This document shows, in pieces, positions 1 through 64,000 of a stretch of 64,000 nucleotides of DNA. The translations under genes were made by a program, and so were the position numbers. The notes beneath the pieces are model-generated. The model was not told where the DNA came from. It ran no database searches and worked only from the letters and a program-made list of their open reading frames with translations. The stretch is from a virus (lineage: Duplodnaviria > Heunggongvirae > Uroviricota > Caudoviricetes > Demerecviridae). Location of the stretch: positions 48,928 through 112,927 of the IMG/VR virus record IMGVR_UViG_2974620381_000001; one strand, written 5' to 3'. Within the stretch, counting starts at the first letter, position 1, and the number at the start of each line of letters is the position of its first letter.

Positions 1-1191
1 ATCTTTCTCTAACTGAACGACTTCTGGGTAAGTATACAGCTTTTCACGAGCTTTATTCAGATTATGAGTTAACTGGTACTGAGCTTCTTTTAAACGATCA
101 ATAGAAATAGGTACACCACGATCCTCAACACGTTGCAAGAATACGCAACCAGGCATCAAAACATCATAGTACAGACTGCAAAGTTTTTCATTCTTCTCAA
201 TTTTTGGTAAGAAGAAGTTGTGCAAACGTATGGTGGCATCTGTATCTTTCGCAGCGTAAGGCCACATAATATCAAACGGAATTAAATCATAGGTGAAATC
301 TTCTTTCTTGATTTTATGTGCTTTGCAGTAATCATCTTTGAACTTATCTAGTTCGAAGTCATAGTCACCCATATCGGTATACTTCATTGCTAGAGATTTC
401 AAGCCATGAGTACCACGACGTTCATCCAGAACATAATGCTGCAGCATAGTATCATGGAGCCTACGTTCTTTATGTGCTTTATCAAAAGTAAGTCCCAGAT
501 GGTACTTATAAAAGTGCATATCAAACTTCAGGTTGTGAAAAACAATAATGTGATTTTCACTATCCAGAATTTTCTGGAGATAATATACTGCAACCTCTGT
601 AAGACAATCAGAATCGATATATACACCCTGATACTCTTGGTGAGACATAGAAACACCGAGCAGATAACCATCTCGACAGTATAGTGCTGAGGTTTCGGAG
701 TCGAATGCGACAGGTCCGATAACCATATTATACACCATCTTGATATACTCTTCCGCCTCATCCGGGTCAGTAATAGGACGGTAATCACCAGCTTTTGCAA
801 TCTTCTCACGACCATTGATAATATCGTGGATATTCTCTACTGTTGCATCAAAAACTGGTTTCATTTCAGGCTTAAAGTGTAACTGGGCTGGGCTGATACT
901 CGCAATCCAGTTAGCATATCCATTATACTCTACACGTTTACCAGTATAGTCACCAATGCCTTTCTTACCTGCGAAATACAGGAAAGGTTCAGCACCTACT
1001 AGTATAACAAAATCATAATCATTCGGATCAAATGGGTTTTCTGGTGTTCCAATAGTAATGTGCTTTTTAAGCAAACGACCAGATAACTTCTCGTTACACA
1101 TATGGAATACATCAACTTCCTCGCCGTATAGCTGGAAATGTTTATCGTAACGAGTGTTATTTAGAGCTTTATCAACTACTGCGATTTTCAA
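1..1191 (-). CDS. DNA polymerase (family A), N-terminal 3'-5' exonuclease half; gene continues beyond window start
   Basis: Minus-strand reading frame open from 1191 to window edge; TTG start (complement 1189-1191) 7 nt after GAGGAG; translation MKIAVVDKALNN... contains DnaQ-like exo motifs FDSET, HNLKFD, YAAKDT typical of PolA 3'-5' exo domain. Confidence 0.85.
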   Translation of the reverse strand, partial: MKIAVVDKALNNTRYDKHFQLYGEEVDVFHMCNEKLSGRLLKKHITIGTPENPFDPNDYDFVILVGAEPFLYFAGKKGIGDYTGKRVEYNGYANWIASISPAQLHFKPEMKPVFDATVENIHDIINGREKIAKAGDYRPITDPDEAEEYIKMVYNMVIGPVAFDSETSALYCRDGYLLGVSMSHQEYQGVYIDSDCLTEVAVYYLQKILDSENHIIVFHNLKFDMHFYKYHLGLTFDKAHKERRLHDTMLQHYVLDERRGTHGLKSLAMKYTDMGDYDFELDKFKDDYCKAHKIKKEDFTYDLIPFDIMWPYAAKDTDATIRLHNFFLPKIEKNEKLCSLYYDVLMPGCVFLQRVEDRGVPISIDRLKEAQYQLTHNLNKAREKLYTYPEVVQLEKD

Positions 1192-1253
1192 ATTTAATCT
1201 CCTCTTGGTAAGTAAGTATAACTTCAGTGTTTCTTCTCTAACTTACCAATATA

Positions 1254-2144
1254 TTATACCAAATCTTTAAGCGATTCAGCAACTAAAATTTCAATACGTT
1301 TTGCTAACATATCAATTTCATCTTTGTTTAAATCACCTGGATCTTTGCCTTCAGGCAGGAGAAAGTTAGCAACTACAGGTGTTAAACGCGTTTTTGTACG
1401 AATTAGCTTAGCCAATGCTTGTGCAGCTTTATTACCAGAAGCATCATTATCTAGTAAGATAACAACAACTTTTACACCAGCAATAATATAAGGACTGAAC
1501 TTATCTGCAATGTTATCCGAAGTAAACTGATGTGTACCAAAGCAGCAAGAAGCATAGTCTATACCATTATCCTCTAGGTTCAGCATATCAAAGATACCTT
1601 CAACTAGAATAAGAACTGGAGTATTATATCGTACAGGGAAAATCGGTGGTGAAACTTGTTTTGGTTTTACTAAGTATTTAGGAGGGGCAGAACTGTTTAT
1701 AGAACGACCCAAAAATAGGATATTGCGTCCAACAGCATCTGTGATTGGGAATACAATTCTGCCTTCCCAGTCTGCTTGGTGTTGGAAAGCAAAATATTTC
1801 TTCAAGGTCTTAGAACTTATACCTCGGAAATCACCTTCGAAAAGGTAAGCAGATTCAGGAATTGCAAGATTCGTAGATCCATTCCTAATCTCTGAAATCT
1901 TTTTGCGTACTTGCGATAGCCTTGGGGACTGTCGGTACTGAGTCTCATTAAAATAATGGTAAATGCTCGGTATACCTTTACCGAAGCCACAACTCAAGCA
2001 GTGCATAATACCTGTTTCAGGATCAATACGCAAACTTGGGTGTTTATCGTCATGATCTGGATTGAGACAACAGATGAGGATGTCCCCACCTGTGTCTTTA
2101 TATTCAATGCCTTTCAGATCAAGTAGTTCTGTTATTCTACTCAT
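1254..2144 (-). CDS. DNA primase (DnaG-like: CHC2 zinc finger + TOPRIM)
   Basis: 296 aa; N-terminal CxxH...CLSCGFGKG zinc-binding motif; TOPRIM acidic motifs (VEGIFD, ILLDNDASG). Confidence 0.8.
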   Translation of the reverse strand: MSRITELLDLKGIEYKDTGGDILICCLNPDHDDKHPSLRIDPETGIMHCLSCGFGKGIPSIYHYFNETQYRQSPRLSQVRKKISEIRNGSTNLAIPESAYLFEGDFRGISSKTLKKYFAFQHQADWEGRIVFPITDAVGRNILFLGRSINSSAPPKYLVKPKQVSPPIFPVRYNTPVLILVEGIFDMLNLEDNGIDYASCCFGTHQFTSDNIADKFSPYIIAGVKVVVILLDNDASGNKAAQALAKLIRTKTRLTPVVANFLLPEGKDPGDLNKDEIDMLAKRIEILVAESLKDLV

Positions 2145-3613
2145 ATATCGCTGGCCTGTTCACCTGTTGAATTTTCAGTTTTGTCTTTCTTAGCACGTTT
2201 AGGTTGAGCCGGCTTATCCTTCTCAATAGGGATAACGAACTCAGCTTCCATTTGAGATATATCTTCCATTGCTAGGTTAGTTGTATTATCCATTCGCAGA
2301 GTTTCCCAGTTCATCTTAGGCATAAACTTCACGCTATCAGAAGAACGAGTCTTAACGAAGTCAAACATAATAGCACCTTGACCATTATCAGCTTTTGCAG
2401 CGTTAAGATTAGCAGCCATGTCAGCGGAATCAAGAATCCCCTTTGACATACGTGTTCTACCATCTTGATCGATCTGGTAAGGAGCTACACCAGCCACGTT
2501 ATGTTTCTGGCAGATAGATTTGAAAGACGAGCTAACAACCATCTGTTCTTTCCAGTCATACATATCAATGGTTTTAGAATCTGGAAGTCGGGTTTGGTTA
2601 ATATAGTCCAGTAAAGCTACTGTAACTTTATCACCATATCTAGCAACTAATTTATTTAATTCTACGTCAACTGTTGTAATGGACAGTTCAGGGTCATAAA
2701 CAATAATCATAGGAGTATGTAGCTCATACCCTTCTATTAGCTTACTTTCCATATCGTAGAAATCACTCATCTTAGCCATTGTGTACTGTTTAACAAAGTT
2801 ATCGAAAAGCTCTTCACCACCGTTAAACATCCTAGCTCTAGTTCTGGCTAATCTCAGCAGAGCTGCACCTTCTAGAGTATTATTACGCATTGCTAGTGCG
2901 GATACACCAGCTAACATGGCTAGATTACGTCTAAATACTTCATGTTCTTTCATCTCAATTGAGAAGTATGGAGCAATATCTCCATTCAAATATTGCTGAA
3001 CCTGTATGTTTGAACAGATAATGGATTTACCAGTACCACGCCAACCACCAAGCAGTAACGTTTCTGTGCGAGCTAAACCAATTTGAGCGTCGAACTCATT
3101 ACAAATACCAAGAGCGATTAAGTTCAGTTTGGTATCTTCTTCTCTCTGGAAAATACGCATGTTATCTGCGTTGAATACTTTTCCAGTATTCGTTACTTTC
3201 TCTTCTAATTTTAAGTGAAGGGAGGCAACTCGGTTGAGAATTTCTCCCTGATCCAGCATTGTTAAATCTTGAAGCACGTCTGTTTCTAGAAGCTTCAGGA
3301 ATAAATCCTGTGTATACTCGGCCTCTAGGACTTCAAGTGCCTGTTCCATGCTCACTTCTGGAATTTGAGTGTTAGCTAAGACGACTAGAGCTTGAGAAAG
3401 GCGGGCGTTCCTATTAGCTTCAAGCATAAGTGCGTCAATGGACGGCATTGTGTTATATTTTTTATAATAATTCTGGACGGCTTGGTAAATTGAGGAGAAA
3501 GCGTCATTAAAATGATCTTTATGCAGTTTTGAGAATGTTTCCAATGCTATTTGCTTCTGTTCGGAAGCTAGAAGCATCTTCAACACTACAGCTTGCACGT
3601 TAAACAAGGTCAT
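2141..3613 (-). CDS. replicative DNA helicase (DnaB-like)
   Basis: Walker A GGWRGTGKS; start moved to internal ATG (complement 3611-3613) preceded by AAGGAG; stop overlaps primase start (ATGA). Confidence 0.8.
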   Translation of the reverse strand: MTLFNVQAVVLKMLLASEQKQIALETFSKLHKDHFNDAFSSIYQAVQNYYKKYNTMPSIDALMLEANRNARLSQALVVLANTQIPEVSMEQALEVLEAEYTQDLFLKLLETDVLQDLTMLDQGEILNRVASLHLKLEEKVTNTGKVFNADNMRIFQREEDTKLNLIALGICNEFDAQIGLARTETLLLGGWRGTGKSIICSNIQVQQYLNGDIAPYFSIEMKEHEVFRRNLAMLAGVSALAMRNNTLEGAALLRLARTRARMFNGGEELFDNFVKQYTMAKMSDFYDMESKLIEGYELHTPMIIVYDPELSITTVDVELNKLVARYGDKVTVALLDYINQTRLPDSKTIDMYDWKEQMVVSSSFKSICQKHNVAGVAPYQIDQDGRTRMSKGILDSADMAANLNAAKADNGQGAIMFDFVKTRSSDSVKFMPKMNWETLRMDNTTNLAMEDISQMEAEFVIPIEKDKPAQPKRAKKDKTENSTGEQASDI

Positions 3614-3695
3614 TCTCCTTTGCACGCTTTCGTGCCTTCTAAATGCAAAAAGGGGAAGGAGCATAGCCCCCTCCCCTTAGGTTTAATTTACCAGA

Positions 3696-4463
3696 TTATT
3701 CAGCAGCCGCAGCTTTTGCATCCAGTTTAGCACGCTTAGCGGCACCATCATAGTCCTTAGCAACCAGACCACGACGAGACAGCATAGATTTAACACCGCG
3801 CTCAGATTTACCAGTTTTCTCAGCGATCTCAGCAACAGTCATGTTAACCAGATCCAGACCTTCTAACAGATCTTCACGAGTTTTAGCACTTGAGGTCTCC
3901 TGTACCGGCATAGCAGCGATACGACCTTCACGAAGCAGGCTCAGAGCTTTACCACGGATCTGCTTGATATTACGACCGAAGTGAGCAGCGATAGCTTCAA
4001 TAGTAGCACCAGCAACAACCTGATTAACAAAATCAGTTTCTTCATCCGGAGTGAAGGAACGAACAGCAGCAGCTTTTTCGGTTGGTTTAACAGAAGCGGT
4101 CATTTCCAGACTCAGGATCTTACCCTGTACCTGTTTAGCACCGAACTGACCACCAGCTACAGCAGCAGCGATTTCAGCATAGGTATACTGACCAGCATGA
4201 GCGTTTAGGAAATCAACCAGTTCAGCTTCCTGCTCAGGAGTCCACGGGGATTTCTGTACTTCGTTAGCTTTCTGTACTTCAAAACCTTCTTTACGCAGTT
4301 TAGAGCCAACAGAGCGAGCAGTAACATCTTTGCCAGTTTCAGCAGCCAGTTCAGCGGCGATAGCAGCTACTTGTTCTTGAGAGATTACAGAAACACCCAG
4401 AGCAGTGGCTTTTGCTTTCAGAGACTCGGTTACACCTTCTACGTTCCAGTTCAGTTTAGACAT
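3696..4463 (-). CDS. Ala-rich putative dsDNA-binding protein (possibly D5-like, ~29 kDa)
   Basis: 255 aa, three repeated K/R-rich helix-like motifs (SKLRKEGF, GKALSLLREG, KSMLSRRGL); size and position next to helicase/ligase fit T5 D5-type protein; function not provable from sequence. Confidence 0.45.
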   Translation of the reverse strand: MSKLNWNVEGVTESLKAKATALGVSVISQEQVAAIAAELAAETGKDVTARSVGSKLRKEGFEVQKANEVQKSPWTPEQEAELVDFLNAHAGQYTYAEIAAAVAGGQFGAKQVQGKILSLEMTASVKPTEKAAAVRSFTPDEETDFVNQVVAGATIEAIAAHFGRNIKQIRGKALSLLREGRIAAMPVQETSSAKTREDLLEGLDLVNMTVAEIAEKTGKSERGVKSMLSRRGLVAKDYDGAAKRAKLDAKAAAAE

Positions 4464-5238
4464 TATTATTTTTCTCCAATAGTTCTTTAATCGACAGGAT
4501 TTCTATCCCATTCGTTTCGGCTTTCTTATAAGATGAGGAAGAACGCTTCGATTCATCCTCACAGATTAGGTATTTGACGTCTTTGGTAACGGATTTCTTA
4601 ACCGTATATCCTAGACCTTCTAAATAGTTTGTTGCATCCGTTCGATTTGCAAAATCTTGCAAAGATCCGGTAATACATACCGCGATTCCATTTGGCTGGG
4701 CAACTAATTCATCTGTAATGATGACGTCAGCTTTAGTGCCCTTAATACCAGTTGAAAATTTCCACGGTAGTTCAATAACATCCTTGCCTTGTGGGGAATT
4801 TAGCCAGGCTTTGTAATTTTCTCCAGCCTTGCCGTCAGCCTTCACATTGTGAAAGCTAGTGCAATTTTGGGATAATTTCTTTGCTGCAACCTCTCCAATT
4901 AGAGGGATTCCTAAAGAACCGAGAACTGAACCAAAGTCAATGTCTCCGCGAACTTTAGTATTTAATTCGCTAATTAACTTAGCGGCAACCTTGCTACCCA
5001 CGGCTCTAACCAAATCTTCTTCGGTTAGGTAAAATAGTTCTGAAATCTTCGTCAGCTCCAGCTTCTCAATAGTTTTTGGGCCAAAGCCCTTTAACTTCAT
5101 TTTTGAACAGAAGTTCTCAATTAACTTACTTGATTGCGCTGGACAGTTGGACTTACTCCGACAGAATAATTGTCCGTTGACAAGATCTAGCTTAGAACCA
5201 CAAGAGGGACATTGTGTTGGAATTTCGATTTTCATCAA
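4456..5238 (-). CDS. NAD-dependent DNA ligase, subunit B (C4 zinc finger + HhH + BRCT-like C-terminal half)
   Basis: 260 aa; CPSCGSKL...C zinc finger, helix-hairpin-helix GFGPKTIEKL / LGIPLIG motifs; separate gene from adenylation half. Confidence 0.75.
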   Translation of the reverse strand: MMKIEIPTQCPSCGSKLDLVNGQLFCRSKSNCPAQSSKLIENFCSKMKLKGFGPKTIEKLELTKISELFYLTEEDLVRAVGSKVAAKLISELNTKVRGDIDFGSVLGSLGIPLIGEVAAKKLSQNCTSFHNVKADGKAGENYKAWLNSPQGKDVIELPWKFSTGIKGTKADVIITDELVAQPNGIAVCITGSLQDFANRTDATNYLEGLGYTVKKSVTKDVKYLICEDESKRSSSSYKKAETNGIEILSIKELLEKNNNV

Positions 5239-5265
5239 ATTTCTTCCTTATCAATTTATATAAAT

Positions 5266-5293
5266 ATTATAGCAAGTATTTAAGCATTTAGCA
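5266..5293 (-). promoter_or_regulatory. T5-type promoter (minus strand) for ligase subunit B, inside the gap between the two ligase genes
   Basis: Reverse complement reads TTGCTA-16-TATAAT. Confidence 0.55.
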
Positions 5294-5437
5294 ACTACAA
5301 TTTTAACTAACTTTGCTTACCCTCGCCATAACTTTCTATCCCTCAACTGAATGATAATAGTATATACCTAAGCGGCGAAAATGTCAATAACCACTTTATA
5401 ATTCCGATATGGTAGATGGGTAGCAAAGGGTTATGTA

Positions 5438-6409
5438 TTAATCGTATACTCGCTCTACTATACACGGGATTACACCACCAGCACGAATCACTCGAATCTG
5501 GCAACCGATCTCTAGATCAAGAGAGTTAATATAATCAACGTTATTAAGAGTCGCTTTAACAATTGTAGCATCATCAATAATTACCGGTTCGAAATAACCA
5601 ACTGGAGTTACTTTACCAGAAGCCCCTACCTGCCATTCAACTTTAGTAAGAGTTGTAATCTCGCCTTCTTCATCCTCTTTAATAGCGAATGCTCCACGAG
5701 GGAATTTATTAGTCCAGCCTTCCCGGAAGAATTTGTTGTTGTCATTAATACGAACAACTTTACCATCCGTCGGAATCCATTTAAAGAGGGAACGTACATT
5801 AACAACTGTTAAGAAGTTCTCATTCTCTAGCCAAAGCATATCTTTTAAATATGCTTCTGTAATACCTACAGATTCAGCAGAACACTGAATACCATATGCA
5901 ACGAAGATTAAACCACCTTCCCCGATACGCTGTACGAAATCATCACTATCTTTGAGGTTAATAGCACCAGAGGCAAAGTTACGTTTATTTTCTACTTCTT
6001 TTGTAATTAGAACTTCACCAGTGATTTGAGTAGGTACTTTTTGGGAAATCTTTTTAGGGATATTCAGCAATCTTACGTTGCTTGTGACATCATTCCCTAG
6101 AATACCATTACCACGAGTTAGTGCTTGAACAAATTCTCCATTAATATATAACAGAGAAATCGCACAACCATCTAACTTATCAGTTTCTACCTGACCTAAT
6201 GGGTTAAATGGAGGTTTATCCCCACGATTATAATAAACTTTCTGTAAAGAATACATACGATACAGATGTGGAATATCACCCCTAGGCCCGATCTCTTCTT
6301 CTAACGGAAATCTTTTAATCAGACGATCATATTCTTCGTCAGAGATTAAAGACATTCCCTGGTAATATGCTTCTTGGCAACGTTTAATAAAGTCTTTTAC
6401 ATTAGTCAT
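5438..6409 (-). CDS. NAD-dependent DNA ligase, subunit A (adenylation/OB half)
   Basis: 323 aa; KxDG adenylation motif (DKLDGCAIS), NAD-ligase N-terminal Ia-like region (CQEAYYQG). Confidence 0.75.
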   Translation of the reverse strand: MTNVKDFIKRCQEAYYQGMSLISDEEYDRLIKRFPLEEEIGPRGDIPHLYRMYSLQKVYYNRGDKPPFNPLGQVETDKLDGCAISLLYINGEFVQALTRGNGILGNDVTSNVRLLNIPKKISQKVPTQITGEVLITKEVENKRNFASGAINLKDSDDFVQRIGEGGLIFVAYGIQCSAESVGITEAYLKDMLWLENENFLTVVNVRSLFKWIPTDGKVVRINDNNKFFREGWTNKFPRGAFAIKEDEEGEITTLTKVEWQVGASGKVTPVGYFEPVIIDDATIVKATLNNVDYINSLDLEIGCQIRVIRAGGVIPCIVERVYD

Positions 6410-6424
6410 TTATTTATATCTCTC

Positions 6425-6470
6425 ATTAATTTATATAAATATTATATAACAAAACTGAGTTGAAAGCAAA
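6425..6470 (-). promoter_or_regulatory. T5-type promoter (minus strand) for ligase subunit A
   Basis: Reverse complement reads TTTGCTTTCAACTCAGTTTTGTTATATAATATTTAT. Confidence 0.5.
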
Positions 6471-6496
6471 TACATTTATAAAGAAAAAGCCAAGAA

Positions 6497-6805
6497 CTAG
6501 GCATTCTTGGCTTTGAGTTCTTCAGCTCGTTTCTGTACTTCATGTAAAACCTCAGATTCACTAAGAATCTGTGTAAACGCGTAGAAAAGCTGTGATGTTG
6601 TTTCTAGGGTGTAAGGAAAAGAGAAGCCAGATTTCGTTGGAAACCATTCATCATTAATATCAAGAAGCCAGTAACGAATACCCATGTATAGATTCCCACG
6701 AAATTCAGATACTGTTAATCTTACTTGTTCTCCCTCCTTCTCCCAAAGTATGATGGACTGGTCATCAACGTGTCCTTCATAGTTTTGATTTACCTGTTCG
6801 CTCAT
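6497..6805 (-). CDS. hypothetical protein
   Basis: 102-aa ORF in minus-strand gene array. Confidence 0.45.
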   Translation of the reverse strand: MSEQVNQNYEGHVDDQSIILWEKEGEQVRLTVSEFRGNLYMGIRYWLLDINDEWFPTKSGFSFPYTLETTSQLFYAFTQILSESEVLHEVQKRAEELKAKNA

Positions 6806-6855
6806 TTACATATCCCAAATACACAAAAAGCCCCATATAGGGGCTAATTGGTTTC

Positions 6856-7152
6856 TTATCGGCCTACTGGAGAAGCACGATCTAACTCTGATTGGAGGCT
6901 AGTCACACGACGGACTTTCTCAACAGGAATAAAACGGAAGCTATCATTAGTACGAGAGAAGACAAGGATCTCATCATCTTTCGCTTTACGAATACGTTCA
7001 CGTTTAATACGCTCAGCCAGATATTTATCTTGGGCTGGATCAAATTCCATTGTACCCTGAAGGTACGTGGTTCCTTTCTGACGAAGTTTCTCGTAATGAA
7101 GATAAAACTCACCAAATTTTTCGCACTGTGCAATAATTTCAGCTTTAGTCAT
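6856..7152 (-). CDS. hypothetical protein
   Basis: 98-aa ORF; co-oriented with neighbours. Confidence 0.45.
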   Translation of the reverse strand: MTKAEIIAQCEKFGEFYLHYEKLRQKGTTYLQGTMEFDPAQDKYLAERIKRERIRKAKDDEILVFSRTNDSFRFIPVEKVRRVTSLQSELDRASPVGR

Positions 7153-7189
7153 AGCTATAGTTCCTTTTGTTGGTGGATTTATCTAAATA

Positions 7190-7600
7190 TTACTTAGTAA
7201 TAGCTCGGATTGCTTCTGCCAGATGAGCAGCCGCTTTACCGGTCAGTTTGTCGATAATTGCATCATCCAGAAAATCTGGTGCTAAGCCAGCGTCAGAGAA
7301 TGCTGCGCGAAGGTCGGCATGGGCTTGAGCTTTGGAGGTACGAGAACCACCAGAAGCTTTTTCTCCAGTAGATGCGCTAGATTTAGAAGTAGAACCAGCA
7401 GCTTTCTTAATATACAAACCTGCTTTAGTCAGCTTCATACGAAAACCGTTCGGAGTTACACCGTTTTTCTGGGCAATTTCGCTAACAATTTCCATGCTAA
7501 CACCCGGACGTTCATCCTCTGGGAATTGCTCCATACGAGCAACGTATTCGGAAGACATTTTTTCGAACAGTTCATCAGTCCACTGAGTTGGAGTAGTCAT
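7190..7600 (-). CDS. hypothetical protein (S/A-rich linker)
   Basis: 136-aa ORF; T5-type promoter on minus strand at ~7625-7665. Confidence 0.5.
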   Translation of the reverse strand: MTTPTQWTDELFEKMSSEYVARMEQFPEDERPGVSMEIVSEIAQKNGVTPNGFRMKLTKAGLYIKKAAGSTSKSSASTGEKASGGSRTSKAQAHADLRAAFSDAGLAPDFLDDAIIDKLTGKAAAHLAEAIRAITK

Positions 7601-7703
7601 ATTTTATATTTCCTTAATTAAGAATTAAACAGAATAGTTCTTTCAAACTATGAGAATATTATATCAAGAATTGTAGGATTAAGCAACTGAAATTTTTAAG
7701 TAG

Positions 7704-7979
7704 TTACTCCACCAGGCCAACAGCGAGCATATCCTCGATGCTGGCAATCTCCCAATCATCTGCAATAGCTTCGCATACTGTTAATGAAACAACCTCGCTA
7801 TATGGATAGTTACCGGCTACCCAGGTATGCTGAGTAGCTACATCCGAGTCAGCATCTAAAGTTAGTAACACTAAGCCGTTATTATCGTTATCCCAGCTTC
7901 TACGATATAGTGTTTTTACTTCCCCATCTTTAAGTAAATCAGTTAGTCTACTCACGGCGTTTTCCTTTTTCTTTATCAA
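7704..7979 (-). CDS. hypothetical protein
   Basis: 91-aa ORF, overlaps upstream gene by 32 nt. Confidence 0.4.
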   Translation of the reverse strand: MIKKKENAVSRLTDLLKDGEVKTLYRRSWDNDNNGLVLLTLDADSDVATQHTWVAGNYPYSEVVSLTVCEAIADDWEIASIEDMLAVGLVE

Positions 7980-8652
7980 GTTTCAAGGCAGCCTTAACAG
8001 CTTCGTTAATCAACGTAATAACTTCTTCACGAGTCCACTTATACCCTAGAGATTTTACATCAACCCCTAGCTTTTCCAGATGTTTAACAGAAGCCAACTC
8101 ATAATTCATATAATGAACGTTCTGTTGTTTGCCTTCTGATAGAAGCCATACACGGTAACAACCAACAGGGTTATCCATTGCTTTTTTGATTTCACCGATA
8201 CACTGGTATCCAGGAACCCAAACAAGCTCACCTACCTCAAATTCTTCTGCTACAGCATCATCAGGAATAATTGGTGGGTTCAATGGGTCTACAATATCGT
8301 TCAAACGAAGCAGAGCACCATAGCGTTCCAGAACAGATTTAACCATTGCTACAGAGCGGTAATTACGATCGGCAATCTCTTCAAAAGAATCACCAGATAG
8401 ATACTGCTCAATAACGTTGGCTAACTCAATGCCTTCAATGAGTGTGCCACGTTTCTTTTTCTTCATTTCGGCAACTTGAATCTGGCGGTCTTGCCATTCT
8501 TCAATCATCCTTTCCATAGTTGGGTTGGATGATACCCCGAGCATTTCACATGCTGCTTTCTTAGTACCACCGTTCTCCAGATGCTCTATAACCTTTTTAA
8601 AGACTTCATCAGGGATTTCATGGATATGTTTCTTTCTGCGAGAACCAGCCAT
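7948..8652 (-). CDS. HTH DNA-binding protein (putative transcription regulator)
   Basis: 234 aa; N-terminal helix-turn-helix GGTKKAACEMLGVSSNPTMERMIEEW. Confidence 0.5.
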   Translation of the reverse strand: MAGSRRKKHIHEIPDEVFKKVIEHLENGGTKKAACEMLGVSSNPTMERMIEEWQDRQIQVAEMKKKKRGTLIEGIELANVIEQYLSGDSFEEIADRNYRSVAMVKSVLERYGALLRLNDIVDPLNPPIIPDDAVAEEFEVGELVWVPGYQCIGEIKKAMDNPVGCYRVWLLSEGKQQNVHYMNYELASVKHLEKLGVDVKSLGYKWTREEVITLINEAVKAALKLDKEKGKRRE

Positions 8653-8659
8653 ATTTAAA

Positions 8660-8715
8660 CTCCTCTCTCAAATTTATGAATCTATTATACAGAAAAATTT
8701 TCCTGAAAGCAAATA
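8660..8715 (-). promoter_or_regulatory. T5-type promoter (minus strand)
   Basis: Reverse complement reads TTTGCTTTCAGGAAAATTTTTCTGTATAATAGATTC. Confidence 0.5.
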
Positions 8716-8720
8716 AATTT

Positions 8721-8963
8721 TTACGATTCCTTGAGCAAAGAAGCAAGTTCAGCATAGACTTTATCTAACTCAAAGCCGATGCGAAGAGACACGTTTGTTT
8801 TCCGTTGTTTAAGTAACCACTCGGATATGTTAGGGATGCCAGCTAATCTGTGTGGTACCACCCTACATAGCTTTTCCGAAGTGTCGTAAACAGGAATTTT
8901 ACGTTCTTTTACTGGAAACTTCCTTGTTTCCCATTTTTTATTCTTCACTGTCATTTCTAGCAC
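8721..8963 (-). CDS. hypothetical protein
   Basis: 80-aa ORF. Confidence 0.4.
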   Translation of the reverse strand: MLEMTVKNKKWETRKFPVKERKIPVYDTSEKLCRVVPHRLAGIPNISEWLLKQRKTNVSLRIGFELDKVYAELASLLKES

Positions 8964-11592
8964 CTAGCTCTGACATTGCTTCATCATGCATATGTTTTTC
9001 CTCGTCAGTCATGAACTTATAAGGAATTGGCATACACTCGATTTTACAATAGGTTCTGTACCAGTCTACAATATTTTCAGTGTTCATATCCTTACCAATA
9101 CCCATCATACCAAGATACATTCTAGCATATTTTGGGTTAGCACTCTGACCTGTTTTAAGGAAGAAGTCTTTCTTCTTACCTTTCAGAGCCTCTATGAATG
9201 GTTTAATGGTCACATTTGAACACTTCTTAATATCTTCCCAGAACATCTCGTGCATTTTATGGAAGAATGCAGCTCGATCATTCGGTTTATCCTTAATATA
9301 CTGTTCAACATGCTCAACTGTTACATCTTTAATAGACTCAAGATGATAATAACGAACAAGAAGTAGTTTAGCTTCATACGCATCCGCATGACGTGGAGCA
9401 CAATAATCCGGAGTTGAATGTAGAATAGCTTTAATTCGCTCTTCTGTGTACTCTTTACCAGCACCTTCAATAGTTCCCCAGCTTTCGCTGAAAATATCAA
9501 TAGTTGCACCCTGATCAAGCAAGTAATAACGTAAAGTACTAGTATAGTTTCTAGATTCCAACTCTCTACGACGTGCGTATAATTGCTGTGCTAACTCCAG
9601 CCAACCTTCATCAATATTATATTGTTCAGAACCTGCGGAGAATCCACTAGTGGATTTATCAATAAAATAATAGATATTTTGAGCACCACGGTCGCGCCTG
9701 ATTGCTTGGAAACGCATGTTTGGCGCTTGATTACTGGTTCTAGTAATAACAAATACATTATCGAAATAGTTAAAGTCAACACCACTCGTTACGGATGGGC
9801 TACATAATAAGCAATCAATTTGTTGATCAATTAGCTCATTAGTTGTATAATCCAGAATACGTCGAATATCCACATCTGAGGTAGAGTTTGAATGGATTTC
9901 CTTAACTAACGCACCCGTATTACGACGCAGTGCCATACCCTTCTCATTCAGCTCATCAGGACCACAATCAGATACTAGAATAGATTTCTCACCCATCTCT
10001 AGAGAAGTCTGAAGTGCAACCCAAATACTGGATTCATCAGGGAACTCATAAGCATGAGCTTTTGACAGCATCTTACGATGATGATTATAAAATGCGACAG
10101 GTTTATCAAACTCAATCAAAGAACCATATGCTTCAATTGTTTCTGCACTAATATCACCATCAGATAATATAATTATTTTCGCAGTTGCAAGAATATCCCG
10201 AAGAACCTGAATACATTCGCGACGTTGCTTAACAACCGGGGCGAATAATAGGTCATTCATTACTGCATCACATTCATCGATAAAGATTGCATCAATTTGA
10301 CCAATAAAACTCTTGAATTTATGCAAAGAGTGAATAGTTGTGGACATACGGTCAATAGCACCGCGCTTAAAATTAAGCATATCTACAGACTTATCATATT
10401 GTCCTGCACTAAATTTCTTAGCATTTGAAGATACCAGTGCTCGAGTATTGGTAATTGCTAAGAAATTACCCTTAATAACTCCCGAATCTAACCAACGCAC
10501 AACCGCCGTAGTTTTACCTGTACCTAGACTTGCTTTTACAAAAGTCATATAACCTTCTGGTGGTACAGTATTTAATTTCAAGAAGTTATCAGTCTCTAGA
10601 GAGTTAGTTTCTAGCTTTTTAAGTGGAATACCTTTTAAAACATCCGGTATATCACGTTTAGAATTATTAACAAACGCTTTCAGAGCCTGCTTACGACCGT
10701 TGTTAAAGTAGTCTTGAATATTACGACTATTATCTTTAGTTGCAATATACTCTGATAAGGCTGGGCGGATTTCTTTTTCTAGCCATGCAAAATCAACACC
10801 ATCCTCTAAAGCCCTGTGATAGAGTTTAGGAATAATACGTAGATACACTCCATCCTCAGCTTCTTCTAGTTCGCTGATAGTTTCCTCTACTTTATCAGAG
10901 GCAGCCTTTTTACCTTTAATTTGATCGAGTAAGGAGTAAAATTCCTCTTTAAACTCTCCTCTAGTTGTTTCATAGTCAACTAGATTATTAGGTAAATTTA
11001 CCTTCGAACCTTTAACAAATACCAGACGTGAAGCACCCTCCGCCTTAAACGGATCGACTATACCATCAGTAAATAAAGGATCAGCAAAGTAATGGAGCTG
11101 TACGGAAGAGTAATAAGCTAAGTCGGCAATATCAAAGCCATACTTTTGTCTACTACTTTCGTTGATAGATGTAAATAAGAACTTGATTTGACCCTGAGTT
11201 ACTTTAACATTAGATTCTAGTATTAAGTGCATTCGGATACCTGGTTTTAGGCCAGCCGAAGATGATGCATGAGCGATAAACCCTGCATCAAGAGGAAACA
11301 TATCCTCACTAATACTATTTAACATTCTAATAATATGTCGAGCCATGCCAACAAGATCAAACTTGTTACAACCACCTGTATCTACAATACCATCCACGTC
11401 CATTGCAATTATATGACTTGGGTTAGATACATTAAAGTTGCCCTTCTTACGTCGCACATTATTTTTAGGTGCAAGACATCGACCTCGTACCGCAACGATA
11501 TGAGGGTCAGACGTTAAACGTCTCATAAGAGGGAGCATTTCTACTAGGGTTTGAGGATCAACTTCATCAATTACATCAAACTTGAAGGGCAT
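8938..11592 (-). CDS. SF2 helicase with N-terminal primase-polymerase-like region; putative replication origin-binding protein
   Basis: Walker A SLGTGKTTAV, Walker B/DExx FIDECD, N-terminal AMDVDG acidic motif; in-frame ORF extends upstream to 11925 but first ~110 codons atypical, so start set at MPFKFDV (complement 11590-11592). Confidence 0.6.
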   Translation of the reverse strand: MPFKFDVIDEVDPQTLVEMLPLMRRLTSDPHIVAVRGRCLAPKNNVRRKKGNFNVSNPSHIIAMDVDGIVDTGGCNKFDLVGMARHIIRMLNSISEDMFPLDAGFIAHASSSAGLKPGIRMHLILESNVKVTQGQIKFLFTSINESSRQKYGFDIADLAYYSSVQLHYFADPLFTDGIVDPFKAEGASRLVFVKGSKVNLPNNLVDYETTRGEFKEEFYSLLDQIKGKKAASDKVEETISELEEAEDGVYLRIIPKLYHRALEDGVDFAWLEKEIRPALSEYIATKDNSRNIQDYFNNGRKQALKAFVNNSKRDIPDVLKGIPLKKLETNSLETDNFLKLNTVPPEGYMTFVKASLGTGKTTAVVRWLDSGVIKGNFLAITNTRALVSSNAKKFSAGQYDKSVDMLNFKRGAIDRMSTTIHSLHKFKSFIGQIDAIFIDECDAVMNDLLFAPVVKQRRECIQVLRDILATAKIIILSDGDISAETIEAYGSLIEFDKPVAFYNHHRKMLSKAHAYEFPDESSIWVALQTSLEMGEKSILVSDCGPDELNEKGMALRRNTGALVKEIHSNSTSDVDIRRILDYTTNELIDQQIDCLLCSPSVTSGVDFNYFDNVFVITRTSNQAPNMRFQAIRRDRGAQNIYYFIDKSTSGFSAGSEQYNIDEGWLELAQQLYARRRELESRNYTSTLRYYLLDQGATIDIFSESWGTIEGAGKEYTEERIKAILHSTPDYCAPRHADAYEAKLLLVRYYHLESIKDVTVEHVEQYIKDKPNDRAAFFHKMHEMFWEDIKKCSNVTIKPFIEALKGKKKDFFLKTGQSANPKYARMYLGMMGIGKDMNTENIVDWYRTYCKIECMPIPYKFMTDEEKHMHDEAMSELGARNDSEE

Positions 11593-12194
11593 TGAAGCTG
11601 GTTTACCTTCAGGATGCTTTGAGGAAAATCTTTTAGCAAAAAGATAGTCTTCTGCTTTAACTTCTCGCCAATTGCCTGTGGCTAAATCGCGATGAAATCC
11701 TGCATGACCTTGTAGGATTGAAAACACAACAATACTCCTGTGTTGGAAATGAAATAAGTTTTCTTTAGGACTATTCAGAAAGAATAGAACAACTGTTACT
11801 GTCAATTTCTCAACAATTAATCGCAAATACTGAAGGGGGGTGGCAACTTCCCCTTTCACGCTACACTGCCGCTTCACTATACCGCACAAATCCTTGAGGA
11901 TGGCCGCTAAGCCAGATTTGCTCACCTAATGCTTCATGTACTAGCTCATACTAGATGTAGTATACCTTACGTCATCACTTCTCAGAGTTTTTCACTCTTC
12001 CCGTCTCACTTCACAACCACCTCACACTAGGTTGCTTCGAGGCCTTACCAGGGTTCCTACGGGATGTAGATCGCTAAGTATTCTATTAACTATTTGTTTA
12101 AAAACTAACACGTAACAGTTAAAACAACCCTTAATGGGGCAGCCTAACTGTTCCGTATCGCGGATTGTAAACAAGAAAAATTAGCAAAATCAAT

Positions 12195-12250
12195 TTTTAC
12201 TAATGTCTCTCAATTCAATATAAATATTATACCAAGATTTTGGGCATCAT
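12195..12250 (-). promoter_or_regulatory. T5-type promoter (minus strand) ~270-600 nt upstream of the SF2 helicase gene
   Basis: Reverse complement reads TTGCATGATGCCCAAAATCTTGGTATAATATTTAT. Confidence 0.5.
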
Positions 12251-12330
12251 GCAAGTAAAATTTTCCGGATGGTGCTATCATTGGTCTTGAGTACGGATAA
12301 AACCGAGCCAAAATGACTCGGTTATGTGGA

Positions 12331-12528
12331 TTAGACACTTAAAATACTTCTAATCTCTTCTATATACTTATCTACTTTTTTAGCATCTACTTTACTTAGT
12401 TTTCCTATATCAAAACTAGAATCAGTAAACATTCTAGCTATCTCTATCTCTAGAGACTTACTAATTTTCCCTGTAGTATTCCACTTAGAAATCTTACCTT
12501 TTATTTTCCAAAATTCCTTATTCATCAT
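12331..12528 (-). CDS. hypothetical protein
   Basis: 65-aa ORF. Confidence 0.35.
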   Translation of the reverse strand: MMNKEFWKIKGKISKWNTTGKISKSLEIEIARMFTDSSFDIGKLSKVDAKKVDKYIEEIRSILSV

Positions 12529-12910
12529 TTAATCCCGGAACATAAATCCCAACACGATTTAATTGTTCTTTAGCTTCTGTGAGAGTATCTGGAGTGTACT
12601 CCCAAATATCACCTTCCACCTGTAAAAGATGGGGCGAACAACCATCATCAGGCACACGACATATGGCCAAACCACGTGGATGGAACAAAGAGAAATTTAG
12701 TGCAACAATTAAACCCATAGCAGACAACTCATTCCAATCCAATTCCCATTCCCTAGCGTAGCCTGATAGGAAAACACCAATACAGGGATCGTCTATTTGC
12801 TGCTCCGGAAAAGTGAAGGAGGCTTGTCTTACCCCCAACCAACGTTGTAGCAGCTTCTCCGCACGCTTCACCAAACTAGGATCAATCTGACGCCAGTATA
12901 CTTGTTCCAT
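12518..12910 (-). CDS. hypothetical protein (paralog of 12920-13348)
   Basis: 130 aa; shares PCIG...MGL[IV][VF]ALN...PGL motifs with the adjacent gene. Confidence 0.5.
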   Translation of the reverse strand: MEQVYWRQIDPSLVKRAEKLLQRWLGVRQASFTFPEQQIDDPCIGVFLSGYAREWELDWNELSAMGLIVALNFSLFHPRGLAICRVPDDGCSPHLLQVEGDIWEYTPDTLTEAKEQLNRVGIYVPGLNDE

Positions 12911-12919
12911 TATGCCTCC

Positions 12920-13348
12920 TTAGGCAGTTAAACCTGGAATTTGATAACCAAAACGGCGAAGTTTTTGGATACCATCATTTACTTCTTCCGGTGAGTAAGA
13001 CCAACCATAACGTTCATTAACCTGAAAACCAGGAGATTCACTAGTTTTATAGTTAACAACGAGGCGATGCTTAGCAGGCATAAACAGCTTATAGTTTAAC
13101 GCAAAAACTAAGCCCATTTCATCTAACTCTTTCCAGCCGACAATTTCTTCAAGACCATCCTCTACCTGCACAATTAAACCAATACAGGGAGCCTCATCAA
13201 TATCATCTTTAAAAGCAAAGGAGATTTCGTTATTCTCACACCATATTTTCAAAGAGTTAATAGCCTCATTATACAGGCTGGCTGGGAGAGTACGCCAAAA
13301 GTTAACCAAAATTGGGTTAGCTTCTTTAGAGAGTACATTATTGAACAT
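12920..13348 (-). CDS. hypothetical protein (paralog of 12518-12910)
   Basis: 142 aa; tandem duplicate. Confidence 0.5.
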   Translation of the reverse strand: MFNNVLSKEANPILVNFWRTLPASLYNEAINSLKIWCENNEISFAFKDDIDEAPCIGLIVQVEDGLEEIVGWKELDEMGLVFALNYKLFMPAKHRLVVNYKTSESPGFQVNERYGWSYSPEEVNDGIQKLRRFGYQIPGLTA

Positions 13349-13350
13349 AT

Positions 13351-13857
13351 TTACACCTTAAATTGTTGTAAGGATTTACACATTTCAAGATCTGGGCTAA
13401 ATTCTAGCATATAGCTAACAGCTTTTAAATCTTGAAGATTTATCCCAGTCCTACCGTTGACTATAACTGTTGGATACTGATACATCATAGCACCCGCATC
13501 ATCAAGTACACACCAATGTTTGAGCTTATACTTTTCAACGAAACGAAGAACAGAATTACCCCTAGATAATCCACCTCCAGTAAAATCCGTTGTACCAAGA
13601 AAACGATCGATAAGACCTAATCTGGTCATAATCTGAACGTTCTCCATCTCATTTCTAACAGAGAACCAAGATGATACTCCAACAATCATTATCGGAGAAG
13701 GATGAATAAAGTCCTGAAAAGCTTTGAGAAGCGGTTTGAAAACCCAGTCACTTCCAAAGAAAATCTTTTCATCGTCAGGTGCATGGTGGTGGGAGATGCT
13801 CGAATTGAGCACCCCATCAATGTCTAGAAAAATAATCGGAGTATTACTTATTTCCAC
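13351..13857 (-). CDS. HAD-superfamily phosphatase
   Basis: 168 aa; HAD motif I IIFLDIDGVLN at N-terminus. Confidence 0.55.
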   Translation of the reverse strand: MEISNTPIIFLDIDGVLNSSISHHHAPDDEKIFFGSDWVFKPLLKAFQDFIHPSPIMIVGVSSWFSVRNEMENVQIMTRLGLIDRFLGTTDFTGGGLSRGNSVLRFVEKYKLKHWCVLDDAGAMMYQYPTVIVNGRTGINLQDLKAVSYMLEFSPDLEMCKSLQQFKV

Positions 13858-14026
13858 TTTTGTCCCTTTCTAAGAACGTATCATACTCAACCGTATCAAC
13901 ATATATGACACCATAGTCATCGGATTTATAGTCCATTTCCCACAGCTCACAGCGATAGCACCAACTACCGTCCGCCCATACAAATATATCATCGGGGTGT
14001 GTATATACAGATTTAACTATGGACAT
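13844..14026 (-). CDS. hypothetical protein
   Basis: 60-aa ORF. Confidence 0.35.
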   Translation of the reverse strand: MSIVKSVYTHPDDIFVWADGSWCYRCELWEMDYKSDDYGVIYVDTVEYDTFLERDKSGNK

Positions 14027-14841
14027 ATTTGTTTCCCCGGCATATAAGGCCTACCCTCTAGATGAGCTTCTACACGAGCAATAAAATCAGGGTCACTGAA
14101 GGCATCTACAGCCCCTTTACTCCAGTAAGGGATACCACGTTCTTCCAACTGGTACATCTCACTACGAGTCATGCCTTGATAGCCCGGTTCCGCTGCTAGG
14201 GCACTATCATAGTAGTTAACAACCATTAGCTTGGCAGCAGTACGGTTAAGAATAGGAAATAGTTCCCAGTAGAAGTTAATTACTTGGTTAGAGCAACCAA
14301 CCACAATGATCATATCTTGACTGGTAATACCATCAAAAACATTGTACATTTCTGCATACTCTGGAGCATGTTCCCCAAAGAAGATTACATTAGGTTTAAC
14401 CCATTTATAATCATCTGGGTCAATAGAATTGTACCCTACATCAATAACTCGTTTATTGCTACTATTGTAGCTGTCAGCTACAACAACCTCTTTTAAATAT
14501 CCGTGAATGTGCAGAATGTCACTATGTGAAACGCCAGCACGCTCAATAAGGTCATCAACGTTGGTAGTCAAATTTACTACCTGACCGGGGTATTGTTTAT
14601 ACCACTCACCAATACGAAGATGCGCAAGATTGGGTTCAACAGTTTTTAGCTCTTCACGTCGCTTGTTGTAAAACATATGGGTTTTATGATAAAAATTACC
14701 ACGAAAGGCATGAATATTACATACTTCTTCTAGATCATAATCATCCCACAATGCTTTACCACTAGCAGTATCAGTACGAAAGGCTCGTACACCACTTTCA
14801 ACGCTCAAACCCGCACCGCTAATAATAATTAATCTACGCAT
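14017..14841 (-). CDS. Sir2-family (sirtuin-like) NAD-dependent protein
   Basis: 274 aa; GAGLSVESGVRAFR (GAGIS-ESGIP-FR), TNVDDL (TQNID-L), HG and FFGE motifs of sirtuin catalytic core; no obvious Zn tetrad. Confidence 0.65.
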   Translation of the reverse strand: MRRLIIISGAGLSVESGVRAFRTDTASGKALWDDYDLEEVCNIHAFRGNFYHKTHMFYNKRREELKTVEPNLAHLRIGEWYKQYPGQVVNLTTNVDDLIERAGVSHSDILHIHGYLKEVVVADSYNSSNKRVIDVGYNSIDPDDYKWVKPNVIFFGEHAPEYAEMYNVFDGITSQDMIIVVGCSNQVINFYWELFPILNRTAAKLMVVNYYDSALAAEPGYQGMTRSEMYQLEERGIPYWSKGAVDAFSDPDFIARVEAHLEGRPYMPGKQICP

Positions 14842-15055
14842 TTTTCACCTGTTCTCTGAAGTTTTGCCCAATACTGTCTAATAACTCAGCTAATTCTTTA
14901 TTGCCTTTCTCCATTAAGGTATTAGCAATAACTTCTAGCATAGTAGCGCAGGATTCAACACCATTCTTATAGCCAGTTTCCCAATGCTGCATTAATGCGT
15001 TTTCCAAAGCGGAGTTTAAACCCTTATCTGGTAGCATCGGCTTCGAGAATACCAT
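14834..15055 (-). CDS. hypothetical protein
   Basis: 73-aa ORF. Confidence 0.4.
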   Translation of the reverse strand: MVFSKPMLPDKGLNSALENALMQHWETGYKNGVESCATMLEVIANTLMEKGNKELAELLDSIGQNFREQVKNA

Positions 15056-15248
15056 AAAGTTTCTCCTCTAATTCCATAACACGATTTTCATAAGAAGCAC
15101 GCAACTTTTCAATTGCCAGCGCACGCACCGTAACCTCATTAGAATTAATAGCTAATTGGGCCAGATCTTCTGTTTCCATACGTCCGTTGTAAATTAAGCG
15201 ATATTTAAGGTGTTTCACATTCTTAGTCATTATTAAACTCCACTGCAA
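15024..15248 (-). CDS. hypothetical protein
   Basis: 74-aa ORF. Confidence 0.4.
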   Translation of the reverse strand: MQWSLIMTKNVKHLKYRLIYNGRMETEDLAQLAINSNEVTVRALAIEKLRASYENRVMELEEKLYGILEADATR

Positions 15249-15603
15249 CGGTTTCTAGGTCTTCGTCAGAAAAACTAGAGTATATATCTTTAAGATACTG
15301 TTTAATACTCCAAGTAATATCTTCGTACCCATTGGGGCTACGTTGGTATACTTTTAACACTCTATTATACACAAATTCAAGATTACATTTTACTTCATCT
15401 CTGTCTTCATCAAACAAGCAATATGGGTTATAAGGCGATACATCTAGATTTGTTCCCACCCAATCGCCAATAATGGTAGGGTATGCAACACCCTCTATAT
15501 GCGAGTAATCACCTGTGGCAGCAAAGACAGCCTCAGCAATATCATCCACACCCAGATGGAAATCACCACATGTAGATTCAACTATATAGGGCTTTAATTC
15601 CAT
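15223..15603 (-). CDS. hypothetical protein
   Basis: 126-aa ORF; T5-type promoter on minus strand at ~15615-15660. Confidence 0.45.
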   Translation of the reverse strand: MELKPYIVESTCGDFHLGVDDIAEAVFAATGDYSHIEGVAYPTIIGDWVGTNLDVSPYNPYCLFDEDRDEVKCNLEFVYNRVLKVYQRSPNGYEDITWSIKQYLKDIYSSFSDEDLETVAVEFNND

Positions 15604-15702
15604 ATCTTTCTCCTCTCAAATTTATAAATCTATTATATATAAATTTTTGGCTGAAAGCAAATAAAATAAAAGCCAGGTCGACTAGCAACCCGGCTGATTA
15701 GC

Positions 15703-17577
15703 TTACTTAGCTCGAATATCCTGATGCTTCACTCTACCCATCACCTCGTGCTGTTTGCCAGGGTTAAATGGACGAGCACCCGGATTTCCAAGATACCCAC
15801 AAACTCGACGAGTTACTTCAAGAGTTTCGGGGTCATGGTTACCACAGATAGGGCACTTAAACCCATCTTCGGATGCTATTGTTTCGCCTAAGAATCCACA
15901 TTTACCACAAGAATCCACTGGAGTATTAATACCGAAGTAATGAACTTTACTAGCAGCATAATTAATAACCCATTCCAGTGCATCTGGGAATCGTTTCATA
16001 TCTGGTAGTTCTACATAGGAAATGCACCCACCAGAAGCAATAGGCGTAAAGTTAGATTCATAATCAAATTTCACATTGGGAGCAACCTTACGTTCTACAT
16101 CAAGGTGGTGCGAGTTAGTGTAGTATCCTTTAGACAGAATATCTTCATGCTCAGGGAAATATTCGCGGTCTAGACGACAAAAACGGTCACATAGGGATTC
16201 TGATGGTGTAGCATACAGGCTATAACCTAACTTAGTTTCTTCCTTCTTCTGATCGACTCTATCCCGCATGTACTGCAATACACGCTGAACAAACTTGATG
16301 CAGGTCTCGGACATTGTGTCTACATCTTTGCCAAACATGAACTGTAGCATTTCATGGCAACCAATATACCCTAGAGATACAGAAGCACGGTTATAGAAAT
16401 GATCGAATACATATTCATCAGGTCCTAAGCGTAATCCAAAGGCTCCTGACATATAGAGGATGGGCGCGGCTTTAGCTTGAATGTATTTTAAGCGATCAAC
16501 TCTCCACTCCAATGCTTTTAACGCTGTATCCACACGTAGCTCAAGCAAATCAAAGAATAGATCAATATTCCCTTCAGCTTCGATAGCAATTCTAGGCAAG
16601 TTTACAGAAACAACACCTAAGTTATTACGACCTGCAGTTTCACCATCTTCTGTAGCAGCTAGGAATGAACGGCAGCCCATAGAAACTTTGTAGTCTCCAG
16701 TAACTTCTACAACTTTGTCATAGCTGATATAATCTGGATACATACGTTCAGCAGTACATTTCATAGCTAACTTCTTGATGTCATAATTAACATCTCCTGG
16801 TTTCATATTTACTCCATCACGAAGTACAAATACCAGTTTCGGGAAGATAGCTGTACGTTTATTGATACCTAAACCATCCATACGTACTTTCAGTATTGCT
16901 TTCTGTACTAGACGAGCTTCCCAAGAAGTTCCTAGACCAAAACCAAAGGTAATAAATGGACTCTGGCCATTAGAGTTGAACATCGTATTGATCTCATACT
17001 CTAGACCCTGACAAGCATCATAGACTTCTTTTTCAGTCATCTCCGTAGCCATTACGGATGCTTTGGCCTCATCCTTAGTCCAACGTTTTGCAAACGCATG
17101 ATTTTTGTCATAGGATTTACGAACATAAGGGGCTAATACTTCATCTAATCGGTCTACAGAAGTACCACCATACTGATGGGAGCTAACCTGAGTGATAATC
17201 TGAGCAGTAATAGCCGCCGCAGTAGTGATAGAGTTTGGAGTGCTAATTTCAGCATTACCAACCTTCATACCATTCTTCAACATATCTTCCAGAGCTACCA
17301 GGCAACAGTTAGTCATGCCTAATGCAGCATAATCAGCATCATGGAAATGAATATCTCCAATCATATGAGCATTTCGAATCTGAATTGGCATTTCTTCTAG
17401 AATTAGATACTTACTCAATTCACCTGCAAGCATATCCCTTTGTGTAGGGAAACGTTCTGAGGGTTTATTAGCATTATTGAACAGCAGCTCTTCATCTGCT
17501 GACCCTTCGATAATCTCTTTGCAGTTTCTAATTAACGCCTGCATTTCTTTATATTTTAGTTCTTCATTACGATTCAT
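15703..17577 (-). CDS. nrdD: anaerobic ribonucleoside-triphosphate reductase (class III RNR)
   Basis: 624 aa; C-terminal glycyl-radical motif RVCGYLG, Zn-ribbon CGKCGF...CPICG; consensus sigma70 promoter TTGACA-17-TATAAT on minus strand at 17607-17635. Confidence 0.9.
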   Translation of the reverse strand: MNRNEELKYKEMQALIRNCKEIIEGSADEELLFNNANKPSERFPTQRDMLAGELSKYLILEEMPIQIRNAHMIGDIHFHDADYAALGMTNCCLVALEDMLKNGMKVGNAEISTPNSITTAAAITAQIITQVSSHQYGGTSVDRLDEVLAPYVRKSYDKNHAFAKRWTKDEAKASVMATEMTEKEVYDACQGLEYEINTMFNSNGQSPFITFGFGLGTSWEARLVQKAILKVRMDGLGINKRTAIFPKLVFVLRDGVNMKPGDVNYDIKKLAMKCTAERMYPDYISYDKVVEVTGDYKVSMGCRSFLAATEDGETAGRNNLGVVSVNLPRIAIEAEGNIDLFFDLLELRVDTALKALEWRVDRLKYIQAKAAPILYMSGAFGLRLGPDEYVFDHFYNRASVSLGYIGCHEMLQFMFGKDVDTMSETCIKFVQRVLQYMRDRVDQKKEETKLGYSLYATPSESLCDRFCRLDREYFPEHEDILSKGYYTNSHHLDVERKVAPNVKFDYESNFTPIASGGCISYVELPDMKRFPDALEWVINYAASKVHYFGINTPVDSCGKCGFLGETIASEDGFKCPICGNHDPETLEVTRRVCGYLGNPGARPFNPGKQHEVMGRVKHQDIRAK

Positions 17578-17606
17578 TACACCCTCCTTCTCTAACTAAG
17601 ACTACT

Positions 17607-17635
17607 ATTATAACTCATTCGAGGGCGGATGTCAA
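17607..17635 (-). promoter_or_regulatory. consensus sigma70 promoter TTGACA-17-TATAAT for nrdD
   Basis: Perfect hexamers on minus strand 30-60 nt upstream of nrdD start. Confidence 0.65.
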
Positions 17636-17827
17636 CAATATTTTACTATAAAGTTCTGTAACATGATCTGAGTCAAAAAATTTTATTTGCCAATCTCTAT
17701 TAAAAATTGTATAATCACGCACTCGTGCACGCGATATAAAATGATTATCTAGTATCACACATCTCACGTTAAAAGCAAGCAAATTTTTTATTTAAATGCA
17801 ATATCATAGGCTTATTTAAAATTGTAG

Positions 17828-17856
17828 TTGCTTTTTACTGTATATATTGGTATAAT
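17828..17856 (+). promoter_or_regulatory. T5-type early promoter (TTGCTT-17-TATAAT) upstream of phoH
   Basis: Exact -35/-10 with 17-bp spacer and TATAATAtATT extended -10; a second copy TTGCCA-17-TATAAT at ~17675-17703. Confidence 0.65.
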
Positions 17857-17929
17857 ATATTTGTAAGTTGATAAACAAGATCTTTTTGTTGATCCTCTGT
17901 TAGCGAAGTACACTATAGGAGTGTTATTT

Positions 17930-18682
17930 ATGGGAAAAGCACGTCAAAAAAGAGAGAACCGCAATGGTTCAAGAAAGCGTGGCAACAAATATGAGAATAA
18001 CGTAATTCAGGCTGATTTTTCTAATGATTACGCTAACCCAGTTGCTAAATCCCTAGTAGGTAAAAACCGCGAGCAAAAATCATATATCAATATGATCAAG
18101 AACAACACAGTGACTGTGGGTATCGGTGAGCCAGGTACTGGTAAAACCTTTATTCCGTCCGTTCTTGCAGCTCAGGAACTCGTAGACATTCACTCAGATA
18201 TTGAGCAAGTGATTCTCGTACGTCCTAATGAACCTCTAGGTAAGTCTCTTGGTATGCTTCCTGGTGATCTAGCGGAAAAGCTAGAGCCTTGGTTGGAGCC
18301 AATAGCTGATGGTATGAAATGGGCCATTGGTGATCATGCATATAAAGGATATGTCGAACGTCAGAAAATTAAATTTTTGGCTGTCGAACATGCTCGTGGC
18401 AGAACTTTCAACAACTCCTATGTAATTGTCGATGAAGCTCAGAATATTTCCGTTGAGGCAATGATTTGTCTCCTAACCCGTGTAGGACAAGACTGCCGTT
18501 TAATTATCTGCGGAGATATAGCTCAGAAAGACATTAAAGGTGACTCAGGTCTAGCACTCCTTATGGAAGTCTATGAGAAATACGAAAATGCCCCATTCTC
18601 AATGATTGAATTGATTGATAATGTTCGTTCTGTTGAGTCTAAAGCATTCTATGATATTTTTAAAGACATGGGGAAGGTGTAA
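17930..18682 (+). CDS. phoH: PhoH-like ATPase
   Basis: Walker A GEPGTGKT, Walker B VIVDEAQN; start moved to ATG 17930 after TAGGAG. Confidence 0.85.
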   Translation: MGKARQKRENRNGSRKRGNKYENNVIQADFSNDYANPVAKSLVGKNREQKSYINMIKNNTVTVGIGEPGTGKTFIPSVLAAQELVDIHSDIEQVILVRPNEPLGKSLGMLPGDLAEKLEPWLEPIADGMKWAIGDHAYKGYVERQKIKFLAVEHARGRTFNNSYVIVDEAQNISVEAMICLLTRVGQDCRLIICGDIAQKDIKGDSGLALLMEVYEKYENAPFSMIELIDNVRSVESKAFYDIFKDMGKV

Positions 18683-18683
18683 T

Positions 18684-18905
18684 ATGGGAAACGTCGTTCA
18701 TCTGAGCCGTAAAACTAAAATACATCGTACCTCACTGAGTGCTGCTAATATGATTACACGTAAGGAAGGGGAAGAAAGTCCTAAGACAACCCTAGCGTGG
18801 AAAATTGTAACCTCAAACCCAAATAAACCATTCAATTATAACGAGCTGAGCACCTCCATAGATATTCTATTAAAAGAAGTAGCTAAAGCTAAAGTAATTG
18901 AATAA
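18684..18905 (+). CDS. hypothetical protein
   Basis: 73 aa; ATG 4 nt after phoH stop with AAGGTG SD. Confidence 0.45.
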   Translation: MGNVVHLSRKTKIHRTSLSAANMITRKEGEESPKTTLAWKIVTSNPNKPFNYNELSTSIDILLKEVAKAKVIE

Positions 18906-19046
18906 GCTAAAAAGCTAGACTGGTAATATACAGGCCTGGGTATGAAAATACTCGGGCCTTTTCTATCAGAAAATTTTATTTGCCTAATGACCGATAATAA
19001 AGTAGAATATTCCTTAAATCCTGATAACTATAAAAAGGAAAGCCAA

Positions 19047-21377
19047 ATGAGCCATCGCATTGAAAAAGTAATTAAACGTGACGGTACTATAGAAGACTTT
19101 GCTCCTGAAAAACTCAATGGTTGGGCAGAGTATGGTTGCAAAACAGTTGATGTAAGTTGGTCAGCCATTACTATGGCTGCTCAAAAAACTCTACCTAAAG
19201 GGGTTGTAGATTCCGACACTCTGATGGACGCATTAATTAAAGCTGCTGAAAGTCTTATCAAAGATAACCCAGCATACGATGTGCCAGCAAAGGAATTACG
19301 TCTTGCGCAAATGCGTAAGCGCCTTTATGACTCTTTCGAACCACCTTCTCTACGCTTCTTCCATGACCACATGGTTAGCGTAGGTGCATGGGAAGACATG
19401 AGTGCATGGATTACCGATGAGCAATTTGAAGCTCTGAATCAGGTTATCGACCATGATCGTGACCGTCTTTTTACTAGTGGTGGGCTGAAGCAGTTCTTTG
19501 ATAAGTATTCCCGTCGTAACATAGCCACTGGTGAAATTTACGAAACCCCGCAGTTTGCCTACATGGGTATGGCAATGGCGATGTTATCTCAACCTAACTG
19601 GACAATTCTAGATGCAATCGACCTCTACAACGCAATGTCGCTCCACAAAATCAACGTTCCTACGCCGCCACTGGTTGGTCTGCGCTCTAGTGACCGTGGA
19701 TTTGCTAGTTGCTGCCTCGTGGATTCCACTGACACGTTGGATTCAATCGACACCGCCGAGCACATCGTCTTCAAAATGGTCGCAGCCAGAGCGGGAATCG
19801 GGTATCATCTTGAAAGCCGATCAATTGCTGATCCGGTGCGAAATGGGGCATTCCCGCATTCCGGAAAACTGCCATATTATCGACACATTGACCGCTCAGT
19901 AAAGGCCAATACTCAGCAAACTCGTGGTGGTTCTGCTACAGTGTCTTATCCATACTTCGACCCTGAAATCATTCAATTGATGCAGGTTAAGCAACAACGT
20001 GCTACAGATGAGAATAAAATCGATAAGATGGATTATTCTCTGAGCTTCAACAATCTTTTGTTAAAACGTTATCTGAAAAATGAAGATATTACGCTAATGT
20101 CATACTTCTATGCTCCAGAAGTTCATGAAGCGTTTTATAGTGATGACGAGGCTAAATTTGAAGAAATCTATGTGGCAGCGGAGAAACGTGTGGCATCTCT
20201 TACAAAGATCGACCACGAAGGAAAAACAGTTCCAGCAGCTCCTAAAGTCTCTGCAAAAGAAATCCTAGATACTTGGCTACGTATCCGAATGGAAACAGGA
20301 CGTATGTATGCTCATCACATTGGGGAATCTAATCGTCATGGTAATTTCCTTGATCCGATCCGTATGACAAACCTTTGTGTTGAGATTACTCAGCCTACTC
20401 GCCCGTTCCATCATATCACAGAGCTGTATAAGACAAAAGAGCAGCTTGATCAAATGAAGCCGGAGGATATTGGTGAAGTATCTCTGTGTAACTTAGGTGG
20501 TGTTGTACTTGGACGCATGGAATCTCTAGCTGAGTGGGAAAAAACTTGCTACATCCTCCTGAAATTCGTTGATACAATTATTGAAATTCAGGATTATCCG
20601 TTCCCAACTATGGAATATACGGCTAAGAAACGTCGTAATGTTGGTATTGGCCTAATGAACGCAGCAGGTGCAATGGCAGCAGAAGGTCTGGCTTACGAAG
20701 GTATTGAAGCCCGTAACTGGATTCACCGTGAGGCTGAAAAACTGTCCTACTTCCTGCATAAAGCCTCTGTACGCCTAGCTAAAGAACAGGGTGCATGTGA
20801 GTGGTTTGATCGTACTAAACCATCTAAAGGAATTCTAGTAACCGACACGTACAAGAAAACTGTTGATGAACTGGTATCCGTAGGCCTAGAAATGGATTGG
20901 GAGTCTCTACGTGCAGATATTCTGAAATATGGTATGCGTAACTCTGTTCTGACTGCTCAGATGCCGGGAGAAAGTTCCTCTGTTCTGCTAGGAGTTACTA
21001 ACTCTATTGAACCACCTCGTAAGATTGTATCTATCAAGGGTAGTGCAGTAAATAAAGTAATTGCAATTGCTCCAGGTGCAACCGATTGGGAAACGTTAAT
21101 GAGCTATAAATTGGCTTATGATGTAGATCGTATCGAGTGGATCAAATGGGTAGCAACTATGCAGAAATTCTTCAGCCAGTCTATCAGTACTAATATGTAC
21201 TACGACTACACCAAGTTTGAGAATGAAATTATTCCTGGCCCAGTAGTAGTTCGTGATTTCATGACTGCTGTTAAGTATGGGTGGAAGACTTTCTACTACG
21301 CAAACTTCAACACCGCAAATGGTGGGGGTGCTGGAGAAGAAGCAGCCGGTTGTGCATCAGGCGGTTGTACTATTTAA
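19047..21377 (+). CDS. nrdA: ribonucleoside-diphosphate reductase alpha subunit (class Ia)
   Basis: 776 aa; ATP-cone VIKRDG, active-site NLCVEI, C-terminal CASGGC redox tail; start at ATG 19047 after AAAGGAAAG. Confidence 0.9.
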   Translation: MSHRIEKVIKRDGTIEDFAPEKLNGWAEYGCKTVDVSWSAITMAAQKTLPKGVVDSDTLMDALIKAAESLIKDNPAYDVPAKELRLAQMRKRLYDSFEPPSLRFFHDHMVSVGAWEDMSAWITDEQFEALNQVIDHDRDRLFTSGGLKQFFDKYSRRNIATGEIYETPQFAYMGMAMAMLSQPNWTILDAIDLYNAMSLHKINVPTPPLVGLRSSDRGFASCCLVDSTDTLDSIDTAEHIVFKMVAARAGIGYHLESRSIADPVRNGAFPHSGKLPYYRHIDRSVKANTQQTRGGSATVSYPYFDPEIIQLMQVKQQRATDENKIDKMDYSLSFNNLLLKRYLKNEDITLMSYFYAPEVHEAFYSDDEAKFEEIYVAAEKRVASLTKIDHEGKTVPAAPKVSAKEILDTWLRIRMETGRMYAHHIGESNRHGNFLDPIRMTNLCVEITQPTRPFHHITELYKTKEQLDQMKPEDIGEVSLCNLGGVVLGRMESLAEWEKTCYILLKFVDTIIEIQDYPFPTMEYTAKKRRNVGIGLMNAAGAMAAEGLAYEGIEARNWIHREAEKLSYFLHKASVRLAKEQGACEWFDRTKPSKGILVTDTYKKTVDELVSVGLEMDWESLRADILKYGMRNSVLTAQMPGESSSVLLGVTNSIEPPRKIVSIKGSAVNKVIAIAPGATDWETLMSYKLAYDVDRIEWIKWVATMQKFFSQSISTNMYYDYTKFENEIIPGPVVVRDFMTAVKYGWKTFYYANFNTANGGGAGEEAAGCASGGCTI

Positions 21378-21388
21378 TAAAAACAAGG

Positions 21389-21420
21389 AGATCTTCGGGT
21401 CTCCTTTTTCTTTGAAATTT
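21389..21420 (+). terminator. rho-independent terminator after nrdA
   Basis: AGGAGA...TCTCCT hairpin followed by TTTTCTTTG. Confidence 0.5.
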
Positions 21421-21423
21421 TAC

Positions 21424-21452
21424 TTGCTAATCGCTACCAGATTTGCTATAAT
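21424..21452 (+). promoter_or_regulatory. T5-type promoter upstream of nrdB
   Basis: TTGCTA-17-TATAAT. Confidence 0.6.
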
Positions 21453-21483
21453 ATTCCTGAAATAGTGAGAAAGAGGAAAATCA

Positions 21484-22629
21484 ATGACTACTTTACTAAA
21501 CCTGAATTGGGATCATACTAACGCTGACCTTTTCCTGGGAGATTCTCTAGGTATCGCAGATTATGTACGTGTAGCACATCCAGAACTAGAACGTCTGGCA
21601 CTTCTGCAACGCTCTCAATTTTGGACTGAAACTGAAATCAGTCTGGAAGCAGATAAGAAACAATGGCCTAATCTCCCGCGTGAAATTCAGGAAATTACAC
21701 TCCTGAACTTAGCATGGCAGACTCAAACTGATTCCTTTATCAGTCGTGCCCCTGAAGCAGCTATTATGCCGCTTGTAAGTCGTCCAGAATTGGAAGGTAT
21801 GCTCAAACAGTGGAGCTATTTTGAAGACCTGCATAGTCGTGCTTATAGCAATATTATTCGTAATGTTCTGACTGATCCAGCAGAATTTATTGATTCTGTA
21901 ACCAAAAACCAAGAAGCATTCGCACGAATCGCTGATTCTGTTGAACTATTCGATGAACTGTACCAGTTAGGTCAGTATTTCATCGCAGTACGCGATCATC
22001 GTGGCGACAATACATATCCAGAAACTGAGTTCCCTGAAGTTAAACGTGAAACTCAGGCTAAACTATTAGACGCTTACTTTGCTATCTATGGTCTGGAAGC
22101 AATGCAGTTTTACGCATCCTTTGCATGTACCTTTGCATTAGCAGAGAACGATATTCTGCAAGGTATTGCTAAAAATCTGCAATTAATCGCTAAAGATGAA
22201 GCTCTGCACACTCAGATGTCTAAAGCAATCATCCAGATTATGTTCCAGCAGTTTGACAAAGATCTGGTAGATGAAGCAGTGGCTAAAGCACCAGCACAGC
22301 TCCTGAAAACTCTGAAAACTGAAATTGAATGGGGTCATTTCATTTTCAAAGGTCGTAGTCTGATTGGCTTGAATGCAGAACTTCTAGAAGAATATCTGTA
22401 CTTTGTGGGGCGTAATGCATTTATGCACATCGGTGTAGAATGGCCTAGTCACTTACCAGTAATCACCAAAAACCCTATTCCATGGATCATGAACTGGTTG
22501 GATACTACTTCTCTACAGCCTGCTCCGCAAGAAATCCAGATTGGTGCAGCTTACCGTGTAGGTCAGGTAACTGAGACCTCTGCTGATACTCTGAAAGATC
22601 TAGGTAATGAATTTGGAGATTTCTTATGA
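21484..22629 (+). CDS. nrdB: ribonucleoside-diphosphate reductase beta subunit
   Basis: 381 aa; ferritin-like di-iron/tyrosyl radical fold (E..H motifs, FACTFALAE). Confidence 0.9.
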   Translation: MTTLLNLNWDHTNADLFLGDSLGIADYVRVAHPELERLALLQRSQFWTETEISLEADKKQWPNLPREIQEITLLNLAWQTQTDSFISRAPEAAIMPLVSRPELEGMLKQWSYFEDLHSRAYSNIIRNVLTDPAEFIDSVTKNQEAFARIADSVELFDELYQLGQYFIAVRDHRGDNTYPETEFPEVKRETQAKLLDAYFAIYGLEAMQFYASFACTFALAENDILQGIAKNLQLIAKDEALHTQMSKAIIQIMFQQFDKDLVDEAVAKAPAQLLKTLKTEIEWGHFIFKGRSLIGLNAELLEEYLYFVGRNAFMHIGVEWPSHLPVITKNPIPWIMNWLDTTSLQPAPQEIQIGAAYRVGQVTETSADTLKDLGNEFGDFL

Positions 22630-23159
22630 TTACAGCAATGTATGCAGTTGGGCCGAATGGGGAGTTCGGCCTCCGAGGTAAACTTCCCTGGGGCTCCTTC
22701 AAAGAAGAACTAGATGCTTTCTATTCTCAACTGGACGTGTTGAATCCAGATAACATCATCATTGGTGCGGGTACTTATTTAGCTCTTCCATACGCCGTTA
22801 GAGAACGTATGATTGGAGCTTCTGACCTATTTATTCGTGCTGATCGTCCACTGCCAGACGATATTACACATGATATTTACACTCCCATATCAATGATAGG
22901 TGATACATTACCTACTTTTCTAAAAGATCAGCAAACAGTAGTTCTAGGTGGAGCTAATCTTCTTCTAGAAATGTACCAACATGGGCATATTGAAAGTGCT
23001 TTTGTATCCACAATCTTTAGTGATCAAAAACTAGAGGCAGATGTACATCTGGATAATACGATTCTAGATTACAACTATGAATCTACTCGCTTAGTTTATG
23101 CAACCGGCGCAAACAGTGATAACAGCCTGAGATTTGTACAGGAATTGGTTACTTATTAA
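22626..23159 (+). CDS. frd: dihydrofolate reductase
   Basis: 177 aa; MITAMYAVGPNGEFG...LPW N-terminal DHFR signature; overlaps nrdB stop (ATGA). Confidence 0.8.
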   Translation: MITAMYAVGPNGEFGLRGKLPWGSFKEELDAFYSQLDVLNPDNIIIGAGTYLALPYAVRERMIGASDLFIRADRPLPDDITHDIYTPISMIGDTLPTFLKDQQTVVLGGANLLLEMYQHGHIESAFVSTIFSDQKLEADVHLDNTILDYNYESTRLVYATGANSDNSLRFVQELVTY

Positions 23160-23998
23160 TGCAACAATATTTAAAAATTCTAACAGATGTAATTTTACTA
23201 GGTGAACCACGTAACGATCGTACAGGAACAGGCACAGTTTCGATTTTTGATTCCTATGCTAAGTTCGACCTACGTGAGGGATTCCCGGCTGTAACTACTA
23301 AACGCCTGGCCTGGAAATCAGTAGTAGGAGAACTCTTATGGTTCTTGTCTGGTTCCACAAACCTCCATGATCTACGTGTATTCACATTTGGTCGTGACGA
23401 AGGACAGTGGACCATCTGGACTCCAAATTATGAAGACCAAGCTATAAGTATGGGGTATGATAAGGGTAATCTAGGACCAGTATATGGTAAACAGTGGCGC
23501 AACTTTGGTGGGAGAGATCAGATTATAGAACTTATTGAAGGACTCAAGAATAATCCTCATGGCCGCAGACATCTAGTTTCTGCATGGAACGTAGCTGAAC
23601 TTGATAAAATGGCATTACCACCATGTCACTACGGCTTCCAGTGCTATGTAAGTAACGATGGATACCTAGATCTTAAATGGACCCAACGTTCTGTAGATTG
23701 TTTCCTCGGTTTACCTTTCAATATTGCTAGTTATGCTTTATTAACGCACATATTAGCAAAACTGACAGGATTAAAACCTCGCTACCTTATCTTTAGTGGC
23801 GGTGATACTCATATCTATAATGACCATATGGAACAGGTAGAAGAACAGGTAAAACGTAAACCTCGTTCTTTACCAACTCTAGTAATGCCAGAATTTGTAG
23901 ATCTCTACGATTTACTGGAGAATAATACTGCAGCTTGGTCATTCCATTTAGAGGGGTACGATCCTCACCCAGCTCTTAAAGCTAAGATGTCTTCTTAA
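23159..23998 (+). CDS. thyA: thymidylate synthase
   Basis: 279 aa; catalytic PPCH motif (ALPPCHYGFQCYV), R..R..W; followed by hairpin terminator 24006-24030. Confidence 0.9.
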   Translation: MQQYLKILTDVILLGEPRNDRTGTGTVSIFDSYAKFDLREGFPAVTTKRLAWKSVVGELLWFLSGSTNLHDLRVFTFGRDEGQWTIWTPNYEDQAISMGYDKGNLGPVYGKQWRNFGGRDQIIELIEGLKNNPHGRRHLVSAWNVAELDKMALPPCHYGFQCYVSNDGYLDLKWTQRSVDCFLGLPFNIASYALLTHILAKLTGLKPRYLIFSGGDTHIYNDHMEQVEEQVKRKPRSLPTLVMPEFVDLYDLLENNTAAWSFHLEGYDPHPALKAKMSS

Positions 23999-24005
23999 CT
24001 CAAAT

Positions 24006-24035
24006 AGCCCTTCGGGGCTATTATATTTGAAATTG
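24006..24035 (+). terminator. rho-independent terminator after thyA
   Basis: AGCCC-TTCG-GGGCT followed by ATTATATTT. Confidence 0.55.
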
Positions 24036-24098
24036 TATTTGCTTATTAAGTACAATTTCAAATATAATATACTCAATAAGTACAAAAAGGATAATAAA

Positions 24099-24482
24099 AT
24101 GAGTAAAGAAATTGAATTAGAACAAGCCCTTCTGAGTTACTCCAATTACTTGCAGAGTGATAAAGAAACTATTACTAAGGAACAGGTATTATTAATACTA
24201 GACTCTATCACTTCTAAATTCAGGACTTTAGAAGACTACTACTCTGTAGGCAATGGAGATGAGAAGGTAGAGTTACGTCTAAATCTTCTAGAAGATATGG
24301 GTTGGGACGAGGGAGATCAATTAGGATATTTAGGTATATCTACAGAAATTCTAGAAAATACAGAGCATGAAAATATACTTGAAGTAAAGAGCAGAAGTGC
24401 TATTCGATATAATACTTATGGTACAGGTATTACAGGAATAAAAGCATTACTTAGTATAGACATAGGATGGTTAGATGAGTAA
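24099..24482 (+). CDS. hypothetical protein
   Basis: 127 aa; start moved to MSKEIELEQ (ATG 24099) after AAAAGGA; track start lies inside AT-rich leader. Confidence 0.45.
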   Translation: MSKEIELEQALLSYSNYLQSDKETITKEQVLLILDSITSKFRTLEDYYSVGNGDEKVELRLNLLEDMGWDEGDQLGYLGISTEILENTEHENILEVKSRSAIRYNTYGTGITGIKALLSIDIGWLDE

Positions 24483-25023
24483 AAAGTTACCTAGCCAAGA
24501 AAGATTAAAAGAAATACTAATCTATGATCCAGATACTGGTATATTTACTAATAAGGTAAGTCGTGGTAGGGGAGGAAAAGCAGGTTCGCCAGCTGGATAC
24601 CTAAGAAAAGACGGCTATATAACTATTAAGATAGATAAAATAGATTATTTAGCGCATAGGTTAGCCTTTCTATACATGACAGGATCAATACCTGATTTAA
24701 TAGACCACAAAAATAGAATTAGGTCAGATAATAGGTGGATAAATCTAAGAGAAGCTACAAGCCAGTCTAATAACAGAAATTGTACCGCATCGAGTAAATC
24801 TGGATATCTAGGTGTACACTGGAACAAACAACTACAGAAATGGCAAGTACAGGTGATTGATAATAATGGTAAAAATATTTACGGGGGTGTTTTTGACTAC
24901 TTAGACCTAGAAAGTGCGGTCATAAAGGCTAATGAACTAAGAAAAACACTTCATGGTAACGAAGCAGTTATAGAAGATTTCTATACCAACTATTACCCAC
25001 CAATAGAGGAACTTAATAAGTGA
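24475..25023 (+). CDS. HNH homing endonuclease
   Basis: 182 aa; IDHKNRIRSDNRWINLREAT HNH motif; sits between thyA and rnh. Confidence 0.7.
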   Translation: MSKKLPSQERLKEILIYDPDTGIFTNKVSRGRGGKAGSPAGYLRKDGYITIKIDKIDYLAHRLAFLYMTGSIPDLIDHKNRIRSDNRWINLREATSQSNNRNCTASSKSGYLGVHWNKQLQKWQVQVIDNNGKNIYGGVFDYLDLESAVIKANELRKTLHGNEAVIEDFYTNYYPPIEELNK

Positions 25024-25496
25024 GCGTTTTCCACATTTACACAGATGGTGCTTGTAAGTCTAACCCAGGTCCAGGTGCTTGGGGTTTTATTGTCTATGAT
25101 GATAACGACGATCGTTTAGGTTCTAAATCTGGATATAGTCCTAAAACTACAAATAATGAGATGGAACTCACGGCTATTGTAGAGGCTCTACGTTGGTCAG
25201 TTAAAAAAGATAATAGACCAATTGTTATCTATACTGATTCTGCTTATTGCAAAAATGGTATGGAAAGTTGGATGTTTTCTTGGCAAAGGAAAGGCTGGAA
25301 GAAAGCAGATGGTGAAGTCCCTCTTAATCTAGAACTTTGGCAGGAAGCATTTAAATTAACACAGCAGTATATCAACTTTCACAATACTAATCCTACCTTT
25401 ATTAAGGTTAAAGGACATTCTGGTATTAGTGGTAATGAAGCTGTAGATGCATTGTGTAACACAGTTATTACTGAAGCTGAAATGGCCGAGATGTGA
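25020..25496 (+). CDS. rnhA: ribonuclease H
   Basis: 158 aa; IYTDGAC...E...D...GHSG..GNE.D RNase HI catalytic residues. Confidence 0.85.
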   Translation: MSVFHIYTDGACKSNPGPGAWGFIVYDDNDDRLGSKSGYSPKTTNNEMELTAIVEALRWSVKKDNRPIVIYTDSAYCKNGMESWMFSWQRKGWKKADGEVPLNLELWQEAFKLTQQYINFHNTNPTFIKVKGHSGISGNEAVDALCNTVITEAEMAEM

Positions 25497-25516
25497 TAAA
25501 TAAATTAAAAATCTTC

Positions 25517-25545
25517 TTGCTTAAAGCCCTCTAATTTAGTATAAT
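25517..25545 (+). promoter_or_regulatory. T5-type promoter
   Basis: TTGCTT-17-TATAAT. Confidence 0.6.
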
Positions 25546-25572
25546 ATTCGTATTGAAAGTGGGGAGGGCTTT

Positions 25573-25851
25573 ATGCGAATTTATAACTCAAATTCATTAG
25601 GATTTAAACCGTTGAGAAAACGTGCACAATCACCTCGTCAAATAAGAAAGGCTAATATTGGTGAGCCAGAAACACGTCTTCCACCTCCTCCAGAACAACG
25701 TTTAGTTTATCTGGATGAAGAGTTAGCTGAACGCGAAAGAAAAGCTCAAGAAGAGATTGAGCGTAAGAAAATGTGTACTGCTCCAGCGTATAATAAAGGA
25801 GCGTATCAATATGTTTCCGATGCAGAACAAGCCAAGATGGTTGGTAGATAA
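25573..25851 (+). CDS. hypothetical protein
   Basis: 92-aa ORF downstream of T5-type promoter 25517-25545. Confidence 0.45.
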   Translation: MRIYNSNSLGFKPLRKRAQSPRQIRKANIGEPETRLPPPPEQRLVYLDEELAERERKAQEEIERKKMCTAPAYNKGAYQYVSDAEQAKMVGR

Positions 25852-25867
25852 TTTTTAAAAAATTCAT

Positions 25868-25896
25868 TTGCTAAACTCTTCAAATTACCGTATAAT
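25868..25896 (+). promoter_or_regulatory. T5-type promoter
   Basis: TTGCTA-17-TATAAT. Confidence 0.6.
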
Positions 25897-25934
25897 ATAC
25901 TTCATAAATTGATAAACAAAAAGGAAAACAAATA

Positions 25935-26450
25935 ATGGCTAAGCAGAAAAACGCAAAAACTCAAGCAGCTACTACAGTTAAAACTTTCCCTCAGACTGAG
26001 GCTAACCGCAAAGCTCGTCTGGAACGCCACCTGCGCAAGCACCCTACTGATGCTCAAGCTGCACAGGCACTGAATCGTCCGGCTCCGATTCGTCAAAAGC
26101 CGAAGGCTAAGAACGCAACTCGTTCTGTAGCCCGCCTTGTGACCTATGTACAGGGTTACGGTCACAAATCTGTTCCAGTAGCACTGAGTTTCAATGCTGG
26201 AGCAGAATTGTTCCCTCGTAATGGCATGGCCATGAAAGATTACGAGAAAGCAGTTAACCAGAAACGCAAACCAACGGCAGATGTATTGCGTGATACTCGT
26301 GGACAGTTTGGTTCTGTTAAGCCAAATATCTTCGGTGTAGAGTATAGCAAAGATAACGTTCGTGCTCTGTGTTACGGTGTAGGCATTAAGTTCACGGGTG
26401 ATTCTGCTCGTAAATCTGCTAAACCAGCTCGCAAGCGTAAAGCGAAGTAA
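25935..26450 (+). CDS. basic (K/R-rich) hypothetical protein, possibly nucleic-acid binding
   Basis: 171 aa; highly basic; promoter 25868-25896; terminator hairpin 26459-26476. Confidence 0.5.
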   Translation: MAKQKNAKTQAATTVKTFPQTEANRKARLERHLRKHPTDAQAAQALNRPAPIRQKPKAKNATRSVARLVTYVQGYGHKSVPVALSFNAGAELFPRNGMAMKDYEKAVNQKRKPTADVLRDTRGQFGSVKPNIFGVEYSKDNVRALCYGVGIKFTGDSARKSAKPARKRKAK

Positions 26451-26513
26451 TAGATAAATAGGGGCAGAAGCCCCTACAATCTACTAATTCTCTAACTAAT
26501 CAAGGATATTTTT

Positions 26514-26729
26514 ATGTTCTCTAAGAAACCACGTTCTGTTACTGAAATCGTTGCTTCCTTTACCACTATCACTGATGAGCTTCAAGCTCGTATTGAGGCT
26601 GATCAAAAAATTGCTGCGGATATTCAGAAACAGCAGGAAGAACTCGCTTTAAAGTTGGCTGAAACCAACAAGAGTGAAAAATCTGCCCAAACTATTATGG
26701 AAAATATCCTTAAACTGCTGGGCAAGTGA
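26514..26729 (+). CDS. hypothetical protein (coiled-coil)
   Basis: 71 aa; terminator 26738-26765. Confidence 0.45.
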   Translation: MFSKKPRSVTEIVASFTTITDELQARIEADQKIAADIQKQQEELALKLAETNKSEKSAQTIMENILKLLGK

Positions 26730-26737
26730 TTTAAATC

Positions 26738-26765
26738 AGGGGGCGAAAGCCCCTCTTATTTGGAG
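26738..26765 (+). terminator. rho-independent terminator
   Basis: GGGGGC-GAAA-GCCCCT then CTTATTTGG. Confidence 0.5.
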
Positions 26766-26770
26766 AAACT

Positions 26771-27007
26771 ATGCGTAATTTTGTAGCAAAGAATGATTTT
26801 AACCGTGCTAGCACCCATAAGTCAGCTAGGGATTATACACGACTTTCTAGTCATGAGGTAATGGATGCCTGTTATGAAGAGCTGGAAGGTAGCTGGAATG
26901 AATGGCCCGACTTCTCTATGGAAGAGAACTGGGATGTCAGTGAGGATATGCTTCCTGGTTTTAAAGACCCCAAGAAGTGGGAGTCTATTAAAGAGACAGC
27001 TCTTTAA
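26771..27007 (+). CDS. hypothetical protein
   Basis: 78-aa ORF. Confidence 0.4.
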   Translation: MRNFVAKNDFNRASTHKSARDYTRLSSHEVMDACYEELEGSWNEWPDFSMEENWDVSEDMLPGFKDPKKWESIKETAL

Positions 27008-27035
27008 TAGTTTTCTACACAATAAAGGATAAGTT

Positions 27036-27737
27036 ATGAAAGTAAAACCATTTGGTATGCTAGATATTGAATCTCTAGGAACTCCAGGAGATTGTGGTAC
27101 TACTCATATCGCAATGCCTTCTTTCGCTTTTGTGGCTATGCATGGGATTGACAAAGACCCTGACTTAGTATTTGTTACTTTGGATGTGCAGGATCAGCTT
27201 AATTCTGGTGCCAAAGTTACAGCATCTACTCTAGCATTCTGGATGGATCAAGCTAAAAATAGCCCCTCTGCTATTCACATAATGGAAGCTATGAAGGAAC
27301 GTAATCCAAAACTGATTGCCTTCCAAAATGGTAAACATCACTGTACTAATAAGCTCGGCTCTAACTATGCTGCCTTCTCTATGGCTCAAAATATTATGGA
27401 GTTGGCTCTAGGCGAAAATGCTTTGTATTATGGCAATGGCCCAGAGTTTGATATGACTATCTACTCTGCAAACACGTTCCATGCTGGAACCAATGAAGAG
27501 GTAGTCCCGTGGAAATTCTGGAATTTGGGTAATGTTCGATCTCTTCGTAATCTCTGGATGCAAGCTGGATACAGTTATAAGGCTCTAGAGACCGAAGCTA
27601 TTAGCTGGGCAATAGCTAAAATGGAGAGGATGGACACTATTCGTTATGGGATCTATCCGGTTAAGCATGATCCTGCATTTGATGCCTTAGTTGAAAGCTA
27701 TTGTGTTGCAGCTATGATCGAAAAAATGAAAATTTGA
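27036..27737 (+). CDS. 3'-5' exonuclease, DEDDh family (putative)
   Basis: 233 aa; Exo I-like FGMLDIESLG and Exo III-like KHDPAFDA motifs. Confidence 0.5.
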   Translation: MKVKPFGMLDIESLGTPGDCGTTHIAMPSFAFVAMHGIDKDPDLVFVTLDVQDQLNSGAKVTASTLAFWMDQAKNSPSAIHIMEAMKERNPKLIAFQNGKHHCTNKLGSNYAAFSMAQNIMELALGENALYYGNGPEFDMTIYSANTFHAGTNEEVVPWKFWNLGNVRSLRNLWMQAGYSYKALETEAISWAIAKMERMDTIRYGIYPVKHDPAFDALVESYCVAAMIEKMKI

Positions 27738-27738
27738 T

Positions 27739-27767
27739 TTGCTTCCGGCCCCAAAATTCTGTATAAT
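27739..27767 (+). promoter_or_regulatory. T5-type promoter
   Basis: TTGCTT-17-TATAAT. Confidence 0.6.
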
Positions 27768-27807
27768 ATATTCATAAATTTGAGAAAACAATAAAAGGAA
27801 AACAAAT

Positions 27808-27990
27808 ATGCCAGTATCTAAAAATGTTCGTAAAAATGGTAAGAAAGCTACTCGTAATCTGGGTATCCGTCGTATGGCTGAACGTCAATCAGGTGTCCAG
27901 AAAATCTTTGATCTGCTAAATCGTGCTAATCCTAAAATTGATAACAGTAACGATACTGTTCTGCGCACTCTGCTGGCAATTGGTCTGTAA
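27808..27990 (+). CDS. hypothetical protein
   Basis: 60-aa ORF after T5-type promoter 27739-27767. Confidence 0.4.
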   Translation: MPVSKNVRKNGKKATRNLGIRRMAERQSGVQKIFDLLNRANPKIDNSNDTVLRTLLAIGL

Positions 27991-28043
27991 TAGACCAACT
28001 TTAAACAAATTCAAATCTCAAACTTCATATAAGGAAGCAAATA

Positions 28044-28682
28044 ATGACTACTCGTATCTCTAAAACTCGCGCTCTGGCAACTATCAAATCTCTGGAAGCT
28101 AAAATCCGTAAAGCTACTGAACAACAGCTTCTGATCGCTGTTGGTGAAGGTAAGGATAAAAATAAGGTTGTAGTTGGCGCTGCAATCGAAGTAGACGATC
28201 TATCTGCTCGTATTAAGGCAGATTTCCAGTCTCTGCTGGATATGATGTCCCAGCGTGATCGTATCAAAGCTGCTCTGATTAAGAGCAATGCGGAAACAAT
28301 CGTTGAGATTGGCTCTCGTAAGATGACTGTTGCGGAAGCAATTGAAGCTAAGCGTTCTATGGAACTTAAAGCTCAACTGCTGGCTAACATGCGTAAGCAG
28401 TTCCATGCTGCTACGGTTAAGTTTAACACGCAGAAAGCACAGTTTGATGCTAAATATGAGCGTTTGCAGGATAGCATGGCTACCCGCGATAAGAAAACTT
28501 CCGAAGATGAAGTTAAAATGCAGCTCAACCTGCTGGAACTCAAGAATACTCCATTCTTGATTGATCCGCTGGAACTGGAGAAGCTGATTAAGCAGCATGA
28601 CGAGGAATATCAGGACTTTGCAACAAATGTTGACTTTGTTCTGTCCGAGTCTAACGCCTCTACCTTCATTGAAGTAGAGTAA
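28044..28682 (+). CDS. hypothetical coiled-coil protein
   Basis: 212-aa ORF. Confidence 0.5.
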   Translation: MTTRISKTRALATIKSLEAKIRKATEQQLLIAVGEGKDKNKVVVGAAIEVDDLSARIKADFQSLLDMMSQRDRIKAALIKSNAETIVEIGSRKMTVAEAIEAKRSMELKAQLLANMRKQFHAATVKFNTQKAQFDAKYERLQDSMATRDKKTSEDEVKMQLNLLELKNTPFLIDPLELEKLIKQHDEEYQDFATNVDFVLSESNASTFIEVE

Positions 28683-29065
28683 TAATTTAAAAGCTAGTAA
28701 ATCGGTAGACGAAAGCCCAAGCATCTTACCTCGCAGCAGCGGTTGAAATACGAGGTTAAATAAGACCGCTGACCATACTATAAAGTATAATCTATTGGAG
28801 ATTATGTTTATTACATCAGACATTTAATCTGACACGTAAAAACAAAGCGTCGTTGATATTACCGACACAACTTCAAAGATCAACATTTAAGTATGAAAGC
28901 TGAAAAGTTTAAAGAACTCAAACTTCTAAACTTCTAAAGCTAAAAGATGCAAAGTATTCGTTGATGATTCAAACCCTAGATCAAAGGTACATGGCTCATA
29001 AGATATGGCCTGTGGCGCCTCTAGGCTGTTTATCGGTTTACTAGTTTCACAATTTAAAAATGTAT

Positions 29066-29094
29066 TTGCTAATTTACTAAATTATGTGTATAAT
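29066..29094 (+). promoter_or_regulatory. T5-type promoter
   Basis: TTGCTA-17-TATAAT. Confidence 0.6.
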
Positions 29095-29124
29095 ATATTT
29101 TTAAATTGATGAAACGAGGCTATT

Positions 29125-29442
29125 ATGACTTTTCATATTTTGATTGATGATGTGCGTAATCTTCACGGAATGGACATTATCATTCGAACCCCAGAAGCCG
29201 CTGTAGAGTTTCTGAATAAAACTGATACCACAGGCCATTTCGTTTATATGGATAATGACTTGGCTGTAGATGGTATGGAAGGTTATCAAATTCTTCGTTT
29301 ACTCTTAGAATTTGGGCAGAGACCAAAGAAAGTGGTACTAGTAACCTCGAACCCAGTAGCTAAGCAAAATATGCGTAATGATTTGCTTGACTTAGGGTAT
29401 AAAGAAAATCCCAATCGTGTTGAATATGATTGGCAGGAGTAA
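29125..29442 (+). CDS. hypothetical protein (CheY-like receiver-fold resemblance, weak)
   Basis: 105 aa; pattern of acidic residues (YMDNDL...GMEGYQILRLL) resembling receiver domain; promoter 29066-29094. Confidence 0.4.
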   Translation: MTFHILIDDVRNLHGMDIIIRTPEAAVEFLNKTDTTGHFVYMDNDLAVDGMEGYQILRLLLEFGQRPKKVVLVTSNPVAKQNMRNDLLDLGYKENPNRVEYDWQE

Positions 29443-29447
29443 AAAGA

Positions 29448-29897
29448 ATGAAGGCAGCTTTGCTTTTAGTAGCTGCCCTTACCTTCAGCTTTAGTAGTCA
29501 GGCATCGCACGATGCAAAAGAAATAGATTGCATTGCTAAAAATATCTATTTCGAAAGTCGTGGTGAGGGCATAAAGGGAATGACGGCGATTGCACATGTT
29601 ACTAAAAACCGTGTAAACTCCGGTAAATTCCCAGATTCCTACTGTAAAGTAGTATATCAGTCTAACCAGTTCTCTTGGGTATCTAAGAGACCAAAAGTTG
29701 ATAAAACTGATGAGGCTTGGCAAACCGCTAAGAATTTAGCTAGAGTGATATACTACGTTGATTTACCACAAGATCCTACATATGGAGCACTATACTTCCA
29801 TAGTGGTAAAGATAAACCTTACTGGACAAAGAAGTTTAAGAAAACAACTAAGATTAAGGGACATACATTTTATAAACCTGTTGTCACTAAAACTTAA
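29448..29897 (+). CDS. secreted cell-wall hydrolase, SleB-like
   Basis: N-terminal signal peptide MKAALLLVAALTFSFSSQA; IYFESRGE, AIAHVTKNRV, QFSW motifs of SleB/cell wall hydrolase family; start at ATG 29448 after GGCAGGAG. Confidence 0.55.
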   Translation: MKAALLLVAALTFSFSSQASHDAKEIDCIAKNIYFESRGEGIKGMTAIAHVTKNRVNSGKFPDSYCKVVYQSNQFSWVSKRPKVDKTDEAWQTAKNLARVIYYVDLPQDPTYGALYFHSGKDKPYWTKKFKKTTKIKGHTFYKPVVTKT

Positions 29898-29905
29898 AAA
29901 TTTAC

Positions 29906-29934
29906 TTGCTTAAATACTTAAATTTCCGTATAAT
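29906..29934 (+). promoter_or_regulatory. T5-type promoter
   Basis: TTGCTT-17-TATAAT. Confidence 0.6.
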
Positions 29935-29965
29935 ACTTCCATAAATTAATGAGAGGAAGCGAAAT

Positions 29966-30136
29966 ATGAAATCAGTTGTAATTATTGGTGTTAACACTCG
30001 CGGTATTCGTACTACGAAAACTGTTAAAACTTCTAACGTTGCTGAAATCACTACGAACCCTAAAAAGTTTGATTTCGCCAAAGTCTCAGCAGTTATGACA
30101 GAACAATCTTTTAACCAAGCGTTAGGAATGAAATAA
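29966..30136 (+). CDS. hypothetical small protein
   Basis: 56-aa ORF (below ORF-track cutoff) after T5-type promoter 29906-29934 and GAGAGGAAG SD. Confidence 0.4.
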   Translation: MKSVVIIGVNTRGIRTTKTVKTSNVAEITTNPKKFDFAKVSAVMTEQSFNQALGMK

Positions 30137-30579
30137 TGGAAGAGAATATTTTAGATGTTTTGCGTAGAGCTTTGCAGGATTCTAAGTTTAATGGTTCTGA
30201 TAAAGAAGTCGCTAAAAGCTATCAGACTATAATCGGGGATCTTCAGCGTATTGATAAAGATTTCATCACTTCTGAACAATTTGTGTCTTATCTCAAAGCT
30301 CAACTAAAAAGCATTAACCAGATGAAAGCTAAACTTCATGGTCAAGATCTTGATAGTTATAGCTTGCAGTCCGCTCAGTATGAATACATTCTAAATAAGT
30401 GGTTGCAGGAGTATCTGCCTCCTCAGTTATCTGATACTGAGATTCGTAAATACTTTGCAGAATTAGTTAAGCTAAACCCTGGAATTACAAAAGGTATGCT
30501 GATGAAAGCGATTAAGGAAGAATTTCCTGGGCGTTATGATGGTGGTACTGCTGCTCAGATTGCTGGCGAATTTAATTAA
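30136..30579 (+). CDS. hypothetical protein
   Basis: 147-aa ORF, start overlaps previous stop. Confidence 0.5.
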   Translation: MEENILDVLRRALQDSKFNGSDKEVAKSYQTIIGDLQRIDKDFITSEQFVSYLKAQLKSINQMKAKLHGQDLDSYSLQSAQYEYILNKWLQEYLPPQLSDTEIRKYFAELVKLNPGITKGMLMKAIKEEFPGRYDGGTAAQIAGEFN

Positions 30580-30587
30580 AAATTTAT

Positions 30588-30616
30588 TTGCTAAATGCTT
30601 ATAAATTCTGTATAAT
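30588..30616 (+). promoter_or_regulatory. T5-type promoter driving non-coding leader and tRNA cluster
   Basis: TTGCTA-17-TATAAT. Confidence 0.6.
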
Positions 30617-30622
30617 ATATTC

Positions 30623-30850
30623 ATAAATTAGAGAACAGCGAGCCGATTACGCTGAACTTGTCTTAATGTAAGATGCGTCGAGCACTAAGATTCGTTGAAT
30701 AGAGTCGGTGGGTTAGTTGTAAAACTAGTACACAGGGGGCGGCAATCCCGGTTAGTGGCTAGAACGTGTAAAATGAGGCGTCTGAAACCTCTCCCCTAAA
30801 CTCTTCTCTAATTTATAAATAGTGGGGTGTGGAAATCACTTATGTAGTAA
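30623..30850 (+). ncRNA. promoter-driven untranslated leader / candidate small RNA preceding the tRNA cluster
   Basis: Strong T5-type promoter 30588-30616 followed by ~230 nt without credible ORF (longest 9 codons). Confidence 0.35.
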
Positions 30851-30854
30851 CACT

Positions 30855-30926
30855 GCCGTCCTAGTATAATTGGTATTATCAAGCCGTAACTGGTGGAAGA
30901 TGTAGGTTCGAATCCTACGGTCGGTA
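30855..30926 (+). tRNA. tRNA-like element; canonical T-arm, anticodon arm not resolvable
   Basis: T-arm GTAGG-TTCGAAT-CCTAC at 30902-30918; acceptor GCCGTCC/GGTCGGT with one U-U mismatch; no encoded CCA. Confidence 0.3.
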
Positions 30927-31428
30927 AGAACTGGATAACTGATGCTTTTAACGTAAAAGCTTCCGAGGTTAGTTGCGCACTGCCTAAACCACGCGGTAGT
31001 TGGTTCCAGACTAACCAACCAGTCTGCTGAATAGTTTTATTACGATTTAACTATGTCCAGACTAAAGAAGAACTTTAGAAGGTATTCTAGGATAGTGAAG
31101 TTCTTTCTCCATATCGGAGTAGTTTTTCAGGCTATCCATAAAGTGGGAAATGCTGACATGAGAGATGTCACTAATGGTGCACAATAGCACAGGTAATTCG
31201 CGATAACTCCTGTTGAGTAGCAGCAAAAGGCGGGAAGTCATGACCCCAAGCCTAACCGAGTCCTCAATATACCGCAGGACATAACCACTAAGTCACCCTG
31301 ACTTAAACTGGAAAATAATAGACGTTACTGTATTTTGTCTTGAAATACTTAATGAGTGAGACTTATGACTCTCCCGGTATCGTCTGTATTTTTAAGAGTT
31401 TTTACGAGAGTTCTTAAAAATACTTAAA

Positions 31429-31500
31429 CGGGGTGTAGTCTAAGGGAGAGGCAGGAGTCTTCTAAATTCCTTTATGCAGGTTCGAATCCTGTCACCTCGG
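31429..31500 (+). tRNA. tRNA-Arg (anticodon TCT)
   Basis: Hand-folded cloverleaf: acceptor CGGGGTG/CACCTCG, anticodon loop CTTCTAA, T-loop TTCGAAT, encoded CCA 31501-31503. Confidence 0.7.
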
Positions 31501-31537
31501 CCAATTTTATTAACTGTAACTAAAACAAAGGAAATAT

Positions 31538-32485
31538 ATGTTTGCTACTAAAAATATGAAAGAACTGACTTCTGAGCAGAAAGTAATTCGTACTATTAAA
31601 CGTTGGGGTATTGGTGCTGTAGTTGGTTTAGCAGGTTTAATCCTAGCTCTTAATTCATATACTATTGTTTCTGATGGTACGGTTAAAACCCAAACATTCC
31701 TGGGTAAAGTAGACCCTAATCCAGTATTGCCGGGTTTCCATCTTGTAAACCCGTTTGCATCTTTCGATACTTTTAGTACAAAAGATATTGCTGTAAAATT
31801 AGATAAACTTCAGGTTCCTAGTCAGGATAAATTTAAATCCACTGTTGACCTGACTGTTATGTTGCAGTTTGATGGTTCTAAGGCACCAATTAACCGTATT
31901 AACGCAGGTACTCAGGATCAGGCGCTAGACAAGTATGTAACTGAAAAATTACTGTCTACTATTCGTGAGTTTGGTAAGTCTGTACCTAAAGCACAAGATT
32001 TGTTTGATGCTAAAATTCAGGCTCAATTGCAAACTGCAATTCAACAGGAAGTTGAAGAGTATGCACGCCCATATGGTTATACAGTTAAGCAGGTATTCCT
32101 TCAGGATATTACTTTGCCACCAGTAATCATGGAACAGGTACAGAATACCAAAGTTCGTGAAGAGCAAGTTAATGCTGCGAAAGCTGAACTGGTTCGTGTT
32201 GAACAAGAAGCACAGCAGAAGGTTAAACAAGCAGAAGCAGATCGCGAAGCTCGTAATAACCAAGCTATTGCTAACGAACGTGACGCAGATGCTAAACTAT
32301 ATGCAGCTAAGAAAGAAGCTGAAGCTAACGCCGCATTGCAACGTACCATTACTCCTGAGATGATTCGCTGGAAGCAACTGGAAGTTGAAATGATTCGTGC
32401 TCAGAAATACCAAGGTGGTGTACCTCAAACTGTGGTTGGTACTGGCTACGATGGCCAAATGATCATGGATATGCGTAATAAATAA
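31538..32485 (+). CDS. SPFH/band-7 (prohibitin/HflC-like) membrane protein
   Basis: 315 aa; N-terminal TM helix, SPFH domain, long E/Q/A-rich coiled coil; tandem terminators 32508-32545 and 32562-32600. Confidence 0.65.
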   Translation: MFATKNMKELTSEQKVIRTIKRWGIGAVVGLAGLILALNSYTIVSDGTVKTQTFLGKVDPNPVLPGFHLVNPFASFDTFSTKDIAVKLDKLQVPSQDKFKSTVDLTVMLQFDGSKAPINRINAGTQDQALDKYVTEKLLSTIREFGKSVPKAQDLFDAKIQAQLQTAIQQEVEEYARPYGYTVKQVFLQDITLPPVIMEQVQNTKVREEQVNAAKAELVRVEQEAQQKVKQAEADREARNNQAIANERDADAKLYAAKKEAEANAALQRTITPEMIRWKQLEVEMIRAQKYQGGVPQTVVGTGYDGQMIMDMRNK

Positions 32486-32507
32486 TATCCGTACGTAACA
32501 TCTGAAG

Positions 32508-32600
32508 TAAGCCCTGCGTTCCCTGGAGAGCGCAGGGCTTTTCTGTATTTAAGATAAAAGAAAAGCCCCTAAGTCTTTCGACTAGGGGCTTTATTGTTTG
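32508..32600. terminator. two tandem hairpin terminators between convergent SPFH and Q-rich genes (second one bidirectional)
   Basis: GCCCTGCG...CGCAGGGC+TTTTCTG and GCCCCTAG...CTAGGGGC flanked by T-runs on both strands. Confidence 0.6.
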
Positions 32601-32809
32601 GTTCCTTAGAACCATATACTCTTGTTACAGCAACCACCCATACGGGAGGCCAATCTTGACTGAAAATCTACTCTAGGGGGCAGGATAAGAGTAGGCTTAA
32701 AGGCAAACGGATTGAACGCCGGTATTTGCGTAAACATTGCTGGAGAGCAACAACGTGCTACAGGCATTGGGCAGCACGAAACAGATTTTCTGCAACACAT
32801 AATTTCTCC

Positions 32810-33238
32810 TTAGGAGTTATTACCACCATTTTGAGCTTTTGCAACTTGGCTTTGGCAGAAGCTATTAAACTTACCCATAAGTGATACAAGCTGTTTCCCA
32901 TCCTCTGTCTTTGCGAAGTCTTCGAAAAGGGCTAGTACTGCCTGTCCTTCCGCAGAAACCTGCGGTTGTTGGGTTTGCTGCTGAACTTGCTGCTGAACTT
33001 GCTGCTGCGGCATCTGTTGCTGCATTTGTTGAGGCATTTGCGACTGCCCGCTCATTTGCTGCACCATTTGCATAGGACTCACACTCCCAGGGTTTTGCTG
33101 GAGTTGTTGCTGCATCTGTTGCGCTTCTGCTAAACGCTGTTGCAATTGTTGTAGGTAGGGGTTATCCAGACCAGGCATGGGCTGCTGGGAGCCCATGCTT
33201 TGATTAAGTCCGTTATTTACAAAACCATATTTACTCAT
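32810..33238 (-). CDS. Gln-rich low-complexity protein
   Basis: 142 aa; >35% Q; GGGGAGGA SD right after upstream stop; GC-richer codon usage than flanks. Confidence 0.5.
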   Translation of the reverse strand: MSKYGFVNNGLNQSMGSQQPMPGLDNPYLQQLQQRLAEAQQMQQQLQQNPGSVSPMQMVQQMSGQSQMPQQMQQQMPQQQVQQQVQQQTQQPQVSAEGQAVLALFEDFAKTEDGKQLVSLMGKFNSFCQSQVAKAQNGGNNS

Positions 33239-33259
33239 AATGGGCTCCTCCCCTTAATA

Positions 33260-34255
33260 TTAAGCCGGCAGTTTAGCCTGCAGACCAGCCAGAGTCTGAG
33301 TGATAGCACCAAGACTTACAGCGATTTGATTAATTACCTGACCGTTAGCACCGTTACCCGCAGCGATTGCTTCACGTAGACGACATGCATCTAACTCATC
33401 CTGAATACGAGCAGTAGTTACACCAGCGATCGCAGTCTGAAGTTCACAGCAACATTCAGCGATCTGACGTTCCAGAGAGTTCTGGTTAGCACACATCTGA
33501 GCCTGAACAGCGGCAAACTGATTATTAGTTTGTAAAGTCTGCTGGAAAGCGATCTGTGCAGAATCAAACTTATCTTGTGCACGAGCTATCTGATTAGCTG
33601 CGAAAGATTGATCAATCTGGCGAGAAAGATCGAACTGACCCTGAATAACATTGCGAGTTTCCTGGCAGATCTGATTAGACAGATTAGCACCTGTACCATA
33701 GATCGTAGTTAGTACAGACTGAGTATCACGGCTCTGGTTTTGGGATGTCTGGCTAAAACCATTGTTAACTGCGCTTAAAACAGCTCCAGTACCCTGGTTA
33801 GCTTCTGTACGAGTAGTGTTAATAGCTGCTAGAATACTAGCGGTATCTTGGTTCTGAAGTACTGCATCAACTGCGGTACCATCACCAACTACACCACGTC
33901 CACCGAATCCACCGAATCCACCGAATCCGCCTGTTAGTAGAGCACCGATTAGGATAGCTCCGAATAGTCCCATACCTTCACCACCGAAAGCACCTGCGTT
34001 TGCTGGGTAACCACCCAGTAGGCCAGGGAAGCCACTAGTGAATACGTTTACTGGTTCTTGCATTTTATGTTTTCCATATTTATGACAATGTTCATCATCA
34101 TCTTCTTCTTCATCATCGTGTTCACGATGTTTCTCTTCGTAGGCTCTGACCTTCTCCCACTTTTTCTTATCTGATTCCTCGTGACGGTGCAGTTCTGCTG
34201 CAACGCTAGCGACGGTCTCAGGACTCTTAGCTACTTCTTCTGTCATTTTTGACAC
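33260..34255 (-). CDS. low-complexity protein: acidic/His N-terminus, Gly-rich hydrophobic segment (GGFGGFGGFGG), Q/N/T-rich C-terminal region
   Basis: 331 aa; own sigma70-like promoter TTGACA-17-TAAAGT on minus strand (34308-34336), AGGAGGTG SD. Confidence 0.55.
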   Translation of the reverse strand: MSKMTEEVAKSPETVASVAAELHRHEESDKKKWEKVRAYEEKHREHDDEEEDDDEHCHKYGKHKMQEPVNVFTSGFPGLLGGYPANAGAFGGEGMGLFGAILIGALLTGGFGGFGGFGGRGVVGDGTAVDAVLQNQDTASILAAINTTRTEANQGTGAVLSAVNNGFSQTSQNQSRDTQSVLTTIYGTGANLSNQICQETRNVIQGQFDLSRQIDQSFAANQIARAQDKFDSAQIAFQQTLQTNNQFAAVQAQMCANQNSLERQIAECCCELQTAIAGVTTARIQDELDACRLREAIAAGNGANGQVINQIAVSLGAITQTLAGLQAKLPA

Positions 34256-34307
34256 CTCCTAGTATGTAGAAAATGTGTGTCTCTTTGATCACTCATCCAT
34301 AACATAT

Positions 34308-34336
34308 ACTTTATACTACTCCAGCGAAAATGTCAA
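34308..34336 (-). promoter_or_regulatory. sigma70-like promoter TTGACA-17-TAAAGT for the 331-aa low-complexity protein gene
   Basis: Hexamers on minus strand; differs from the T5 early-promoter style used elsewhere. Confidence 0.5.
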
Positions 34337-34452
34337 GGGGTCTTTAAAAATTGCCCCCGGATTTTTAGTGGGGTCACAAATTTTGGTCCTCACCACTTAT
34401 CTGCTACCCTTAAGCGCCCTATGATTTTCCTCTAAAAAGTTAAAAAATTTGA

Positions 34453-34481
34453 TTGCTTGAATGCTAAATTCTCTGTATAAT
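34453..34481 (+). promoter_or_regulatory. T5-type promoter
   Basis: TTGCTT-17-TATAAT. Confidence 0.6.
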
Positions 34482-34511
34482 ATATCTATAAATTTGAGAG
34501 AGGAACCAAAT

Positions 34512-35030
34512 ATGAATGTTGATGAGCTAACACAGCACCTCTTATCTATGGGATTTGATACTGATAAATATCATTGCTGGTTAAGTCCGGAAGGATGGCT
34601 AACAGTCCCGTTGTATGATTTCTCTGGGATGTTGAGGGGCTATCAAACTTATAATCCTTCTGCTCCAAAAGGTCATGGTAAGTGCCCCTTTGAAGCTAAA
34701 TACTTTACTTATTCTACCACCCAGTGTGTATGGGGACTAGAAACTCTCAATGGAGATGAAAAAGTAGTATTGATCGCTGAATCTGTATTTAAGGCAGTTG
34801 CGTTACATAACGCTGGGTATCCAGCCCTGGCAATGTTGGGTTCTTCTCCAGGAAAAGCGTTATTAAAGCAACTGAAATTACTACCTTTTAAATTGGTAGC
34901 TGTCGGAGATAATGATCCTGCGGGTGAAAAATTTGCTAGAAAATTAAACGGCTTTGTTTCTCCTGTAGATGTGGATGAGATGTCTACCGAAAACTTGAAA
35001 AATTTTCTTGCTATGAAGCTAAATTTCTAA
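34512..35030 (+). CDS. Toprim-domain protein (primase-like)
   Basis: 172 aa; VVLIAESVFKAVAL (E) ... LVAVGDNDPAGEKFARKL (DxD) Toprim motifs; start moved to ATG 34512 after GAGAGGAACC (track start is inside promoter). Confidence 0.5.
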   Translation: MNVDELTQHLLSMGFDTDKYHCWLSPEGWLTVPLYDFSGMLRGYQTYNPSAPKGHGKCPFEAKYFTYSTTQCVWGLETLNGDEKVVLIAESVFKAVALHNAGYPALAMLGSSPGKALLKQLKLLPFKLVAVGDNDPAGEKFARKLNGFVSPVDVDEMSTENLKNFLAMKLNF

Positions 35031-35036
35031 TATAAT
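35008..35036 (+). promoter_or_regulatory. T5-type promoter driving tRNA-Ser/tRNA-Met
   Basis: TTGCTA-17-TATAAT overlapping 3' end of the Toprim gene. Confidence 0.6.
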
Positions 35037-35051
35037 ATATCTTATAAATTC

Positions 35052-35137
35052 GGAAGAATAGCATAACGGTATTGCAGCAGATTGCTAATCTGTCGGTTTG
35101 AAATATAGCCTTGTGGGTTCGATTCCCACTTCTTCCG
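35052..35137 (+). tRNA. tRNA-Ser (anticodon GCT)
   Basis: Acceptor GGAAGAA/TTCTTCC, anticodon loop TTGCTAA, long variable arm, T-loop TTCGATT, CCA encoded. Confidence 0.7.
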
Positions 35138-35146
35138 CCAGATTTT

Positions 35147-35221
35147 GGTTCTCAAGCTCATATGGTATGAGCACCCGGCTCATAACCGGAAGGTACGTAG
35201 GTTCGAATCCTCGGGGAGCCA
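35147..35221 (+). tRNA. tRNA-Met (anticodon CAT; fMet, Met or Ile2 not distinguishable)
   Basis: Acceptor GGTTCTC/GGGAGCC (2 G-U), anticodon loop CTCATAA, T-loop TTCGAAT, CCA encoded. Confidence 0.6.
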
Positions 35222-35243
35222 CCAAATTAAATAAGGACAATTA

Positions 35244-35432
35244 ATGGAATTATTCATAGTTTCTGTTAAATTTGCACAAGATAGAGAACGTTCGGACGAG
35301 TTTAAACAAGGGTACAGACTAGTAAAGGCTACATCCGAACTCCATGCTATGGACAAAGTAGTAGACTATATGTATAATGTAGAAGATGTTTACTACGTCA
35401 ATGCTTTAGAAGCCTCAAAAGTAATTGACTAA
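35244..35432 (+). CDS. hypothetical protein
   Basis: 62-aa ORF after tRNA pair. Confidence 0.4.
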   Translation: MELFIVSVKFAQDRERSDEFKQGYRLVKATSELHAMDKVVDYMYNVEDVYYVNALEASKVID

Positions 35433-35441
35433 GGAGACTAT

Positions 35442-35627
35442 ATGTCCAAGTTTCAAGAACTCAAGCAAGAGCTAGAAGAGTGTGCCTGCCCTGAGTGTAG
35501 GGGAATTGGTGAAAGTTCTGATGCAGAAGCAGGAGATACTTTTTGCAATATCTGGGTTTGCCCAAATTGCAATGGTACAGGTATTAATCCTAACTGTGGT
35601 ATTTCTCTAGATATTGAAAGAGGATAA
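35442..35627 (+). CDS. small zinc-finger protein with DnaJ-type CxxCxGxG repeats
   Basis: 61 aa; CPECRGIG and CPNCNGTG motifs. Confidence 0.45.
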   Translation: MSKFQELKQELEECACPECRGIGESSDAEAGDTFCNIWVCPNCNGTGINPNCGISLDIERG

Positions 35628-35727
35628 TACCTGTGAAACTAAAAGATTATTATATTGGTTGGTTTGTGGGACTAGTAGTAGGATTTTCACTAGGCTATAA
35701 TATGTATCAACTAATAAACTGATTACA

Positions 35728-35801
35728 CGGGGGGTGTAATCGAATTGGCATAGGTACTGGACTTAAAATTCAGGTTTTGTGGGTTCGAATCCCACCACCC
35801 C
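35728..35801 (+). tRNA. tRNA with anticodon TAA (Leu-type anticodon) but short variable arm
   Basis: Acceptor GGGGGTG/CACCCCT, anticodon stem CTGGA/TTCAG with loop CTTAAAA, T-arm GTGGG-TTCGAAT-CCCAC, CCA encoded; D-arm poorly paired. Confidence 0.5.
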
Positions 35802-35821
35802 TACCAAATTAAGGAAATAAG

Positions 35822-35989
35822 ATGTATAGACATCCACCTCCGCCAACACGTCGTTCTAGGGAAGTCATCCTTATGGAATTGACTAAAAACTTCAAGGCAA
35901 CTCTTGAAGATAGAGATCTAGGCACGGATGAAGATATTGATTTTATTTGTAGACTATTAAAGATGAAACTGGAGAAACAACATGGCTAA
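35822..35989 (+). CDS. hypothetical small protein
   Basis: 55-aa ORF with AAGGA SD, overlaps next ORF start. Confidence 0.35.
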   Translation: MYRHPPPPTRRSREVILMELTKNFKATLEDRDLGTDEDIDFICRLLKMKLEKQHG

Positions 35990-36188
35990 TCCTGAAATTA
36001 CCGCACAACGTTTCATGCTTAAAGGCATGATTGCTGAGGCAGGTATAACTCAAGAGGTTGCAGATTTTCATAAGCAATTTCTTGACATTATAACTCTAGC
36101 TAAAGAGACTGGAGAAAAAGAACATGGAGCGGCAATTATGGCTATATCTCTTATTAGTCTAGACTTGGCTGAAGAATCTGGAGTTTAG
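35982..36188 (+). CDS. hypothetical protein
   Basis: 68-aa ORF. Confidence 0.4.
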   Translation: MANPEITAQRFMLKGMIAEAGITQEVADFHKQFLDIITLAKETGEKEHGAAIMAISLISLDLAEESGV

Positions 36189-36278
36189 CTCCTCCAAACA
36201 GAATTTTTAAAAATGTACTTGCCTTTTGCTTTAAATTTCTGATATAATAGTTATATAAATTGATGAAGGAGTTAACTA

Positions 36279-36554
36279 ATGCAAAATCGTGTTATAGCAG
36301 CTGGTATTGAAAGTGCAATCTGTAAATCCTGGGAAGGCTGGGAAGGTGAGATTGAATGGCTTTATTTCTATGATGTAGAACTTCTGCCGGAAGTTAAAGC
36401 TAAATGTGTTGAAGCTGGCATGGCTCCGGATGCAAAAGCTGATATTGATATTTCAATGTCTGAACTTAAAGGTCGTGTAGTTACCGTTAGTAATGAGGGG
36501 GAAGAAGTTTTCGAACTTCCATTCTCCTTAACTGTCACTCCTAAGTTCGACTAA
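36279..36554 (+). CDS. hypothetical protein
   Basis: 91-aa ORF after promoter ~36219-36249. Confidence 0.45.
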   Translation: MQNRVIAAGIESAICKSWEGWEGEIEWLYFYDVELLPEVKAKCVEAGMAPDAKADIDISMSELKGRVVTVSNEGEEVFELPFSLTVTPKFD

Positions 36555-36590
36555 CTAATACAGCACTGAGCAAGTTCTTTAAAATTTGAC

Positions 36591-36619
36591 TTGCTCAGTG
36601 CCTTAAAACTTGGTATAAT
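36591..36619 (+). promoter_or_regulatory. T5-type promoter driving tRNA-Tyr/Glu/Trp/Phe block
   Basis: TTGCTC-17-TATAAT. Confidence 0.55.
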
Positions 36620-36685
36620 AGTTATCTAATTTGGAAACATATTTAAAAGTGTTTAAATTAGAATATTTTGAATACTTCTAAATAT

Positions 36686-36770
36686 GGGGAAATATTCTGT
36701 AAGTGGTAGCAGAGCTGACTGTAAATCAGTTGTCATTGCGACTCGGGTGGTTCGACTCCATCTTTCCCCA
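36686..36770 (+). tRNA. tRNA-Tyr (anticodon GTA)
   Basis: Acceptor GGGGAAA/TTTCCCC, anticodon loop CTGTAAA, 15-nt variable arm, T-loop TTCGACT, CCA encoded. Confidence 0.7.
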
Positions 36771-36779
36771 CCAATTTAA

Positions 36780-36853
36780 GTCCTGTTAGACAAACTGGTA
36801 AAGTCACTACCCTTTCAAGGTAGGATTTGCGGGTTCGATCCCCGCACAGGACG
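36780..36853 (+). tRNA. tRNA-Glu (anticodon TTC)
   Basis: Acceptor GTCCTGT/ACAGGAC, anticodon stem-loop CTACC-CTTTCAA-GGTAG, T-loop TTCGATC, CCA encoded. Confidence 0.75.
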
Positions 36854-36864
36854 CCAATTCCTGC

Positions 36865-36938
36865 ATTCCTAGAGTGTTACTGGACAGCATGTCGGTCTCC
36901 AAAACCGTACGGTCTAGGTTCGAGTCCTAGTAGGTTTG
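36865..36938 (+). tRNA. tRNA-Trp (anticodon CCA), acceptor stem with two U-U mismatches
   Basis: D-stem GTGT/GCAT, anticodon loop CTCCAAA, T-arm CTAGG-TTCGAGT-CCTAG, CCA encoded; acceptor ATTCCTA/TAGGTTT pairs 5/7. Confidence 0.5.
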
Positions 36939-36948
36939 CCAAAAATTT

Positions 36949-37020
36949 GCACCTTTAGCTGAGATGGATTAGCGCTTGCCTGAAGAGCTTGAGAGGTTCG
37001 TTCGATACGAACAGGGTGCA
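36949..37020 (+). tRNA. tRNA-Phe (anticodon GAA)
   Basis: Acceptor GCACCTT/AGGGTGC, anticodon loop CTGAAGA (stem has two U-U mismatches), T-arm GTTCG-TTCGATA-CGAAC, CCA encoded. Confidence 0.55.
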
Positions 37021-37039
37021 CCAAATTGAAGGAGCTGCT

Positions 37040-37304
37040 GATGCATCCTGAAAACTTCTTTATTTACTGCGCGGATAAGTCGCTGAAACGTAGAATTAAC
37101 AAAGTCTATCATTATCGTGCTAGTCAACAGCCTTATGTATATGCTTTTGATGATGATCACATTCCACTAGAACAATTATCTTGTGATTACATGATATTGA
37201 AGAACTTTGACGAGACAAAGATCTCAAGCGTTCATAATCGACAGAATCCATTAACGTGGAAATATAAGAAGAAAAAGAAAGGCATCAAATTTTTAAAAAT
37301 GTAG
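37040..37304 (+). CDS. hypothetical protein
   Basis: 88 aa; start at ATG 37040 after AAGGAG. Confidence 0.45.
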
Positions 37305-37333
37305 TTGCTTAGTTTCCAAAAGTTCTGTATAAT
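37305..37333 (+). promoter_or_regulatory. T5-type promoter
   Basis: TTGCTT-17-TATAAT. Confidence 0.6.
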
Positions 37334-37362
37334 AATTACATAAATTGAACTGGAGAAGCAAC

Positions 37363-37587
37363 ATGACAGAACAAGAGTTGAATGAACGTAAGCTGGTAAT
37401 GCTTCGCTTACTAAATATTTTCTCTGGTATGGACGGTGGAATTGACTTTGTTCATCTACGTTCCTTCGTAGAAGAAGCTGAAGGCGAATCTATCACTAAA
37501 ATCCTTAAACACATGGGATTACTTTTAGATGCTGCTAATGTGGCTACTGAATATAAACTAGAAGATCTACCGGAGCGTGTTAAATGA
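37363..37587 (+). CDS. hypothetical protein
   Basis: 74 aa; start at ATG 37363 (MTEQEL) after CTGGAGAAG; promoter 37305-37333. Confidence 0.45.
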   Translation: MTEQELNERKLVMLRLLNIFSGMDGGIDFVHLRSFVEEAEGESITKILKHMGLLLDAANVATEYKLEDLPERVK

Positions 37588-37775
37588 AACGTTTAGTTAG
37601 ATTTAAGTGTTGTGGTTCTGAACATGTTTTCACACATCTTCGTGAATTTAAAATGTGTGATTGTGGTAAATCAGGCTATGACTTAGGAGATGGGTTCTAC
37701 ACCCGTACTCTAGGGAACTTCAATGATCTAGAATTTGAAGATCTCGAAAAACAAGATAAATCGACCGTTGGCTGA
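37584..37775 (+). CDS. Cys-rich small protein (putative zinc-binding)
   Basis: 63 aa; CCGSEH...CDCGKSG. Confidence 0.4.
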   Translation: MKRLVRFKCCGSEHVFTHLREFKMCDCGKSGYDLGDGFYTRTLGNFNDLEFEDLEKQDKSTVG

Positions 37776-37834
37776 ATGGCTTAGGCGAAGGATTGCAAAT
37801 CCTTTTTATGTGAGTTCAAATCTCATGCGGTCGT
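37762..37834 (+). tRNA. tRNA-Cys (anticodon GCA)
   Basis: Acceptor CGACCGT/GCGGTCG, anticodon stem-loop AAGGA-TTGCAAA-TCCTT, T-loop TTCAAAT, CCA encoded. Confidence 0.75.
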
Positions 37835-37840
37835 CCAATT

Positions 37841-37987
37841 TGCTGAAAGAATTGTTAAATCAATTCAGGCACGCGTAGGAACACTGTCTCCGTAATTGAA
37901 AGATGAGGCACGGTTTGGAGAGGTATGCCGCTACACGCTACGGTGCTAACTCCGTCTAGGTGAAAATCCTAGTCAGCAATATAAATT
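37841..37987 (+). ncRNA. structured tRNA-like/ncRNA element
   Basis: TTGCTGA (37841-47) complementary to TCAGCAA (37976-82) flanking a T-arm-like hairpin CTAGG-TGAAAAT-CCTAG (37959-75) with non-canonical loop. Confidence 0.25.
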
Positions 37988-37989
37988 TA

Positions 37990-38069
37990 GGGTCGTTAGC
38001 CAAGCGGTTTGGCGGTGGACTGTTAATCCATGTCGAAAGACAACGTAGGTTCGAATCCTACACGGCCCG
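37990..38069 (+). tRNA. tRNA-Asn (anticodon GTT) with extended variable arm
   Basis: Acceptor GGGTCGT/ACGGCCC, anticodon loop CTGTTAA, 13-nt variable arm, T-loop TTCGAAT, CCA encoded. Confidence 0.65.
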
Positions 38070-38174
38070 CCAAATTCTGTGTAGAGTTAAGTAAACCGGT
38101 AGCCAACCAGCTATCATTGCTGATATCGAATTCAGCCACAGATACCATTTTCATTAATAACTGAGGAAACAAGC

Positions 38175-38360
38175 ATGTCCAAGAATGTAATTGCGCAGCT
38201 AGAAGTTCATCGTGATAGCACTATCAACAATATTGAAGTTGAGAAGAAATACATCGAAGAACTTAAACATGATATACTAGTAAGTCTTAATCGTCTTAAT
38301 GTACGAAAAGAGTTTCTTAAGGAACTTAATGCAGCTATTGAAAAACTCAAAGCTGAGTAA
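38175..38360 (+). CDS. hypothetical coiled-coil protein
   Basis: 61-aa ORF. Confidence 0.4.
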   Translation: MSKNVIAQLEVHRDSTINNIEVEKKYIEELKHDILVSLNRLNVRKEFLKELNAAIEKLKAE

Positions 38361-38369
38361 ATGAATTAT

Positions 38370-38443
38370 GCGACCGGGGCTGGCTTGGTAATGGTACTCC
38401 CCTGTCACGGGAGAGAATGTGGGTTCGAATCCCATCGGTCGCG
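38370..38443 (+). tRNA. tRNA-Asp (anticodon GTC)
   Basis: Acceptor GCGACCG/CGGTCGC, anticodon stem-loop CTCCC-CTGTCAC-GGGAG, T-loop TTCGAAT, CCA encoded. Confidence 0.75.
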
Positions 38444-38629
38444 CCAAACAATTAGGGTACAGAGTAGGTAAAGGTAGGGGAGGTCACATATGGTCTTTAG
38501 ACGGATATGCTCTGGGGCTTCCGACTAGAAAGCTGCTTTACCGCGCCCTAGCCACAATAATTAAGCAAATCCCTCTTTTTCACAGGAGAGGGTATTTGAA
38601 GAAATTCTTACGAGAGATTCTTCAAATAT

Positions 38630-38702
38630 ACATCCATAGCTCAATGGTTAGAGCTACCGCCTCTTAAGCGGAGGGTTCTAGGTTCAAGTCCTAGTGGGTG
38701 TA
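38630..38702 (+). tRNA. tRNA-Lys (anticodon CTT)
   Basis: Acceptor ACATCCA/TGGGTGT, D-stem GCTC/GAGC, anticodon loop CTCTTAA, T-loop TTCAAGT, CCA encoded. Confidence 0.65.
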
Positions 38703-38731
38703 CCAAACTAAACTAGTACGAGAAATACGCT

Positions 38732-39079
38732 ATGATTAATGCTAAAGAAGAGTTGTTACTTGCCCTAAAGAATACTAAGTCTGAAGTTAAGTGTATTAAG
38801 ATAGAATTCGGTTATTATGGGGACAAAGAAGTCTGGGTATTACCAGTAGGTTATACAGAAAAAGATATTGAAGATTTTCTAAATAATCTAGACTTTAAAT
38901 ATGATTCTGGTTTCGGTGGACAATTGCTTTATGGTAACGTATGGTTTACTGATGGAACTTGGTTAGAACGTGGTGAATATGATGGTTCTGAATGGTGGGA
39001 ATATAAGACTACACCAGCAATCCCTGAGGAATGCCGAACAATTAATGGTGAAGTAGATAATACTTTACGGTTAAACTAA
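38732..39079 (+). CDS. hypothetical protein
   Basis: 115-aa ORF. Confidence 0.45.
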   Translation: MINAKEELLLALKNTKSEVKCIKIEFGYYGDKEVWVLPVGYTEKDIEDFLNNLDFKYDSGFGGQLLYGNVWFTDGTWLERGEYDGSEWWEYKTTPAIPEECRTINGEVDNTLRLN

Positions 39080-39201
39080 TAAAATTTCAGTGCAGAACAC
39101 GGAGCTAGCAATTCGGAAGTGCTGACTCATGATAAGCTGCCTATGTACTTGCGAAGCGGTCGTGTCCAAGACTCGGACTCTTGCACTGAAAACAATCAAA
39201 C

Positions 39202-39322
39202 ATTCTAGCGTGGTTGATGGGGAAACCAGCTTGGCGAGGGCAGAAGCTCGTTCGATTCGAGTGAAAGAATGGTTCTCGTAAGTCCGCACAAGTGATAACA
39301 GGTTCGAGTCCTGTCTAGAATG
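39202..39322 (+). ncRNA. tRNA-like element with ~48-nt insertion (121 nt between matching acceptor strands)
   Basis: 5' ATTCTAG (39202-08) is exact complement of 3' CTAGAAT (39315-21) flanking T-arm ACAGG-TTCGAGT-CCTGT (39298-39314); D-arm TGGT/ACCA present; contains a second T-arm-like hairpin GCTCG-TTCGATT-CGAGT at 39246-62. Confidence 0.3.
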
Positions 39323-39471
39323 ACACTATAAAGTTTACTTATTATGTAGGTTCCGGTAGACCGGCGGGTCTATTCTGGCATTTAAGAGAGGTCTCGCAAG
39401 CCTCTTTGTCAGCCGTGGGGTTCATAGCCTCCAGGTGGCCTACACAATAAGTAAATTTATTAAAAATTCAT

Positions 39472-39500
39472 TTGCTATTCTGCTTAATTCTCTGTATAAT
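39472..39500 (+). promoter_or_regulatory. T5-type promoter
   Basis: TTGCTA-17-TATAAT. Confidence 0.6.
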
Positions 39501-39532
39501 ATATCTTATAAAGTGAAGAGAAGGAAAGCTAA

Positions 39533-39730
39533 ATGAAGAAAGTTTTATTACTATCTGTATTCCTACTTACTGGTTGTTTTAAATTTGACTCAACCATTAA
39601 TAAAGAGTATGAATTTGCTAAAAATTTCTGTGGCGGGGAGAGTAATATAAAGAATTTCTACATATATAGTACAATTCCTAGTACCGTTTATTGTGTAGAC
39701 GGACGAATTATTAATATTCCTCCACAATAA
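39533..39730 (+). CDS. small lipoprotein
   Basis: 65 aa; signal peptide with lipobox LLTGC; promoter 39472-39500. Confidence 0.45.
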   Translation: MKKVLLLSVFLLTGCFKFDSTINKEYEFAKNFCGGESNIKNFYIYSTIPSTVYCVDGRIINIPPQ

Positions 39731-39739
39731 AAGAATTAA

Positions 39740-39812
39740 CAGTGCGTAGCGCAGTTGGTAGCGTGGGAGCTTTGGATGCTTCGGGTCGCAGGTTCGAGTC
39801 CTGCCGCACTGA
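39740..39812 (+). tRNA. tRNA-Pro (anticodon TGG)
   Basis: Acceptor CAGTGCG/CGCACTG, anticodon loop TTTGGAT, T-loop TTCGAGT, CCA encoded. Confidence 0.75.
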
Positions 39813-39821
39813 CCAAACAAT

Positions 39822-39896
39822 TGCGGGTTAGATCTCTGGTAGAGATCACTAGTCTCATAAGCTAGAAAGAGGTAGGTTCGATTCCTGCACCCGCTT
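39822..39896 (+). tRNA. tRNA with anticodon CAT (Met or Ile2)
   Basis: D-arm GATC-TCTGGTAGA-GATC, anticodon stem-loop CTAGT-CTCATAA-GCTAG, T-loop TTCGATT, CCA encoded; terminal acceptor pair mismatched. Confidence 0.6.
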
Positions 39897-39919
39897 CCAT
39901 TTTAATAGAGGATTTCGAA

Positions 39920-40087
39920 ATGAAAGTATTTCGATTAGTAGTAAGTGACAAACGTTTAGGTAAGAATACATCAAAATCCTTACTTGCTCATTACGGTAAA
40001 AATTGGGATGAAGTAATGGTAGAGTTTAGTACTAATCACCCCTACTTAAAAGTCCACTCTATTAAAGAAGTATACAATGGTTACTAA
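39920..40087 (+). CDS. hypothetical small protein
   Basis: 55-aa ORF with GAGGA SD. Confidence 0.35.
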   Translation: MKVFRLVVSDKRLGKNTSKSLLAHYGKNWDEVMVEFSTNHPYLKVHSIKEVYNGY

Positions 40088-40088
40088 T

Positions 40089-40164
40089 AGATCGCTAGCT
40101 CAATAGGTTTAGTAGCATCCGACTTTTAATCGGAAGGTTCTGGGTTCGAGTCCCAGGCGATCTA
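40089..40164 (+). tRNA. tRNA-Lys (anticodon TTT)
   Basis: Acceptor AGATCGC/GCGATCT, anticodon stem-loop TCCGA-CTTTTAA-TCGGA, T-loop TTCGAGT, CCA encoded. Confidence 0.7.
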
Positions 40165-40185
40165 CCAATTTCAAGAAAAATGCAG

Positions 40186-40215
40186 TTGCTTAATGCTTAA
40201 TTTCTTGTTATAATA
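40186..40215 (+). promoter_or_regulatory. T5-type promoter upstream of HNH-endonuclease leader
   Basis: TTGCTT-18-TATAAT. Confidence 0.55.
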
Positions 40216-40459
40216 TTTATATAAATTGATGAGAAGAGATCCTCATCATAGTTCACTAAGGTATTAGCTCGACCTAGGACTGGCTGCCAAAAAGCACGAT
40301 CCCTACGATTCGGGAGAAGTTCTAGATTAGTCCACTAGATTCAGCGGCAACTGAATAGTGTATCGGGTTTGCGAGATGACGCGGTTCCTTCCGCTTGAAG
40401 CGAAGGTGCTGTAGTTACGCCGAGCTAATAGCCTTAGTAAACTTACAGGGGTTAACGCA

Positions 40460-40846
40460 GTGTGTACAAAAACATGTAGAGCCTGTGGGAATGAATATCC
40501 GTTAACAACCGAATATTTTTATTCGAATGGATTTACTCCTAATGGCACAAAGAAGTGGAAGCCAACATGTAAAGCATGTGAAAAAGCTGAACGAGTAGCT
40601 GGACATGAAGAATTAATTAAAGAAGTATTTCCTGTATTAGAATGTAGTATTTGTGGATATAATAGGTGTAAACAAGCCCTAGATTTCCACCATACTAATC
40701 CAGAAGAAAAGGAATACTCCATTGCAAGGTTTAGAACTTCTCGTAGAAACAGAGAAGTAGTAATAGCAGAACTTAAAAAGTGCGTACTATTATGCTCTAA
40801 CTGCCATAGAGAAGTACATGCTGGATTAATAAATTTGGGCGAATAG
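40460..40846 (+). CDS. HNH endonuclease
   Basis: 128 aa, GTG start; Cys-rich N-terminus and HNH motif DFHHTNPEEK...NCHREVH. Confidence 0.65.
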   Translation: MCTKTCRACGNEYPLTTEYFYSNGFTPNGTKKWKPTCKACEKAERVAGHEELIKEVFPVLECSICGYNRCKQALDFHHTNPEEKEYSIARFRTSRRNREVVIAELKKCVLLCSNCHREVHAGLINLGE

Positions 40847-40908
40847 TGTCAGCGGGAGCACACCAGACTTGCAATCTGGTAGGGAGGGTTCGAGTCCCTC
40901 TTTGTCCA
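40837..40908 (+). tRNA. tRNA-Ala (anticodon TGC)
   Basis: Acceptor GGGCGAA/TTTGTCC (G-U pairs), anticodon stem-loop CCAGA-CTTGCAA-TCTGG, T-loop TTCGAGT, CCA encoded. Confidence 0.7.
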
Positions 40909-40916
40909 CCAAACAT

Positions 40917-40990
40917 GCGTGATTGATGGAATTGGCATACATACCGTCCTTAGAAGTCGGGTTTTGAGGGTTCGAATCCCTTGTCACGCA
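40917..40990 (+). tRNA. tRNA with anticodon TAG (Leu-type anticodon) but short variable arm
   Basis: Acceptor GCGTGAT/GTCACGC, anticodon loop CTTAGAA (stem 4/5), T-loop TTCGAAT, CCA encoded. Confidence 0.5.
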
Positions 40991-40995
40991 CCAAA

Positions 40996-41069
40996 TTTGA
41001 TGGTCAGAGTAAATTAAACCTACTATCTCGGTTGAGCTGTTTTAATGGGTTCGAATCCCAGCGAGGCGT
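40996..41069 (+). tRNA. tRNA-like element, not foldable (possible pseudogene)
   Basis: Canonical T-arm TGGG-TTCGAAT-CCCA at 41046-41060 but no matching acceptor strand or anticodon arm; no CCA. Confidence 0.3.
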
Positions 41070-41105
41070 AACTGCCTGGCGTGATAGAGGCATCATCTTA
41101 TTATT

Positions 41106-41193
41106 GGAAGAGCAAATCGAATTGGCGACGAAAACCGCTTGGAAAGTGGCTGACTGGTAAAACGGCTTGAGAGTTCAAATCTCTCCTCTTCCG
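41106..41193 (+). tRNA. tRNA-Ser (anticodon GGA)
   Basis: Acceptor GGAAGAG/CTCTTCC, 3-bp D-stem, anticodon loop TTGGAAA, long variable arm, T-loop TTCAAAT, CCA encoded. Confidence 0.6.
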
Positions 41194-41203
41194 CCAAACA
41201 AAT

Positions 41204-41290
41204 GGAAGGTAGGGCGTAGTGGTACGCAACTAGTCTTGAAAACTAGCCCGCTGTAGTGATACGGTGATGGTTCGACTCCATTACCTTCCT
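41204..41290 (+). tRNA. tRNA-Ser (anticodon TGA)
   Basis: Acceptor GGAAGGT/ACCTTCC, D-stem GCG/CGC, anticodon stem-loop CTAGT-CTTGAAA-ACTAG, 19-nt variable arm, T-loop TTCGACT, CCA encoded. Confidence 0.7.
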
Positions 41291-41312
41291 CCAATTAACT
41301 ATAAGGAATCAT

Positions 41313-41486
41313 TATGAGCAAAACAGTTACTGTAACAATGAAGGACGGTAAAAAATTTAAAGCATGCCTTCATGAAACAGATAAGGGATGGATGGCTTAT
41401 TTGCCACACCTAGATTCCACTGGGTATGGAATGACCCAACGTGAAGCTATTGTTGATGCTTTAAATGAGGCTTCTGCTGGTTTATA
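41313..41486 (+). CDS. hypothetical small protein
   Basis: 57-aa ORF, AAGGAA SD. Confidence 0.35.
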
Positions 41487-41855
41487 AAAATTCTTGAAGT
41501 ATGCCGGAATCGGTAGACGGGGCTGCCTAAAAGGTTTATAGGGAACATCCACTCCCTGCAATATACCTCATAAAGCGGCTGAGATAAATGGTCTATCTCG
41601 TGAAGGTTCAAGTCCTTCTGCTTCTTGATATATCTATGGCTCAAAGTGTAACGGTGCTATTTGATGCTCTTAGTAAGACTTTCCCGACATGCGTTCGGGA
41701 GTAAGCTGCTAAGACTAGAGTAGAAGAGTTTCTGAGAGCCGCCACAATTGAAAATTCGTACTCGTCTTGAGCTGCGTGCAACAGGAGATAACTTGATTAG
41801 TATTCTAGAACATGCTAATTGAGGATGGTTTCGCTAACCCTGCGAGTTTTCAATT

Positions 41856-41929
41856 GTGGCTATATCATAATTGGTTAATGATCCTGATTGTGAATCAGGC
41901 CTATGTGGATTCGAATTCCACTAGCCACC
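41856..41929 (+). tRNA. tRNA-His (anticodon GTG)
   Basis: Acceptor GTGGCTA/TAGCCAC, D-stem TCAT/ATGA, anticodon stem-loop CCTGA-TTGTGAA-TCAGG, T-loop TTCGAAT, CCA encoded. Confidence 0.75.
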
Positions 41930-41957
41930 CCAGATTAACTTAAATAGGAAATAAAAT

Positions 41958-42155
41958 ATGGCTGAGTTCTGCAAACAATGCTCCATTGATATGTGGGGCA
42001 GAGATACTGGTGACTTATCTGGTTTGATTACAGAAGCTGAGGTCAAAGAAGGTTATGGTGCAGTTGTGGTTTGCGAAGGATGCGGAGTTATTCGAGTAGA
42101 TCATGAAGGCAAACGTTTAGAAGAACCGGAAAACTTAGGAGAAACAAATGAGTAA
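41958..42155 (+). CDS. hypothetical Cys-containing protein
   Basis: 65 aa; CKQC...CEGCG. Confidence 0.4.
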   Translation: MAEFCKQCSIDMWGRDTGDLSGLITEAEVKEGYGAVVVCEGCGVIRVDHEGKRLEEPENLGETNE

Positions 42156-42384
42156 TGCTTTAATTAGTGAAATTATGTTAACACGTCTTGCAGAACTGCA
42201 AACTCTTCGAGATGAATCTCAGAATAACTTATCCTACCATAAACAGATGGTAGATACTCTTACTACTCGTATTGAAACTTACGAGCGTGATATTGCAGCA
42301 TTACAAGCTCTTTTCTCTGTATCAGCACCAGATACACTAGAACAGCCTGTCGTATCTCAGCCGGTAGAAACAGCATCTAGTTAA
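42148..42384 (+). CDS. hypothetical coiled-coil protein
   Basis: 78-aa ORF overlapping previous stop. Confidence 0.4.
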   Translation: MSNALISEIMLTRLAELQTLRDESQNNLSYHKQMVDTLTTRIETYERDIAALQALFSVSAPDTLEQPVVSQPVETASS

Positions 42385-42393
42385 TAGCATTCT

Positions 42394-42466
42394 TGGGGTG
42401 TAGATCAATTGGCAGATCGTCGGCCTCTGACTCCGAAGGTTCCTGGTTCGATCCCAGGCACTCCAG
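42394..42466 (+). tRNA. tRNA-Gln (anticodon CTG)
   Basis: Acceptor TGGGGTG/CACTCCA, D-stem GATC/GATC, anticodon loop CTCTGAC, T-loop TTCGATC, CCA encoded. Confidence 0.6.
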
Positions 42467-42475
42467 CCAAACAAT

Positions 42476-42548
42476 TGGAGAGTAGTGTAACGGTTAGCAC
42501 AACGGCCTTTGACTCCGTTAATGGTAGGTTCGATTCCTCCTTCTCCAG
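42476..42548 (+). tRNA. tRNA-Gln (anticodon TTG)
   Basis: Acceptor TGGAGAG/TTCTCCA, D-stem GTGT/GCAC, anticodon loop CTTTGAC, T-loop TTCGATT, CCA encoded. Confidence 0.6.
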
Positions 42549-42558
42549 CCAAATAATA

Positions 42559-42632
42559 AGCGGTTAAGCACACGGGTTGTGTCGCAGGCCTTCCAAGCCT
42601 CGCTGAGTAGGGTTCGATTCCCTCTAGCCGCT
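42559..42632 (+). tRNA. tRNA-Gly (anticodon TCC)
   Basis: Acceptor GCGGTTA/TAGCCGC, anticodon loop CTTCCAA, T-loop TTCGATT, CCA encoded. Confidence 0.6.
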
Positions 42633-42651
42633 CCAACTTTAAGGAAACATT

Positions 42652-42903
42652 ATGCACGTTTTTGAGTTTCGTAATAAAAGTACCGATAAACGAGTTATTG
42701 TTATTGGAGAAACATACCGAGCATACGAACAAACTGACGGCTCTGTTATCCTGAATGATGAGAAAGGAGGTTTTAGCTTTTATCCAGAAGAACCTTATGA
42801 AGAGTTTCGAAAACAATTTAACCTAGACTGGAGAAAGCATTTAAACACTGTTGCTTCATCTGTAGTATTGCCAACTACCAGTACTGTACTCTCTAATGGC
42901 TGA
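42652..42903 (+). CDS. hypothetical protein
   Basis: 83-aa ORF. Confidence 0.4.
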   Translation: MHVFEFRNKSTDKRVIVIGETYRAYEQTDGSVILNDEKGGFSFYPEEPYEEFRKQFNLDWRKHLNTVASSVVLPTTSTVLSNG

Positions 42904-43060
42904 CAACCTAAAAGTCAAGATTGATAAACAAAAGAAACGTGTAGAAGTAGAGATTGGTGAAGAACGTGTAGCCTTCACCTTTGAATTTCTTCAGCAGTTG
43001 GCAATGGCAGTTATGACTGATAAGTCTCCTGTTATTGAAAAAGAAATCCCGTTAAAATAA
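42896..43060 (+). CDS. hypothetical small protein
   Basis: 54-aa ORF; ATG overlaps previous stop (ATGGCTGA). Confidence 0.35.
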   Translation: MADNLKVKIDKQKKRVEVEIGEERVAFTFEFLQQLAMAVMTDKSPVIEKEIPLK

Positions 43061-43070
43061 CGGGATCATC

Positions 43071-43141
43071 GCTCCTAAAGCATTGCTGGCGATGCAGTTG
43101 CCTTGTAAGCATCTGAACCGGGTTCGATTCCTGGTGGGAGC
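43071..43141 (+). tRNA. tRNA-Thr (anticodon TGT)
   Basis: Acceptor GCTCCTA/TGGGAGC, D-stem GCAT/ATGC, anticodon loop CTTGTAA, T-loop TTCGATT, CCA encoded. Confidence 0.7.
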
Positions 43142-43160
43142 ACCAAATTTAAAAATTCAT

Positions 43161-43189
43161 TTGCCTTCTCTCTTATTTCTTGTTATAAT
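43161..43189 (+). promoter_or_regulatory. T5-type promoter
   Basis: TTGCCT-17-TATAAT. Confidence 0.55.
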
Positions 43190-43219
43190 ATCTAATTAAA
43201 TTAATGAGAGGGAAACCAA

Positions 43220-43510
43220 ATGAAACGTTATCTTTCTATTGTATTCCAAACTGGTGGCCAAAGATATACCTATGAATTTCCATCTTCTTGGAAAATCAAA
43301 GAAGGTGATCAAGTAGTTGTGCTAACTCCGCGTGAGGGATATAAAGTAGTAACGGTTAAACAAGTATTTCCAAAAGATCATGAGCCTGCTAGAGGCATCC
43401 GATATAAGATGATTCATGGTGTGGTTCGTCAAGTACCACGAACTGAGGTAGAAGTAGGTAAGAATGGAGAAACTAAATTCCATTATACTTCTTACCTAGA
43501 TAGTGTGTGA
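43220..43510 (+). CDS. hypothetical protein
   Basis: 96 aa; promoter 43161-43189. Confidence 0.45.
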   Translation: MKRYLSIVFQTGGQRYTYEFPSSWKIKEGDQVVVLTPREGYKVVTVKQVFPKDHEPARGIRYKMIHGVVRQVPRTEVEVGKNGETKFHYTSYLDSV

Positions 43511-43525
43511 TGTAAATATTTTAAT

Positions 43526-43599
43526 GCTTCGGTAGCTTAGCGATCTAAAGCACTCGGCTGATAACCGAGAGATCGGGGGTTTAAATCCCTCCCGGAGTA
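43526..43599 (+). tRNA. tRNA-Ile (anticodon GAT)
   Basis: Acceptor GCTTCGG/CCGGAGT, D-stem GCTT/AAGC, anticodon stem-loop CTCGG-CTGATAA-CCGAG, T-loop TTTAAAT, CCA encoded. Confidence 0.7.
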
Positions 43600-43698
43600 C
43601 CAAATTTAGGAATTAAGACTATGCGTCCAGGAAAGTTTAAAAAAGCTAATTGGTCTAAAGAGTATAAAGAATACTTACTTAGTCTAGTAAAATATAGC

Positions 43699-43770
43699 AG
43701 TTAGTTGGCAGAGTGGTTATGCACCTCCTTCATACGGAGCGACTACAGTGGTTCAAATCCACTACTAACT
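43699..43770 (+). tRNA. tRNA with anticodon CAT (Met or Ile2), third CAT copy
   Basis: Acceptor AGTTAGT/ACTAACT, anticodon loop TTCATAC, T-loop TTCAAAT, CCA encoded. Confidence 0.6.
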
Positions 43771-43797
43771 ACCAAATTCTAACATCGGGGAGATCTA

Positions 43798-44166
43798 ATG
43801 AAAGCATATCAAAATCTTAAATCTGGAGTAATTAACCTTGTTCATGAAAATCAGATTATTCAGCTATACTCCGACAACGGTGAACTTAAACAGAAAGTTC
43901 TAGTTGAAGATCTAGAAGGTATTACACCACAATTCGATCCCGAAGCCTTCCGTGAAGTTAAGGTGGAAGTCGCCCCTCAAATCGAAGGTGGTCAGCACCT
44001 AAATGTCAATGTATTAAGCCGTGATCAGCTTTTGGATGCGCAGAAACATCCTGAAAAATATCCTCAGTTGACCATCCGTGTCTCTGGCTACGCTGTTCGA
44101 TTTAATGCACTGACTCGTGAACAACAGAACGACGTTATTAGTCGTACATTTACTCAGGCGATGTAA
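43798..44166 (+). CDS. autonomous glycyl-radical cofactor (GrcA/YfiD-like spare part)
   Basis: 122 aa; C-terminal [11 protein letters not shown]...[29 protein letters not shown] matches YfiD/GrcA and PFL C-terminal glycyl-radical domain. Confidence 0.7.
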
Positions 44167-44247
44167 TGGGGTTTGGATACGATTTCTCCCAGCTACGCAA
44201 GGTAGTCGAGCAAACTCCGTTTATCTCCCAAGTTTTAGGAGAAATGT

Positions 44248-44562
44248 GTGGATCGAGCATTAAGACGCCATCACCGGCAACGTGTGAAGAACAACCGCAA
44301 GAAGTATTGGACAGTCTTTCCACATGAAGAAAGCCCTAAGCGGTTAGGTATTATCACTACTACTCCTTGCATCTGTTCTTGCTGGATGTGTGGGAACCCT
44401 CGCAAATATTATAAGAATAGTAAAGCAGGTATGAAAACCTCGGAGATCAGAAAAATGGAAGCAATGATTATGGGCATCTCAAATGATGAATTTGATGGCT
44501 TTGTAGGATTCGGAGAAGGAATCAGCTCAGGCTGTTTCGAAGATGAACGCCCCGATCTGTAA
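44248..44562 (+). CDS. hypothetical Cys-rich protein
   Basis: 104 aa; CICSCWMCGNP. Confidence 0.4.
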   Translation: MDRALRRHHRQRVKNNRKKYWTVFPHEESPKRLGIITTTPCICSCWMCGNPRKYYKNSKAGMKTSEIRKMEAMIMGISNDEFDGFVGFGEGISSGCFEDERPDL

Positions 44563-44683
44563 TTAATAACAAACCCCAGCTATTGAATAAGTAGTCTGGG
44601 GTTTTTCTGTATAAAGGTACATAATATATGTATAATAAAATTCATCCACATTAGGTTAATTTAAAAGACTTAATGGAGGTAAT

Positions 44684-45031
44684 ATGAGCCGTACTTATCG
44701 TAAACAATCTGGTGATCAGTGGTGGAAGTCTAAAGAACAATTCTCCCAAGAATATTCTTTCCTCAAAGAAAATGGCTACTGGATTCGTGTTATTTATGCC
44801 AAATCCTGGGACGACATCAAAAAAGAAATGAAGGAAGCAACCATTCGTAATGAGAAAAAGGATGGTTATAACTGGAATTCTATTAGTAAGAATGTTAAGT
44901 GGCATTCTAATAAAATGGTTCGTCAAGGGAATCGTCAAGAACTCCACCGCGTGATGAAAGATCCAGAAAATTATGATTATAATCGCGATCATGACATGCG
45001 TAAACGTGGGTTATGGTGGTGCTATGACTAA
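44684..45031 (+). CDS. hypothetical protein (W/K-rich)
   Basis: 115 aa; preferred over overlapping minus-strand ORF 44651-44992 because co-oriented with the operon and preceded by GGAGGT SD. Confidence 0.45.
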   Translation: MSRTYRKQSGDQWWKSKEQFSQEYSFLKENGYWIRVIYAKSWDDIKKEMKEATIRNEKKDGYNWNSISKNVKWHSNKMVRQGNRQELHRVMKDPENYDYNRDHDMRKRGLWWCYD

Positions 45032-45048
45032 ATTCTGAAATAATTCAT

Positions 45049-45077
45049 TTGCTAAACCTCTCTTTTCTTGCTATAAT
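45049..45077 (+). promoter_or_regulatory. T5-type promoter
   Basis: TTGCTA-17-TATAAT. Confidence 0.6.
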
Positions 45078-45107
45078 ATGTTTATAAATTGATGAGAGAG
45101 GTTTGAA

Positions 45108-45389
45108 ATGAAAACTCGTCTAGACTGTGCTGTTCATGTTCTTGAACACGATGTTGAGGGAACCTGTATGTCTTACCACGAAGCAGGTCGTTTAATTAAA
45201 GAACGTGTGGCAGATGTGTGCGGATTGAAGATTACTGCTGAGGAGGCTGACGATCTTTTAGGTCAAGCACTGGAGAAAACCGAAATGTTTCTCTGCGATT
45301 CTTGTTCTTGGTGGTGTGAAGCCCACGAACGTTCTTTCAACGATTATGATGTATGTCGTGATTGTAGTGGGGAGGATGAAGATGAATAA
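45108..45389 (+). CDS. hypothetical Cys-rich protein
   Basis: 93 aa; promoter 45049-45077. Confidence 0.45.
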   Translation: MKTRLDCAVHVLEHDVEGTCMSYHEAGRLIKERVADVCGLKITAEEADDLLGQALEKTEMFLCDSCSWWCEAHERSFNDYDVCRDCSGEDEDE

Positions 45390-45681
45390 GTTTATTATTG
45401 CACTGATGATCTCCGCAGTTAGTTTCGGTTCTCTGGCATCTACCAAAGTTTCAATGAAAAATGGTAATGTTAAAGTCCAACAGAACGGCATTATTACCGA
45501 GTATGGTAAAGTTCGTGATGTTAAGGAACGTAATGGTAAAGTAGAAATATATACTAATAAAAACTTCTCTACTCCAGCCGTTACTATTAGCAAACATGGT
45601 GAAATAACCACTCAACGTACTAATAGTTCTGATTCTTTTACTTGTCGTTATGATTGCGACTTTGAAGGTGAAGATGAATAA
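45382..45681 (+). CDS. secreted hypothetical protein
   Basis: 99 aa; signal peptide MNKFIIALMISAVSFGSLAS; GGGGAGGA SD. Confidence 0.45.
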   Translation: MNKFIIALMISAVSFGSLASTKVSMKNGNVKVQQNGIITEYGKVRDVKERNGKVEIYTNKNFSTPAVTISKHGEITTQRTNSSDSFTCRYDCDFEGEDE

Positions 45682-46093
45682 TTTAGACCCTAGAATTAAA
45701 TTTGCAATTACAGAAATCCAAGATCAAATTGACGAGGACTTCACCGTTTGGTCAAGGTCTGGTAATGGAGAATATTGCCAGCTTTATAGCATGAAAATGG
45801 GTATCTCAATTGAGCTTAATATCAACCCTGAGGGTAGAGTAGAAGCTCAACCCATGTTCAGTGTTCCAGGCTTCTCTGGATTTGTTGCAGGTATAAAATT
45901 GTGTCTACCAAATAACCATCTTCATCGAGTTATTTGTCAGCTAGAAACTATTAAGCATTTCTTGCCAGAAGATAACATTAATGACTACTACCATGAAGTT
46001 GTAGCAGCTCATATGATGAAAGAAAGTAAACGTCGGAGAGAAGAACGTGAAAAGACTAAACATCAACAGCACGGTGCAGATTCCAGCAACTAA
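45674..46093 (+). CDS. hypothetical protein
   Basis: 139 aa; start ATG 45674 after GAAGGTGAAG. Confidence 0.45.
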   Translation: MNNLDPRIKFAITEIQDQIDEDFTVWSRSGNGEYCQLYSMKMGISIELNINPEGRVEAQPMFSVPGFSGFVAGIKLCLPNNHLHRVICQLETIKHFLPEDNINDYYHEVVAAHMMKESKRRREEREKTKHQQHGADSSN

Positions 46094-46343
46094 GGATGTT
46101 TTAACCTTCCTACGTAGTGAGAATACCCAGTTTTGGCATGACTATATTCAGGAAAATAAAAATAATCCAGACATAGTTGCTTTTGCCAAAAAACGTATTG
46201 GGGAATATAAAGATCCAGAGATTAAAGATGGGATGATTACTATGCAGTTATGGATAGCTATGAAAACCTTTGGACCCACTATGAGTCTAGGATTTACTCC
46301 ACTGTTTACTAATATTCTAGTCAATGAAAAGGATCTGAAATGA
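46047..46343 (+). CDS. hypothetical protein (start uncertain)
   Basis: 98-aa ORF overlapping previous gene by 47 nt. Confidence 0.35.
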   Translation: MKRLNINSTVQIPATKDVLTFLRSENTQFWHDYIQENKNNPDIVAFAKKRIGEYKDPEIKDGMITMQLWIAMKTFGPTMSLGFTPLFTNILVNEKDLK

Positions 46344-46624
46344 TTATCTCTCCATTTGCTCTTTGGTTCGTCATAGGATCTGTGGTTGCTATTTATAGCC
46401 TGGTTGATGATCTGTATATTTCTAAGAATAAAGATGTGATCTTATATGTTGTACATAAAACACGTCCATCAGACCTAGCACCTCTTGATGATAAAACGTT
46501 GCTCAGGTGTGCTAGATCTGCAATATTTATTATAGACATTCTTCTAGGCCCAACATCTGTATTTTTCTATTACCGAAAAACTCGTAATATGAAAAAATTT
46601 AAAGCAGAAATGCAGAATAATTAA
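46340..46624 (+). CDS. small membrane protein
   Basis: 94 aa, two hydrophobic segments. Confidence 0.4.
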   Translation: MIISPFALWFVIGSVVAIYSLVDDLYISKNKDVILYVVHKTRPSDLAPLDDKTLLRCARSAIFIIDILLGPTSVFFYYRKTRNMKKFKAEMQNN

Positions 46625-46734
46625 AGAACTCGCGTAGGACCGAGTTGCGTCACCTGCAACTGTTACGGATAAGGGAGTCGTGCCCCTTAGTGCGGTAAGT
46701 GGTGAGTTGGTCGCTGACCTTAACTGGAGATTAT

Positions 46735-47079
46735 ATGACTATAGTACTAATTCTTGTTACCACTTGGTTTTTAATTGGCGCTGGGTATGCAGTAGCTATA
46801 CTTAGACACTTAGATGAATACTCTGCTGAATGGTTCATTAAACACCTTCGTATAGACAACAAGGAGCACGAGTTTGAAAACGAAAAACAAAGAAAAGCAG
46901 TTGAAGAAATGACAGGCGAAGAATGCTTATTCTATATGCGTGCAATAGGATTCTTAGGGTTATTTAGTGCTGGTCCACTAGGTTTTACCATAGCTCCTTA
47001 TAAAGAAACAGTAGACGATATTAAGTTATGGAGAAATGCAGGGGTACTACGCAAAGCTAGAGAAACTAAAATTACATAA
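46735..47079 (+). CDS. membrane protein
   Basis: 114 aa; start ATG 46735 after CTGGAGA. Confidence 0.4.
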   Translation: MTIVLILVTTWFLIGAGYAVAILRHLDEYSAEWFIKHLRIDNKEHEFENEKQRKAVEEMTGEECLFYMRAIGFLGLFSAGPLGFTIAPYKETVDDIKLWRNAGVLRKARETKIT

Positions 47080-47172
47080 GATTGACACTAAGTTAGCTTA
47101 CTAGCAAAAGCAAATAATGACAAAGCCCAGCCTGCACTTTTGCGACTGGGCTATTTTTATAATAAAATTTTA

Positions 47173-47201
47173 GTTGCTTAGATGCCCAAACTTTTGTATA
47201 A
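47173..47201 (+). promoter_or_regulatory. T5-type promoter
   Basis: TTGCTT-17-TATAAT. Confidence 0.6.
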
Positions 47202-47233
47202 TATGTTTATAGATTGAGGCAAGAGGATTAAAT

Positions 47234-47932
47234 ATGAGGATTATTTCTAAGTTCGCCGATGTGTATGATTTGCAGAACAGTTTGTTCGACCCAGATCGTG
47301 TGTGGGAACGTAAAACTGAGGAGTTGCTGGTTAAAGTAACCGATGATGCAGAAAAGAACATTGTGCATACTCGCCAGGTATTTCGTGATGGTTCGCTATC
47401 TTTCCGGGGTGATTTCGAATATTTTGTAAACCCACTATTTGTTGCAGGTGAAGTTTACTGGTTACACGAGCTGTACTGCTGGCATCCAGCATTTAGCTTC
47501 AAAACGTTCAACCTAGACACTATGTTTGATAAAATGGAAGAGATGGGATTACATGCTCGCTCTTACTTAATGGATAAGAGTCGCGGAGATGTTCGTGAAA
47601 CAATGCGTGATTTGCTCGCTGAAGCAAAACCTAAAGCAGAACGTATCTTATCCGAACTGCGTGTACCTATTGCATATGTGAAAGGTATTAAAAAGAACGA
47701 TAACGATGATGTTCGTAACTTCGTGATTCAGACTAACATTCGTTTCCATCAGTCAGGTATTCCGTGGCAGGAAATTGAAAGTAACTTATACCGTTTACAC
47801 CAAGTTCTCGAACAGTATATCTTCGGTGTACTAGGAACTGGTGAGCCTGATATGATTAAAGTATCAGATAAAGACAGGTTAGCAGCGCATGGATTTGATA
47901 CAAAAACTTCTTTCAGGAATATGGCACGGTAA
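47234..47932 (+). CDS. hypothetical protein
   Basis: 232 aa; promoter 47173-47201. Confidence 0.5.
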   Translation: MRIISKFADVYDLQNSLFDPDRVWERKTEELLVKVTDDAEKNIVHTRQVFRDGSLSFRGDFEYFVNPLFVAGEVYWLHELYCWHPAFSFKTFNLDTMFDKMEEMGLHARSYLMDKSRGDVRETMRDLLAEAKPKAERILSELRVPIAYVKGIKKNDNDDVRNFVIQTNIRFHQSGIPWQEIESNLYRLHQVLEQYIFGVLGTGEPDMIKVSDKDRLAAHGFDTKTSFRNMAR

Positions 47933-48338
47933 GTGGTACATCCTGGGAGCAGGTCTAGCGATAGGCATCGGGTTCGGTGCTTATCACTTAGTAGATAAAG
48001 TGGAGACTTTAGCAGGAGATCTTGCGGTAGCTACTAAAAAGATTTCTTCTCTAGAGACTTCCCTTAATAAGGTGAAAGCTGAAAGCGAACTTCGTGAGAC
48101 TAGAATGAATCAGTATTTCACAATGAATAATATTTCGCAAGCAGATCTAGACAAAAAGATTAAGCAGTTAGATAAAGCTCTTAGTCGCCAAGATATTATA
48201 GCTGCAAAGCCTGGATTGGTAACATTAATTGCTAAAAAGCAGAGTAAAGAGTTCGAGGAAAGATTAGCGTGTTTAACTGGAAACTTGGAATACTGCTCGC
48301 AGCCACAATCACAATCACAGGCTGTGCAGAAGAAATAA
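47889..48338 (+). CDS. membrane-anchored coiled-coil protein (i-spanin-like, putative)
   Basis: 149 aa; N-terminal TM helix then periplasmic coiled coil. Confidence 0.4.
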   Translation: MDLIQKLLSGIWHGKWYILGAGLAIGIGFGAYHLVDKVETLAGDLAVATKKISSLETSLNKVKAESELRETRMNQYFTMNNISQADLDKKIKQLDKALSRQDIIAAKPGLVTLIAKKQSKEFEERLACLTGNLEYCSQPQSQSQAVQKK

Positions 48339-48622
48339 AACCAGAGCCATCCCATGAGTTAAAGCAAGCTCATGTAGACTGGCCTAAAGGACTTCAACCT
48401 TGTAGCTTTGACTTTAAGTTTGAAAAGAAATTAGCTACAAATGGAGAAGATGGCGTAGTAGTTGTTGTACCATATAAAGATTGGAATGCAAAAGCAAAAT
48501 GTGAGGAAGCAGTTTACTCTTACATTTCACGACTGACTGGTATGGTTTGCTTCTATCGCCAAGATTTACAAGAAAAACGTTGCTTAGTTTACTATCCACC
48601 AATTAACAATAGGAAAGATTAA
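48269..48622 (+). CDS. lipoprotein (o-spanin-like, putative)
   Basis: 117 aa; lipobox ITITGC; start overlaps 3' end of preceding gene. Confidence 0.4.
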   Translation: MFNWKLGILLAATITITGCAEEIKPEPSHELKQAHVDWPKGLQPCSFDFKFEKKLATNGEDGVVVVVPYKDWNAKAKCEEAVYSYISRLTGMVCFYRQDLQEKRCLVYYPPINNRKD

Positions 48623-49374
48623 TGTCAGTATTAGTCGGTTTACATGGTGAAGCTGGTTCGGGAAAAGATACCGTTGCAAAATTAATTATCGATTGGTGTA
48701 ATGACACGTATCCAACGTGTTTATCCAGTCGTTATAGTTTTGCTAAGCCCGTTTATGAACTTGCATCCGTAATCCTCGGTGTAACTCCAGAGTTTCTAGG
48801 AGAGCGCAGAGGAAAAGAGATTGACCAATGGTTTACGGTCACACAATCTCAATTGGAGCGAGCCAGAGATGTGTGGTTTAAGTACGGTATCGATAAGTTT
48901 GAAGACTTCTCGTACGTTTGGCCTATTTTTGAGGAAAAATATCTTAATCCTCAACAACTTATCTCAGAGAATAAAGAAGACGGACTTTATAGTTTATTTA
49001 TTTCTCCGAGAAAAATGTTACAGCTCGTAGGGACAGAGCTAGGAAGGCAGCTGGTGCATGAACGCATTTGGCTCATAATTCTGGAGCAATCCATCGCTAA
49101 AGACGACCCAGATGTCGCCGTAATAACAGATGTTAGATTCCCCAATGAAGGAGAGTTACTCAGAGAAACAAATCATTTAGATATGGATTCTTTGATAGTA
49201 AATGTAGTACCCGCTGAGCAGAAGTTCACTATTAAATCAGATCATCCATCTGAAAGTGGTATTCCTGCAAAATATATTACTCACGAATTAGTTAATAAAT
49301 TCGATGGTATCAATAACCTTAAACTAGAAGTTTATAACTTCTGTGACTTAGAGCTAGAACCACTAGTTGGATAA
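48622..49374 (+). CDS. deoxynucleoside monophosphate kinase
   Basis: 250 aa; N-terminal P-loop GLHGEAGSGKDT like T4 gp1 dNMP kinase. Confidence 0.6.
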   Translation: MSVLVGLHGEAGSGKDTVAKLIIDWCNDTYPTCLSSRYSFAKPVYELASVILGVTPEFLGERRGKEIDQWFTVTQSQLERARDVWFKYGIDKFEDFSYVWPIFEEKYLNPQQLISENKEDGLYSLFISPRKMLQLVGTELGRQLVHERIWLIILEQSIAKDDPDVAVITDVRFPNEGELLRETNHLDMDSLIVNVVPAEQKFTIKSDHPSESGIPAKYITHELVNKFDGINNLKLEVYNFCDLELEPLVG

Positions 49375-49386
49375 TCAAGGATCGCT

Positions 49387-49986
49387 ATGACTAATAAAAA
49401 AGAAGAAAAGACTAACCTGTTTCACTCCATTCACCAATCTAACGAGTATACCTTTTTCTTTGATGAAGAATTAGGCCCGCCAGATGAATACCGTGATTTA
49501 TCAATGGTACTTATGCAGGCAAATGAGGACGACGAAATTAATCTGATGATTAATGGTCCAGGTGGTTATGTTGATACTGCTGCACAGTTATCTAACTTAA
49601 TTGCTAATTGCCGTGGAACAGTTATAGGGCATCTGATTGGTCCTAGTGCTTCTGCTTACTGTACAATTTTCCTATCCTGTCATGGATGGGTAGTACATCC
49701 ACATGCTACGCTAATGGGACACACGTTCTCTGGTGGATTCTGTGAGAAAGGTCAAGAAATCAAGAAAGCCTATGAATCTTACAACAAGTTCGTAGAAGAT
49801 ATGATGCTAGACGTCTACTATCCGTTCTTCTCAATAGACGAAATCGACGAGATGGTAAAAGACAACAAAAATATCTATCTAGATAGCAAAGAAATCCATA
49901 AGCGTATTGAAATCTTGGCAAAATATCGGTCTGAGCAATATAATAAAGCCCAGTTACCTCAATCCAAGGAGCATAACGAAGAGTAA
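49387..49986 (+). CDS. ClpP-like serine protease
   Basis: 199 aa; INGPGG (ClpP INSPGG), candidate Ser (GPSASAY) and His (HPHATL). Confidence 0.55.
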   Translation: MTNKKEEKTNLFHSIHQSNEYTFFFDEELGPPDEYRDLSMVLMQANEDDEINLMINGPGGYVDTAAQLSNLIANCRGTVIGHLIGPSASAYCTIFLSCHGWVVHPHATLMGHTFSGGFCEKGQEIKKAYESYNKFVEDMMLDVYYPFFSIDEIDEMVKDNKNIYLDSKEIHKRIEILAKYRSEQYNKAQLPQSKEHNEE

Positions 49987-50142
49987 GTAATTTTAAGCCA
50001 GGGTTTAACGACCCTGGCTTTTCTTTTATCTAAAATTCTTCTTGACAACGACAAAATTTTATGCTCCAGAAGTGATCTTTAAAAACACATTGTAATTTTC
50101 CTCCAAAATTAGTATAATGGTACTGGTTAGAGGAGGTTACAA

Positions 50143-50799
50143 TTGGAAAAGTTCTTACAATTATTAACGGTACTGCTCCAAGAAGCGAAAGATCCAGCAT
50201 CGCTTCTTAAACGTCTGCTAACTATCTTAGTTGCTGTCATTATTTTCTTATTTGTTAGTAATACTAGCGAGGTGATGTCATTCTTAAAGACTTTCTCCAC
50301 GTCTGCGGTTCTACAAGATGTTCAAACTCAAAGGATAGATAACTTTCCTAATGTAGCTAGAGAAAAGAGCATGGTACTCTTTTCTCAAACGGGTGCGGAT
50401 GCTGTTTTTGTCGTCAAGTATAAACCCGATGCCATTAATGATTATTCTAACATTATTGCATGGGAAAGCAATGCGCAATTAGATAGGGCTGACTTGGCCG
50501 ATAAAGCGGTAAATAAAACGTCTGAGCTATATAGACGTCACTTGGAAGGCTTTAACTACGCATCGGATTTAAGTGTAAAAGTAAATAAATACATGGGGTT
50601 AAATATACCTGCGTTTAAGAACGTTACTTTTAATTACATATACACTTGTCCGTATTTCAATCTAAACAATATCTATGCTGGGTATATTGGTATTGCTTGG
50701 AAAGATAATCCTGTAGATGCAGCCGATTCTGAGAAATTTAAGGAATATTTAACAAAGCTCTGTTCACCACAACAGAGATCTTTAGGTAGATCAATATGA
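50143..50799 (+). CDS. holin (putative, class III, single TM)
   Basis: 218 aa, TTG start after GAGGAGGT; one N-terminal TM; immediately upstream of and overlapping the endolysin gene. Confidence 0.55.
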   Translation: MEKFLQLLTVLLQEAKDPASLLKRLLTILVAVIIFLFVSNTSEVMSFLKTFSTSAVLQDVQTQRIDNFPNVAREKSMVLFSQTGADAVFVVKYKPDAINDYSNIIAWESNAQLDRADLADKAVNKTSELYRRHLEGFNYASDLSVKVNKYMGLNIPAFKNVTFNYIYTCPYFNLNNIYAGYIGIAWKDNPVDAADSEKFKEYLTKLCSPQQRSLGRSI

Positions 50800-51209
50800 G
50801 TTTTAAATTTGGTAAAAATAGTGAAAAACAATTAGCTACCGTTAAGCCAGAGCTACAAAAAGTAGCTCGTAGAGCTTTAGAATTATCTCCATATGATTTC
50901 ACGATCGTACAGGGTATTCGTACAGTAGCACAAAGTGCCCAGAATATTGCTAATGGTACTTCATTTTTAAAAGATCCTAGTAAAAGCAAGCATATTACTG
51001 GGGATGCTCTTGATTTTGCTCCATACATTAATGGTAAGATTGATTGGAATGATTTAGAAGCATTTTGGGCAGTTAAAAAGGCTTTTGAACAAGCAGGTAA
51101 AGAACTAGGCATTAAACTTCGTTTTGGTGCTGATTGGAATGCTTCGGGAGACTATCACGATGAAATAAAACGTGGTACCTATGATGGCGGTCATGTCGAA
51201 CTAGTTTAA
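50796..51209 (+). CDS. endolysin, L-alanyl-D-glutamate peptidase (peptidase M15 family)
   Basis: 137 aa; Zn-ligand motifs SKHITGDALDFAP (H..D) and GGHVE. Confidence 0.75.
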   Translation: MSFKFGKNSEKQLATVKPELQKVARRALELSPYDFTIVQGIRTVAQSAQNIANGTSFLKDPSKSKHITGDALDFAPYINGKIDWNDLEAFWAVKKAFEQAGKELGIKLRFGADWNASGDYHDEIKRGTYDGGHVELV

Positions 51210-51286
51210 TTAATAACTTAGGCGGGAATATTCCCGCCTTTTTAGGCAAAGGGGGCTTTAATAATTTTTGAAGATAGGAGAAAGCC

Positions 51287-51703
51287 ATGTTTGCAGAACT
51301 ATTCACTATGATGCTGCTAGGTATCTGGAAAATAAGTCTAGTAGTATTCGTTTTAATGATAGTCTTTACTATCATTGCACTAACTACCCGAAATAGCTTA
51401 TTAATAAAGGTTATTCACGGACTAGAGTATATAATTATGGGCTCATTCGGCGTTTGTAAATGCAATTGCCATAGAGATACGAAATATTGTTGGTTATGGA
51501 TGGAACTAGAGAATCCTATATCCGTAGCTTTGGCTGTTTCATTCGGCATGATTCTTATGGCCCTTACTCTAGCATTAATACCTTTGATGTTAGCTGGGGG
51601 AGTTACAGCGTATTTCACCCTTTTCTCCCCGATACTTATGTACTCAATTTACCCAATAACTATGTATCTAGTTAGGAAAAGATTTATACATGCAGTAGAT
51701 TAA
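51287..51703 (+). CDS. membrane protein
   Basis: 138 aa, multiple TM segments. Confidence 0.45.
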   Translation: MFAELFTMMLLGIWKISLVVFVLMIVFTIIALTTRNSLLIKVIHGLEYIIMGSFGVCKCNCHRDTKYCWLWMELENPISVALAVSFGMILMALTLALIPLMLAGGVTAYFTLFSPILMYSIYPITMYLVRKRFIHAVD

Positions 51704-51778
51704 GATAAAAAAGTAGTTGACTTTTAGCCCTAGTTATTATATAATATATACATAAATTAGTTAAGAGAGGTATATATT

Positions 51779-52210
51779 ATGTCTGATCGTTTCTATACTC
51801 AAATGGCGGAACATTTTCGTATACCACATTACGAGCTAAACATTGCACTCCGTGATCATGACTCTCCTGAGTACAAAAAGCTCGAAAAGAAAGCGGAAAA
51901 ATCTATTGATACAAAGGTAGGTGCATCTATGTCTAAGGGCAAAAAGTTAACTCGTCTTGATCTTAATAAAATTTTAACTGAACTTTTGGGTACTGATATT
52001 GAAGGTGCTAAATTACCACTTCTTGTACTAGAGACTATGATTAAAAAGGTCAAAAATAAAGAATATAAGAAGGTAGAAGTCCCAGAAGGCAGATTAAAGG
52101 CTCCTTATCAGGAAGCATTAACCGAGTGTTTGGGTGTAAATCTTGATCTGAGCACCGCAACCGTAAAAACTATGAAAAACTTCTTAGAGGCCATTAATAA
52201 CTATGAGTAA
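51779..52210 (+). CDS. hypothetical protein
   Basis: 143-aa ORF after TTGACT promoter-like sequence ~51717-51755. Confidence 0.45.
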   Translation: MSDRFYTQMAEHFRIPHYELNIALRDHDSPEYKKLEKKAEKSIDTKVGASMSKGKKLTRLDLNKILTELLGTDIEGAKLPLLVLETMIKKVKNKEYKKVEVPEGRLKAPYQEALTECLGVNLDLSTATVKTMKNFLEAINNYE

Positions 52211-52493
52211 ATTAGTATATCTATTAAAAGGTTCCACTTGCAACCCGTGTAAACTTTTCGAACCAGTATTTGATAAAGTAGTCAATGAATATAATTTGGA
52301 AGTCCATAAAGAGACTGATAATACAGAATTAATGCAGAAATTTGGCGTACGCCAAGTTCCTGTAGTAGTTCTAGCGGATCGCTTACCTAATGGTCGAGTA
52401 GAAGCTAATCATATTTTGATTGGACGTCAGCTTCGTAAAGAAACTATGCACGAAGCTATTAAAAATTTCCTGGATGATAATCCAGAGGATTAA
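52203..52493 (+). CDS. thioredoxin-like protein
   Basis: 96 aa; CNPC redox motif near N-terminus in thioredoxin-fold context; terminator 52498-52530. Confidence 0.55.
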   Translation: MSKLVYLLKGSTCNPCKLFEPVFDKVVNEYNLEVHKETDNTELMQKFGVRQVPVVVLADRLPNGRVEANHILIGRQLRKETMHEAIKNFLDDNPED

Positions 52494-52497
52494 TAAA

Positions 52498-52530
52498 CCA
52501 AGCCTGATCTTAGCGGATCAGGCTTTTATT
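52498..52530 (+). terminator. rho-independent terminator after thioredoxin gene
   Basis: AGCCTGATC...GATCAGGCT + TTTTATTTT. Confidence 0.6.
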
Positions 52531-52534
52531 TTAC

Positions 52535-52563
52535 TTGCTTTTTGCTAAAAATTTTGGTATAAT
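52535..52563 (+). promoter_or_regulatory. T5-type promoter
   Basis: TTGCTT-17-TATAAT. Confidence 0.6.
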
Positions 52564-52590
52564 ATTTATATAGATTGATAGGAGGATTAA

Positions 52591-52836
52591 ATGTTAGCAG
52601 AGCAAGCAAAACGTTTAGCTAGAGTTAATAGAGCTGCTCTTCTCAAGGGCAGAAAGAAGCCGTATAGATACGTTAAAAGACGGATTCTAGCCTCTGTAGA
52701 GGCTGGGGGTTCTTTTATACAATTTAATCGTGATGAAATTAGTTATGAAGCTATAAAAGCCCTCTATAAAGATGGTTATACTCTAAAACTATCAAATAAT
52801 TATGGTACAACTATTTTAAATGTTATTTGGGAATAA
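52591..52836 (+). CDS. hypothetical protein
   Basis: 81 aa; promoter 52535-52563. Confidence 0.45.
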   Translation: MLAEQAKRLARVNRAALLKGRKKPYRYVKRRILASVEAGGSFIQFNRDEISYEAIKALYKDGYTLKLSNNYGTTILNVIWE

Positions 52837-52838
52837 TT

Positions 52839-53702
52839 ATGAAAAAAGAATTTAATGTGCATAAAACACTAGTAGTACCTGATGATGTTAACTTATTCTT
52901 TGTTGGTGATATTCATGGATGCAACGATTTACTAGAAGATGCACTACAATTAGCTGGCTATAACGGCAAGAAAGACTGCGTTGTATGCGTGGGGGATTTA
53001 ATTGATCGAGGCACGCAGAACCTACAAGTTTTAGCCAAATTCCTGTATAATCCACGCTTTATCAGTGTCCGTGGTAATCATGACCAATTTATGATTGTGG
53101 GAGATTGGACTAACTGGATGTATAACGGTGGTATGTGGGCCATGAATGAACTAGATGCAGATACCATTAAAAATATTGCTGAAGACATGGCTGAAAAAAT
53201 GCCAGTATTTCTGACTGTATTGCATCGTGGTAAAAAGTATGGTGTTGTTCATGGTGGTGTACCTTTTATGTACAAAGAATGTGGTAACGAAGTAGAAACC
53301 CCAGTATGGGATAACCTTATTGCACAAGTAGAAGCAGCTAAGGAAGACCCACATGACCATCCTGGATACCATGTTGAGCCATACTTATGGGATCGAGATG
53401 TAATCCAAGAAATAGGTTTTCACTTATCTAAAAATGGTGAAGAACACTCATATTTCCAGCGTTATGCAGGGTTTAAAGAGAAATACATGGTAGAAGTACC
53501 TCCAGTTAATGGAGTAGACTTTGTATTTCATGGGCATACTGGAGTGCCTTACCCGATTTTACACCAGAACCGTGTTTACCTAGATACTGGCGGTGTTTTC
53601 AACGGGCAGTTGACGGTTGCGCAGGTTAACGATGAAACGGGCAAAATCACCACATTTACCACAGACAAAAATGATAGCTGCGGTGTACAGAGGATCCTTT
53701 AA
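52839..53702 (+). CDS. Ser/Thr protein phosphatase (calcineurin-like metallophosphatase)
   Basis: 287 aa; GDIHGC, GDLIDRG, GNHD motifs. Confidence 0.7.
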   Translation: MKKEFNVHKTLVVPDDVNLFFVGDIHGCNDLLEDALQLAGYNGKKDCVVCVGDLIDRGTQNLQVLAKFLYNPRFISVRGNHDQFMIVGDWTNWMYNGGMWAMNELDADTIKNIAEDMAEKMPVFLTVLHRGKKYGVVHGGVPFMYKECGNEVETPVWDNLIAQVEAAKEDPHDHPGYHVEPYLWDRDVIQEIGFHLSKNGEEHSYFQRYAGFKEKYMVEVPPVNGVDFVFHGHTGVPYPILHQNRVYLDTGGVFNGQLTVAQVNDETGKITTFTTDKNDSCGVQRIL

Positions 53703-53989
53703 TGAATGATAGAATGAAAGAAGTACAAGAAGAATTACGAGCAATGCGTATTGATGCCCTTCGTTGGAGGGCATTAGTTAATGCTTTCGTCAAAGGAGAC
53801 ACCGGAGTAATATATTCTGGAATAGCAGTCAATTTTTGTTTTAATTCTCCTGCTGAAATAGAGATAGAAACAAGGCTTACTACCTACCTTAATGAGGTAG
53901 ACCTTAAGGAAGGAGAGACTCCCGAGGAGTTTAAAACTAGAGTATTAACTACCTGGGTTGATAATTTAATACAAAAAAGGAGTAAGTGA
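53702..53989 (+). CDS. hypothetical protein
   Basis: 95-aa ORF, ATGA overlap with previous. Confidence 0.4.
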   Translation: MNDRMKEVQEELRAMRIDALRWRALVNAFVKGDTGVIYSGIAVNFCFNSPAEIEIETRLTTYLNEVDLKEGETPEEFKTRVLTTWVDNLIQKRSK

Positions 53990-54579
53990 TGAAGGTTAAA
54001 TTCTGGTCAGACTTGCACTTAGACCACCCTGGAGCACTACGTTTCCGTCCGTGGTTTAAGAACATGAAAGAGCACGATGAGTATATTCTAGATACTTTGT
54101 CCAAGCATATTGGTAAACGAACAAAACTTATTTTGCTAGGAGATATTGCAGTAGGTCGTGAAGGTCTGGCCAAATTAAAGTCGGTTATCCACAATGTCCC
54201 TAATCAACTCATTATGGGTAATCATGATGCGGAGCGTCAAGGACTGAGTATTAAGGACTTAGCGGAAGTTTATGATGATATTCAGGCTCTAGGTAGACAG
54301 ACTGGAGGTGGCAAAAAGTTTTGGCTATCTCACTGCCCTTTGCATCCCAATGAACTTCGTGGTAAACTAAATATTCACGGACACGTACATACTACTTCTT
54401 TACGTGATCCACGTTATATTAATGTCTCATTTGAAATGAGTAAAACTCCAATTCCGCTAGAGGATATTGTGTCTGGTAAGTTTACTAGCTATGATAGGGT
54501 AGTTAATTGTACTACCGGCGAGGTATTACAAATAGGAGAAGACGTAGCTGCTGTATTACGTGGTGATATAAATGTCTAA
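53989..54579 (+). CDS. metallophosphoesterase
   Basis: 196 aa; D.H, GDIAVGREG, GNHD, GHVH motifs. Confidence 0.6.
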   Translation: MKVKFWSDLHLDHPGALRFRPWFKNMKEHDEYILDTLSKHIGKRTKLILLGDIAVGREGLAKLKSVIHNVPNQLIMGNHDAERQGLSIKDLAEVYDDIQALGRQTGGGKKFWLSHCPLHPNELRGKLNIHGHVHTTSLRDPRYINVSFEMSKTPIPLEDIVSGKFTSYDRVVNCTTGEVLQIGEDVAAVLRGDINV

Positions 54580-54687
54580 GTATATAGCTGAGGTTATTAT
54601 TAAACGAATCATACAGGCGATAGCAATACTTATAATCATTTGTATTGCTATTGGCACAGGATTAGGCATTTTAATTGAAAGTTTTAT

Positions 54688-54716
54688 TTGCTAAAATGCT
54701 TAAGTTTCTGTATAAT
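54688..54716 (+). promoter_or_regulatory. T5-type promoter
   Basis: TTGCTA-17-TATAAT. Confidence 0.6.
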
Positions 54717-54746
54717 TACTTTATAAATTGATGAGAAGGAATCAAA

Positions 54747-55178
54747 ATGAACAAAGTTGATAAAGCTCTAGTTTTCGCAGCAGCAGATAAGTTTGAACAA
54801 GTTAAGGCAACTTTCCGAACCCTGTTTCAGTCTTACGTACAGGATAAGTCTAATCCTATTTCTGAACGCTTGATGGTTTGGGAGTGTCATGCTTGCAATG
54901 CCCTGCTAATTGCTGATTACCGTAGTGATATAGATAAAGATCTTTGTGAAATCCTTATCCCCGAGGAAGCAGAACGTTATCAGTTAATCTCTTTCCAAGA
55001 TTTGGCGGAGCACATCATTCCTGATGATCTTTGGGACAAATATTACGGTGATCCTGAAGATGAAGGAATGACTCCAGAAGCCTGTATTGAGCTGATCTGC
55101 AAAGATCATCCTGAAATTGCAGAGAAATTTGAAAAAGTTTTTGCTTCTGAGTTCTCCGGCGTTGTTAACGATTGGTAA
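54747..55178 (+). CDS. hypothetical acidic protein
   Basis: 143 aa; promoter 54688-54716. Confidence 0.45.
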   Translation: MNKVDKALVFAAADKFEQVKATFRTLFQSYVQDKSNPISERLMVWECHACNALLIADYRSDIDKDLCEILIPEEAERYQLISFQDLAEHIIPDDLWDKYYGDPEDEGMTPEACIELICKDHPEIAEKFEKVFASEFSGVVNDW

Positions 55179-55195
55179 GTAATTAAAAAATTCAG

Positions 55196-55224
55196 TTGCT
55201 TTAAGCCTTAAAATTCTGTATAAT
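55196..55224 (+). promoter_or_regulatory. T5-type promoter
   Basis: TTGCTT-17-TATAAT. Confidence 0.6.
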
Positions 55225-55256
55225 AAGTTCATAAATTAATGAGAGAGGAAATTCTA

Positions 55257-55508
55257 ATGGAAAACATGACTAAAAACGAAATGGCTAACGTTCTGGCAAT
55301 TCTCCTCGACATGCAGGGTTTTGAGGGTCAGCTCATGAAGATGTCTATTCCGGCAATGAAAAAGATGTATGATTCTCTGAATAAGAACGCTATGGCGTTC
55401 AACCTTGCAAAACAGGAAGCACGTTTTGCTAAAGAGCATCAAGCGACTGCTGAACGTCGAGCAGCATCTTTTGAGCGTGAAGTTAAGCAACTGAAAGGTA
55501 AGAAATAA
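55257..55508 (+). CDS. hypothetical protein
   Basis: 83 aa; start ATG 55257 after GAGAGGAAA; promoter 55196-55224. Confidence 0.45.
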   Translation: MENMTKNEMANVLAILLDMQGFEGQLMKMSIPAMKKMYDSLNKNAMAFNLAKQEARFAKEHQATAERRAASFEREVKQLKGKK

Positions 55509-55672
55509 TGGAAAGAGTATCAATTTCAATACTGTCATTCCTTATAGGAATACTAATATATAATATAGTTGCTCTTAATGTACACTTAACTGAGGTAGAC
55601 AAATCTCTCCATGAGTTAAATGTAGAAATGTGTAAATTAGTCCCGGATAACGAAAAATGTAGGGGTATTTAA
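55508..55672 (+). CDS. small membrane peptide
   Basis: 54-aa hydrophobic ORF, ATGG overlap. Confidence 0.3.
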   Translation: MERVSISILSFLIGILIYNIVALNVHLTEVDKSLHELNVEMCKLVPDNEKCRGI

Positions 55673-55953
55673 TGTTAATTGAAATTCTCATTGGACTACT
55701 AGTTCTTATGACACTAGCAGCGATTGGTGGGGTTATTGGTATTGTAAGCATGCGAAAAAATATAGAGAGTATGCTTACTACTAATAGTGGACTTCACTGC
55801 CGCTTAATAGAACAAGAACAAGATATTGAACTAGCACAGAGACGCTCAGATATTCTAAAAGAAAAACTAAATAATATTGAAGCAATAGTTGGGAATAATA
55901 AATTACCTGCTAAAGTAATGCGTACACAGATAATCACGGAGATTAAAAAATGA
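55672..55953 (+). CDS. small membrane protein
   Basis: 93 aa, N-terminal TM. Confidence 0.4.
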   Translation: MLIEILIGLLVLMTLAAIGGVIGIVSMRKNIESMLTTNSGLHCRLIEQEQDIELAQRRSDILKEKLNNIEAIVGNNKLPAKVMRTQIITEIKK

Positions 55954-56195
55954 TGATGTTTATTCTAGCATTTTATATAATCGTGGTAGGGGTTCTAGTT
56001 ACTAAGTATCATACATGGGCACCAAAGAATGTAGGTAAGGTAGCACTGTTTGTTATCCCAGTTCCACTTATCATACTTTCTATGTTACTGGTGATGTTAA
56101 TAGGTAAAGTAACAAAAACCGATATTAAACGTATTGCTGATGAATTGCAACAGTCTTGTGATATGGTAGAGGATATTCTTAAAGATGAAGCTTAA
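55950..56195 (+). CDS. small membrane protein
   Basis: 81 aa, two TM. Confidence 0.4.
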   Translation: MMMFILAFYIIVVGVLVTKYHTWAPKNVGKVALFVIPVPLIILSMLLVMLIGKVTKTDIKRIADELQQSCDMVEDILKDEA

Positions 56196-56511
56196 TTTTA
56201 ATGAATTAAATACCTTACATGAGATATTACAGTTTGTGAATAATAATATTAGTATTCCAGATGATACACTAGAAGTTCTCACGGTAATCGAGAAAAAGGT
56301 AGGAATTGAGATTGAGGACTCCTGGAAACCGCTTTCTGTATTAACACCTCTTAATATGAAAGTGATAGTTAAAAATATCGATACTGGTGAAGAATGTAAG
56401 ATGATTCGTAAAGAACTAGCTGATAGTTATTCACCAAAGTCTGTAGTAATGTATCATGATGACACACCTAAGGTTCTACAGACAGCTAATTATGTATGGC
56501 GTCTCCCATGA
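56185..56511 (+). CDS. hypothetical protein
   Basis: 108-aa ORF. Confidence 0.4.
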   Translation: MKLNFNELNTLHEILQFVNNNISIPDDTLEVLTVIEKKVGIEIEDSWKPLSVLTPLNMKVIVKNIDTGEECKMIRKELADSYSPKSVVMYHDDTPKVLQTANYVWRLP

Positions 56512-56610
56512 TTGATTTAGTACCAATTACTGCGGGGCTAATAGCACTATTAGTGCTCGCAGTTTTCATTATTGTGGAGCAGGCCAAAGTAATAAGGAGA
56601 CTTAAAAACA

Positions 56611-56811
56611 ATGATAAAACGTCTTGTTTATCAGGCACCAAAGATTGTAACTGAGTATTTTGTATTACTGCCTCAGATTGTATTTCTAACAGCATTATTT
56701 AATATACTTTTTCGACATCTAGGAATAACGGAAAATATCTTCTACACTTCTGAACTACTTCCTTTTATGTACGAAGGCATCATCGTGGCAATTAACGGAG
56801 TTCGTAAATGA
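56611..56811 (+). CDS. small membrane protein
   Basis: 66 aa hydrophobic. Confidence 0.35.
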   Translation: MIKRLVYQAPKIVTEYFVLLPQIVFLTALFNILFRHLGITENIFYTSELLPFMYEGIIVAINGVRK

Positions 56812-57269
56812 CAGCACTACAACAACTACAGAATTACTGGTTTGATAACCAATTTAACGATCTCTTTATCCAGTTATTTGTCGAAACGAACGGACGCTTC
56901 AACTACCGATTCTTTAATAAGTTTCACGAAACAAAATTCTCCCATACAGAAATTAATGCAGCGATCCAAGACCTAACTGGTTCTAAAGTAATTCAGTATC
57001 GTGAAGTAGACTTTACGCCGGATTGTTTTGGGTTTGAATTGTTTAAGAAAGCGTATAAATTTGGTAAGTTTGAAGATGCTCGTCAATGGGTTCATGATTT
57101 CTGGTATAATACCGATATTGTCCCTAGTCGTGTGCTGATTCTTAACTGGATTGCTAAACAACATCCACCTAAAGCTCAATCGTCCTTCTTACCAACTGAC
57201 ACAGGAAACCTCTACCATGACAGAAAAGAAAAATCCATTGCTGGAGCAGATGAAGGAATGGGAGAGTAA
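56808..57269 (+). CDS. hypothetical protein
   Basis: 153-aa ORF. Confidence 0.45.
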   Translation: MTALQQLQNYWFDNQFNDLFIQLFVETNGRFNYRFFNKFHETKFSHTEINAAIQDLTGSKVIQYREVDFTPDCFGFELFKKAYKFGKFEDARQWVHDFWYNTDIVPSRVLILNWIAKQHPPKAQSSFLPTDTGNLYHDRKEKSIAGADEGMGE

Positions 57270-57588
57270 TATTGAATCTGGTCTAGTAGACGGAGAAGAT
57301 ATTGTTAACTCTATGCTAGAAGTAACAGTAGATAATATTAATCCTATTTTGGCCAAAGAAACCTCCGATCTTATAGGACTCTCTAGCACATTTGATTCTT
57401 TGGCTAAATTAGCTTTAGACGATGAAGAGATAACCAAAGAAGATCTCGCCTCAGCTATGAATATGGCTATTAACGCTTACATTGGTAAACGTACCGATGA
57501 ACTTGGTAAACAGATCAATAAGCGTGATACTACGCTAGGTCTTATGGAAATGGCCACTATGTTACGAAGTGGTAAACAACTTCATTAA
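57217..57588 (+). CDS. hypothetical acidic protein (start uncertain)
   Basis: 123 aa from ATG 57217; terminator hairpin 57597-57630 downstream. Confidence 0.4.
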   Translation: MTEKKNPLLEQMKEWESNIESGLVDGEDIVNSMLEVTVDNINPILAKETSDLIGLSSTFDSLAKLALDDEEITKEDLASAMNMAINAYIGKRTDELGKQINKRDTTLGLMEMATMLRSGKQLH

Positions 57589-57596
57589 TTCTAGAG

Positions 57597-57630
57597 GCCA
57601 GGACTTAATTGTTCTGGCCTTTTATGTTTT
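57597..57630 (+). terminator. rho-independent terminator
   Basis: GGCCAGGAC...GTTCTGGCC + TTTTATGTTTT. Confidence 0.55.
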
Positions 57631-57643
57631 CAAGGAACTTCAA

Positions 57644-57847
57644 ATGCAAGTATATGTCCTTACCAGAGATATAAATGAGTATAATCAGGATGGTGAGTAT
57701 TTTGTAAAAGTATTCGCTGAAAATCCAAGTAAACAACAATTATTAGATGCTGGAGTACCGGAAGACCAAGCTAAGTGTTTACTACAAGATAAAGAGTTTA
57801 CTGGAGATGCTTACGAATGTTTCTACCTTAACTGTGAGACTATTTAA
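57644..57847 (+). CDS. hypothetical small protein
   Basis: 67 aa from ATG 57644. Confidence 0.35.
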   Translation: MQVYVLTRDINEYNQDGEYFVKVFAENPSKQQLLDAGVPEDQAKCLLQDKEFTGDAYECFYLNCETI

Positions 57848-57848
57848 T

Positions 57849-58295
57849 ATGAGAGAGAAAGTAAATGAATTATTAATCGAGGAAGCTAACAACTTTCCAA
57901 TAAATAGATTCATTAAATCGGATGGATCTATTAATAGAACTAAGATTAAGCAGCTACATCCCGACTTCCAGCAAGAAGCACTAAACCTTATATTTATCAA
58001 GAAAGCCGTTGCAGCTCACGGGGCTTTCTTCGGATATGAGCGTGTAAATTATAAGACAATGCAACAGCAAGTCGAGATTTATTGTCCAGATCATGATGGT
58101 TATTACTGGCAGACTGCTAGATCTCATTTAGAAGGGCATGGTTGTCGACTGTGTGCACACAAGGTTGTGCAGCGTGTCACGGATTATGGAACTTATACCG
58201 TACCAGCATGTTACCATAAATTTGTAATTGACGATAATCATATAGTTTGGTATAATAAGTTTTCAAAGCTAAGAATGGAGATAAGTAGTGAGTAG
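57849..58295 (+). CDS. hypothetical protein with CxxH...HxxC...C..C cluster (possible Zn site)
   Basis: 148 aa from ATG 57849. Confidence 0.4.
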   Translation: MREKVNELLIEEANNFPINRFIKSDGSINRTKIKQLHPDFQQEALNLIFIKKAVAAHGAFFGYERVNYKTMQQQVEIYCPDHDGYYWQTARSHLEGHGCRLCAHKVVQRVTDYGTYTVPACYHKFVIDDNHIVWYNKFSKLRMEISSE

Positions 58296-58578
58296 CTATA
58301 TTGTATGGTCAAACCCACTAGCAGCACTTAGTAACAAACTATTTAAAACAACGTGGGGGTATAATGAGATAGACTTAGGTAGTCGTCCAATACCAAATAA
58401 ACACCCTTTAGTTCCAGAGCTGTATAGGGTAGTGATAAATGGCACAGAGTATTTGGTTGATAAATTTGACAGAAAACGTTTACTAGAGGGTATCTACGAT
58501 AATTCTACATCGATAAATGAATTAGTAGAACATGCCCAAATATATGATAAAAGCTGGATGTTAATATGGAGATCATAG
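58288..58578 (+). CDS. hypothetical protein
   Basis: 96-aa ORF. Confidence 0.4.
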   Translation: MSSYIVWSNPLAALSNKLFKTTWGYNEIDLGSRPIPNKHPLVPELYRVVINGTEYLVDKFDRKRLLEGIYDNSTSINELVEHAQIYDKSWMLIWRS

Positions 58579-58799
58579 TAATTATTTTAGCAGTTATGTT
58601 ATTTATTGTAACATTTGTATCATTTGCTATTATGCGCAGAGCTAGAGAACTAGCGGAAGATATAACAAAATTACGTGGTGAGTTGGCTGCTCTTAAATTA
58701 CAGCGTGAGGCTTTAAAGTTGTTTGTGATTCAGGGTAGCGTAGAACATACAGCAGAAGACTTCATCACGTATCTCAAACGTTACATGGGAATTAAATAA
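58566..58799 (+). CDS. small membrane protein
   Basis: 77 aa, N-terminal TM + coiled coil. Confidence 0.35.
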   Translation: MEIIVIILAVMLFIVTFVSFAIMRRARELAEDITKLRGELAALKLQREALKLFVIQGSVEHTAEDFITYLKRYMGIK

Positions 58800-58984
58800 T
58801 GGAAACTCTTTTTCTTTTAATGCTCGTAGGTTCGTTAGTAGTTATATTAGCACTTCTACTAATCTGCAATATTCTTAATAATAAGAATTTAGAGTTAAAG
58901 TGTGAGAACCAAATCCTTAATCGTGAACTTAAACAATATAACCTAGCAGCGCACAAGCTACTAGACAAATTGGAGAATAAGTAA
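58799..58984 (+). CDS. small membrane protein
   Basis: 61 aa, N-terminal TM + coiled coil. Confidence 0.35.
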   Translation: METLFLLMLVGSLVVILALLLICNILNNKNLELKCENQILNRELKQYNLAAHKLLDKLENK

Positions 58985-59589
58985 TGACTTTATATGCACA
59001 ACAACCTGTTCAAGTAGTACCAGACCATGAGTTAAATACATGGGATTATGATTTTAAAGACTTAACTGCCACTGTACAGTTCAAATCTATGAAATTAACC
59101 TTTGCACACACTGATATTAAAGCCTGTAAAGATCTTGAGCATAAATTAAAAGAAGCTCGTAAGATTTTTGGAAAAGCCCGTATCCCCGCTGATAATCTAA
59201 TTAATACATTAATCGATGCTGGTTATAAACTCGTGAAGACTGAGGTGAACCGTCCTAGTACTCCTGTGACTGTTGGAGGTTCCTGGACCAAAAGTGGTAT
59301 CGCATTTAATCCTAAAATAACGTCGGAAATGCACAATGTTCCATGTGGTGGCACTATAGAAAATAGTTCCACATATCGAGTTGGTGAAGATTATGGGCCT
59401 TCTGTACAGCTGAAACATACCCAAGAAGCTTTTGAATCTGATATGAAAAGCGTAGCGCCTGCGGATGCTGAAGGTTTTAAAAGTCCCATCTATGTTACTC
59501 ACTTTAATAATCTTAGACCTGGGAGTATAAATGATGCTATTCTTGAAGCGTTGGGAGCTGCTCTTAATGAAGATAAAAGAGGTAATTAA
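58984..59589 (+). CDS. hypothetical protein
   Basis: 201-aa ORF. Confidence 0.5.
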   Translation: MTLYAQQPVQVVPDHELNTWDYDFKDLTATVQFKSMKLTFAHTDIKACKDLEHKLKEARKIFGKARIPADNLINTLIDAGYKLVKTEVNRPSTPVTVGGSWTKSGIAFNPKITSEMHNVPCGGTIENSSTYRVGEDYGPSVQLKHTQEAFESDMKSVAPADAEGFKSPIYVTHFNNLRPGSINDAILEALGAALNEDKRGN

Positions 59590-59936
59590 TGATACTTGGT
59601 AAAACAAAAATAACTTCTGCTGGTGACGATTTAATTACTCTTAGTCTTTACTATAAAGATGAAAATGTAGAAATAGAAACACTAGAGTATATTCTAATAA
59701 CTACTAATAAGCCCAAAATAGGAGAGTTATTTGATATAATATCTAGAGTCTCTGCTAGGGAAGATGTTCCAAGTATAACACCAAAGAATATAGCTCACTT
59801 AGCACAACAACTAGGAATCCTGTGGTATAAAGTAGATCTTCCAGCTAAAGAAAGAACCAAAGGAACCTTTGCAGAGGTTGCAAGAAAACCTAAGACAGAA
59901 AATAAAGAAACAGGGGAGCAAGCGTCTGATATATGA
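59589..59936 (+). CDS. hypothetical protein carrying helicase-like C-terminal tail ...ETGEQASDI
   Basis: 115 aa; last 8 residues identical to C-terminus of the DnaB-like helicase (2141-3613). Confidence 0.5.
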   Translation: MILGKTKITSAGDDLITLSLYYKDENVEIETLEYILITTNKPKIGELFDIISRVSAREDVPSITPKNIAHLAQQLGILWYKVDLPAKERTKGTFAEVARKPKTENKETGEQASDI

Positions 59937-60646
59937 TTAAAGAAGCCGAAAAATTAAAACGTCTCATTCAGTTAGCGCGTGGTGCTACACAAAAGAGCCT
60001 TTCTCAGCTAACTGATGAAGAAAAATATGCAGTAATGTTTTTAGGAGATCATTATCCTGCTAAGTGGGATAAAGGTAAGATCAAATATGATCGTGATGCA
60101 AAACGAGTAGTTTGGTCAGGCTCATATGTGGAGGTGAATAAAGCGTTGAAAGCTTTAGATCCTGAAGCAAAGGGTTTCTCTTCTAATGCTATTCATATTC
60201 TAATCGATGAAGATCTCCCAAGATTTAAGGAAGCATCATTTAAAGAAGCATTAGCTAGCGAAGATCTTATCCCTTTCAAACATGGCAAATATGCCCACCT
60301 TCCTCCACTAGAAAAAGAGAAACCAACTCTAGTTAAAGATGAAGTTTATCGTGGGATTGGCACGATGTTAGCGAGTTTGACTGTAGCTCTCCATAAAGAT
60401 CTAGAGTTAACGCCCTTAGAAAATGCTGTGCATTTCATGTGTCATAAATACGAAGATACATTTAAAGAGCTATGTAAGTCGCTAGGAATGCCAAGTTACA
60501 CGATATTAAACTACGCTCCTGAGTATACTAGAGCAGCTCGCGGAACTATGGATTACGATGATACAGGATCCACTGCTTCCTATTTAGCAACTTATATCTA
60601 CTTCGCATCCTTAGGTATCAAACTCAAATCCAAGAAGGAGGAATAA
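59933..60646 (+). CDS. hypothetical protein
   Basis: 237-aa ORF; last gene before the 1.7-kb repeat region. Confidence 0.5.
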   Translation: MIKEAEKLKRLIQLARGATQKSLSQLTDEEKYAVMFLGDHYPAKWDKGKIKYDRDAKRVVWSGSYVEVNKALKALDPEAKGFSSNAIHILIDEDLPRFKEASFKEALASEDLIPFKHGKYAHLPPLEKEKPTLVKDEVYRGIGTMLASLTVALHKDLELTPLENAVHFMCHKYEDTFKELCKSLGMPSYTILNYAPEYTRAARGTMDYDDTGSTASYLATYIYFASLGIKLKSKKEE

Positions 60647-60696
60647 AAGTTAACAAAAAGTTCTTGCATTCTCATACCCAAACATGTTATAATAAT

Positions 60697-60866
60697 CTCA
60701 TAGATTAACAACTACTCTAGTTGATTAACTCTAGGGGCGATGATTATTACACGAATGTCTCGTATAGCTTGCGGCCTAGCAACAGCGGTATGACGGCATG
60801 AGTACTCACGTAATTAATCACGCGCCCCCAGGAGAGACTCTCATGAAATTGGGGGTCTCTTTTTCT
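60697..60866 (+). ncRNA. candidate small RNA (promoter-to-terminator unit, ~170 nt, no ORF)
   Basis: Promoter TTGCAT-18-TATAAT (60664-60693); downstream GC hairpin (CCCCCAGGAGAGAC...GGGGGTCTCT) plus TTTTTCTTTAT at 60815-60866. Confidence 0.4.
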
Positions 60867-61020
60867 TTATATTATTTAAATATTTTTAATGGCAATATCT
60901 GTGTTCAAGATGATACACCTGTTGCCGTTCATCTGCTAGGATGGCACAACACTTTCTTCTAGACTCCTAAGTTTCTAGGAATAGTTGAGCACAAATTCTA
61001 GAGATCACACTAAAATATTC

Positions 61021-61757
61021 ATCGGATTTGCACATATTCTAGGGCAGTTTTCTTCTCATATTATATTCTTTAGGCCGGTTTTCCTATATAGGGCGGTTTT
61101 AGGGAGGGCGGTTATTTCTAGAAGACATTTTTCGAAAACACATTTCCAGAAATTACTGTCGGATTTGCACACTGATATTCTAGAAATTTATGGTCGGATT
61201 TGCACAAACGCCTAAGTTTTTAGGAACTCTTACTCTCCTGAAAATAGCAGCATTATTTCGGGCCGAAGGCCCATGATTGCCTGAGTTTTTAGAGCCACAG
61301 AAATTTTCACTTGTCAAGCTATTTTGCCCCATTTTGCTAATAAAATTTTACTTTATCTGCACCTATCCCAAATCTTCCCAAATTATCTCAACTCTTCCCC
61401 AAAATCCCCGCAAATCAGGTGCTCCGCACCAAACATGCGCCCCATCCTTCTAGCCCCCAAATTTCTCTCGCTCTCTCATCTTCTCCTCAAACCCACACAA
61501 TCACACACCCTCCAATCGAAGTCACAAAAATCTTGTCGGATTCGCACAAATAAACTCATGTCGGATCTGCTCATACTCTAGCTAATTCCACAGGATTGAT
61601 GCGCAGCATCGGATTGCTGGAGTTTTTAGGAAAATTCATTGTCGGATTTGCACACTATAAAAATTTTTCGGGTCGGATTTGCACACTACCAAAAATTGTC
61701 GGATTCGCACATACATGCCCGCACGTAACACCCGTGGAGCAATGTCGGATTTGCACA
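61021..61757. repeat. nine dispersed 14-bp iterons GTCGGATTTGCACA (two with 1-2 mismatches)
   Basis: Copies at 61021, 61158, 61193, 61535, 61560 (degenerate), 61641, 61672, 61698, 61744; all same orientation. Confidence 0.8.
61360..61530 (+). other. G-poor polypyrimidine (C/T/A) tract of ~170 nt
   Basis: Plus strand contains almost no G between 61360 and 61530 (ccc/ctc/tcc runs). Confidence 0.7.
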
Positions 61758-61789
61758 AAAGCGCAGGGCAATTGCCCTGCGCTAAATAC

Positions 61790-61990
61790 GAATGATAATA
61801 AGAATCATTCTCATTTAAAAAGCGGAATGAGAATGATAATAATTCGCATTTAGAAAGTGAAATGAGAATCAATCTCATTTAAGAAAGGGAATGAGAACTA
61901 TTCAAAAAGTGAAATGATTATCGGTTAGATAGTGGAATGTGAATGATAATAATTCGCATCTAAGAATGGAAGTGAGAAACACTGTTATTT
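61790..61990. repeat. array of GRAATGAGAA(T) repeats with internal palindromes
   Basis: At least six copies (cGGAATGAGAATg, tGAAATGAGAATc, gGGAATGAGAACt, tGAAATGATTATc, tGGAATGTGAATg, GGAAGTGAGAAAc); perfect palindrome AAATGAGAAT-c-ATTCTCATTT at 62298-62318. Confidence 0.7.
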
Positions 61991-61993
61991 AAG

Positions 61994-62086
61994 TTATCCA
62001 CAGACTTATCAACAGCACGATTTGATTTGACAGAATCCTAGCCATTTTGAAGCGTTATTAACAGACTTATCCACAGCTTATCCTAC
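61994..62086 (+). promoter_or_regulatory. DnaA-box cluster (2 perfect TTATCCACA + 3 one-mismatch variants) embedded in 18-bp direct repeat ACAGACTTATC[CA]ACAGC
   Basis: TTATCCACA at 61994-62002 and 62067-62075; TTATCAACA 62007-62015; TTATTAACA ~62055; TTATCCTAC 62078-62086. Confidence 0.65.
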
Positions 62087-62359
62087 TGTATAAATATACA
62101 GTATTCCTATGCAGTGAATAATTCTAATATACCGCTAAAACGTCCTGAATCGCATTCTAACGCGTTTAATTTTGGTGGGGATACTAAAACAAGGGCAAAA
62201 TTGGAGGAGGCTTAAAAATTAGTTAGCCCGCTAACGATCACACAAGGCGACACGTAACACCCTAATCATTAGCAGGCTAACCATCGCGAGCGCGGTCAAA
62301 TGAGAATCATTCTCATTTGAGAATTGGGGGCACTCCCTGGTAGTTGCGCCCCGTGATTA

Positions 62360-62554
62360 TTAGTCTGGTAGTCGATGCGTGATTTTTTCCTCCTCCCCGT
62401 AGGAATCCACCAAATGCTGATAATAACCATCGTGATCATAAATCACTTTATCATACTCGCCACGCTCGACCGCTTGCCGGTTTTCCGGCGTATCGGGCAC
62501 ATAAAAAACGTCAACCATTGTGGTAGTTTTGGTTACAACAATTTTATTGCTCAT
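62360..62554 (-). CDS. hypothetical protein
   Basis: 64-aa ORF, first gene after the repeat region, opposite orientation to early genes. Confidence 0.4.
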   Translation of the reverse strand: MSNKIVVTKTTTMVDVFYVPDTPENRQAVERGEYDKVIYDHDGYYQHLVDSYGEEEKITHRLPD

Positions 62555-62570
62555 AATAACCCCCGTTATT

Positions 62571-62732
62571 AATTATTTGCGTAAATATACGCTTGCCAAT
62601 AGTCCAGCTAGAAAGCCCGCCGGTACACCAAATGAAGCCACACCGGGAACACTAGCACCATGAGCATATAAAGCCCAGCAAATTACATAAGGCAACAACG
62701 GAAACATGCCAGCTATTAAAAACTTTTTCATT
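62571..62732 (-). CDS. small membrane peptide
   Basis: 53-aa hydrophobic ORF with GGTGG SD. Confidence 0.3.
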
Positions 62733-63087
62733 GCGCCACCTTTCGAAACGCTGTTTCAATACTATCCGCAGTGGATTGAATATACGCGCCTTTCATTATC
62801 AGGCGCTCGGTGCATATCTTGCGGAAAATATTAATAAAATCATCTTCATTTTCTGCAATTAACGCTTCACCCATGACCTGAATATCACAAGATGCGAAAG
62901 TCAAAAATTGAAACGCTAGTTCACGGGCAACGACCGCATTGATTTTATAATGCGCGTTGCCTTCATAAATATTAATAACGCCCTTATAAGCTGGGGAAAG
63001 CTGGTTTAAATAGTTTGCTAATAATGCCGGACGGCAATTAGCAACAAAGCGATTGCCTTCATAAATTATCATTTGCATAGCTCCCAA
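62728..63087 (-). CDS. hypothetical protein
   Basis: 119-aa ORF; start ATG overlaps stop of an upstream 39-aa hydrophobic ORF (63077-63196). Confidence 0.45.
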   Translation of the reverse strand: MGAMQMIIYEGNRFVANCRPALLANYLNQLSPAYKGVINIYEGNAHYKINAVVARELAFQFLTFASCDIQVMGEALIAENEDDFINIFRKICTERLIMKGAYIQSTADSIETAFRKVAQ

Positions 63088-63726
63088 ATAGTTCCGCCGA
63101 TGATCATTAGCTGACTAATAATTATCAGAATAAAACCAATTGAAGGCAGGACGCCCCAAAAACGAAAAGCCGTTTTAATTTGCTGAATCATTTGACAGCC
63201 TCCCGATTAGATAGCCAGATAAAAGCATAAAAATCCCCAGTAAAAGGGGATCATTCTTAAATAGGGTGGCGGTAAAACCGCCCACCATTGCAAGGAGAAT
63301 AACAATAACGCTTTTCATAGTACCCCACGAAACGCAGCGTAAAAGGTGGCAAAATGTTTAACCGTTTCAGCGATCACGTTGCCACGCTTATCAAATTTCT
63401 TTTCTGTAACACGGAAGGCGTTTTTATTCCGCGCTACATAATTCGATTTTACAATCAGGACGCTCAAACGTGTTTACATCCACCAGCTTAAAGCCTTTCG
63501 AACGAGCAAGAGAAACGTTGCGGATCATTTTTATTCTCCTTTACTAGTCATGCAGCCCAGCAGATAAGAAAAAACGGCGATACCCGCGCCGACAATAACG
63601 GCGTGAACACCGAAAGCTATTGCAAACAACGATAAAATAGCGCCCAAGATACCCGCTAAAATAGCTCTAAAAATAACCATTTTCATCCTCCTAGTTAGCG
63701 GGGCGAAAATAACGCCCCGTTATTAA

Positions 63727-63958
63727 TTACATTAAAACAATTTTAGCGGCTTGTTTTTTGGTGCAATGTTCCGCCTTCAGGGTATCCAGCAAAAAGCCAG
63801 CCGTTTGCTGATCGATTTTATCGGCGTTATACAATTCTTGGATGGTATTATAAGTTTTAGCAATGCCGTATTCTTGCACCATTTCGTGAATAATAACGCG
63901 ATTAGATACCCAGCCTTGAGCGGTAAACAGATGACTAGCAGAAGAATAAGCAACCATT
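63727..63958 (-). CDS. hypothetical protein
   Basis: 77 aa from ATG after GGAGGC SD (track start further upstream). Confidence 0.4.
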
Positions 63959-64000
63959 TTAAGCCTCCAAATTTTTGGGAAAATTTTCAACCGCCCTCAA

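Follow-up and report, generated by a model that had tools for sequence, protein, structure and literature searches.

A C-terminal peptide shared by the replicative helicase and an accessory early protein of T5-like phages

Why should two otherwise unrelated proteins of one bacteriophage end in the same short peptide? The question is raised by a stretch of 64,000 nucleotides (the window) from the T5-like phage NBSal005 (Tequintavirus), in which the replicative helicase and a 115-aa protein both terminate in TGEQASDI. The original prediction placed the first copy at 2141-2170, which encodes STGEQASDI and the stop codon, and the second at the end of a 115-aa ORF at 59589..59936; both tails are found there.

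2141..3664, minus strand: DnaB-family replicative DNA helicase of the T5 D6 type; the longest ORF encodes 507 aa
2144..2218, minus strand: C-terminal extension of the helicase (residues 483-507, DKPAQPKRAKKDKTENSTGEQASDI), modeled as disordered and made up of a K/R-rich linker and then the tip
2144..2164, minus strand: helicase tip motif GEQASDI-COOH, with the family consensus G-E-x-[AST]-x-D-[IL]-COOH
Helicase tail peptide: KTENSTGEQASDI, with a free carboxylate and D506 and I507 as its last two residues
59589..59936, plus strand: 115-aa accessory early protein (QIN93227.1, phrog_13456), a globular domain with a candidate mimic tail
59877..59933, plus strand: tail of the small protein (residues 97-115, VARKPKTENKETGEQASDI), modeled as disordered and carrying the tip GEQASDI at 59913-59933

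Two bearers of one C-terminal peptide

The helicase belongs to PHROG 19 (DnaB-like helicase) and matches the Pfam family DnaB_C (PF03796, RecA-like ATPase domain) with 35.7 bits against a cut-off of 27, and a profile built from its homologues matches solved bacterial DnaB structures at E ~1e-12. At the DNA level, 446 T5-like phage records match the gene with at least 90% identity. AlphaFold2 models helices at residues 5-158 and an alpha/beta core at 181-471, joined by a low-confidence linker (159-180), a predicted arrangement that agrees with the DnaB-family layout of N-terminal helical domain, linker and ATPase domain. The ORF ends in KDKTENSTGEQASDI, and residues 483-507 are modeled with pLDDT <50, compared with 80-93 in the RecA-like core (AlphaFold2, 32 homologues).

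Linker positions of this tail are variable, with an entropy of 2.3-3.1 bits. The tip, aligned from its right end over 31 homologues of 46-100% identity, carries I or L at position 0 in 100% of them, D at -1 in 97%, A, S or T at -3 in 94%, E at -5 in 90% and G at -6 in 58%; A, S, R, V and M occur at -2. Helicases of some uncultured lineages have the tips EGAADI, ETAADL or ESRDI. It is kept across phages of Escherichia, Klebsiella, Serratia, Pantoea, Proteus and Pectobacterium, and the Vibrio relatives of the helicase lack it. The tail had been described as a short acidic peptide of the classic replisome type. This part of the original prediction fails: the last 27 residues contain 7 K/R and 6 D/E and finish with Ile or Leu, forming a basic, K/R-rich linker and then a mildly acidic tip that ends in D-[I/L]-COOH.

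The small protein matches the PHROG 13456 profile over its full length (residues 1-115, E=3.3e-25) and ends in KPKTENKETGEQASDI. Here too the tail (residues 97-115) has pLDDT <50 and follows a confidently modeled fold. ETGEQASDI is invariant in 6 class-A cluster representatives of 76-100% identity, and the related tips SQQA[SWC]DI, EEQASDI and GEHPSDI occur in small-protein classes whose bodies are 30-50% identical. NBSal005 and BF23 are both phages of class A. These tips mirror the helicase profile, with I or L at 0, D at -1, mostly A or S at -3 and E or Q at -5; positions -2 (S, W, C, A or R) and -4 vary. The tails of both proteins are thus kept at the protein level in relatives, a check that the original prediction had proposed. 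The bodies of the small proteins differ: that of class D shows no more than remote homology (HHalign 95.8%), and for the Klebsiella and Serratia bodies no relatedness was detectable. Tail and genomic position are kept despite these differing bodies. Class C proteins end in KPDDYI or KPDNYI and fit the motif poorly.

The resemblance between the two proteins of NBSal005 is confined to their ends, as had been claimed: BLASTP aligns the tails with 14 of 18 residues identical and finds no significant likeness beyond them. The length of the shared unit needs revision. The conserved part is (T)GEQASDI; the preceding KTEN, included in the original prediction, matches only in NBSal005, other class-A small proteins having KTEK, KPEK or KSEK and most helicases KAEN at this point, so KTEN does not belong to the conserved unit. 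Neither TGEQ nor KTEN is encoded by a further segment in the six frames of the window, and the 113.5 kb covered of the 121-kb genome contain no third open frame matching the tail motif. Among the IMG/VR proteins, GEQASDI before a stop is carried only by 27 T5-like helicases and 2 class-A small proteins.

Chance is rejected as the source of this likeness by pair statistics and shuffling. For the 206 ORFs of at least 40 aa in the window (21,115 pairs), ~3.5e-6 pairs with a shared C-terminal run of 8 or more residues are expected; the longest other shared run in these pairs is 3 residues, and shuffled tails never exceeded 5. A DNA repeat or gene conversion is rejected by the codons. Over the final 8 codons 7 of 24 nucleotides differ, in 5 codons, and every difference is synonymous, the Ser codon being AGC in one gene and TCT in the other. 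Conservation at the level of protein and not of DNA, as first proposed, is thereby borne out. The pattern recurs in Klebsiella phage phiKp_27, where the helicase ends in TGESSRDL and the small protein in EGESSRDL (7/7 identity over the tip) with 7 of 27 nucleotides different, including Ser TCA for AGT and Leu TTA for CTA. Taken together, the observations eliminate chance, a repeated stretch of DNA and a signal in the RNA, and the codon comparison shows that selection acts on the protein sequence of the tails.

Gene junctions and the coupling signal

Both tail-bearing genes are joined to the gene that follows, which raises the question of whether the junction itself dictates the peptide. As the original prediction had noted, both TGA stops overlap the next ATG as ATATGA, the following genes being the primase and a 237-aa ORF.

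1254..2144, minus strand: DNA primase, 296 aa, a candidate partner of the tail; its start codon overlaps the stop of the helicase gene in ATGA
58984..59589, plus strand: 201-aa protein (phrog_5271), homologue of T5 ORF019 (T5.019), a conserved upstream neighbor and synteny anchor
59933..60646, plus strand: 237-aa protein (phrog_8993), whose ATG overlaps the small-gene stop; final gene of the early operon
60830..60863, plus strand: terminator-like hairpin after the final gene of the operon, from a consensus scan only

The order helicase-primase is conserved in every lineage examined, and the overlap or abutment of stop and start is kept in all of them except Vibrio phage 70E35-1, where a gap of ~50 nt separates the genes. 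At the other locus, the 201-aa protein is 82.6% identical to T5 ORF019, and the 237-aa protein matches its PHROG at E=2.6e-84 and gave no match in Pfam or the PDB. The gene of the latter is found in 292 phage records at a constant position, with or without the small gene upstream; the small gene, where present, lies directly upstream of this family, beside the terminal repeat. The two downstream proteins, primase and 237-aa protein, are not homologous to each other.

A by-product of gene architecture could take the form of a copied 3′ end with its ATGA junction, or of a termination-reinitiation signal in the RNA or the nascent peptide. Both genes end in GATATATGA, overlapping the following ATG; the G-E codons (GGNGAR) resemble a Shine-Dalgarno sequence; and S133 shows that tails can shift by recombination within the small-gene family. 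Against this, synonymous changes saturate the wobble positions, with Ser and Leu moving between codon families; this leaves no conserved RNA sequence and excludes recent gene conversion. The GGNGAR element lies 14-15 nt from the ATG, beyond the normal Shine-Dalgarno distance. Pantoea and Serratia phages have a TAATG junction yet retain D-[IL], and the C-termini at the five remaining ATGA junctions of the window are unrelated to the tails. The lineage-specific co-variation described below is, moreover, not to be expected if near-identical host ribosomes read the signal. A Shine-Dalgarno, RNA or coupling-junction signal is rejected on these grounds, and the architectural explanation as a whole appears largely refuted by the comparisons; we regard it as barely plausible.

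Co-variation of the tails among phage lineages

If the two tips address one binding site, they should change together. In E. coli and Salmonella phages, small-protein tips of GEQASDI, EEQASDI or SQQASDI stand against GEQASDI in the helicase; in Klebsiella phages, GESSRDL or GESSADL against GESSRDL; and in Serratia phage Slocum, NDRDI against NSRDI. The best match of a small-protein tip is the helicase of its own lineage in every class but C. Scored out of 7 positions, Tequintavirus/Epseptimavirus tips reach 4-7 with their own helicase and 1-4 with others, Sugarlandvirus tips 6-7 and 2-5, and the Slocum tip 4 (a partial match) and 1-2. Tip comparison thus shows that small-protein and helicase tails co-vary among phage lineages, on the basis of three lineages only; pattern scans of IMG/VR with other helicase tips, seeking more lineages, returned chance matches and helicases only. 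Co-variation of this kind is predicted by mimicry of, or competition for, a single site. The suggestion that the small protein mimics or competes with the helicase tail therefore fares better than expected in its evolutionary predictions, the tails being conserved, disordered and co-varying, although the peptide is not the classic acidic tail it was compared with. Since the tails change together, the small protein probably imitates a docking peptide of the helicase.

The explanation that we favor, and consider reasonably likely as a whole, is that the helicase docks through its tail and that the small protein is a co-evolving mimic using the same pocket. The last ~25 residues of T5-type helicases would form a flexible two-part tail serving as a linear docking motif for another protein, and the accessory early protein would bear a like tail, joined to a globular domain unrelated to the helicase. 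The small protein most likely fills the same docking pocket as the helicase tip, because its own tip tracks that of the helicase of its lineage. Once there, it could compete with the helicase, or it could be recruited through the pocket, possibly together with its 237-aa neighbor, to whose translation that of the small gene would be coupled at the end of the early operon. Several observations weigh against this explanation: the poor fit of class C, the 4/7 score in Serratia, the tip-less Vibrio helicases, the dispensability of the small gene and the number of lineages, which is three.

Dispensability follows from distribution. The small gene is patchy, being carried by roughly 110 of >446 T5-like records; T5, OSYSP and BB1 lack it, and in VEc33, Pantoea AAS21 and Pectobacterium My1 a tail-less protein occupies its position. 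Because it is absent from T5 and many relatives, its role is dispensable and accessory, which would make the protein a modulator and not a core part of the replisome. The same distribution suits a different reading, in which both tips are bound by a shared factor outside the replisome (a host defense sensor, a protease, a chaperone or a phage regulator) and the small protein acts as a decoy or buffer shielding the helicase, or is co-regulated with it. The bodies have been swapped between lineages while the tail was retained, and co-variation suits a decoy no less than a competitor. The gene also lies in the hypervariable early region by the terminal repeat, to which the genome paper on phage BF23 ascribes host-takeover and anti-immunity functions, most early genes of this class having no assigned function (PMC10644984). 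This reading is nevertheless unlikely. The helicase tip is kept across hosts, for which a phage-encoded partner would be the simpler explanation, and the motif is unlike the ssrA-type degrons of ClpX. Asp at -1 disfavors ClpX recognition of such degrons, and we know of no defense system or protease that recognizes such a tip.

Docking in trans on the helicase itself is a further alternative. Here the tip would contact a neighboring subunit or the N-terminal collar, and the small protein would bind directly to the ring, acting as its cap, loader or inhibitor. A terminal extension packing on its neighbor is a plausible stabilizer of ring helicases, proposed here without a documented example, and it would account for a tail and a mimic that co-vary with the helicase lineage. 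The AlphaFold2 monomer leaves residues 483-507 undocked (pLDDT <50), although a monomer cannot show contacts in trans. We hold this arrangement to be distinctly improbable.

A broader reading of the favored mimicry, possible yet doubtful, is that T5-like phages repeatedly fit accessory early proteins with a co-evolving copy of their helicase peptide, a virus-encoded self-mimic. Such a copy might be a decoy, diverting a host factor by which the helicase tail is sensed or attacked. Alternatively, it might work as a switch by displacing the helicase from its partner, for instance for a timed uncoupling from primase or polymerase, or to deliver the 237-aa protein to the replication fork. On this view the small protein would exemplify a phage protein that imitates a protein of the phage and not one of the host. 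If the decoy version were true, a host factor targeting the helicase tail would be indicated.

Candidate partners and known docking tails

In the favored mimicry, the tip would bind a pocket whose bearer would be the primase as first candidate and the DNA polymerase, as in phage T7, as second. In bacteria, the C-terminal domain of primase binds the N-terminal collar of the helicase. The gene order in T5-like phages is similar, a DnaB-family helicase followed by a DnaG-type primase, and Pfam recognizes a Zn ribbon, a DnaG core and Toprim in the latter. In contrast to the bacterial enzyme, however, the 296-aa primase lacks a C-terminal, DnaG-type helicase-binding domain (Pfam). Coupling of the two enzymes must then be built otherwise, which makes the helicase tail a candidate link; and as the primase is also translated by coupling right after the helicase, it comes first. 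Binding of the small protein at this pocket would result in competition or recruitment. A search of the full-text literature returned nothing on the T5 D6 tail, the small gene or what holds the T5 replisome together, and the tail motif and its small-protein mimic appear to be undescribed. The conserved tip, G-E-x-A/S-x-D-I/L-COOH, offers a mutable handle for finding the helicase-primase link.

A close parallel is found in T7, where the tails of the gp4 helicase-primase and the SSB protein gp2.5 dock on DNA polymerase and compete or hand over. In both systems, two proteins of one phage bear similar flexible C-terminal peptides outside their folded domains, with a hydrophobic last residue, a free carboxylate and acidic residues nearby. 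The T5-type helicase has the disordered extension, the conserved tip on a variable linker and the second bearer in the same phage. It lacks the strongly acidic character and aromatic end: T7 tails are strongly acidic with a terminal Phe, whereas here E-x-A-x-D-[I/L] follows a basic linker. Both T7 bearers are essential core proteins, whereas the second bearer here is a dispensable orphan in a variable early region, and here the tail of the small protein changes along with the helicase from lineage to lineage.

The tip of bacterial SSB (…DDDIPF) is an interaction hub whose carboxylate and hydrophobic end enter partner pockets, and it likewise stands as a short conserved C-terminus on a disordered linker. 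The bearer here is a helicase and the linker basic, whereas that of SSB is rich in Gly, Pro and Gln. The SSB-Ct motif D-D-D-[IL]-P-F was rejected for tails ending in GEQASDI, GESSRDL and ENSRDI. A mildly acidic tip after a basic linker, unlike the tails of T7 or SSB, counts against the docking explanation. Two further motifs were considered and rejected. NBSal005 ends in S-D-I, which resembles a class I PDZ ligand (S/T-x-hydrophobic-COOH), but position -2 is variable in both families; an ssrA-like ClpX degron (…LAA-COOH) disagrees with the nearly invariant Asp at -1.

In T4, the C-terminal regions of the gp41 helicase and of gp32 bind the gp59 loader. Again the C-terminus of a DnaB-like phage helicase binds a partner that the C-terminal region of a second protein also addresses, in this case with no sequence likeness to the tails described here; a loader resembling gp59 is, to our knowledge, not known from T5-like phages. 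The herpesvirus UL30 polymerase tail docks on UL42, and peptides mimicking that tail block docking. There, a replisome docking tail supplied as a free copy inhibits competitively; that mimic is synthetic, whereas the candidate mimic in T5-like phages is encoded by the virus. The small-protein copy would be a natural competitor peptide and a ready tool for probing the interaction.

A C-terminal peptide common to the helicase and a small early protein

The window matches MN994504.1 (phage NBSal005; Tequintavirus, Demerecviridae) at 100% identity, and record positions are converted to window positions by subtracting 48,927. The T5 D6-type replicative helicase gene has the first tail site at its 3′ end. 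The second belongs to a small gene of the early operon, which terminates beside the terminal repeat. Both genes end in ATATGA, with the TGA stop overlapping the ATG of the next gene, as the original prediction had it.

Genes bearing the tail and the genes that follow them
2141..3664, minus strand, helicase, C-terminus ...KRAKKDKTENSTGEQASDI then stop
1254..2144, minus strand, primase, ATG overlapping the helicase TGA
59589..59936, plus strand, 115-aa ORF, C-terminus ...EVARKPKTENKETGEQASDI then stop
59933..60646, plus strand, 237-aa ORF, ATG overlapping the TGA of the small gene

The claim that two otherwise unrelated proteins share a C-terminal tail proved correct, as did the ends given for both ORFs. 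BLASTP aligned the tails alone (14/18 identity) and found no significant likeness beyond them; no relationship was found between the primase and the 237-aa protein encoded downstream. A six-frame search of the window located TGEQ or KTEN nowhere else, and no further open frame fits a loose tail motif in 113.5 of 121 kb of the genome. Among 206 ORFs (21,115 pairs), the longest other C-terminal run in common is 3 residues, and ~3.5e-6 pairs sharing a run of at least 8 are expected. The eight shared codons differ at 7/24 nucleotides, all synonymously, and the Ser codons are AGC and TCT. The common tail is thus a conservation of peptide and not of DNA, as originally proposed.

The helicase tip and its small-protein counterparts

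The helicase is almost invariant within Tequintavirus and Epseptimavirus (446 records at at least 90% DNA identity), where its tail reads KDK[A/T]ENSTGEQASDI; such near-invariance tells little by itself, so distant homologues are needed. Across 31 homologues of 46–100% identity, the region past MEAEFVIPIE, the final conserved element, consists of a K/R-rich linker variable in sequence and length (entropy 2.3–3.1 bits per position) and then a conserved tip. Counting back from the last residue, the tip holds I/L at 0 (100%), D at -1 (97%), A/S/T at -3 (94%), E at -5 (90%) and G at -6 (58%), and is variable at -2 and -4. Its forms include GESSRDL (Klebsiella phages), AESASDL (Pantoea phage AAS21), AENSRDI (Serratia phage Slocum), GEETRDL (Pectobacterium phage My1), KGAQDL (Proteus phage 2), and GEGAADI and GETAADL (uncultured lineages). 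Conservation in relatives, the check proposed with the original prediction, was found in these homologues; the Vibrio relatives (34–40% identity) are without the tip. Codons of the conserved residues vary, and the stop junction of Pantoea and Serratia phages is TAATG in place of ATGA; tip conservation is therefore not imposed by gene overlap. Residues 483–507 are modelled at pLDDT <50 after a confident core (AlphaFold2, 32 homologues). The first 13–17 residues of the longest ORF (window 3614–3664, minus strand) are also disordered in the model and are missing from many homologues, annotated at 478–492 aa; the true start may be Met18.

The small gene is accessory, and its product occurs in several variants.

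Small-protein variants in T5-like phages
Class A, tail ...ETGEQASDI, 27 phage records
Class B, tail ...SQQA[S/W/C]DI, body ~50% identical
Class C, tail ...KPD[D/N]YI, body ~31% identical
Class D (chee24), tail ...PLEEQASDI, 13 records
Salmonella phage S133, D-like body, tail ...ETGEHPSDI

Classes B and C amount to 65 records in sum; the motif is a poor match for the tails of class C. Class D is a remote homologue (HHalign probability 95.8%). Small proteins vary at -2 and -4 and hold 0, -1, -3 and -5, the same positions as in the helicases. In an identity matrix of the last seven residues, the best helicase-tip match lies in the own lineage for all classes but class C. The small protein of Klebsiella phage phiKp_27 ends in ...GEGESSRDL and its helicase in ...PTGESSRDL, 7/7 identical, with 7/27 nucleotides differing between the tails (Ser TCA vs AGT, Leu TTA vs CTA). 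In Klebsiella phage SEL21, a syntenic 101-aa protein with no detectable relationship of its body to the 115-aa family ends in ...SLGESSADL, against ...PTGESSRDL in its own helicase. Serratia phage Slocum, the last of the three lineages behind the co-variation, has a partial match (130-aa syntenic protein ...VPNDRDI, helicase ...AENSRDI). IMG/VR pattern scans for further lineages returned helicases and chance hits only.

The GEQASDI and GESSRDL identities stand on different protein bodies and in saturated synonymous backgrounds. Exact lineage-specific identity has thus emerged, or been retained, on two occasions or more. The simplest explanation is that a single binding site, itself slightly different between lineages, has to accept both tails. 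The feature is real, non-random and maintained in evolution: T5-type helicases carry a conserved tip at the C-terminus, and an accessory early protein carries a co-evolving copy of it.

Candidate readers of the tail

Chance is excluded as the origin of the common tail by the ORF-pair statistics, and a DNA repeat or gene conversion by the codon pattern in NBSal005 and phiKp_27. A signal in the RNA, such as a Shine-Dalgarno sequence, is unlikely because GGNGAR lies 14–15 nt from the ATG, wobble positions are free, junctions differ between lineages, and unrelated C-termini precede the window's five other ATGA junctions. What remains after these exclusions would be a peptide read by a protein.

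By analogy, the favoured and reasonably probable reading is that the helicase tail would be a motif that docks with a partner in the replisome. Docking tails have precedents in the SSB tip and in the tails of T7 gp4 and gp2.5, and the argument also draws on the bearer being a replicative helicase and on the 296-aa T5-type primase, in which a Zn ribbon, DnaG catalytic core and Toprim were found and a C-terminal DnaG-type helicase-binding domain was not. Docking of the tip in trans, onto the ring of the helicase, is improbable; in the monomer model (AlphaFold2), the tail is not docked in cis. The main rival, itself rather unlikely, has the tail read outside the replisome with the small protein as a decoy. 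It is consistent with the accessory nature of the small gene and with its location in the early region, the presumed site of host-takeover and anti-immunity genes (PMC10644984). As to the favoured replisome docking, shared docking tails are a kind of system already known in phage replisomes; apparently new are the tip motif, the protein bearing it and the accessory protein as a self-mimic. The limited set of papers searched contained nothing on the T5-type helicase tail.

The gene slot and neighbouring regions

Wherever the small gene occurs, it lies directly upstream of a 237-aa-family gene (phrog_8993, 292 records) and overlaps its start. Members of this family are in every case the final gene ahead of the terminal repeat's non-coding repeat field. 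The small gene is missing from phages OSYSP and BB1. The position just upstream of the last gene in the operon is a hotspot of replacement.

Slot occupants without a helicase-like tip (coordinates of each locus)
T5 (L018), 2357–3241, unrelated 294-aa ORF018
VEc33 (L066), 909–1298, 129 aa, C-terminus EDKAQEV
Pantoea AAS21 (L017), 21776–22315, 179 aa, C-terminus REEDTL
Pectobacterium My1 (L072), 14970–15266, 98 aa, C-terminus QVEEIY

The S133 small protein (L073, 671–1012) is a mosaic: a class-D-like body (42% identity with chee24) is followed by a class-A-like linker and tail (PEKKETGEHPSDI), and the 237-aa gene downstream is class-A-type (97.5% identical). The mosaic implies a recombination breakpoint within the small gene. 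In two lineages missing a tail-bearing small protein, the operon's last gene product ends in D-I, namely AAS21 gp180 (L017, 22315–23031; ...LKVKEDI) and My1_023 (L072, 13663–14970; ...NVANLDI), as against ...KSKKEE in the NBSal005 237-aa protein. The former is a 237-aa-family member by tblastn, whereas the latter is assigned only from where it lies and from likeness in a C-terminal stretch; these D-I ends may be coincidence.

Window 61292–64000 equals MN994504.1 1–2709 at 100% identity, which makes the window's right end pre-early (first-step-transfer) DNA; the record contains both terminal repeat copies though labelled circular. The non-coding repeat field is the positional counterpart of the field of repeats and palindromes annotated in T5 near its injection-stop region.

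Non-coding repeat field, 60650–62330
61013–61759, nine copies of a ~24-nt unit, core GTCGGATTTGCACA
61793–62323, six copies of an AT-rich 29-nt unit
61993–62016 and 62054–62077, two DnaA-box-like units, GTTATCCACAGACTTATCAACAGC and GTTATTAACAGACTTATCCACAGC

The NAD-dependent DNA ligase (4456–6409, minus strand) appears, from the ORF list and the annotation of relatives, to be split between two adjacent genes (323-aa and 260-aa ORFs), as with ligA and ligB in T5.

Follow-up and report, generated by a model that had tools for sequence, protein, structure and literature searches.

Leucine tRNAs without the long variable arm in a T5-type phage tRNA cluster are probably working variants

According to the textbook view, every bacterial tRNALeu is long-armed, and two leucine-anticodon tRNA genes of a T5-related phage depart from it. 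The question which this locus raises is whether these two genes, together with other irregular tRNAs in their neighbourhood, are working tRNAs, nonfunctional copies or decoding-altered, even suppressor-like molecules, as was considered in an initial annotation based on folding by hand. The genes lie in one region of the window (the whole stretch of 64,000 nucleotides that was analysed):

30855..43774, plus strand: T5-type tRNA gene cluster, about 26 tRNA genes with tRNA-like stable RNAs and small ORFs, all on the plus strand

This region is 100% identical to that of Phage NBSal005, a T5 relative, and it shares with T5 the synteny, sequence identity (97-100% for many of the genes), CCA ends and interspersed stable RNAs. 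The count of about 25 tRNAs obtained by hand was close. ARAGORN finds 23 in the cluster and the Rfam tRNA model 25 at the gathering score, the additional ones being 30855-30926 and 35147-35221. One further gene, tRNAGly(UCC) at 42560-42635, emerges from the curated T5 record, so that the three sources together give a total of about 26 decoding tRNAs, plus several tRNA-like stable RNAs. A weak Ser(GGA)-like element is located at 41106-41195. In all decoders of the cluster, the CCA is encoded and the T and D loops are intact, and no stop-codon anticodon (CUA, UUA or UCA) occurs among the ARAGORN- or Rfam-called genes of the cluster, which speaks against suppressor-like tRNAs. Judged from sequence comparison, the odd tRNAs of the cluster are probably working, selected variants and not relics or recoding devices. 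While the T5-type tRNA cluster as such is already known, the class of armless leucine tRNAs is barely described.

The two leucine-anticodon genes are as follows:

35730..35806, plus strand: tRNALeu(UAA), armless (ARAGORN fold; Rfam 57.4 bits)
40917..40993, plus strand: tRNALeu(UAG), armless (ARAGORN fold; Rfam 47.5 bits)

Both genes, with the leucine anticodons UAA and UAG, have in the ARAGORN folds a 3-bp D stem, an 11-nt D loop (GAAUUGGCAUA), A73 and an encoded CCA; U8 and U48 are also present in both. In place of the long arm of class II tRNAs, each contains a variable loop of five nucleotides, GUUUU. The Rfam model aligns both genes end to end in 74 nt, which leaves no long arm. The 5-nt loops seen by hand are thus confirmed by the two programs, and the covariance-model search, which could have restored long arms, shows that the short loops are real. 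For the UAA gene, initially placed at 35728-35801, the short loop stood, while the start had to be moved to 35730. The tRNALeu(UAG) has the anticodon loop CUUAGAA, with A37 where the host has G37, and one U·U in the anticodon stem; its RefSeq label is 'tRNA-OTHER'.

Neither gene is peculiar to this phage. The tRNALeu(UAA) occurs at an identity of at least 99% in 293 phage records and of at least 95% in 326, and the tRNALeu(UAG), at an identity of at least 95%, in 162 phage records, BF23 and DT57C included, with a relative at about 84% identity in FelixO1-like phages. When viral contigs were scanned with a pattern in which the D loop, U33, A35 and the T loop were the only fixed parts, leucine anticodons were found in 253 of 254 matches. 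Among 203 well-folded viral copies, A73 and U8 are present in all, U48 in 202 and an encoded CCA in 142; armless tRNALeu was found in at least 155 distinct viral sequences. Two-sided changes were observed in 18 of 20 stem pairs. The fraction of paired cells was 99.4%, a percentage inflated by pre-filtering of the set for mostly paired stems, compared to 63% after shuffling and 34-44% when partners were slid, and the covariation score was 1.007 versus 0.251 (0 of 500 shuffles as high). The armless leucine tRNAs form a class that is large among viruses and shows strong compensatory covariation. This covariation, and the identity of the leucine genes in hundreds of phage records, argue against the proposal that they are nonfunctional or altered in decoding. 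In bacterial assemblies, the armless design is found mostly within dense tRNA arrays, and the Ser and Tyr tRNAs there are long-armed. Counts at the same loci point in the same direction, with long arms in 125/126 Ser and 50/51 Tyr genes from viral sequences, and in 67/70 and 35/36, respectively, from genomes.

Can such a tRNA be charged by the host? According to published work, E. coli LeuRS reads A73 together with the geometry of the elbow, i.e., U8:A14, A15:U48, the position of G18G19 and the following A, with both the arm and the anticodon dispensable (PMC9976931). Minimalist and SELEX studies also showed that the arm is dispensable for the E. coli enzyme; according to a later report, it charges only long-arm tRNALeu. 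The elbow and core determinants are all found in the phage genes (U8:A14, A15:U48, G18G19 and an A after G19-N20; the tertiary pairs are inferred from sequence). Moreover, tRNAscan isotype models gave Leu as the top score for the leucine-anticodon tRNAs, armless or long-armed, of the FelixO1-like phage Sf14 (PMC12482277). Because LeuRS reportedly reads neither the anticodon nor the arm, it is predicted that the armless tRNAs are probably leucylated by the host enzyme. They are built as tRNALeu bodies of the host type, the long arm alone being replaced by a 5-nt loop that ends with U48. It is proposed that the LeuRS of the enterobacterial host would charge them via A73 and the elbow, and that they would decode UUA/UUG and CUA/CUG, perhaps all CUN. 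These codons are in heavy use in the AT-rich phage and in poor supply in the host; in the window ORFs, CUA makes up 22% and UUA 25% of leucine codons. Retention of all reported E. coli LeuRS determinants and the reading of codons overused by the phage are difficult to reconcile with nonfunctional genes. Like other T5 tRNAs, the armless ones may also replace host tRNAs destroyed by anti-phage nucleases. As a reason for the arm loss, we propose that leucine is the sole long-arm isotype with an arm-independent synthetase; the retention of arms by Ser and Tyr tRNAs of the same clusters would follow.

This explanation is the one we favour, with reasonable though not full confidence. Several points count against it. 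The only biochemically studied bacterial armless tRNALeu, the S. coelicolor tRNALeu(CAA), is not charged by E. coli LeuRS, an enzyme said to prefer, through its leucine-specific domain, tRNAs whose variable loop is large (PMC6614811); that tRNA has C48, where the phage armless genes have U48. Further points are the A37, the U·U stem pair and the 'tRNA-OTHER' label of the UAG species, the long-arm allele that T5 has at the same site, and the dispensability of the T5 tRNA region in laboratory hosts.

The best-surviving alternative would supplement the favoured explanation rather than replace it. It assumes that arm loss is an anti-defence adaptation, the long arm being a handle for toxins or nucleases, and we consider it possible but doubtful. 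It is known that the MenT3 toxin, from the AbiEii-related nucleotidyltransferase family, anchors on the long variable loop of tRNASer, and that grafting of this loop transfers sensitivity (PMC11541572). However, no known toxin targets tRNALeu via the arm, and MenT3 prefers Ser over Leu. A role in counter-defence was proven for two T5 tRNAs, as tRNALys defeats PARIS and tRNATyr defeats a retron effector (PMC11464382), and the armless class is concentrated in phages and in dense, mobile-looking tRNA arrays, with about 12% of viral tRNALeu genes carrying the D-loop motif being armless. On the other hand, the Ser and Tyr tRNAs in the same clusters have kept their long arms, and neutral loss or gene compaction fits a leucine-only pattern equally well. 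In a broader form, it can be speculated that phages and mobile arrays of many bacterial phyla have repeatedly and adaptively stripped the arm from leucine tRNAs alone, with charging left to ordinary LeuRS. Equally tentative is the suggestion that adaptive arm loss removes a handle for host tRNA-targeting toxins or for non-cognate enzymes.

It is improbable that the armless tRNAs are charged with another amino acid, or charged poorly, so that decoding is altered. A class-I-shaped body with A73 could in principle suit other synthetases, and both the uncharged S. coelicolor tRNA and the atypical A37 of tRNALeu(UAG) can be quoted in support. The D-loop motif, however, is leucine-specific, since all but one of the armless and all but one of the long-arm matches have a leucine anticodon, and, as described above, the reported LeuRS determinants are all retained and the isotype models for Sf14 place Leu first. 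Furthermore, CUA and UUA together account for about 4% of all phage codons, so that mis-insertion would harm the whole proteome.

Still less credible is the possibility that the armless leucine tRNAs, together with the mismatched Trp and Phe tRNAs, are decaying pseudogenes hitch-hiking in a dispensable region. The mismatched genes stand next to each other:

36865..36941, plus strand: tRNATrp(CCA) with tandem acceptor mismatches U2·U71 and U3·U70 (ARAGORN fold)
36949..37023, plus strand: tRNAPhe(GAA) with U28·U42 and U29·U41 in the anticodon stem, and G37

Both sets of U·U pairs had been noticed by hand, in the Trp acceptor and in the Phe anticodon stem, and they are real; the suggestion that they mark nonfunctional genes found no support. 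The tRNATrp retains A1-U72 and G73 as in the host trpT and is at least 99% identical in 239 phage records. Klebsiella phage SEL21 (81% identity) and, with U·U and C·U, a Pectobacterium My1-like contig have retained its mismatches, while in diverged relatives covariation is seen in the T stem and in the flanking pairs 4-69 to 7-66. The tRNAPhe is identical to T5 tRNAPhe at 73 of 75 positions, with the same anticodon arm; the U·U pairs are thus common to a tRNA whose recognition by E. coli PheRS was studied (PMC9976931). Judged from these comparisons, the mismatches of the Trp and Phe tRNAs belong to a conserved design.

What can be said in favour of decay is that T5 stays viable after deletion of its tRNA region, which is dispensable in laboratory hosts (PMC11464382), that RefSeq uses 'tRNA-OTHER' for some genes, and that true tRNA-like relics lie nearby, i.e., 30855-30926 and homologues of T5 RNA1, RNA2 and RNA3. 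Three of the irregular elements are listed below:

30855..30926, plus strand: tRNA-like element (Rfam 35.5 bits, anticodon arm skipped)
41493..41637, plus strand: T5 'RNA1' homologue (Rfam tRNA model 25.2 bits; 127/143 identical to T5 RNA1)
42560..42635, plus strand: tRNAGly(UCC) with irregular fold, 100% identical to T5 tRNAG1(UCC)

The first has acceptor, D and T arms, lacks a canonical anticodon arm and CCA, and lies inside a homologue of T5 'RNAX', a stable RNA; on the model alignment, it is not a decoder. The second lacks CCA and shows a long-arm Leu-like scaffold whose anticodon loop contains an insertion of 45 nt; it is annotated in T5 as 'tRNA-like stable RNA'. The tRNAGly(UCC) was called by neither ARAGORN nor the Rfam tRNA model; its best Rfam match is the tRNA-Sec model with 30.9 bits, below threshold. 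According to the T5 record, tRNAG1(UCC) is an effective amber suppressor once its anticodon is replaced. Against decay of the leucine, Trp and Phe genes stand the same sequences across hundreds of isolates, compensatory changes in diverged relatives, in which the Trp mismatches themselves are unchanged, the CCA ends and intact loops of all cluster decoders, and the study of T5 tRNAPhe as a PheRS substrate. The last alternative, that the peculiarities are artefacts of hand folding, as the initial annotation itself allowed, is refuted, since two independent programs, ARAGORN and Rfam, reproduce every one of them.

Three genes with the CAU anticodon, noted by hand at 35147, 39822 and 43699 as plausible fMet, Met and Ile2, are indeed at these positions:

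35147..35224, plus strand: tRNA(CAU) of Ile2 type, a lysidine-dependent AUA reader (Rfam 40.3 bits; missed by ARAGORN)
39822..39899, plus strand: tRNA(CAU), initiator-like, 77/78 identical to T5 tRNAfM, which is annotated 'initiator tRNA fMet'
43699..43774, plus strand: tRNA(CAU) of elongator Met type, 76/76 identical to T5 tRNAM(CAU)

The curated T5 record names the homologues Ile2, fMet and Met, in agreement with this proposal. The gene at 35147, with one bulged U in the T stem, is identical to T5 tRNAI2(CAU) at 76 of 78 positions, and both differences form a compensatory change from G30-C40 to A30-U40. The body elements of tRNAIle2 known from IleRS identity are A73, C29-G41 and U12-A23, and the gene has all three, as in E. 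coli ileX. The acceptor-stem determinants of TilS are C4-G69 and C5-G68; here C5-G68 is present and position 4-69 is U-A. In the gene at 39822, the U1·U72 mismatch (C1·A72 in E. coli metZ) leaves 1:72 unpaired, followed by G2-C71, C3-G70 and G4-C69; the acceptor G2C3G4G5G6 (GCGGG/CCCGC) matches metZ, and position 73 is U. An A11:U24 pair in the D stem is an initiator feature, and the D stem GAUC/GAUC provides it as in metZ. Three G-C pairs in a row were sought at the bottom of the anticodon stem of this gene and are absent, the stem being CUAGU/GCUAG. The gene at 43699 has U29-A41 as in E. coli metT. By sequence, the three genes are an Ile2 tRNA, an atypical initiator and an elongator Met tRNA.

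If the broader speculation on repeated, adaptive arm loss with charging by ordinary LeuRS is true, then the review claim that tRNALeu has a long arm everywhere but in animal mitochondria does not hold for a large part of the viral tRNALeu genes, and the report that E. coli LeuRS charges long-arm tRNALeu only would need revision. A family of E. coli and Salmonella phages carries armless tRNALeu with exactly the elements that E. coli LeuRS is reported to read, and provides a natural test of the conflicting claims about the arm. The 'tRNA-OTHER' label and the tRNAGly missed by standard finders are of concern for annotation. Compact tRNALeu scaffolds with anticodon-independent charging would possibly be useful in tRNA engineering, and the Trp acceptor mismatches, together with leucine-only arm loss, may offer leads on escape from tRNA-targeting defences.

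The closest known system is T5 itself (NC_005859 / AY543070, curated by the Ksenzenko group), whose cluster matches in position, order, strand and small ORFs and shares the stable tRNA-like RNAs RNA1, 2, 3, I, III, IV, 2H and X. Seventeen tRNA genes are 93-100% identical, including the three CAU genes, Phe, Gly(UCC), Tyr and Ser. The T5 genes Q1, Q2, S2, L1, V, K, P, N and W lack a close sequence match in the window. For most of these nine, another gene of the window carries the same anticodon; the window yielded no tRNAVal, while T5 has V. The Trp allele with the tandem U·U shows no sequence relationship to the Trp gene of T5. At the same site after tRNAAla, the T5 tRNALeu(UAG) is an 85-nt long-arm allele in place of the armless one, which indicates that the armless form is not required. 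T5 has no tRNALeu(UAA), and the hegA HNH endonuclease gene is located at that site.

The host genes leuW (UAG) and leuZ (UAA) of E. coli have the same 3-bp D stem, U8, A26, U48, A73, anticodons and 11-nt D-loop register (R-A-A-U-Y-G-G-Y-A-K-A). They differ in variable arms of 13 to 15 nt, compared with 5 nt in the phage genes, and in acceptor and anticodon stem sequences, which are unrelated; the phage anticodon loops begin with C32, and the UAG species has A37 versus host G37. Animal mitochondrial tRNALeu also lacks the long arm and has A73 and A14 as identity elements (PMC9976931), but a dedicated mitochondrial LeuRS serves it, its D and T loops are degenerate, and there is no evolutionary relationship. 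A tRNALeu(UAG) with a short variable loop occurs in a mycobacterial tRNA cluster, beside long-arm chromosomal copies and with an HNH endonuclease gene in the cluster; the host is different, and the case was mentioned in one sentence, with no analysis of identity elements, distribution or function (PMC6582537). The type I tRNALeu(CAA) of S. coelicolor has a 5-nt loop as well and coexists with long-arm tRNALeu under a single LeuRS. There, A73 is not a determinant, the loop ends with C48, and charging needs a specialised leucine-specific domain in the cognate LeuRS (PMC6614811). In the phage class, A73 and U48 are invariant, and charging has to come from the unmodified LeuRS of the host.

Both tRNALeu genes of the cluster, tRNALeu(UAA) at 35730-35806 and tRNALeu(UAG) at 40917-40993, lack the long variable arm and carry a 5-nt variable loop. 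The initial annotation had claimed this from hand folding, with the first gene starting at 35728; the ARAGORN secondary structures reproduced both short loops, and the start was corrected to 35730. A covariance-model search did not restore the long arms. Rfam aligns both genes without an arm; all 71 model positions are covered within 74 nt, which leaves no room for a hidden long arm in either gene. The errors of manual folding for which the initial annotation had allowed are ruled out, since ARAGORN and Rfam give the same features, and a folding artefact was rejected on these results. The suggestion of suppressor-like or recoding tRNAs was also rejected, as there are no stop anticodons among the ARAGORN and Rfam calls and these tRNAs read sense codons that are abundant.

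Sequence comparison showed that window positions 35000-43800 are 100% identical to NBSal005, a T5-like Tequintavirus, and the finding thus concerns the T5-type tRNA gene region, which is already well known. Over most of the length of this segment, 93-97% identity is also seen in many T5-like phages of Salmonella and Escherichia. In the homologous region of the curated T5 record (NC_005859), 25 tRNAs are annotated, each with a note on an in vivo amber-suppressor test, as well as eight stable RNAs that include several tRNA-like ones. Direct comparison revealed 17 T5 tRNA genes that are 93-100% identical to window genes and nine without a close sequence match (two Gln, Ser GGA, Leu UAG, Val, Lys UUU, Pro, Asn, and Trp). 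For most of these nine, the window has a gene of the same anticodon but unrelated sequence; no tRNAVal was seen in the window. The tRNA region of T5 and the window is a mosaic of alternative alleles. At the places where T5 has the HNH homing endonuclease genes hegA and hegC (7023-7607 and 12380-13063 of the T5 locus L002), the window carries tRNALeu(UAA) or other sequence. An unannotated ORF of 128 aa (40460-40846, +), with the motifs CxxC and CSNCHREVH, runs into the start of tRNAAla and had no match in a Pfam scan. Most gaps between the tRNA genes are occupied by homologues of T5 stable RNAs, 90-99% identical to T5:

30799-31428, + strand, RNAX homologue, containing the tRNA-like element 30855-30926
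38075-38147, + strand, RNA3 homologue
39201-39446, + strand, RNA2 with RNAIV homologue
40262-40433, + strand, RNA2H homologue
41638-41854, + strand, RNAI with RNAIII homologue

The hand-folded count of about 25 tRNAs was close to the 23 called by ARAGORN and the 25 matches to the Rfam tRNA model at gathering score, but one of the latter, 30855-30926, is not a decoder: it has acceptor, D, and T arms, lacks an anticodon arm and CCA, and lies inside the RNAX homologue. The D arm of the RNA1 homologue (41493-41637, +), CCGGAAUCGGUAGACGG, is of the Leu type; this RNA further has a long variable arm of 6 bp and good T and acceptor arms, its anticodon loop contains a 45-nt insertion, and CCA is absent. 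It resembles a long-arm tRNALeu scaffold that has been turned to another use. The annotation of tRNAs across the phage family of NBSal005 is inconsistent. RefSeq uses “tRNA-OTHER” for several conserved genes among 40917-40993, 39822-39899, 43699-43774, and 31429-31503 and leaves out the Trp, Phe, Asp, Ser(UGA), His, Thr, and Gly genes entirely, while records of identical sequence elsewhere name these genes by isotype.

The armless tRNALeu genes are conserved and widespread. For the UAG gene, 162 phage records, BF23 and DT57C among them, show ≥95% identity, and FelixO1-like phages ~84%; the UAA gene reaches ≥95% identity in 326 records. The long-arm tRNALeu(UAG) allele of T5, located in the same place after tRNAAla, is present at ≥95% identity in just 52 records, which makes the armless UAG allele the more frequent of the two among these phages. 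IMG/VR was scanned for a Leu-type D loop spaced from the T loop as in class-I tRNAs, with variable loops of two length classes (5 and 6 nt); in the anticodon loop U33 and A35 alone were fixed, and A73, U8, and U48 were not imposed. Leu anticodons were found in 253 of the 254 viral matches listed (UAG 118, CAA 62, UAA 47, AAG 10, GAG 9, CAG 7). Among the 203 listed matches with clean fixed-register folds, A73 and U8 are invariant (203/203 each), U48 is present in 202, and CCA is encoded in 142. There are at least 155 distinct armless tRNALeu sequences in viral contigs, with two-sided changes at 18 of the 20 stem pairs. The covariation was tested on a gapless 50-sequence alignment that included both window genes. 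Paired cells make up 99.4%, compared with 63% after shuffling and 34-44% with slid partners, pre-filtering of the set for mostly paired stems having raised the percentage paired and not the count of compensatory changes; the covariation score was 1.007 versus 0.251, and none of 500 shuffles reached it. Stem covariation in the viral armless class is therefore strong, and the conservation and covariation reject pseudogenes and speak against the nonfunctional tRNAs considered in the initial annotation. An unbiased further scan, permitting any variable-loop length, showed 15 of 120 loci (~12%) to be armless, the remainder having 11- to 17-nt arms.

The armless-Leu pattern was also scanned in bacterial assemblies, one genome per species. 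Many of the bacterial matches listed are contigs of metagenome-assembled genomes, and most lie in dense tRNA arrays (median of 8 tRNAs per 8 kb, with at least 4 tRNAs in 77 of the 120 loci listed). At armless-Leu loci, long arms are kept by Ser tRNAs (125/126 in viral and 67/70 in genome loci) and Tyr tRNAs (50/51 and 35/36), and Leu tRNAs are short (211/284 and 185/205), which indicates that the loss of the arm is specific to Leu. LeuRS is the one synthetase of the long-arm isotypes reported not to need the arm, and SerRS measures it (PMC9976931). The loss might be neutral or economical and allowed for Leu alone. It might also evade enzymes that grip the long arm, which would not exclude neutral loss; a precedent is toxin MenT3, which anchors on the tRNASer arm and needs it (PMC11541572). 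In phage and bacterial arrays with armless tRNALeu, ARAGORN also calls UAU-anticodon (“Ile”) tRNAs of 88-95 nt (outside the window, for example at loci L281 4025-4119 (-), L291 6928-7022 (-), L341 3785-3877 (-), and L286 3805-3896 (-)), with a class-I-like body, A73, CCA, and a 15- to 20-nt extra variable region in which GCGCCAGAUWAGCG is frequent. UAU tRNAs of ≥84 nt account for 15/36 in viral loci and 12/25 in genome loci, and the motif was not found in the window. One isotype (Leu) thus drops the arm, and another (UAU, “Ile”) appears to gain one.

For comparison with the host, E. coli leuW (UAG) and leuZ (UAA) were retrieved and folded beside the phage genes. The 3-bp D stem, U8, A26, U48 as the last variable position, and A73 are common to all of them, and the 11-nt D loop, AAAUUGGUAGA and GAAUCGGUAGA in the host and GAAUUGGCAUA in the phage, does not differ in register. 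The sole architectural difference is the 13- to 15-nt arm of E. coli tRNALeu, in place of which the phage tRNAs have GUUUU. The 2023 identity review gives as determinants of E. coli LeuRS A73, A15:U48, the placement of G18G19, a D-loop A, and D/T-loop tertiary contacts; the enzyme requires neither the anticodon nor the long arm, and arm-less variants stay active (PMC9976931). Judged by sequence, all reported elements are present in both phage Leu genes. However, E. coli LeuRS, whose leucine-specific domain is said to prefer large variable loops, failed to charge the armless S. coelicolor tRNALeu(CAA) (PMC6614811). The variable loop of the S. coelicolor tRNA ends with C48 and its A73 is not used, whereas U48 and A73 are invariant in the phage class, so this failure may not transfer to it; the S. 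coelicolor result nevertheless keeps the predicted charging step in doubt. A phage-encoded charging helper found no support in a Pfam scan of the gene adjoining the cluster (30136-30579, +), annotated as “tRNA amidotransferase”: the one match was YqeY-like, at a sub-threshold 25.4 bits against a cutoff of 27, and the name of the gene is weakly founded. Another point against ordinary leucine decoding is that the phage tRNALeu(UAG) has A37, in contrast to G37 in host CUN readers; among the matches listed, 61 of the 89 viral UAG copies carry A37.

In 49 long window ORFs, CUA constitutes 22% of Leu codons (20.3 per 1000) and UUA 25%. The respective values for E. coli K-12 are ~4% and ~13%, hence the two phage tRNAs serve those Leu codons whose over-use, compared with the host, is greatest; AUA (Ile2), AGA (Arg UCU), and GGA (Gly UCC) are likewise over-used. 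As ~4% of phage codons depend on CUA/UUA reading, mis-insertion is strongly disfavoured. The biology of the armless Leu tRNAs is probably ordinary decoding. Most probably, the armless genes would be transcribed together with the cluster and processed to CCA-ending tRNAs, which host LeuRS would leucylate via A73 and the elbow; the products would decode UUR and CUN, supplementing host tRNAs or, under attack, substituting for them. In the FelixO1-like phage Sf14, tRNAscan isotype scores rank Leu first for the Leu UAG, UAA, and CAA genes (PMC12482277). T5 tRNAs are moreover proven to act in counter-defence, tRNALys countering PARIS and tRNATyr a retron effector (PMC11464382).

Other peculiarities of the initial annotation were also borne out. 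The three CAT-anticodon genes were confirmed, and the proposed fMet, Met, and Ile2 identities agree with the names of their T5 homologues: 35147 is identical to tRNAI2 (adjoining Ser GCU) at 76/78 positions, 39822 to tRNAfM (adjoining Pro) at 77/78, and 43699 to tRNAM (adjoining Ile GAU) at 76/76. At the sequence level, comparison with E. coli ileX, metZ, and metT is consistent with these names. The 35147 gene has C29-G41, U12-A23, A73, one bulged U in the T stem, and, relative to tRNAI2, a compensatory change from G30-C40 to A30-U40; 43699 has U29-A41, the same as metT. The 39822 gene has an unpaired 1:72 (U·U), a GCGGG acceptor, and A11:U24, as metZ; the absence of the three anticodon-stem G-C pairs and the presence of U73 make it an atypical initiator. 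The two acceptor mismatches of tRNATrp are U2·U71 and U3·U70 in the ARAGORN fold. This allele is ≥99% identical in 239 phage records. Its relatives in Klebsiella phage SEL21 (81% identity) and a Pectobacterium My1-like contig still have mismatches at positions 2:71 and 3:70, as U·U with U·U or U·U with C·U, although co-variation is seen in pairs 4-69 to 7-66 and in the T stem; the 3' strand always ends with UUU-G-CCA in the alleles compared. Such conservation indicates selection for a weak acceptor end, and one guess is escape from toxins that read the acceptor stem. In tRNAPhe, the fold shows U28·U42 and U29·U41, a tandem U·U identical to that of T5 tRNAPhe, the recognition of which by E. coli PheRS was already studied (PMC9976931).

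The tRNAGly(UCC) gene (42560-42635, +) is 100% identical to T5 tRNAG1, which is annotated as an effective amber suppressor upon anticodon change. Neither ARAGORN nor the Rfam tRNA model detects it; among Rfam models, tRNA-Sec fits it best (30.9 bits, below threshold), and it has A8, a 4-bp T stem, and extra bases separating the D and anticodon stems. At 83 nt, tRNAAsn(GUU) (37990-38072, +) shows the reverse oddity to armless Leu, an enlarged variable region (12 nt) in an isotype whose loop is normally short; T5 tRNAAsn has 78 nt and an unrelated sequence. A weak long-arm tRNA-like sequence at 41106-41195 (+), with anticodon GGA, G73, and CCA, scores only 19.7 bits with the tRNA-Sec model. It has the same position as T5 tRNASer(GGA), annotated as not convertible to a suppressor, and is unrelated to it in sequence.

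The cluster itself is a member of the previously known T5-type tRNA region. Within the literature covered, to which older T5/BF23 papers did not belong, the material bearing on armless tRNALeu in phages amounted to a single sentence about a mycobacterial tRNA cluster (PMC6582537) and the work on S. coelicolor, by which armless tRNALeu was already known in a bacterial setting (PMC6614811). There, no description was found of a Leu-specific armless class, widespread across phages and tRNA arrays, that retains an E. coli-type identity set, and a prior one in the older T5/BF23 literature is possible. A recent review states the opposite generalisation on the tRNALeu arm (PMC9976931). An armless phage tRNALeu contradicts a textbook statement and is readily testable.

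What the first reader, a model, noticed from the sequence alone, without database searches (positions are those of the whole stretch)
39085..39445. Highly structured 360-nt non-coding element with tRNA-like pieces and a 121-nt 'interrupted tRNA'
ATTCTAG (39202-08) and CTAGAAT (39315-21) are exact acceptor-type complements flanking a perfect T-arm (39298-39314) and a D-arm. They are 121 nt apart, about 48 nt longer than a tRNA. The extra sequence includes a second T-arm-like hairpin (39246-62). Upstream, TCAGTGCA (39087-94) pairs with TGCACTGA (39183-90). Downstream, GTAGG...CCTAC encloses hairpins CCGG-TAGA-CCGG and AGAGG...CCTCT. This could be a tRNA carrying an intervening sequence, fused or degenerate tRNAs, or a novel structured RNA.
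Basis: seen in the sequence. Interest (0 to 1): 0.55.

Follow-up and report, generated by a model that had tools for sequence, protein, structure and literature searches.

The report
Phage tRNA look-alike, anticodon loop replaced
The 360-nt stretch is three separate non-coding RNA modules of a T5-like phage; the middle one (phage T5's long-annotated but unexplained "RNA2") belongs to a widespread, apparently undescribed family of phage tRNA look-alikes whose anticodon loop is replaced by a conserved folded module.

Summary

1. **39202-39322** is the orthologue of phage T5 "RNA2". T5/BF23 GenBank records annotate it as a "tRNA-like stable RNA with unknown functions".
2. **39344-39446** is T5 "RNAIV". 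It is a separate structured RNA with compensatory changes and a 13-bp flanking processing stem.
3. **39085-39191** is an unannotated, highly conserved hairpin domain of unresolved status.

**New here:** RNA2 is not a T5 oddity. About 50 distinct copies occur in Demerecviridae, Acinetobacter T4-like phages and 50-570 kb environmental phage contigs. They always lie co-oriented in tRNA arrays.

All copies share a tRNA shell (acceptor, D, anticodon-type and T stems, all covarying). In place of the anticodon loop they carry a conserved 45-58-nt three-way junction. This junction presents a second T-loop hairpin and a UGG loop. The apparent "U-CCG-CA" anticodon is partly base-paired (GGGY/NUCC).

Only 4 of 53 copies encode CCA, against 301 of 333 neighbouring tRNAs. 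No Rfam family covers the RNA. Members with a canonical shell score as "tRNA with a 51-nt insertion".

**Best reading:** a non-decoding tRNA mimic processed like a tRNA. The function is inferred, not shown.

The parts
39085..39191 (+). Upstream hairpin domain ('domain A'), closed by a perfect 10-bp stem TTTCAGTGCA (39085-94) / TGCACTGAAA (39182-91). It is not annotated in T5 or BF23, and its status is unresolved.
   Evidence: The inverted repeat is found. The fold is -32.6 kcal/mol with z = -1.9. It occurs in 220 phage records, all at least 94% identical. There are no compensatory changes and no Rfam hit. In SP01 (L005) it directly follows a tRNA 3' end.
39201..39325 (+). RNA2 orthologue, a tRNA-like stable RNA. 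Coordinates are transferred from the T5 annotation. The covariance-model match is 39202-39322.
   Evidence: T5 AY543070 rna2 maps here at 96.6% identity, and BF23 also annotates it. Model R1 scores 139 bits and this is the only member in the window.
39202..39208 (+). Acceptor stem, 5' strand. It pairs with 39315-39321.
   Evidence: Seven pairs, all with double-sided changes across 50 copies; 91% of cells paired.
39211..39228 (+). D-arm: TGGTT / GATGGGGA / AACCA.
   Evidence: Read from the sequence. A perfect 3-5 bp D-stem with a GG-containing loop is found in 39 of 50 copies.
39229..39233 (+). Anticodon-type stem, 5' strand (GCTTG). It pairs with 39289-39293 (CAAGT).
   Evidence: Five pairs, all with double-sided changes; 97.5% paired.
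39234..39282 (+). Conserved insert replacing the anticodon loop. Its elements are:
- internal-loop nucleotides 39234-37
- helix Pa 39238-41 (GGGC), pairing with 39282-85 (GUCC)
- helix Pb 39243-44 / 39276-77
- T-loop hairpin H1 39246-50 / 39258-62, with loop UUCGAUU 39251-57
- mini-hairpin H2 39267-69 / 39273-75, with UGG loop 39270-72
- bulge GUAA 39278-81
   Evidence: Mutual-information scan, pair statistics and Infernal alignment counts. H1 has 4 of 5 pairs covarying. The Pb pair 52-117 shows UA20/AU12/GC11. H2 pair 83-113 shows UA19/AU14/GC4/CG2. The Pa Y:N pair shows UA24/CG8/other18.
39283..39288 (+). Invariant UCCGCA, the 3' side of the former anticodon loop. U-C-C pairs with GGG of the insert, and GCA lies in an internal loop.
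   Evidence: Invariant in all pattern-independent relatives except ZZ1 (ACCAUA) and L145 (GCCGCA). The Pa helix is supported.
39298..39314 (+). T-arm: ACAGG / TTCGAGT / CCTGT.
   Evidence: Five pairs, 98-100% paired, four of them with double-sided changes.
39315..39325 (+). Acceptor stem 3' strand (39315-21), discriminator G39322 and tail ACA. This is not CCA.
   Evidence: Read from the sequence. Only 4 of 53 distinct copies encode CCA, versus 301 of 333 neighbouring tRNAs.
39331..39458 (+). RNAIV precursor hairpin. An invariant 13-bp outer stem (39331-43 / 39446-58) flanks mature RNAIV.
   Evidence: RNAalifold consensus. The outer stem lies just outside the ends annotated for T5 rnaIV.
39344..39446 (+). 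RNAIV orthologue, a stable structured RNA. It consists of an inner stem 39346-54 / 39434-43 enclosing hairpins 39355-62/39367-74, 39385-92/39400-07 (inside helix 39375-79/39408-12) and 39417-22/39426-31.
   Evidence: T5 and BF23 annotate rnaIV here. RNAalifold predicts 49 pairs, 10 of them with compensatory change. It occurs in 407 phage records, all T5-like.

Best explanation
The stretch lies inside a polycistronic tRNA/mRNA transcription unit of a T5-like phage. It encodes three independent RNA modules.

**Central module (39202-39322).** This is the orthologue of T5 RNA2. It is a tRNA-shaped RNA with acceptor stem, D-arm, 5-bp anticodon-type stem, short variable loop and T-arm. Its 7-nt anticodon loop is replaced by a conserved module of about 55 nt. 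The module has these parts:
- an internal loop
- a 4-bp helix GGGY/NUCC, which sequesters the first three bases of the invariant UCCGCA
- a GUAA bulge
- a 2-bp helix
- a three-way junction carrying a second T-loop hairpin (GUUCGAUUC) and a small hairpin or strand that presents UGG

*Inferred:* the UGG docks on the second T-loop, as D-loop G18-G19 dock on the T-loop in tRNA. This would give a second 'elbow' at the anticodon end.

*Inferred from the shell and from its placement among tRNAs:* the RNA is cut out by the tRNA-processing machinery (RNase P at the 5' end, exonucleases at the 3' end) and accumulates as a stable RNA of about 125 nt.

It has no free anticodon and usually no encoded CCA. 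It is therefore most likely not a decoding or amino-acid-carrying tRNA. The most likely role is a tRNA mimic. It would engage a tRNA-recognising partner through its L-shaped body. Candidate partners are a host tRNA-directed defence or stress nuclease, a processing or modification enzyme, or the ribosome. The conserved module would confer specificity or block catalysis. This functional step is inference only.

**RNAIV (39344-39446).** This is a separate T5-group structured RNA. It is released from a long flanking stem.

**Upstream hairpin (39085-39191).** This is conserved, but its role is unresolved.
For: **Identity.** The region is 100% identical to Salmonella phage PHB06 and 96.6% identical to T5. 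T5 and BF23 annotate rna2 ('tRNA-like stable RNA with unknown functions') and rnaIV at the same positions.

**Family.**
- Pattern scans found copies in Demerecviridae genera, in Acinetobacter T4-like phages 133 and ZZ1, and in 50 metagenome contigs.
- Viral contigs carrying it range from about 50 to 363 kb, and one metagenome contig is 570 kb.
- Covariance model R1 separates 81 members (42-141 bits) from ordinary tRNAs (15-40 bits).

**Structure.**
- 93.5% of cells are paired versus 59.6% in shuffles (0 of 500 reach the observed value).
- The covariation score is 0.797 versus 0.159.
- 25 of 31 pairs show double-sided changes. Slid controls give 31-53%.
- An independent mutual-information scan recovers the same helices.

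**tRNA shell.**
- Rfam RF00005 matches L081 and L067 end-to-end at 48-51 bits, with the insertion inside the anticodon loop.
- ARAGORN in intron mode calls a 121-nt tRNA with a 48-nt insert.

**Not a translation substrate.** CCA is encoded in 4 of 53 copies versus 301 of 333 neighbouring tRNAs. Acceptor stems and discriminators vary freely (A19/U17/G7/C7).

**Context.**
- All 333 neighbouring tRNAs are co-oriented, at a median distance of 39 nt.
- No terminator or promoter lies between the upstream tRNAs and 39472.
- The RNA is absent from 5,426 E. coli genomes.

**RNAIV.** 49 pairs, 10 of them compensatory.
Against: - No experiment was available here. 'Stable RNA' rests only on the depositors' GenBank notes.
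- The ends, any CCA addition, aminoacylation and binding partners are unknown.
- The alignment used for pair counts was fitted to the model, which inflates pairing.
- The Pa Y:N pair is non-canonical (mostly U-U) in 18 of 50 copies.
- The H2 mini-hairpin cannot form in KPN4-type copies.
- The T-loop/UGG docking is inferred by analogy only.
- The host CCA-adding enzyme could still add CCA.
- No conserved protein partner is encoded nearby, so the mimicry target is a guess.
- A decoy would not obviously need such a strongly conserved module.
- The window's own copy fails the Rfam tRNA threshold (18 bits).
Confidence: 0.6

Rival explanations
1. It is a genuine tRNA gene interrupted by a 48-nt intervening sequence. 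The insert is removed, leaving a 73-nt tRNA with a 7-nt loop N-U-CCG-C-A (anticodon CCG, Arg).
For: - Excising the insert leaves exactly a 5-bp stem plus a 7-nt loop with U33 and A38.
- UCCGCA is invariant.
- Rfam's tRNA model accepts canonical-shell members with the insertion in the anticodon loop.
- Pairing between an anticodon and an intron is known from eukaryotic pre-tRNAs (general knowledge).
Against: - The insert is the most conserved part of the RNA, unlike protein-spliced tRNA introns.
- The only bacterial tRNA introns I know of are group I introns, which I recall as well over 200 nt, and no ribozyme family matches.
- T5 and BF23 annotate the full 125-nt form as the stable RNA.
- CCA is absent in 92% of copies, although 90% of neighbouring tRNAs encode it.
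- Position 37 would be C.
- The shells lack a conserved Arg-type identity. For example, position 20 reads as U in L081 and L067 (read), and acceptors and discriminators vary.
Confidence: 0.07
2. It is a cis-acting processing ('punctuation') element. The tRNA-like fold merely recruits RNase P and other RNases to cut the polycistronic transcript, and the stable RNA is a by-product.
For: - It lies between an ORF and downstream modules in a unit with no internal terminator or promoter.
- It always sits within tRNA arrays, close to tRNAs.
- RNAIV next to it has an obvious processing stem.
Against: - An ordinary tRNA or a bare acceptor/T minihelix would suffice for RNase P.
- This does not explain the invariant nucleotides and covarying helices of the insert across very distant phages.
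- Many copies sit directly between two tRNAs, where no extra punctuation is needed.
Confidence: 0.12
3. It is a translation- or ribosome-directed RNA, related in logic to tmRNA or ribosome rescue. It might act together with phage RF-1/GGQ-domain proteins.
For: - It has a tRNA-like body with a bulky module where SmpB or the anticodon arm would sit.
- In phage ZZ1 the RNA lies immediately upstream of a 76-aa RF-1-domain gene. Three other lineages carry RF-1/PCRF proteins within the fetched loci.
Against: - There is no tag ORF, resume codon or pseudoknots, and ARAGORN's tmRNA mode is negative on 10 lineages.
- CCA is mostly absent.
- No RF-1-motif ORF was found in any of the T5-like loci held, and no other protein is linked across lineages.
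- KPN4 has a 1-nt deletion that breaks the only short ORF-like stretch.
Confidence: 0.1
4. The insert is a ligand-binding aptamer or a small self-cleaving ribozyme, and the tRNA merely hosts it.
For: It is a compact three-way junction with many invariant unpaired nucleotides (GUAA, GCA, UGG, GGG).
Against: - No Rfam ribozyme or riboswitch model matches even at E<=10.
- The junction strands do not fit the hammerhead core (read).
- There is no adjacent regulated gene, as the RNA sits among tRNAs.
Confidence: 0.07
5. It is non-functional debris: fused or degenerate tRNA genes left by recombination in the tRNA array.
For: - tRNA arrays recombine. SHSML-45 has a deletion joining the RNA2 3' end to the tRNA-Pro 3' end.
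- The RNA2 T-arm shares 15 identical nt with tRNA-Pro.
- The Acinetobacter copies have a degenerate acceptor/D part.
Against: - There are 25 covarying pairs across about 50 lineages from different phage families.
- Insert nucleotides are invariant.
- The RNA is present as a single copy in tRNA arrays of very distant phages.
Confidence: 0.02

Closest known systems
Phage T5 / BF23 RNA2 and RNAIV (GenBank AY543070, NC_042564 misc_RNA features)
   Same: Orthologous. The sequence is 96.6% identical, in the same order and position, after the T5.067-like ORF and before promoter P13a.
   Different: Nothing substantive differs. BF23 and Epseptimavirus phages have a tRNA-Gly inserted between the two RNAs. 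The published annotation gives no structure, family or function.
Canonical tRNA (Rfam RF00005)
   Same: It has a 7-bp acceptor stem, a D-arm with GG, a 5-bp anticodon-type stem, a 3-5-nt variable loop, a T-arm with UUCRA T-loop, and a location in tRNA arrays. Canonical-shell relatives pass the Rfam threshold.
   Different: It has no 7-nt anticodon loop and no free anticodon. CCA is rarely encoded. The window copy scores below the Rfam threshold and is not called by ARAGORN.
tmRNA (tRNA-like domain plus mRNA-like domain)
   Same: Same topology: the 5' and 3' ends form an acceptor/T-arm tRNA-like part, and a foreign domain replaces the anticodon region.
   Different: It is about 120 nt, whereas tmRNAs as I recall them are roughly 260-400 nt. 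It has a real D-stem. It has no tag ORF, no pseudoknots, no conserved Ala identity and mostly no CCA. ARAGORN's tmRNA mode is negative.
Bacterial Y RNA-like YrlA (Rfam RF02553)
   Same: It is a non-coding RNA containing a tRNA-like T-arm/D-arm 'elbow' module. The insert of RNA2 is itself such a mini-elbow on top of a stem.
   Different: The topology is permuted, because YrlA ends form the Ro-binding stem. There is no Ro-binding motif and no rsr neighbour. Rfam gives 23.8 bits against a gathering score of 69 on a relative, and no hit in the window.
Intron-containing pre-tRNAs (archaeal/eukaryal, or bacterial group I in tRNA)
   Same: The insertion lies inside the anticodon loop, and the insert pairs with anticodon nucleotides.
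   Different: The insert sits on the 5' side of the would-be anticodon, not at position 37/38. It is far too short for a group I intron and is very strongly conserved. The unspliced form is the annotated stable RNA.
Phage T4 stable RNAs rnaC/rnaD (species 1 and 2)
   Same: They are stable RNAs of unknown function encoded at the end of a phage tRNA cluster. rnaC also ends with a T-arm and an ...ACA tail.
   Different: They are not detected by model R1 and lack the GGGYWG / CGUAANUCCGCA signature. No homology was shown.

Membership tests
T5 RNA2 / RNAIV (annotated stable RNAs of Tequintavirus) | Sequence orthology and synteny with the annotated misc_RNA features | tested here: met
   96.6% identity to AY543070. 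rna2 maps to 39201-39325 and rnaIV to 39344-39446.
T5 RNA2 / RNAIV (annotated stable RNAs of Tequintavirus) | Accumulation as discrete stable RNAs in infected cells | not testable with these tools
   Only the depositors' notes ('stable RNA') are available. No expression data were found in the literature library.
tRNA (Rfam RF00005 / ARAGORN) | Cloverleaf stems (acceptor 7 bp, D, anticodon stem 5 bp, T 5 bp with T-loop) | tested here: met
   All stems covary. A D-stem is present in 39 of 50 copies.
tRNA (Rfam RF00005 / ARAGORN) | 7-nt anticodon loop with an unpaired anticodon | tested here: not met
   The loop is replaced by 1 nt, a 45-58-nt insert and UCCGCA. U-C-C pairs with GGG, and the Y:N pair covaries.
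tRNA (Rfam RF00005 / ARAGORN) | Score at or above the family's gathering threshold, or a call by ARAGORN with default settings | tested here: not met
   The window copy has no ARAGORN call and scores 18 bits against a threshold of 29. Relatives L081 and L067 do pass, at 50.6 and 47.9 bits, with the insert treated as an insertion.
tRNA (Rfam RF00005 / ARAGORN) | 3' CCA end and aminoacylation | tested here: inconclusive
   CCA is encoded in 4 of 53 copies versus 301 of 333 neighbouring tRNAs. Post-transcriptional CCA addition and charging cannot be tested here.
tmRNA | Tag-peptide reading frame with resume codon, pseudoknots, Ala identity (G3-U70), CCA | tested here: not met
   ARAGORN -m is negative for 10 lineages. 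Acceptor stems vary. The only ORF-like stretch is broken by an indel in KPN4.
Intron-containing tRNA | Insertion within the anticodon loop | tested here: met
   ARAGORN -i and the Rfam alignment.
Intron-containing tRNA | Removal of the insert to give a mature decoding tRNA, or recognisable group I / bulge-helix-bulge features | tested here: inconclusive
   No intron or ribozyme family matches. The annotated stable form is unspliced. Splicing itself cannot be tested here.
YrlA / bacterial Y RNA | Match to RF02553, a Ro-binding stem formed by the 5' and 3' ends, and an rsr gene nearby | tested here: not met
   No hit in the window. A relative scores 23.8 bits against 69. No conserved protein neighbour was found.
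T4 rnaC/rnaD | Detectable sequence or structure homology | tested here: not met
   Model R1 hits only tRNA-Thr and tRNA-Ile in the T4 locus L030.
Small self-cleaving ribozymes / riboswitches (Rfam) | Match to any curated model | tested here: not met
   Nothing relevant at E<=10.

The most novel reading that the evidence does not exclude
RNA2 and its relatives form a new, widespread class of phage-encoded tRNA mimics. A conserved 'second-elbow' module replaces the anticodon loop. The module targets a universally conserved tRNA-handling machine or a common tRNA-directed defence system, such as the ribosome, RNase P or an anticodon nuclease. This would make it an RNA-based host-takeover or anti-defence effector. 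It would also explain a stable T5 RNA that is still annotated 'with unknown functions'.
Probability: 0.35. Interest if true: 0.8.

Novelty: new variant of a known kind. Interest (0 to 1): 0.6.

Why it matters
Phage tRNA arrays are now understood partly as counter-defence against tRNA-cleaving immune systems. A conserved tRNA-shaped RNA that cannot decode, present from T5 to T4-like and jumbo phages, points to an RNA-level strategy that has not been characterised.

T5 RNA2 is still annotated 'with unknown functions' in the T5 and BF23 records. Placing it in a family with a covariation-supported structure makes the question directly testable, through deletion, pull-down and structure experiments.

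There are also practical annotation points:
- The family is missing from Rfam.
- The region is often mis-annotated as 'hypothetical protein', 'excisionase' or a partial tRNA-Arg in phage genomes.

Tried and rejected
- **ARAGORN and Rfam.** ARAGORN default and Rfam at gathering or E<=10 give no call in 39085-39445.
- **First core patterns.** Two patterns requiring AATGGT found only T5-like phages, Acinetobacter phage 133 and chance hits.
- **Looser pattern on genome contigs.** It gave 18 hits, of which 16 were chance matches in coding DNA. My estimate was about 30 expected by chance.
- **MAFFT alignment A1.** The alignment of full-length copies misaligned the acceptor/D and variable-loop parts, so it was not used for counting.
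- **Single-sequence MFE.** The window MFE pairing CGAGGGC/GUUCUCG was rejected. It is broken in BF23-type (CUAG) and KPN4 (CUUG) copies and is not supported by covariation.
- **CCGG-UAGA-CCGG hairpin in RNAIV.** Rejected in favour of GAUAGAUC/GGUCUAUU.
- **Linked protein genes.** Clustering of flanking ORFs found none, only HNH-like endonucleases in 8 loci.
- **RF-1 domain lead.** Present in 4 lineages only.
- **8th acceptor pair (-1:73).** Inconclusive.
- **Homology to T4 rnaC/rnaD and T5 rna3/rna2H.** None found.
- **Short ORF inside the insert (AUG GUU CUC GUA AGU CCG CAC AAG UGA).** Rejected because an indel in KPN4 breaks it.
- **Literature.** Six searches found nothing specific on RNA2 or RNAIV.
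- **Hammerhead-like reading of the D-loop or junction.** Rejected on inspection.
Full report
**What is there**

The window is a T5-like phage. The 39060-39470 region is 100% identical to Salmonella phage vB_SenS_PHB06 and 96.6% identical to T5. It lies in the tRNA gene region, which has 23 ARAGORN tRNAs and 25 Rfam tRNA hits.

No tRNA, tmRNA or Rfam family is called within 39085-39445, even at E<=10. The stretch has only short ORFs of 72 aa or less and none that looks like a gene. It is GC-rich relative to its flanks and folds into three closed domains with z = -3.0.

There is one off-by-one coordinate: TGCACTGA lies at 39182-89.

**It is annotated, and it is three things**

The T5 (AY543070) and BF23 (NC_042564) records annotate two misc_RNAs here. 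One is rna2, a 'tRNA-like stable RNA with unknown functions', equivalent to window 39201-39325. The other is rnaIV, a 'stable RNA with unknown functions', equivalent to window 39344-39446. Promoter P13a follows them. A matching TTGCTA-17-TATAAT sits at 39472-39500, and no terminator-like site or strong promoter match (at most 9 of 12 positions) lies upstream of it back to 38300.

The upstream hairpin (39085-39191) is not annotated.

The three modules behave independently in relatives:
- BF23 and Epseptimavirus phages have a tRNA-Gly between RNA2 and RNAIV.
- Some phages have an ORF between them.
- SHSML-45 has lost RNAIV.
- DT57C matches only the first 33 nt of the query.
- The upstream hairpin is replaced or absent in Epseptimavirus.

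Their distributions also differ. The upstream hairpin occurs in 220 records, all at least 94% identical. RNAIV occurs in 407 records, all T5-like. RNA2 is far wider, as described below.

**RNA2 belongs to a large family**

Partial BLAST hits to Acinetobacter phages 133 and ZZ1 (T4-like), Klebsiella Sugarlandvirus, Serratia Kamaji and Pectobacterium DU_PP_V revealed a shared core.

I then used a pattern requiring the internal T-loop, CGUAANUCCGCA and the terminal T-loop. It found 50 metagenome contigs and 43 viral contigs. These include contigs of 204, 310, 359 and 363 kb in the viral collection and one of 570 kb in the metagenome collection.

In cellular genome bins only two real copies appeared. 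One is on a 167-kb contig with 14 tRNAs in the 8-kb stretch fetched. The other is on a 330-kb 'Pseudobdellovibrionaceae' contig whose neighbourhood is small ORFans plus a MazG-like PHROG. Both look viral.

There is no match in 5,426 complete E. coli genomes.

**Structure**

Parsing about 50 distinct copies shows one architecture:
- a 7-bp acceptor stem
- positions 8-9, which are UA in most copies
- a D-arm with GG
- a 5-bp anticodon-type stem
- 1-4 loop nucleotides
- a 45-58-nt insert
- invariant UCCGCA
- the 3' strand of the stem
- a 3-5-nt variable loop
- a T-arm
- the acceptor 3' strand

A mutual-information scan of all column pairs recovered several helices in addition to the shell stems:
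- the internal hairpin H1
- a pair between the Y of GGGY and the N of CGUAAN (C-G and U-A)
- a pair adjacent to an invariant G-C (helix Pb)
- a mini-hairpin closing a UGG loop (H2)

I seeded a covariance model from six equal-length copies (A2, R1). The search gave 81 members at 42-141 bits. Ordinary tRNAs scored only 15-40 bits, matching end-to-end with the insert deleted. T4 rnaC/rnaD, T5 rna3 and rna2H were not hit. The window has one member.

On the Infernal alignment of 50 distinct copies (A4), the results were as follows:

| Measure | Observed | Shuffled | Slid controls |
|---|---|---|---|
| Cells paired | 93.5% | 59.6% (0 of 500 reach the observed value) | 31-53% |
| Covariation score | 0.797 | 0.159 | 0.06-0.14 |
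| Pairs with double-sided change | 25 of 31 | 22.5 (mean) | 10-17 |

Caveats:
- The alignment is model-fitted.
- The Y:N pair is U-U in about a third of copies.
- H2 cannot form in KPN4-type copies.

The single-sequence MFE (CGAGGGC/GUUCUCG) is not conserved and was rejected.

The consequence is that U-C-C of the apparent anticodon loop 'N-U-CCG-C-A' is paired with GGG. There is therefore no free anticodon.

The insert is a three-way junction displaying a canonical T-loop (GUUCGAUUC, nearly invariant) and a UGG. By analogy with the D-loop G18-G19 to T-loop contact in tRNA (established tRNA structural knowledge), I infer a second 'elbow' at the anticodon end.

**tRNA or not**

Canonical-shell members (L081, L067) pass Rfam's tRNA threshold at 48-51 bits, with a 51-nt insertion inside the anticodon loop. 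The T5-type copy in the window does not (18 bits). ARAGORN calls it only in relaxed intron mode, as 'tRNA-Arg(CCG) with a 48-nt intron'.

Several points argue against a decoding role:
- Only 4 of 53 distinct copies encode CCA, whereas 301 of 333 tRNAs in the same loci do.
- Acceptor stems and discriminators vary freely.
- The insert, not the shell, is the conserved part.
- The Acinetobacter copies keep the insert, anticodon-type stem and T-arm while their acceptor/D part is degenerate.
- T5 and BF23 depositors describe the full-length form as the stable RNA.

**Context**

All 333 neighbouring tRNAs are co-oriented with the RNA. The median distance to the nearest tRNA is 39 nt.

No protein family is linked across lineages. 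RF-1/GGQ-domain proteins lie nearby in four lineages and adjacent in ZZ1, but no such ORF was found in any T5-like locus held.

**RNAIV and the upstream hairpin**

RNAalifold on ten RNAIV copies gives 49 pairs, ten with compensatory changes. An invariant 13-bp outer stem (39331-43 / 39446-58) lies just outside the annotated mature ends. I infer that this is a double-strand-specific processing site; RNase III is the obvious candidate but was not tested.

The upstream hairpin has a perfect 10-bp closing stem and very high sequence conservation. However, its fold is only z = -1.9, it shows no covariation, and it has no paralogue in the window. What it is remains open.

**Mechanism: shown versus inferred**

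*Shown:*
- orthology to annotated T5 RNAs
- the family and its distribution
- the secondary structure
- the lack of a free anticodon
- the rarity of encoded CCA
- the tRNA-array context

*Inferred:*
- excision by tRNA-processing enzymes
- the second elbow
- action as a non-decoding tRNA mimic that engages a tRNA-recognising partner

I put about 0.9 on the structural and family statement and about 0.35 on the mimic or decoy function. The overall confidence is 0.6.

The rivals are an intron-containing tRNA-Arg(CCG), a pure processing signal, a ribosome- or rescue-related RNA, an aptamer or ribozyme, and debris. They are listed separately with their evidence.

**Comparison and novelty**

The locus itself is already annotated as T5 RNA2 and RNAIV. 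I found no description of the following in Rfam 15 or in the searchable literature:
- the family
- its covariation-supported structure
- the sequestration of the pseudo-anticodon
- the CCA contrast with neighbouring tRNAs
- the breadth beyond T5-like phages

Older subscription papers on the T5 tRNA region are not in the library, so prior structural proposals for RNA2 cannot be excluded.

I class it as a new variant of a known kind (tRNA-derived, tRNA-like non-coding RNA).

A looser scan shows still more divergent relatives that lack CGUAANUCCGCA, and other tRNA shells with unrelated inserts. The phenomenon may therefore be broader.

Noticed in passing
L091 5111-5225 (+); L104 303-407 (-); L145, L147, L149: More divergent relatives carry the GGGUWG + UUCGAUUC hairpin + AUGGU module inside a tRNA shell but lack CGUAANUCCGCA. 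L145 has GCCGCA. In L149 the module is followed directly by the T-arm. The L091 variant ends in A-CCA and coexists with a standard member in the same locus. This suggests a wider superfamily.
   Followed up: partly
L078 680-792 (-) (also L095, L112, L117, L127); L071 1367-1490 (-): Other tRNA-shaped RNAs of about 113-124 nt occur in phage tRNA arrays, with unrelated 33-49-nt inserts in the anticodon region. ARAGORN in intron mode calls them Gln ctg i(39,33) and Val cac i(34,49). They may be further classes of insert-bearing tRNA-likes.
   Followed up: partly
window 39071-39289 (-) and 39129-39281 (+); GenBank records: Many deposited T5-like genomes annotate a 'hypothetical protein' (once 'excisionase') across RNA2 and the upstream hairpin. 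Enterobacter phage KKP_3711 annotates the first 70 nt of its RNA2 as tRNA-Arg(ccg). These are probably spurious calls over a non-coding RNA.
   Followed up: partly
L031 728-958 (phage ZZ1); L091 10904-11480; L121 3849-4425; L126 5976-6552: Phage-encoded RF-1/GGQ-domain proteins lie near the RNA in four lineages. They are 76 aa in ZZ1, immediately downstream, and 191 aa in L091, L121 and L126 (L126 matched Pfam RF-1 and PCRF). The link is not universal.
   Followed up: partly
window 39533-39730 (+): A 65-aa ORF with a lipoprotein signal (…LLTGC) matches the PHROG 'Rz-like spanin' family (E = 5.5e-29). It sits in the middle of the tRNA region, between promoter P13a and tRNA-Pro.
   Followed up: partly
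window 30855-30926 and 35147-35221 (+): Rfam's tRNA model scores these two sites at 35.5 and 40.3 bits, above its threshold. ARAGORN does not call them. They may be atypical tRNAs or further tRNA-like RNAs.
   Followed up: no
window 38447-38629 (+): A gap of about 180 nt between tRNA-Asp and tRNA-Lys(ctt) has GC of about 0.5, against about 0.3 for nearby intergenic DNA. It contains only one long ORF, 82 aa, which begins inside tRNA-Asp. It could be another structured RNA.
   Followed up: no
window 40305-40476 (+): By coordinate transfer from T5, this GC-rich stretch corresponds to 'RNA2H', a 172-nt stable RNA of unknown function located after promoter P13b. It shows no similarity to RNA2, RNAIV or the upstream hairpin.
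   Followed up: partly
L015 (Shigella phage SHSML-45), around its RNA2 3' end: RNA2 '...CTAGAATGAC' is joined directly to 'CAAACAATTGCGGGT', the sequence that follows tRNA-Pro. This indicates a deletion of RNAIV, the spanin-like ORF and tRNA-Pro by recombination between the similar 3' ends.
   Followed up: no
L058 7053-7127 (-): In a 167-kb T4-like contig, ARAGORN calls a CUA-anticodon ('tRNA-Pyl', suppressor-like) tRNA immediately upstream of that phage's RNA2-like copy.
   Followed up: no
L030 4909-5047 (-) (phage T4 rnaC): T4 species-1 RNA ends with a T-arm (CCGGG-TTCGAAT-CCCGG), an imperfect acceptor-like 3' strand and ...UACA. This resembles the GACA tail of T5 RNA2. However, it is not detected by the RNA2 model.
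   Followed up: partly
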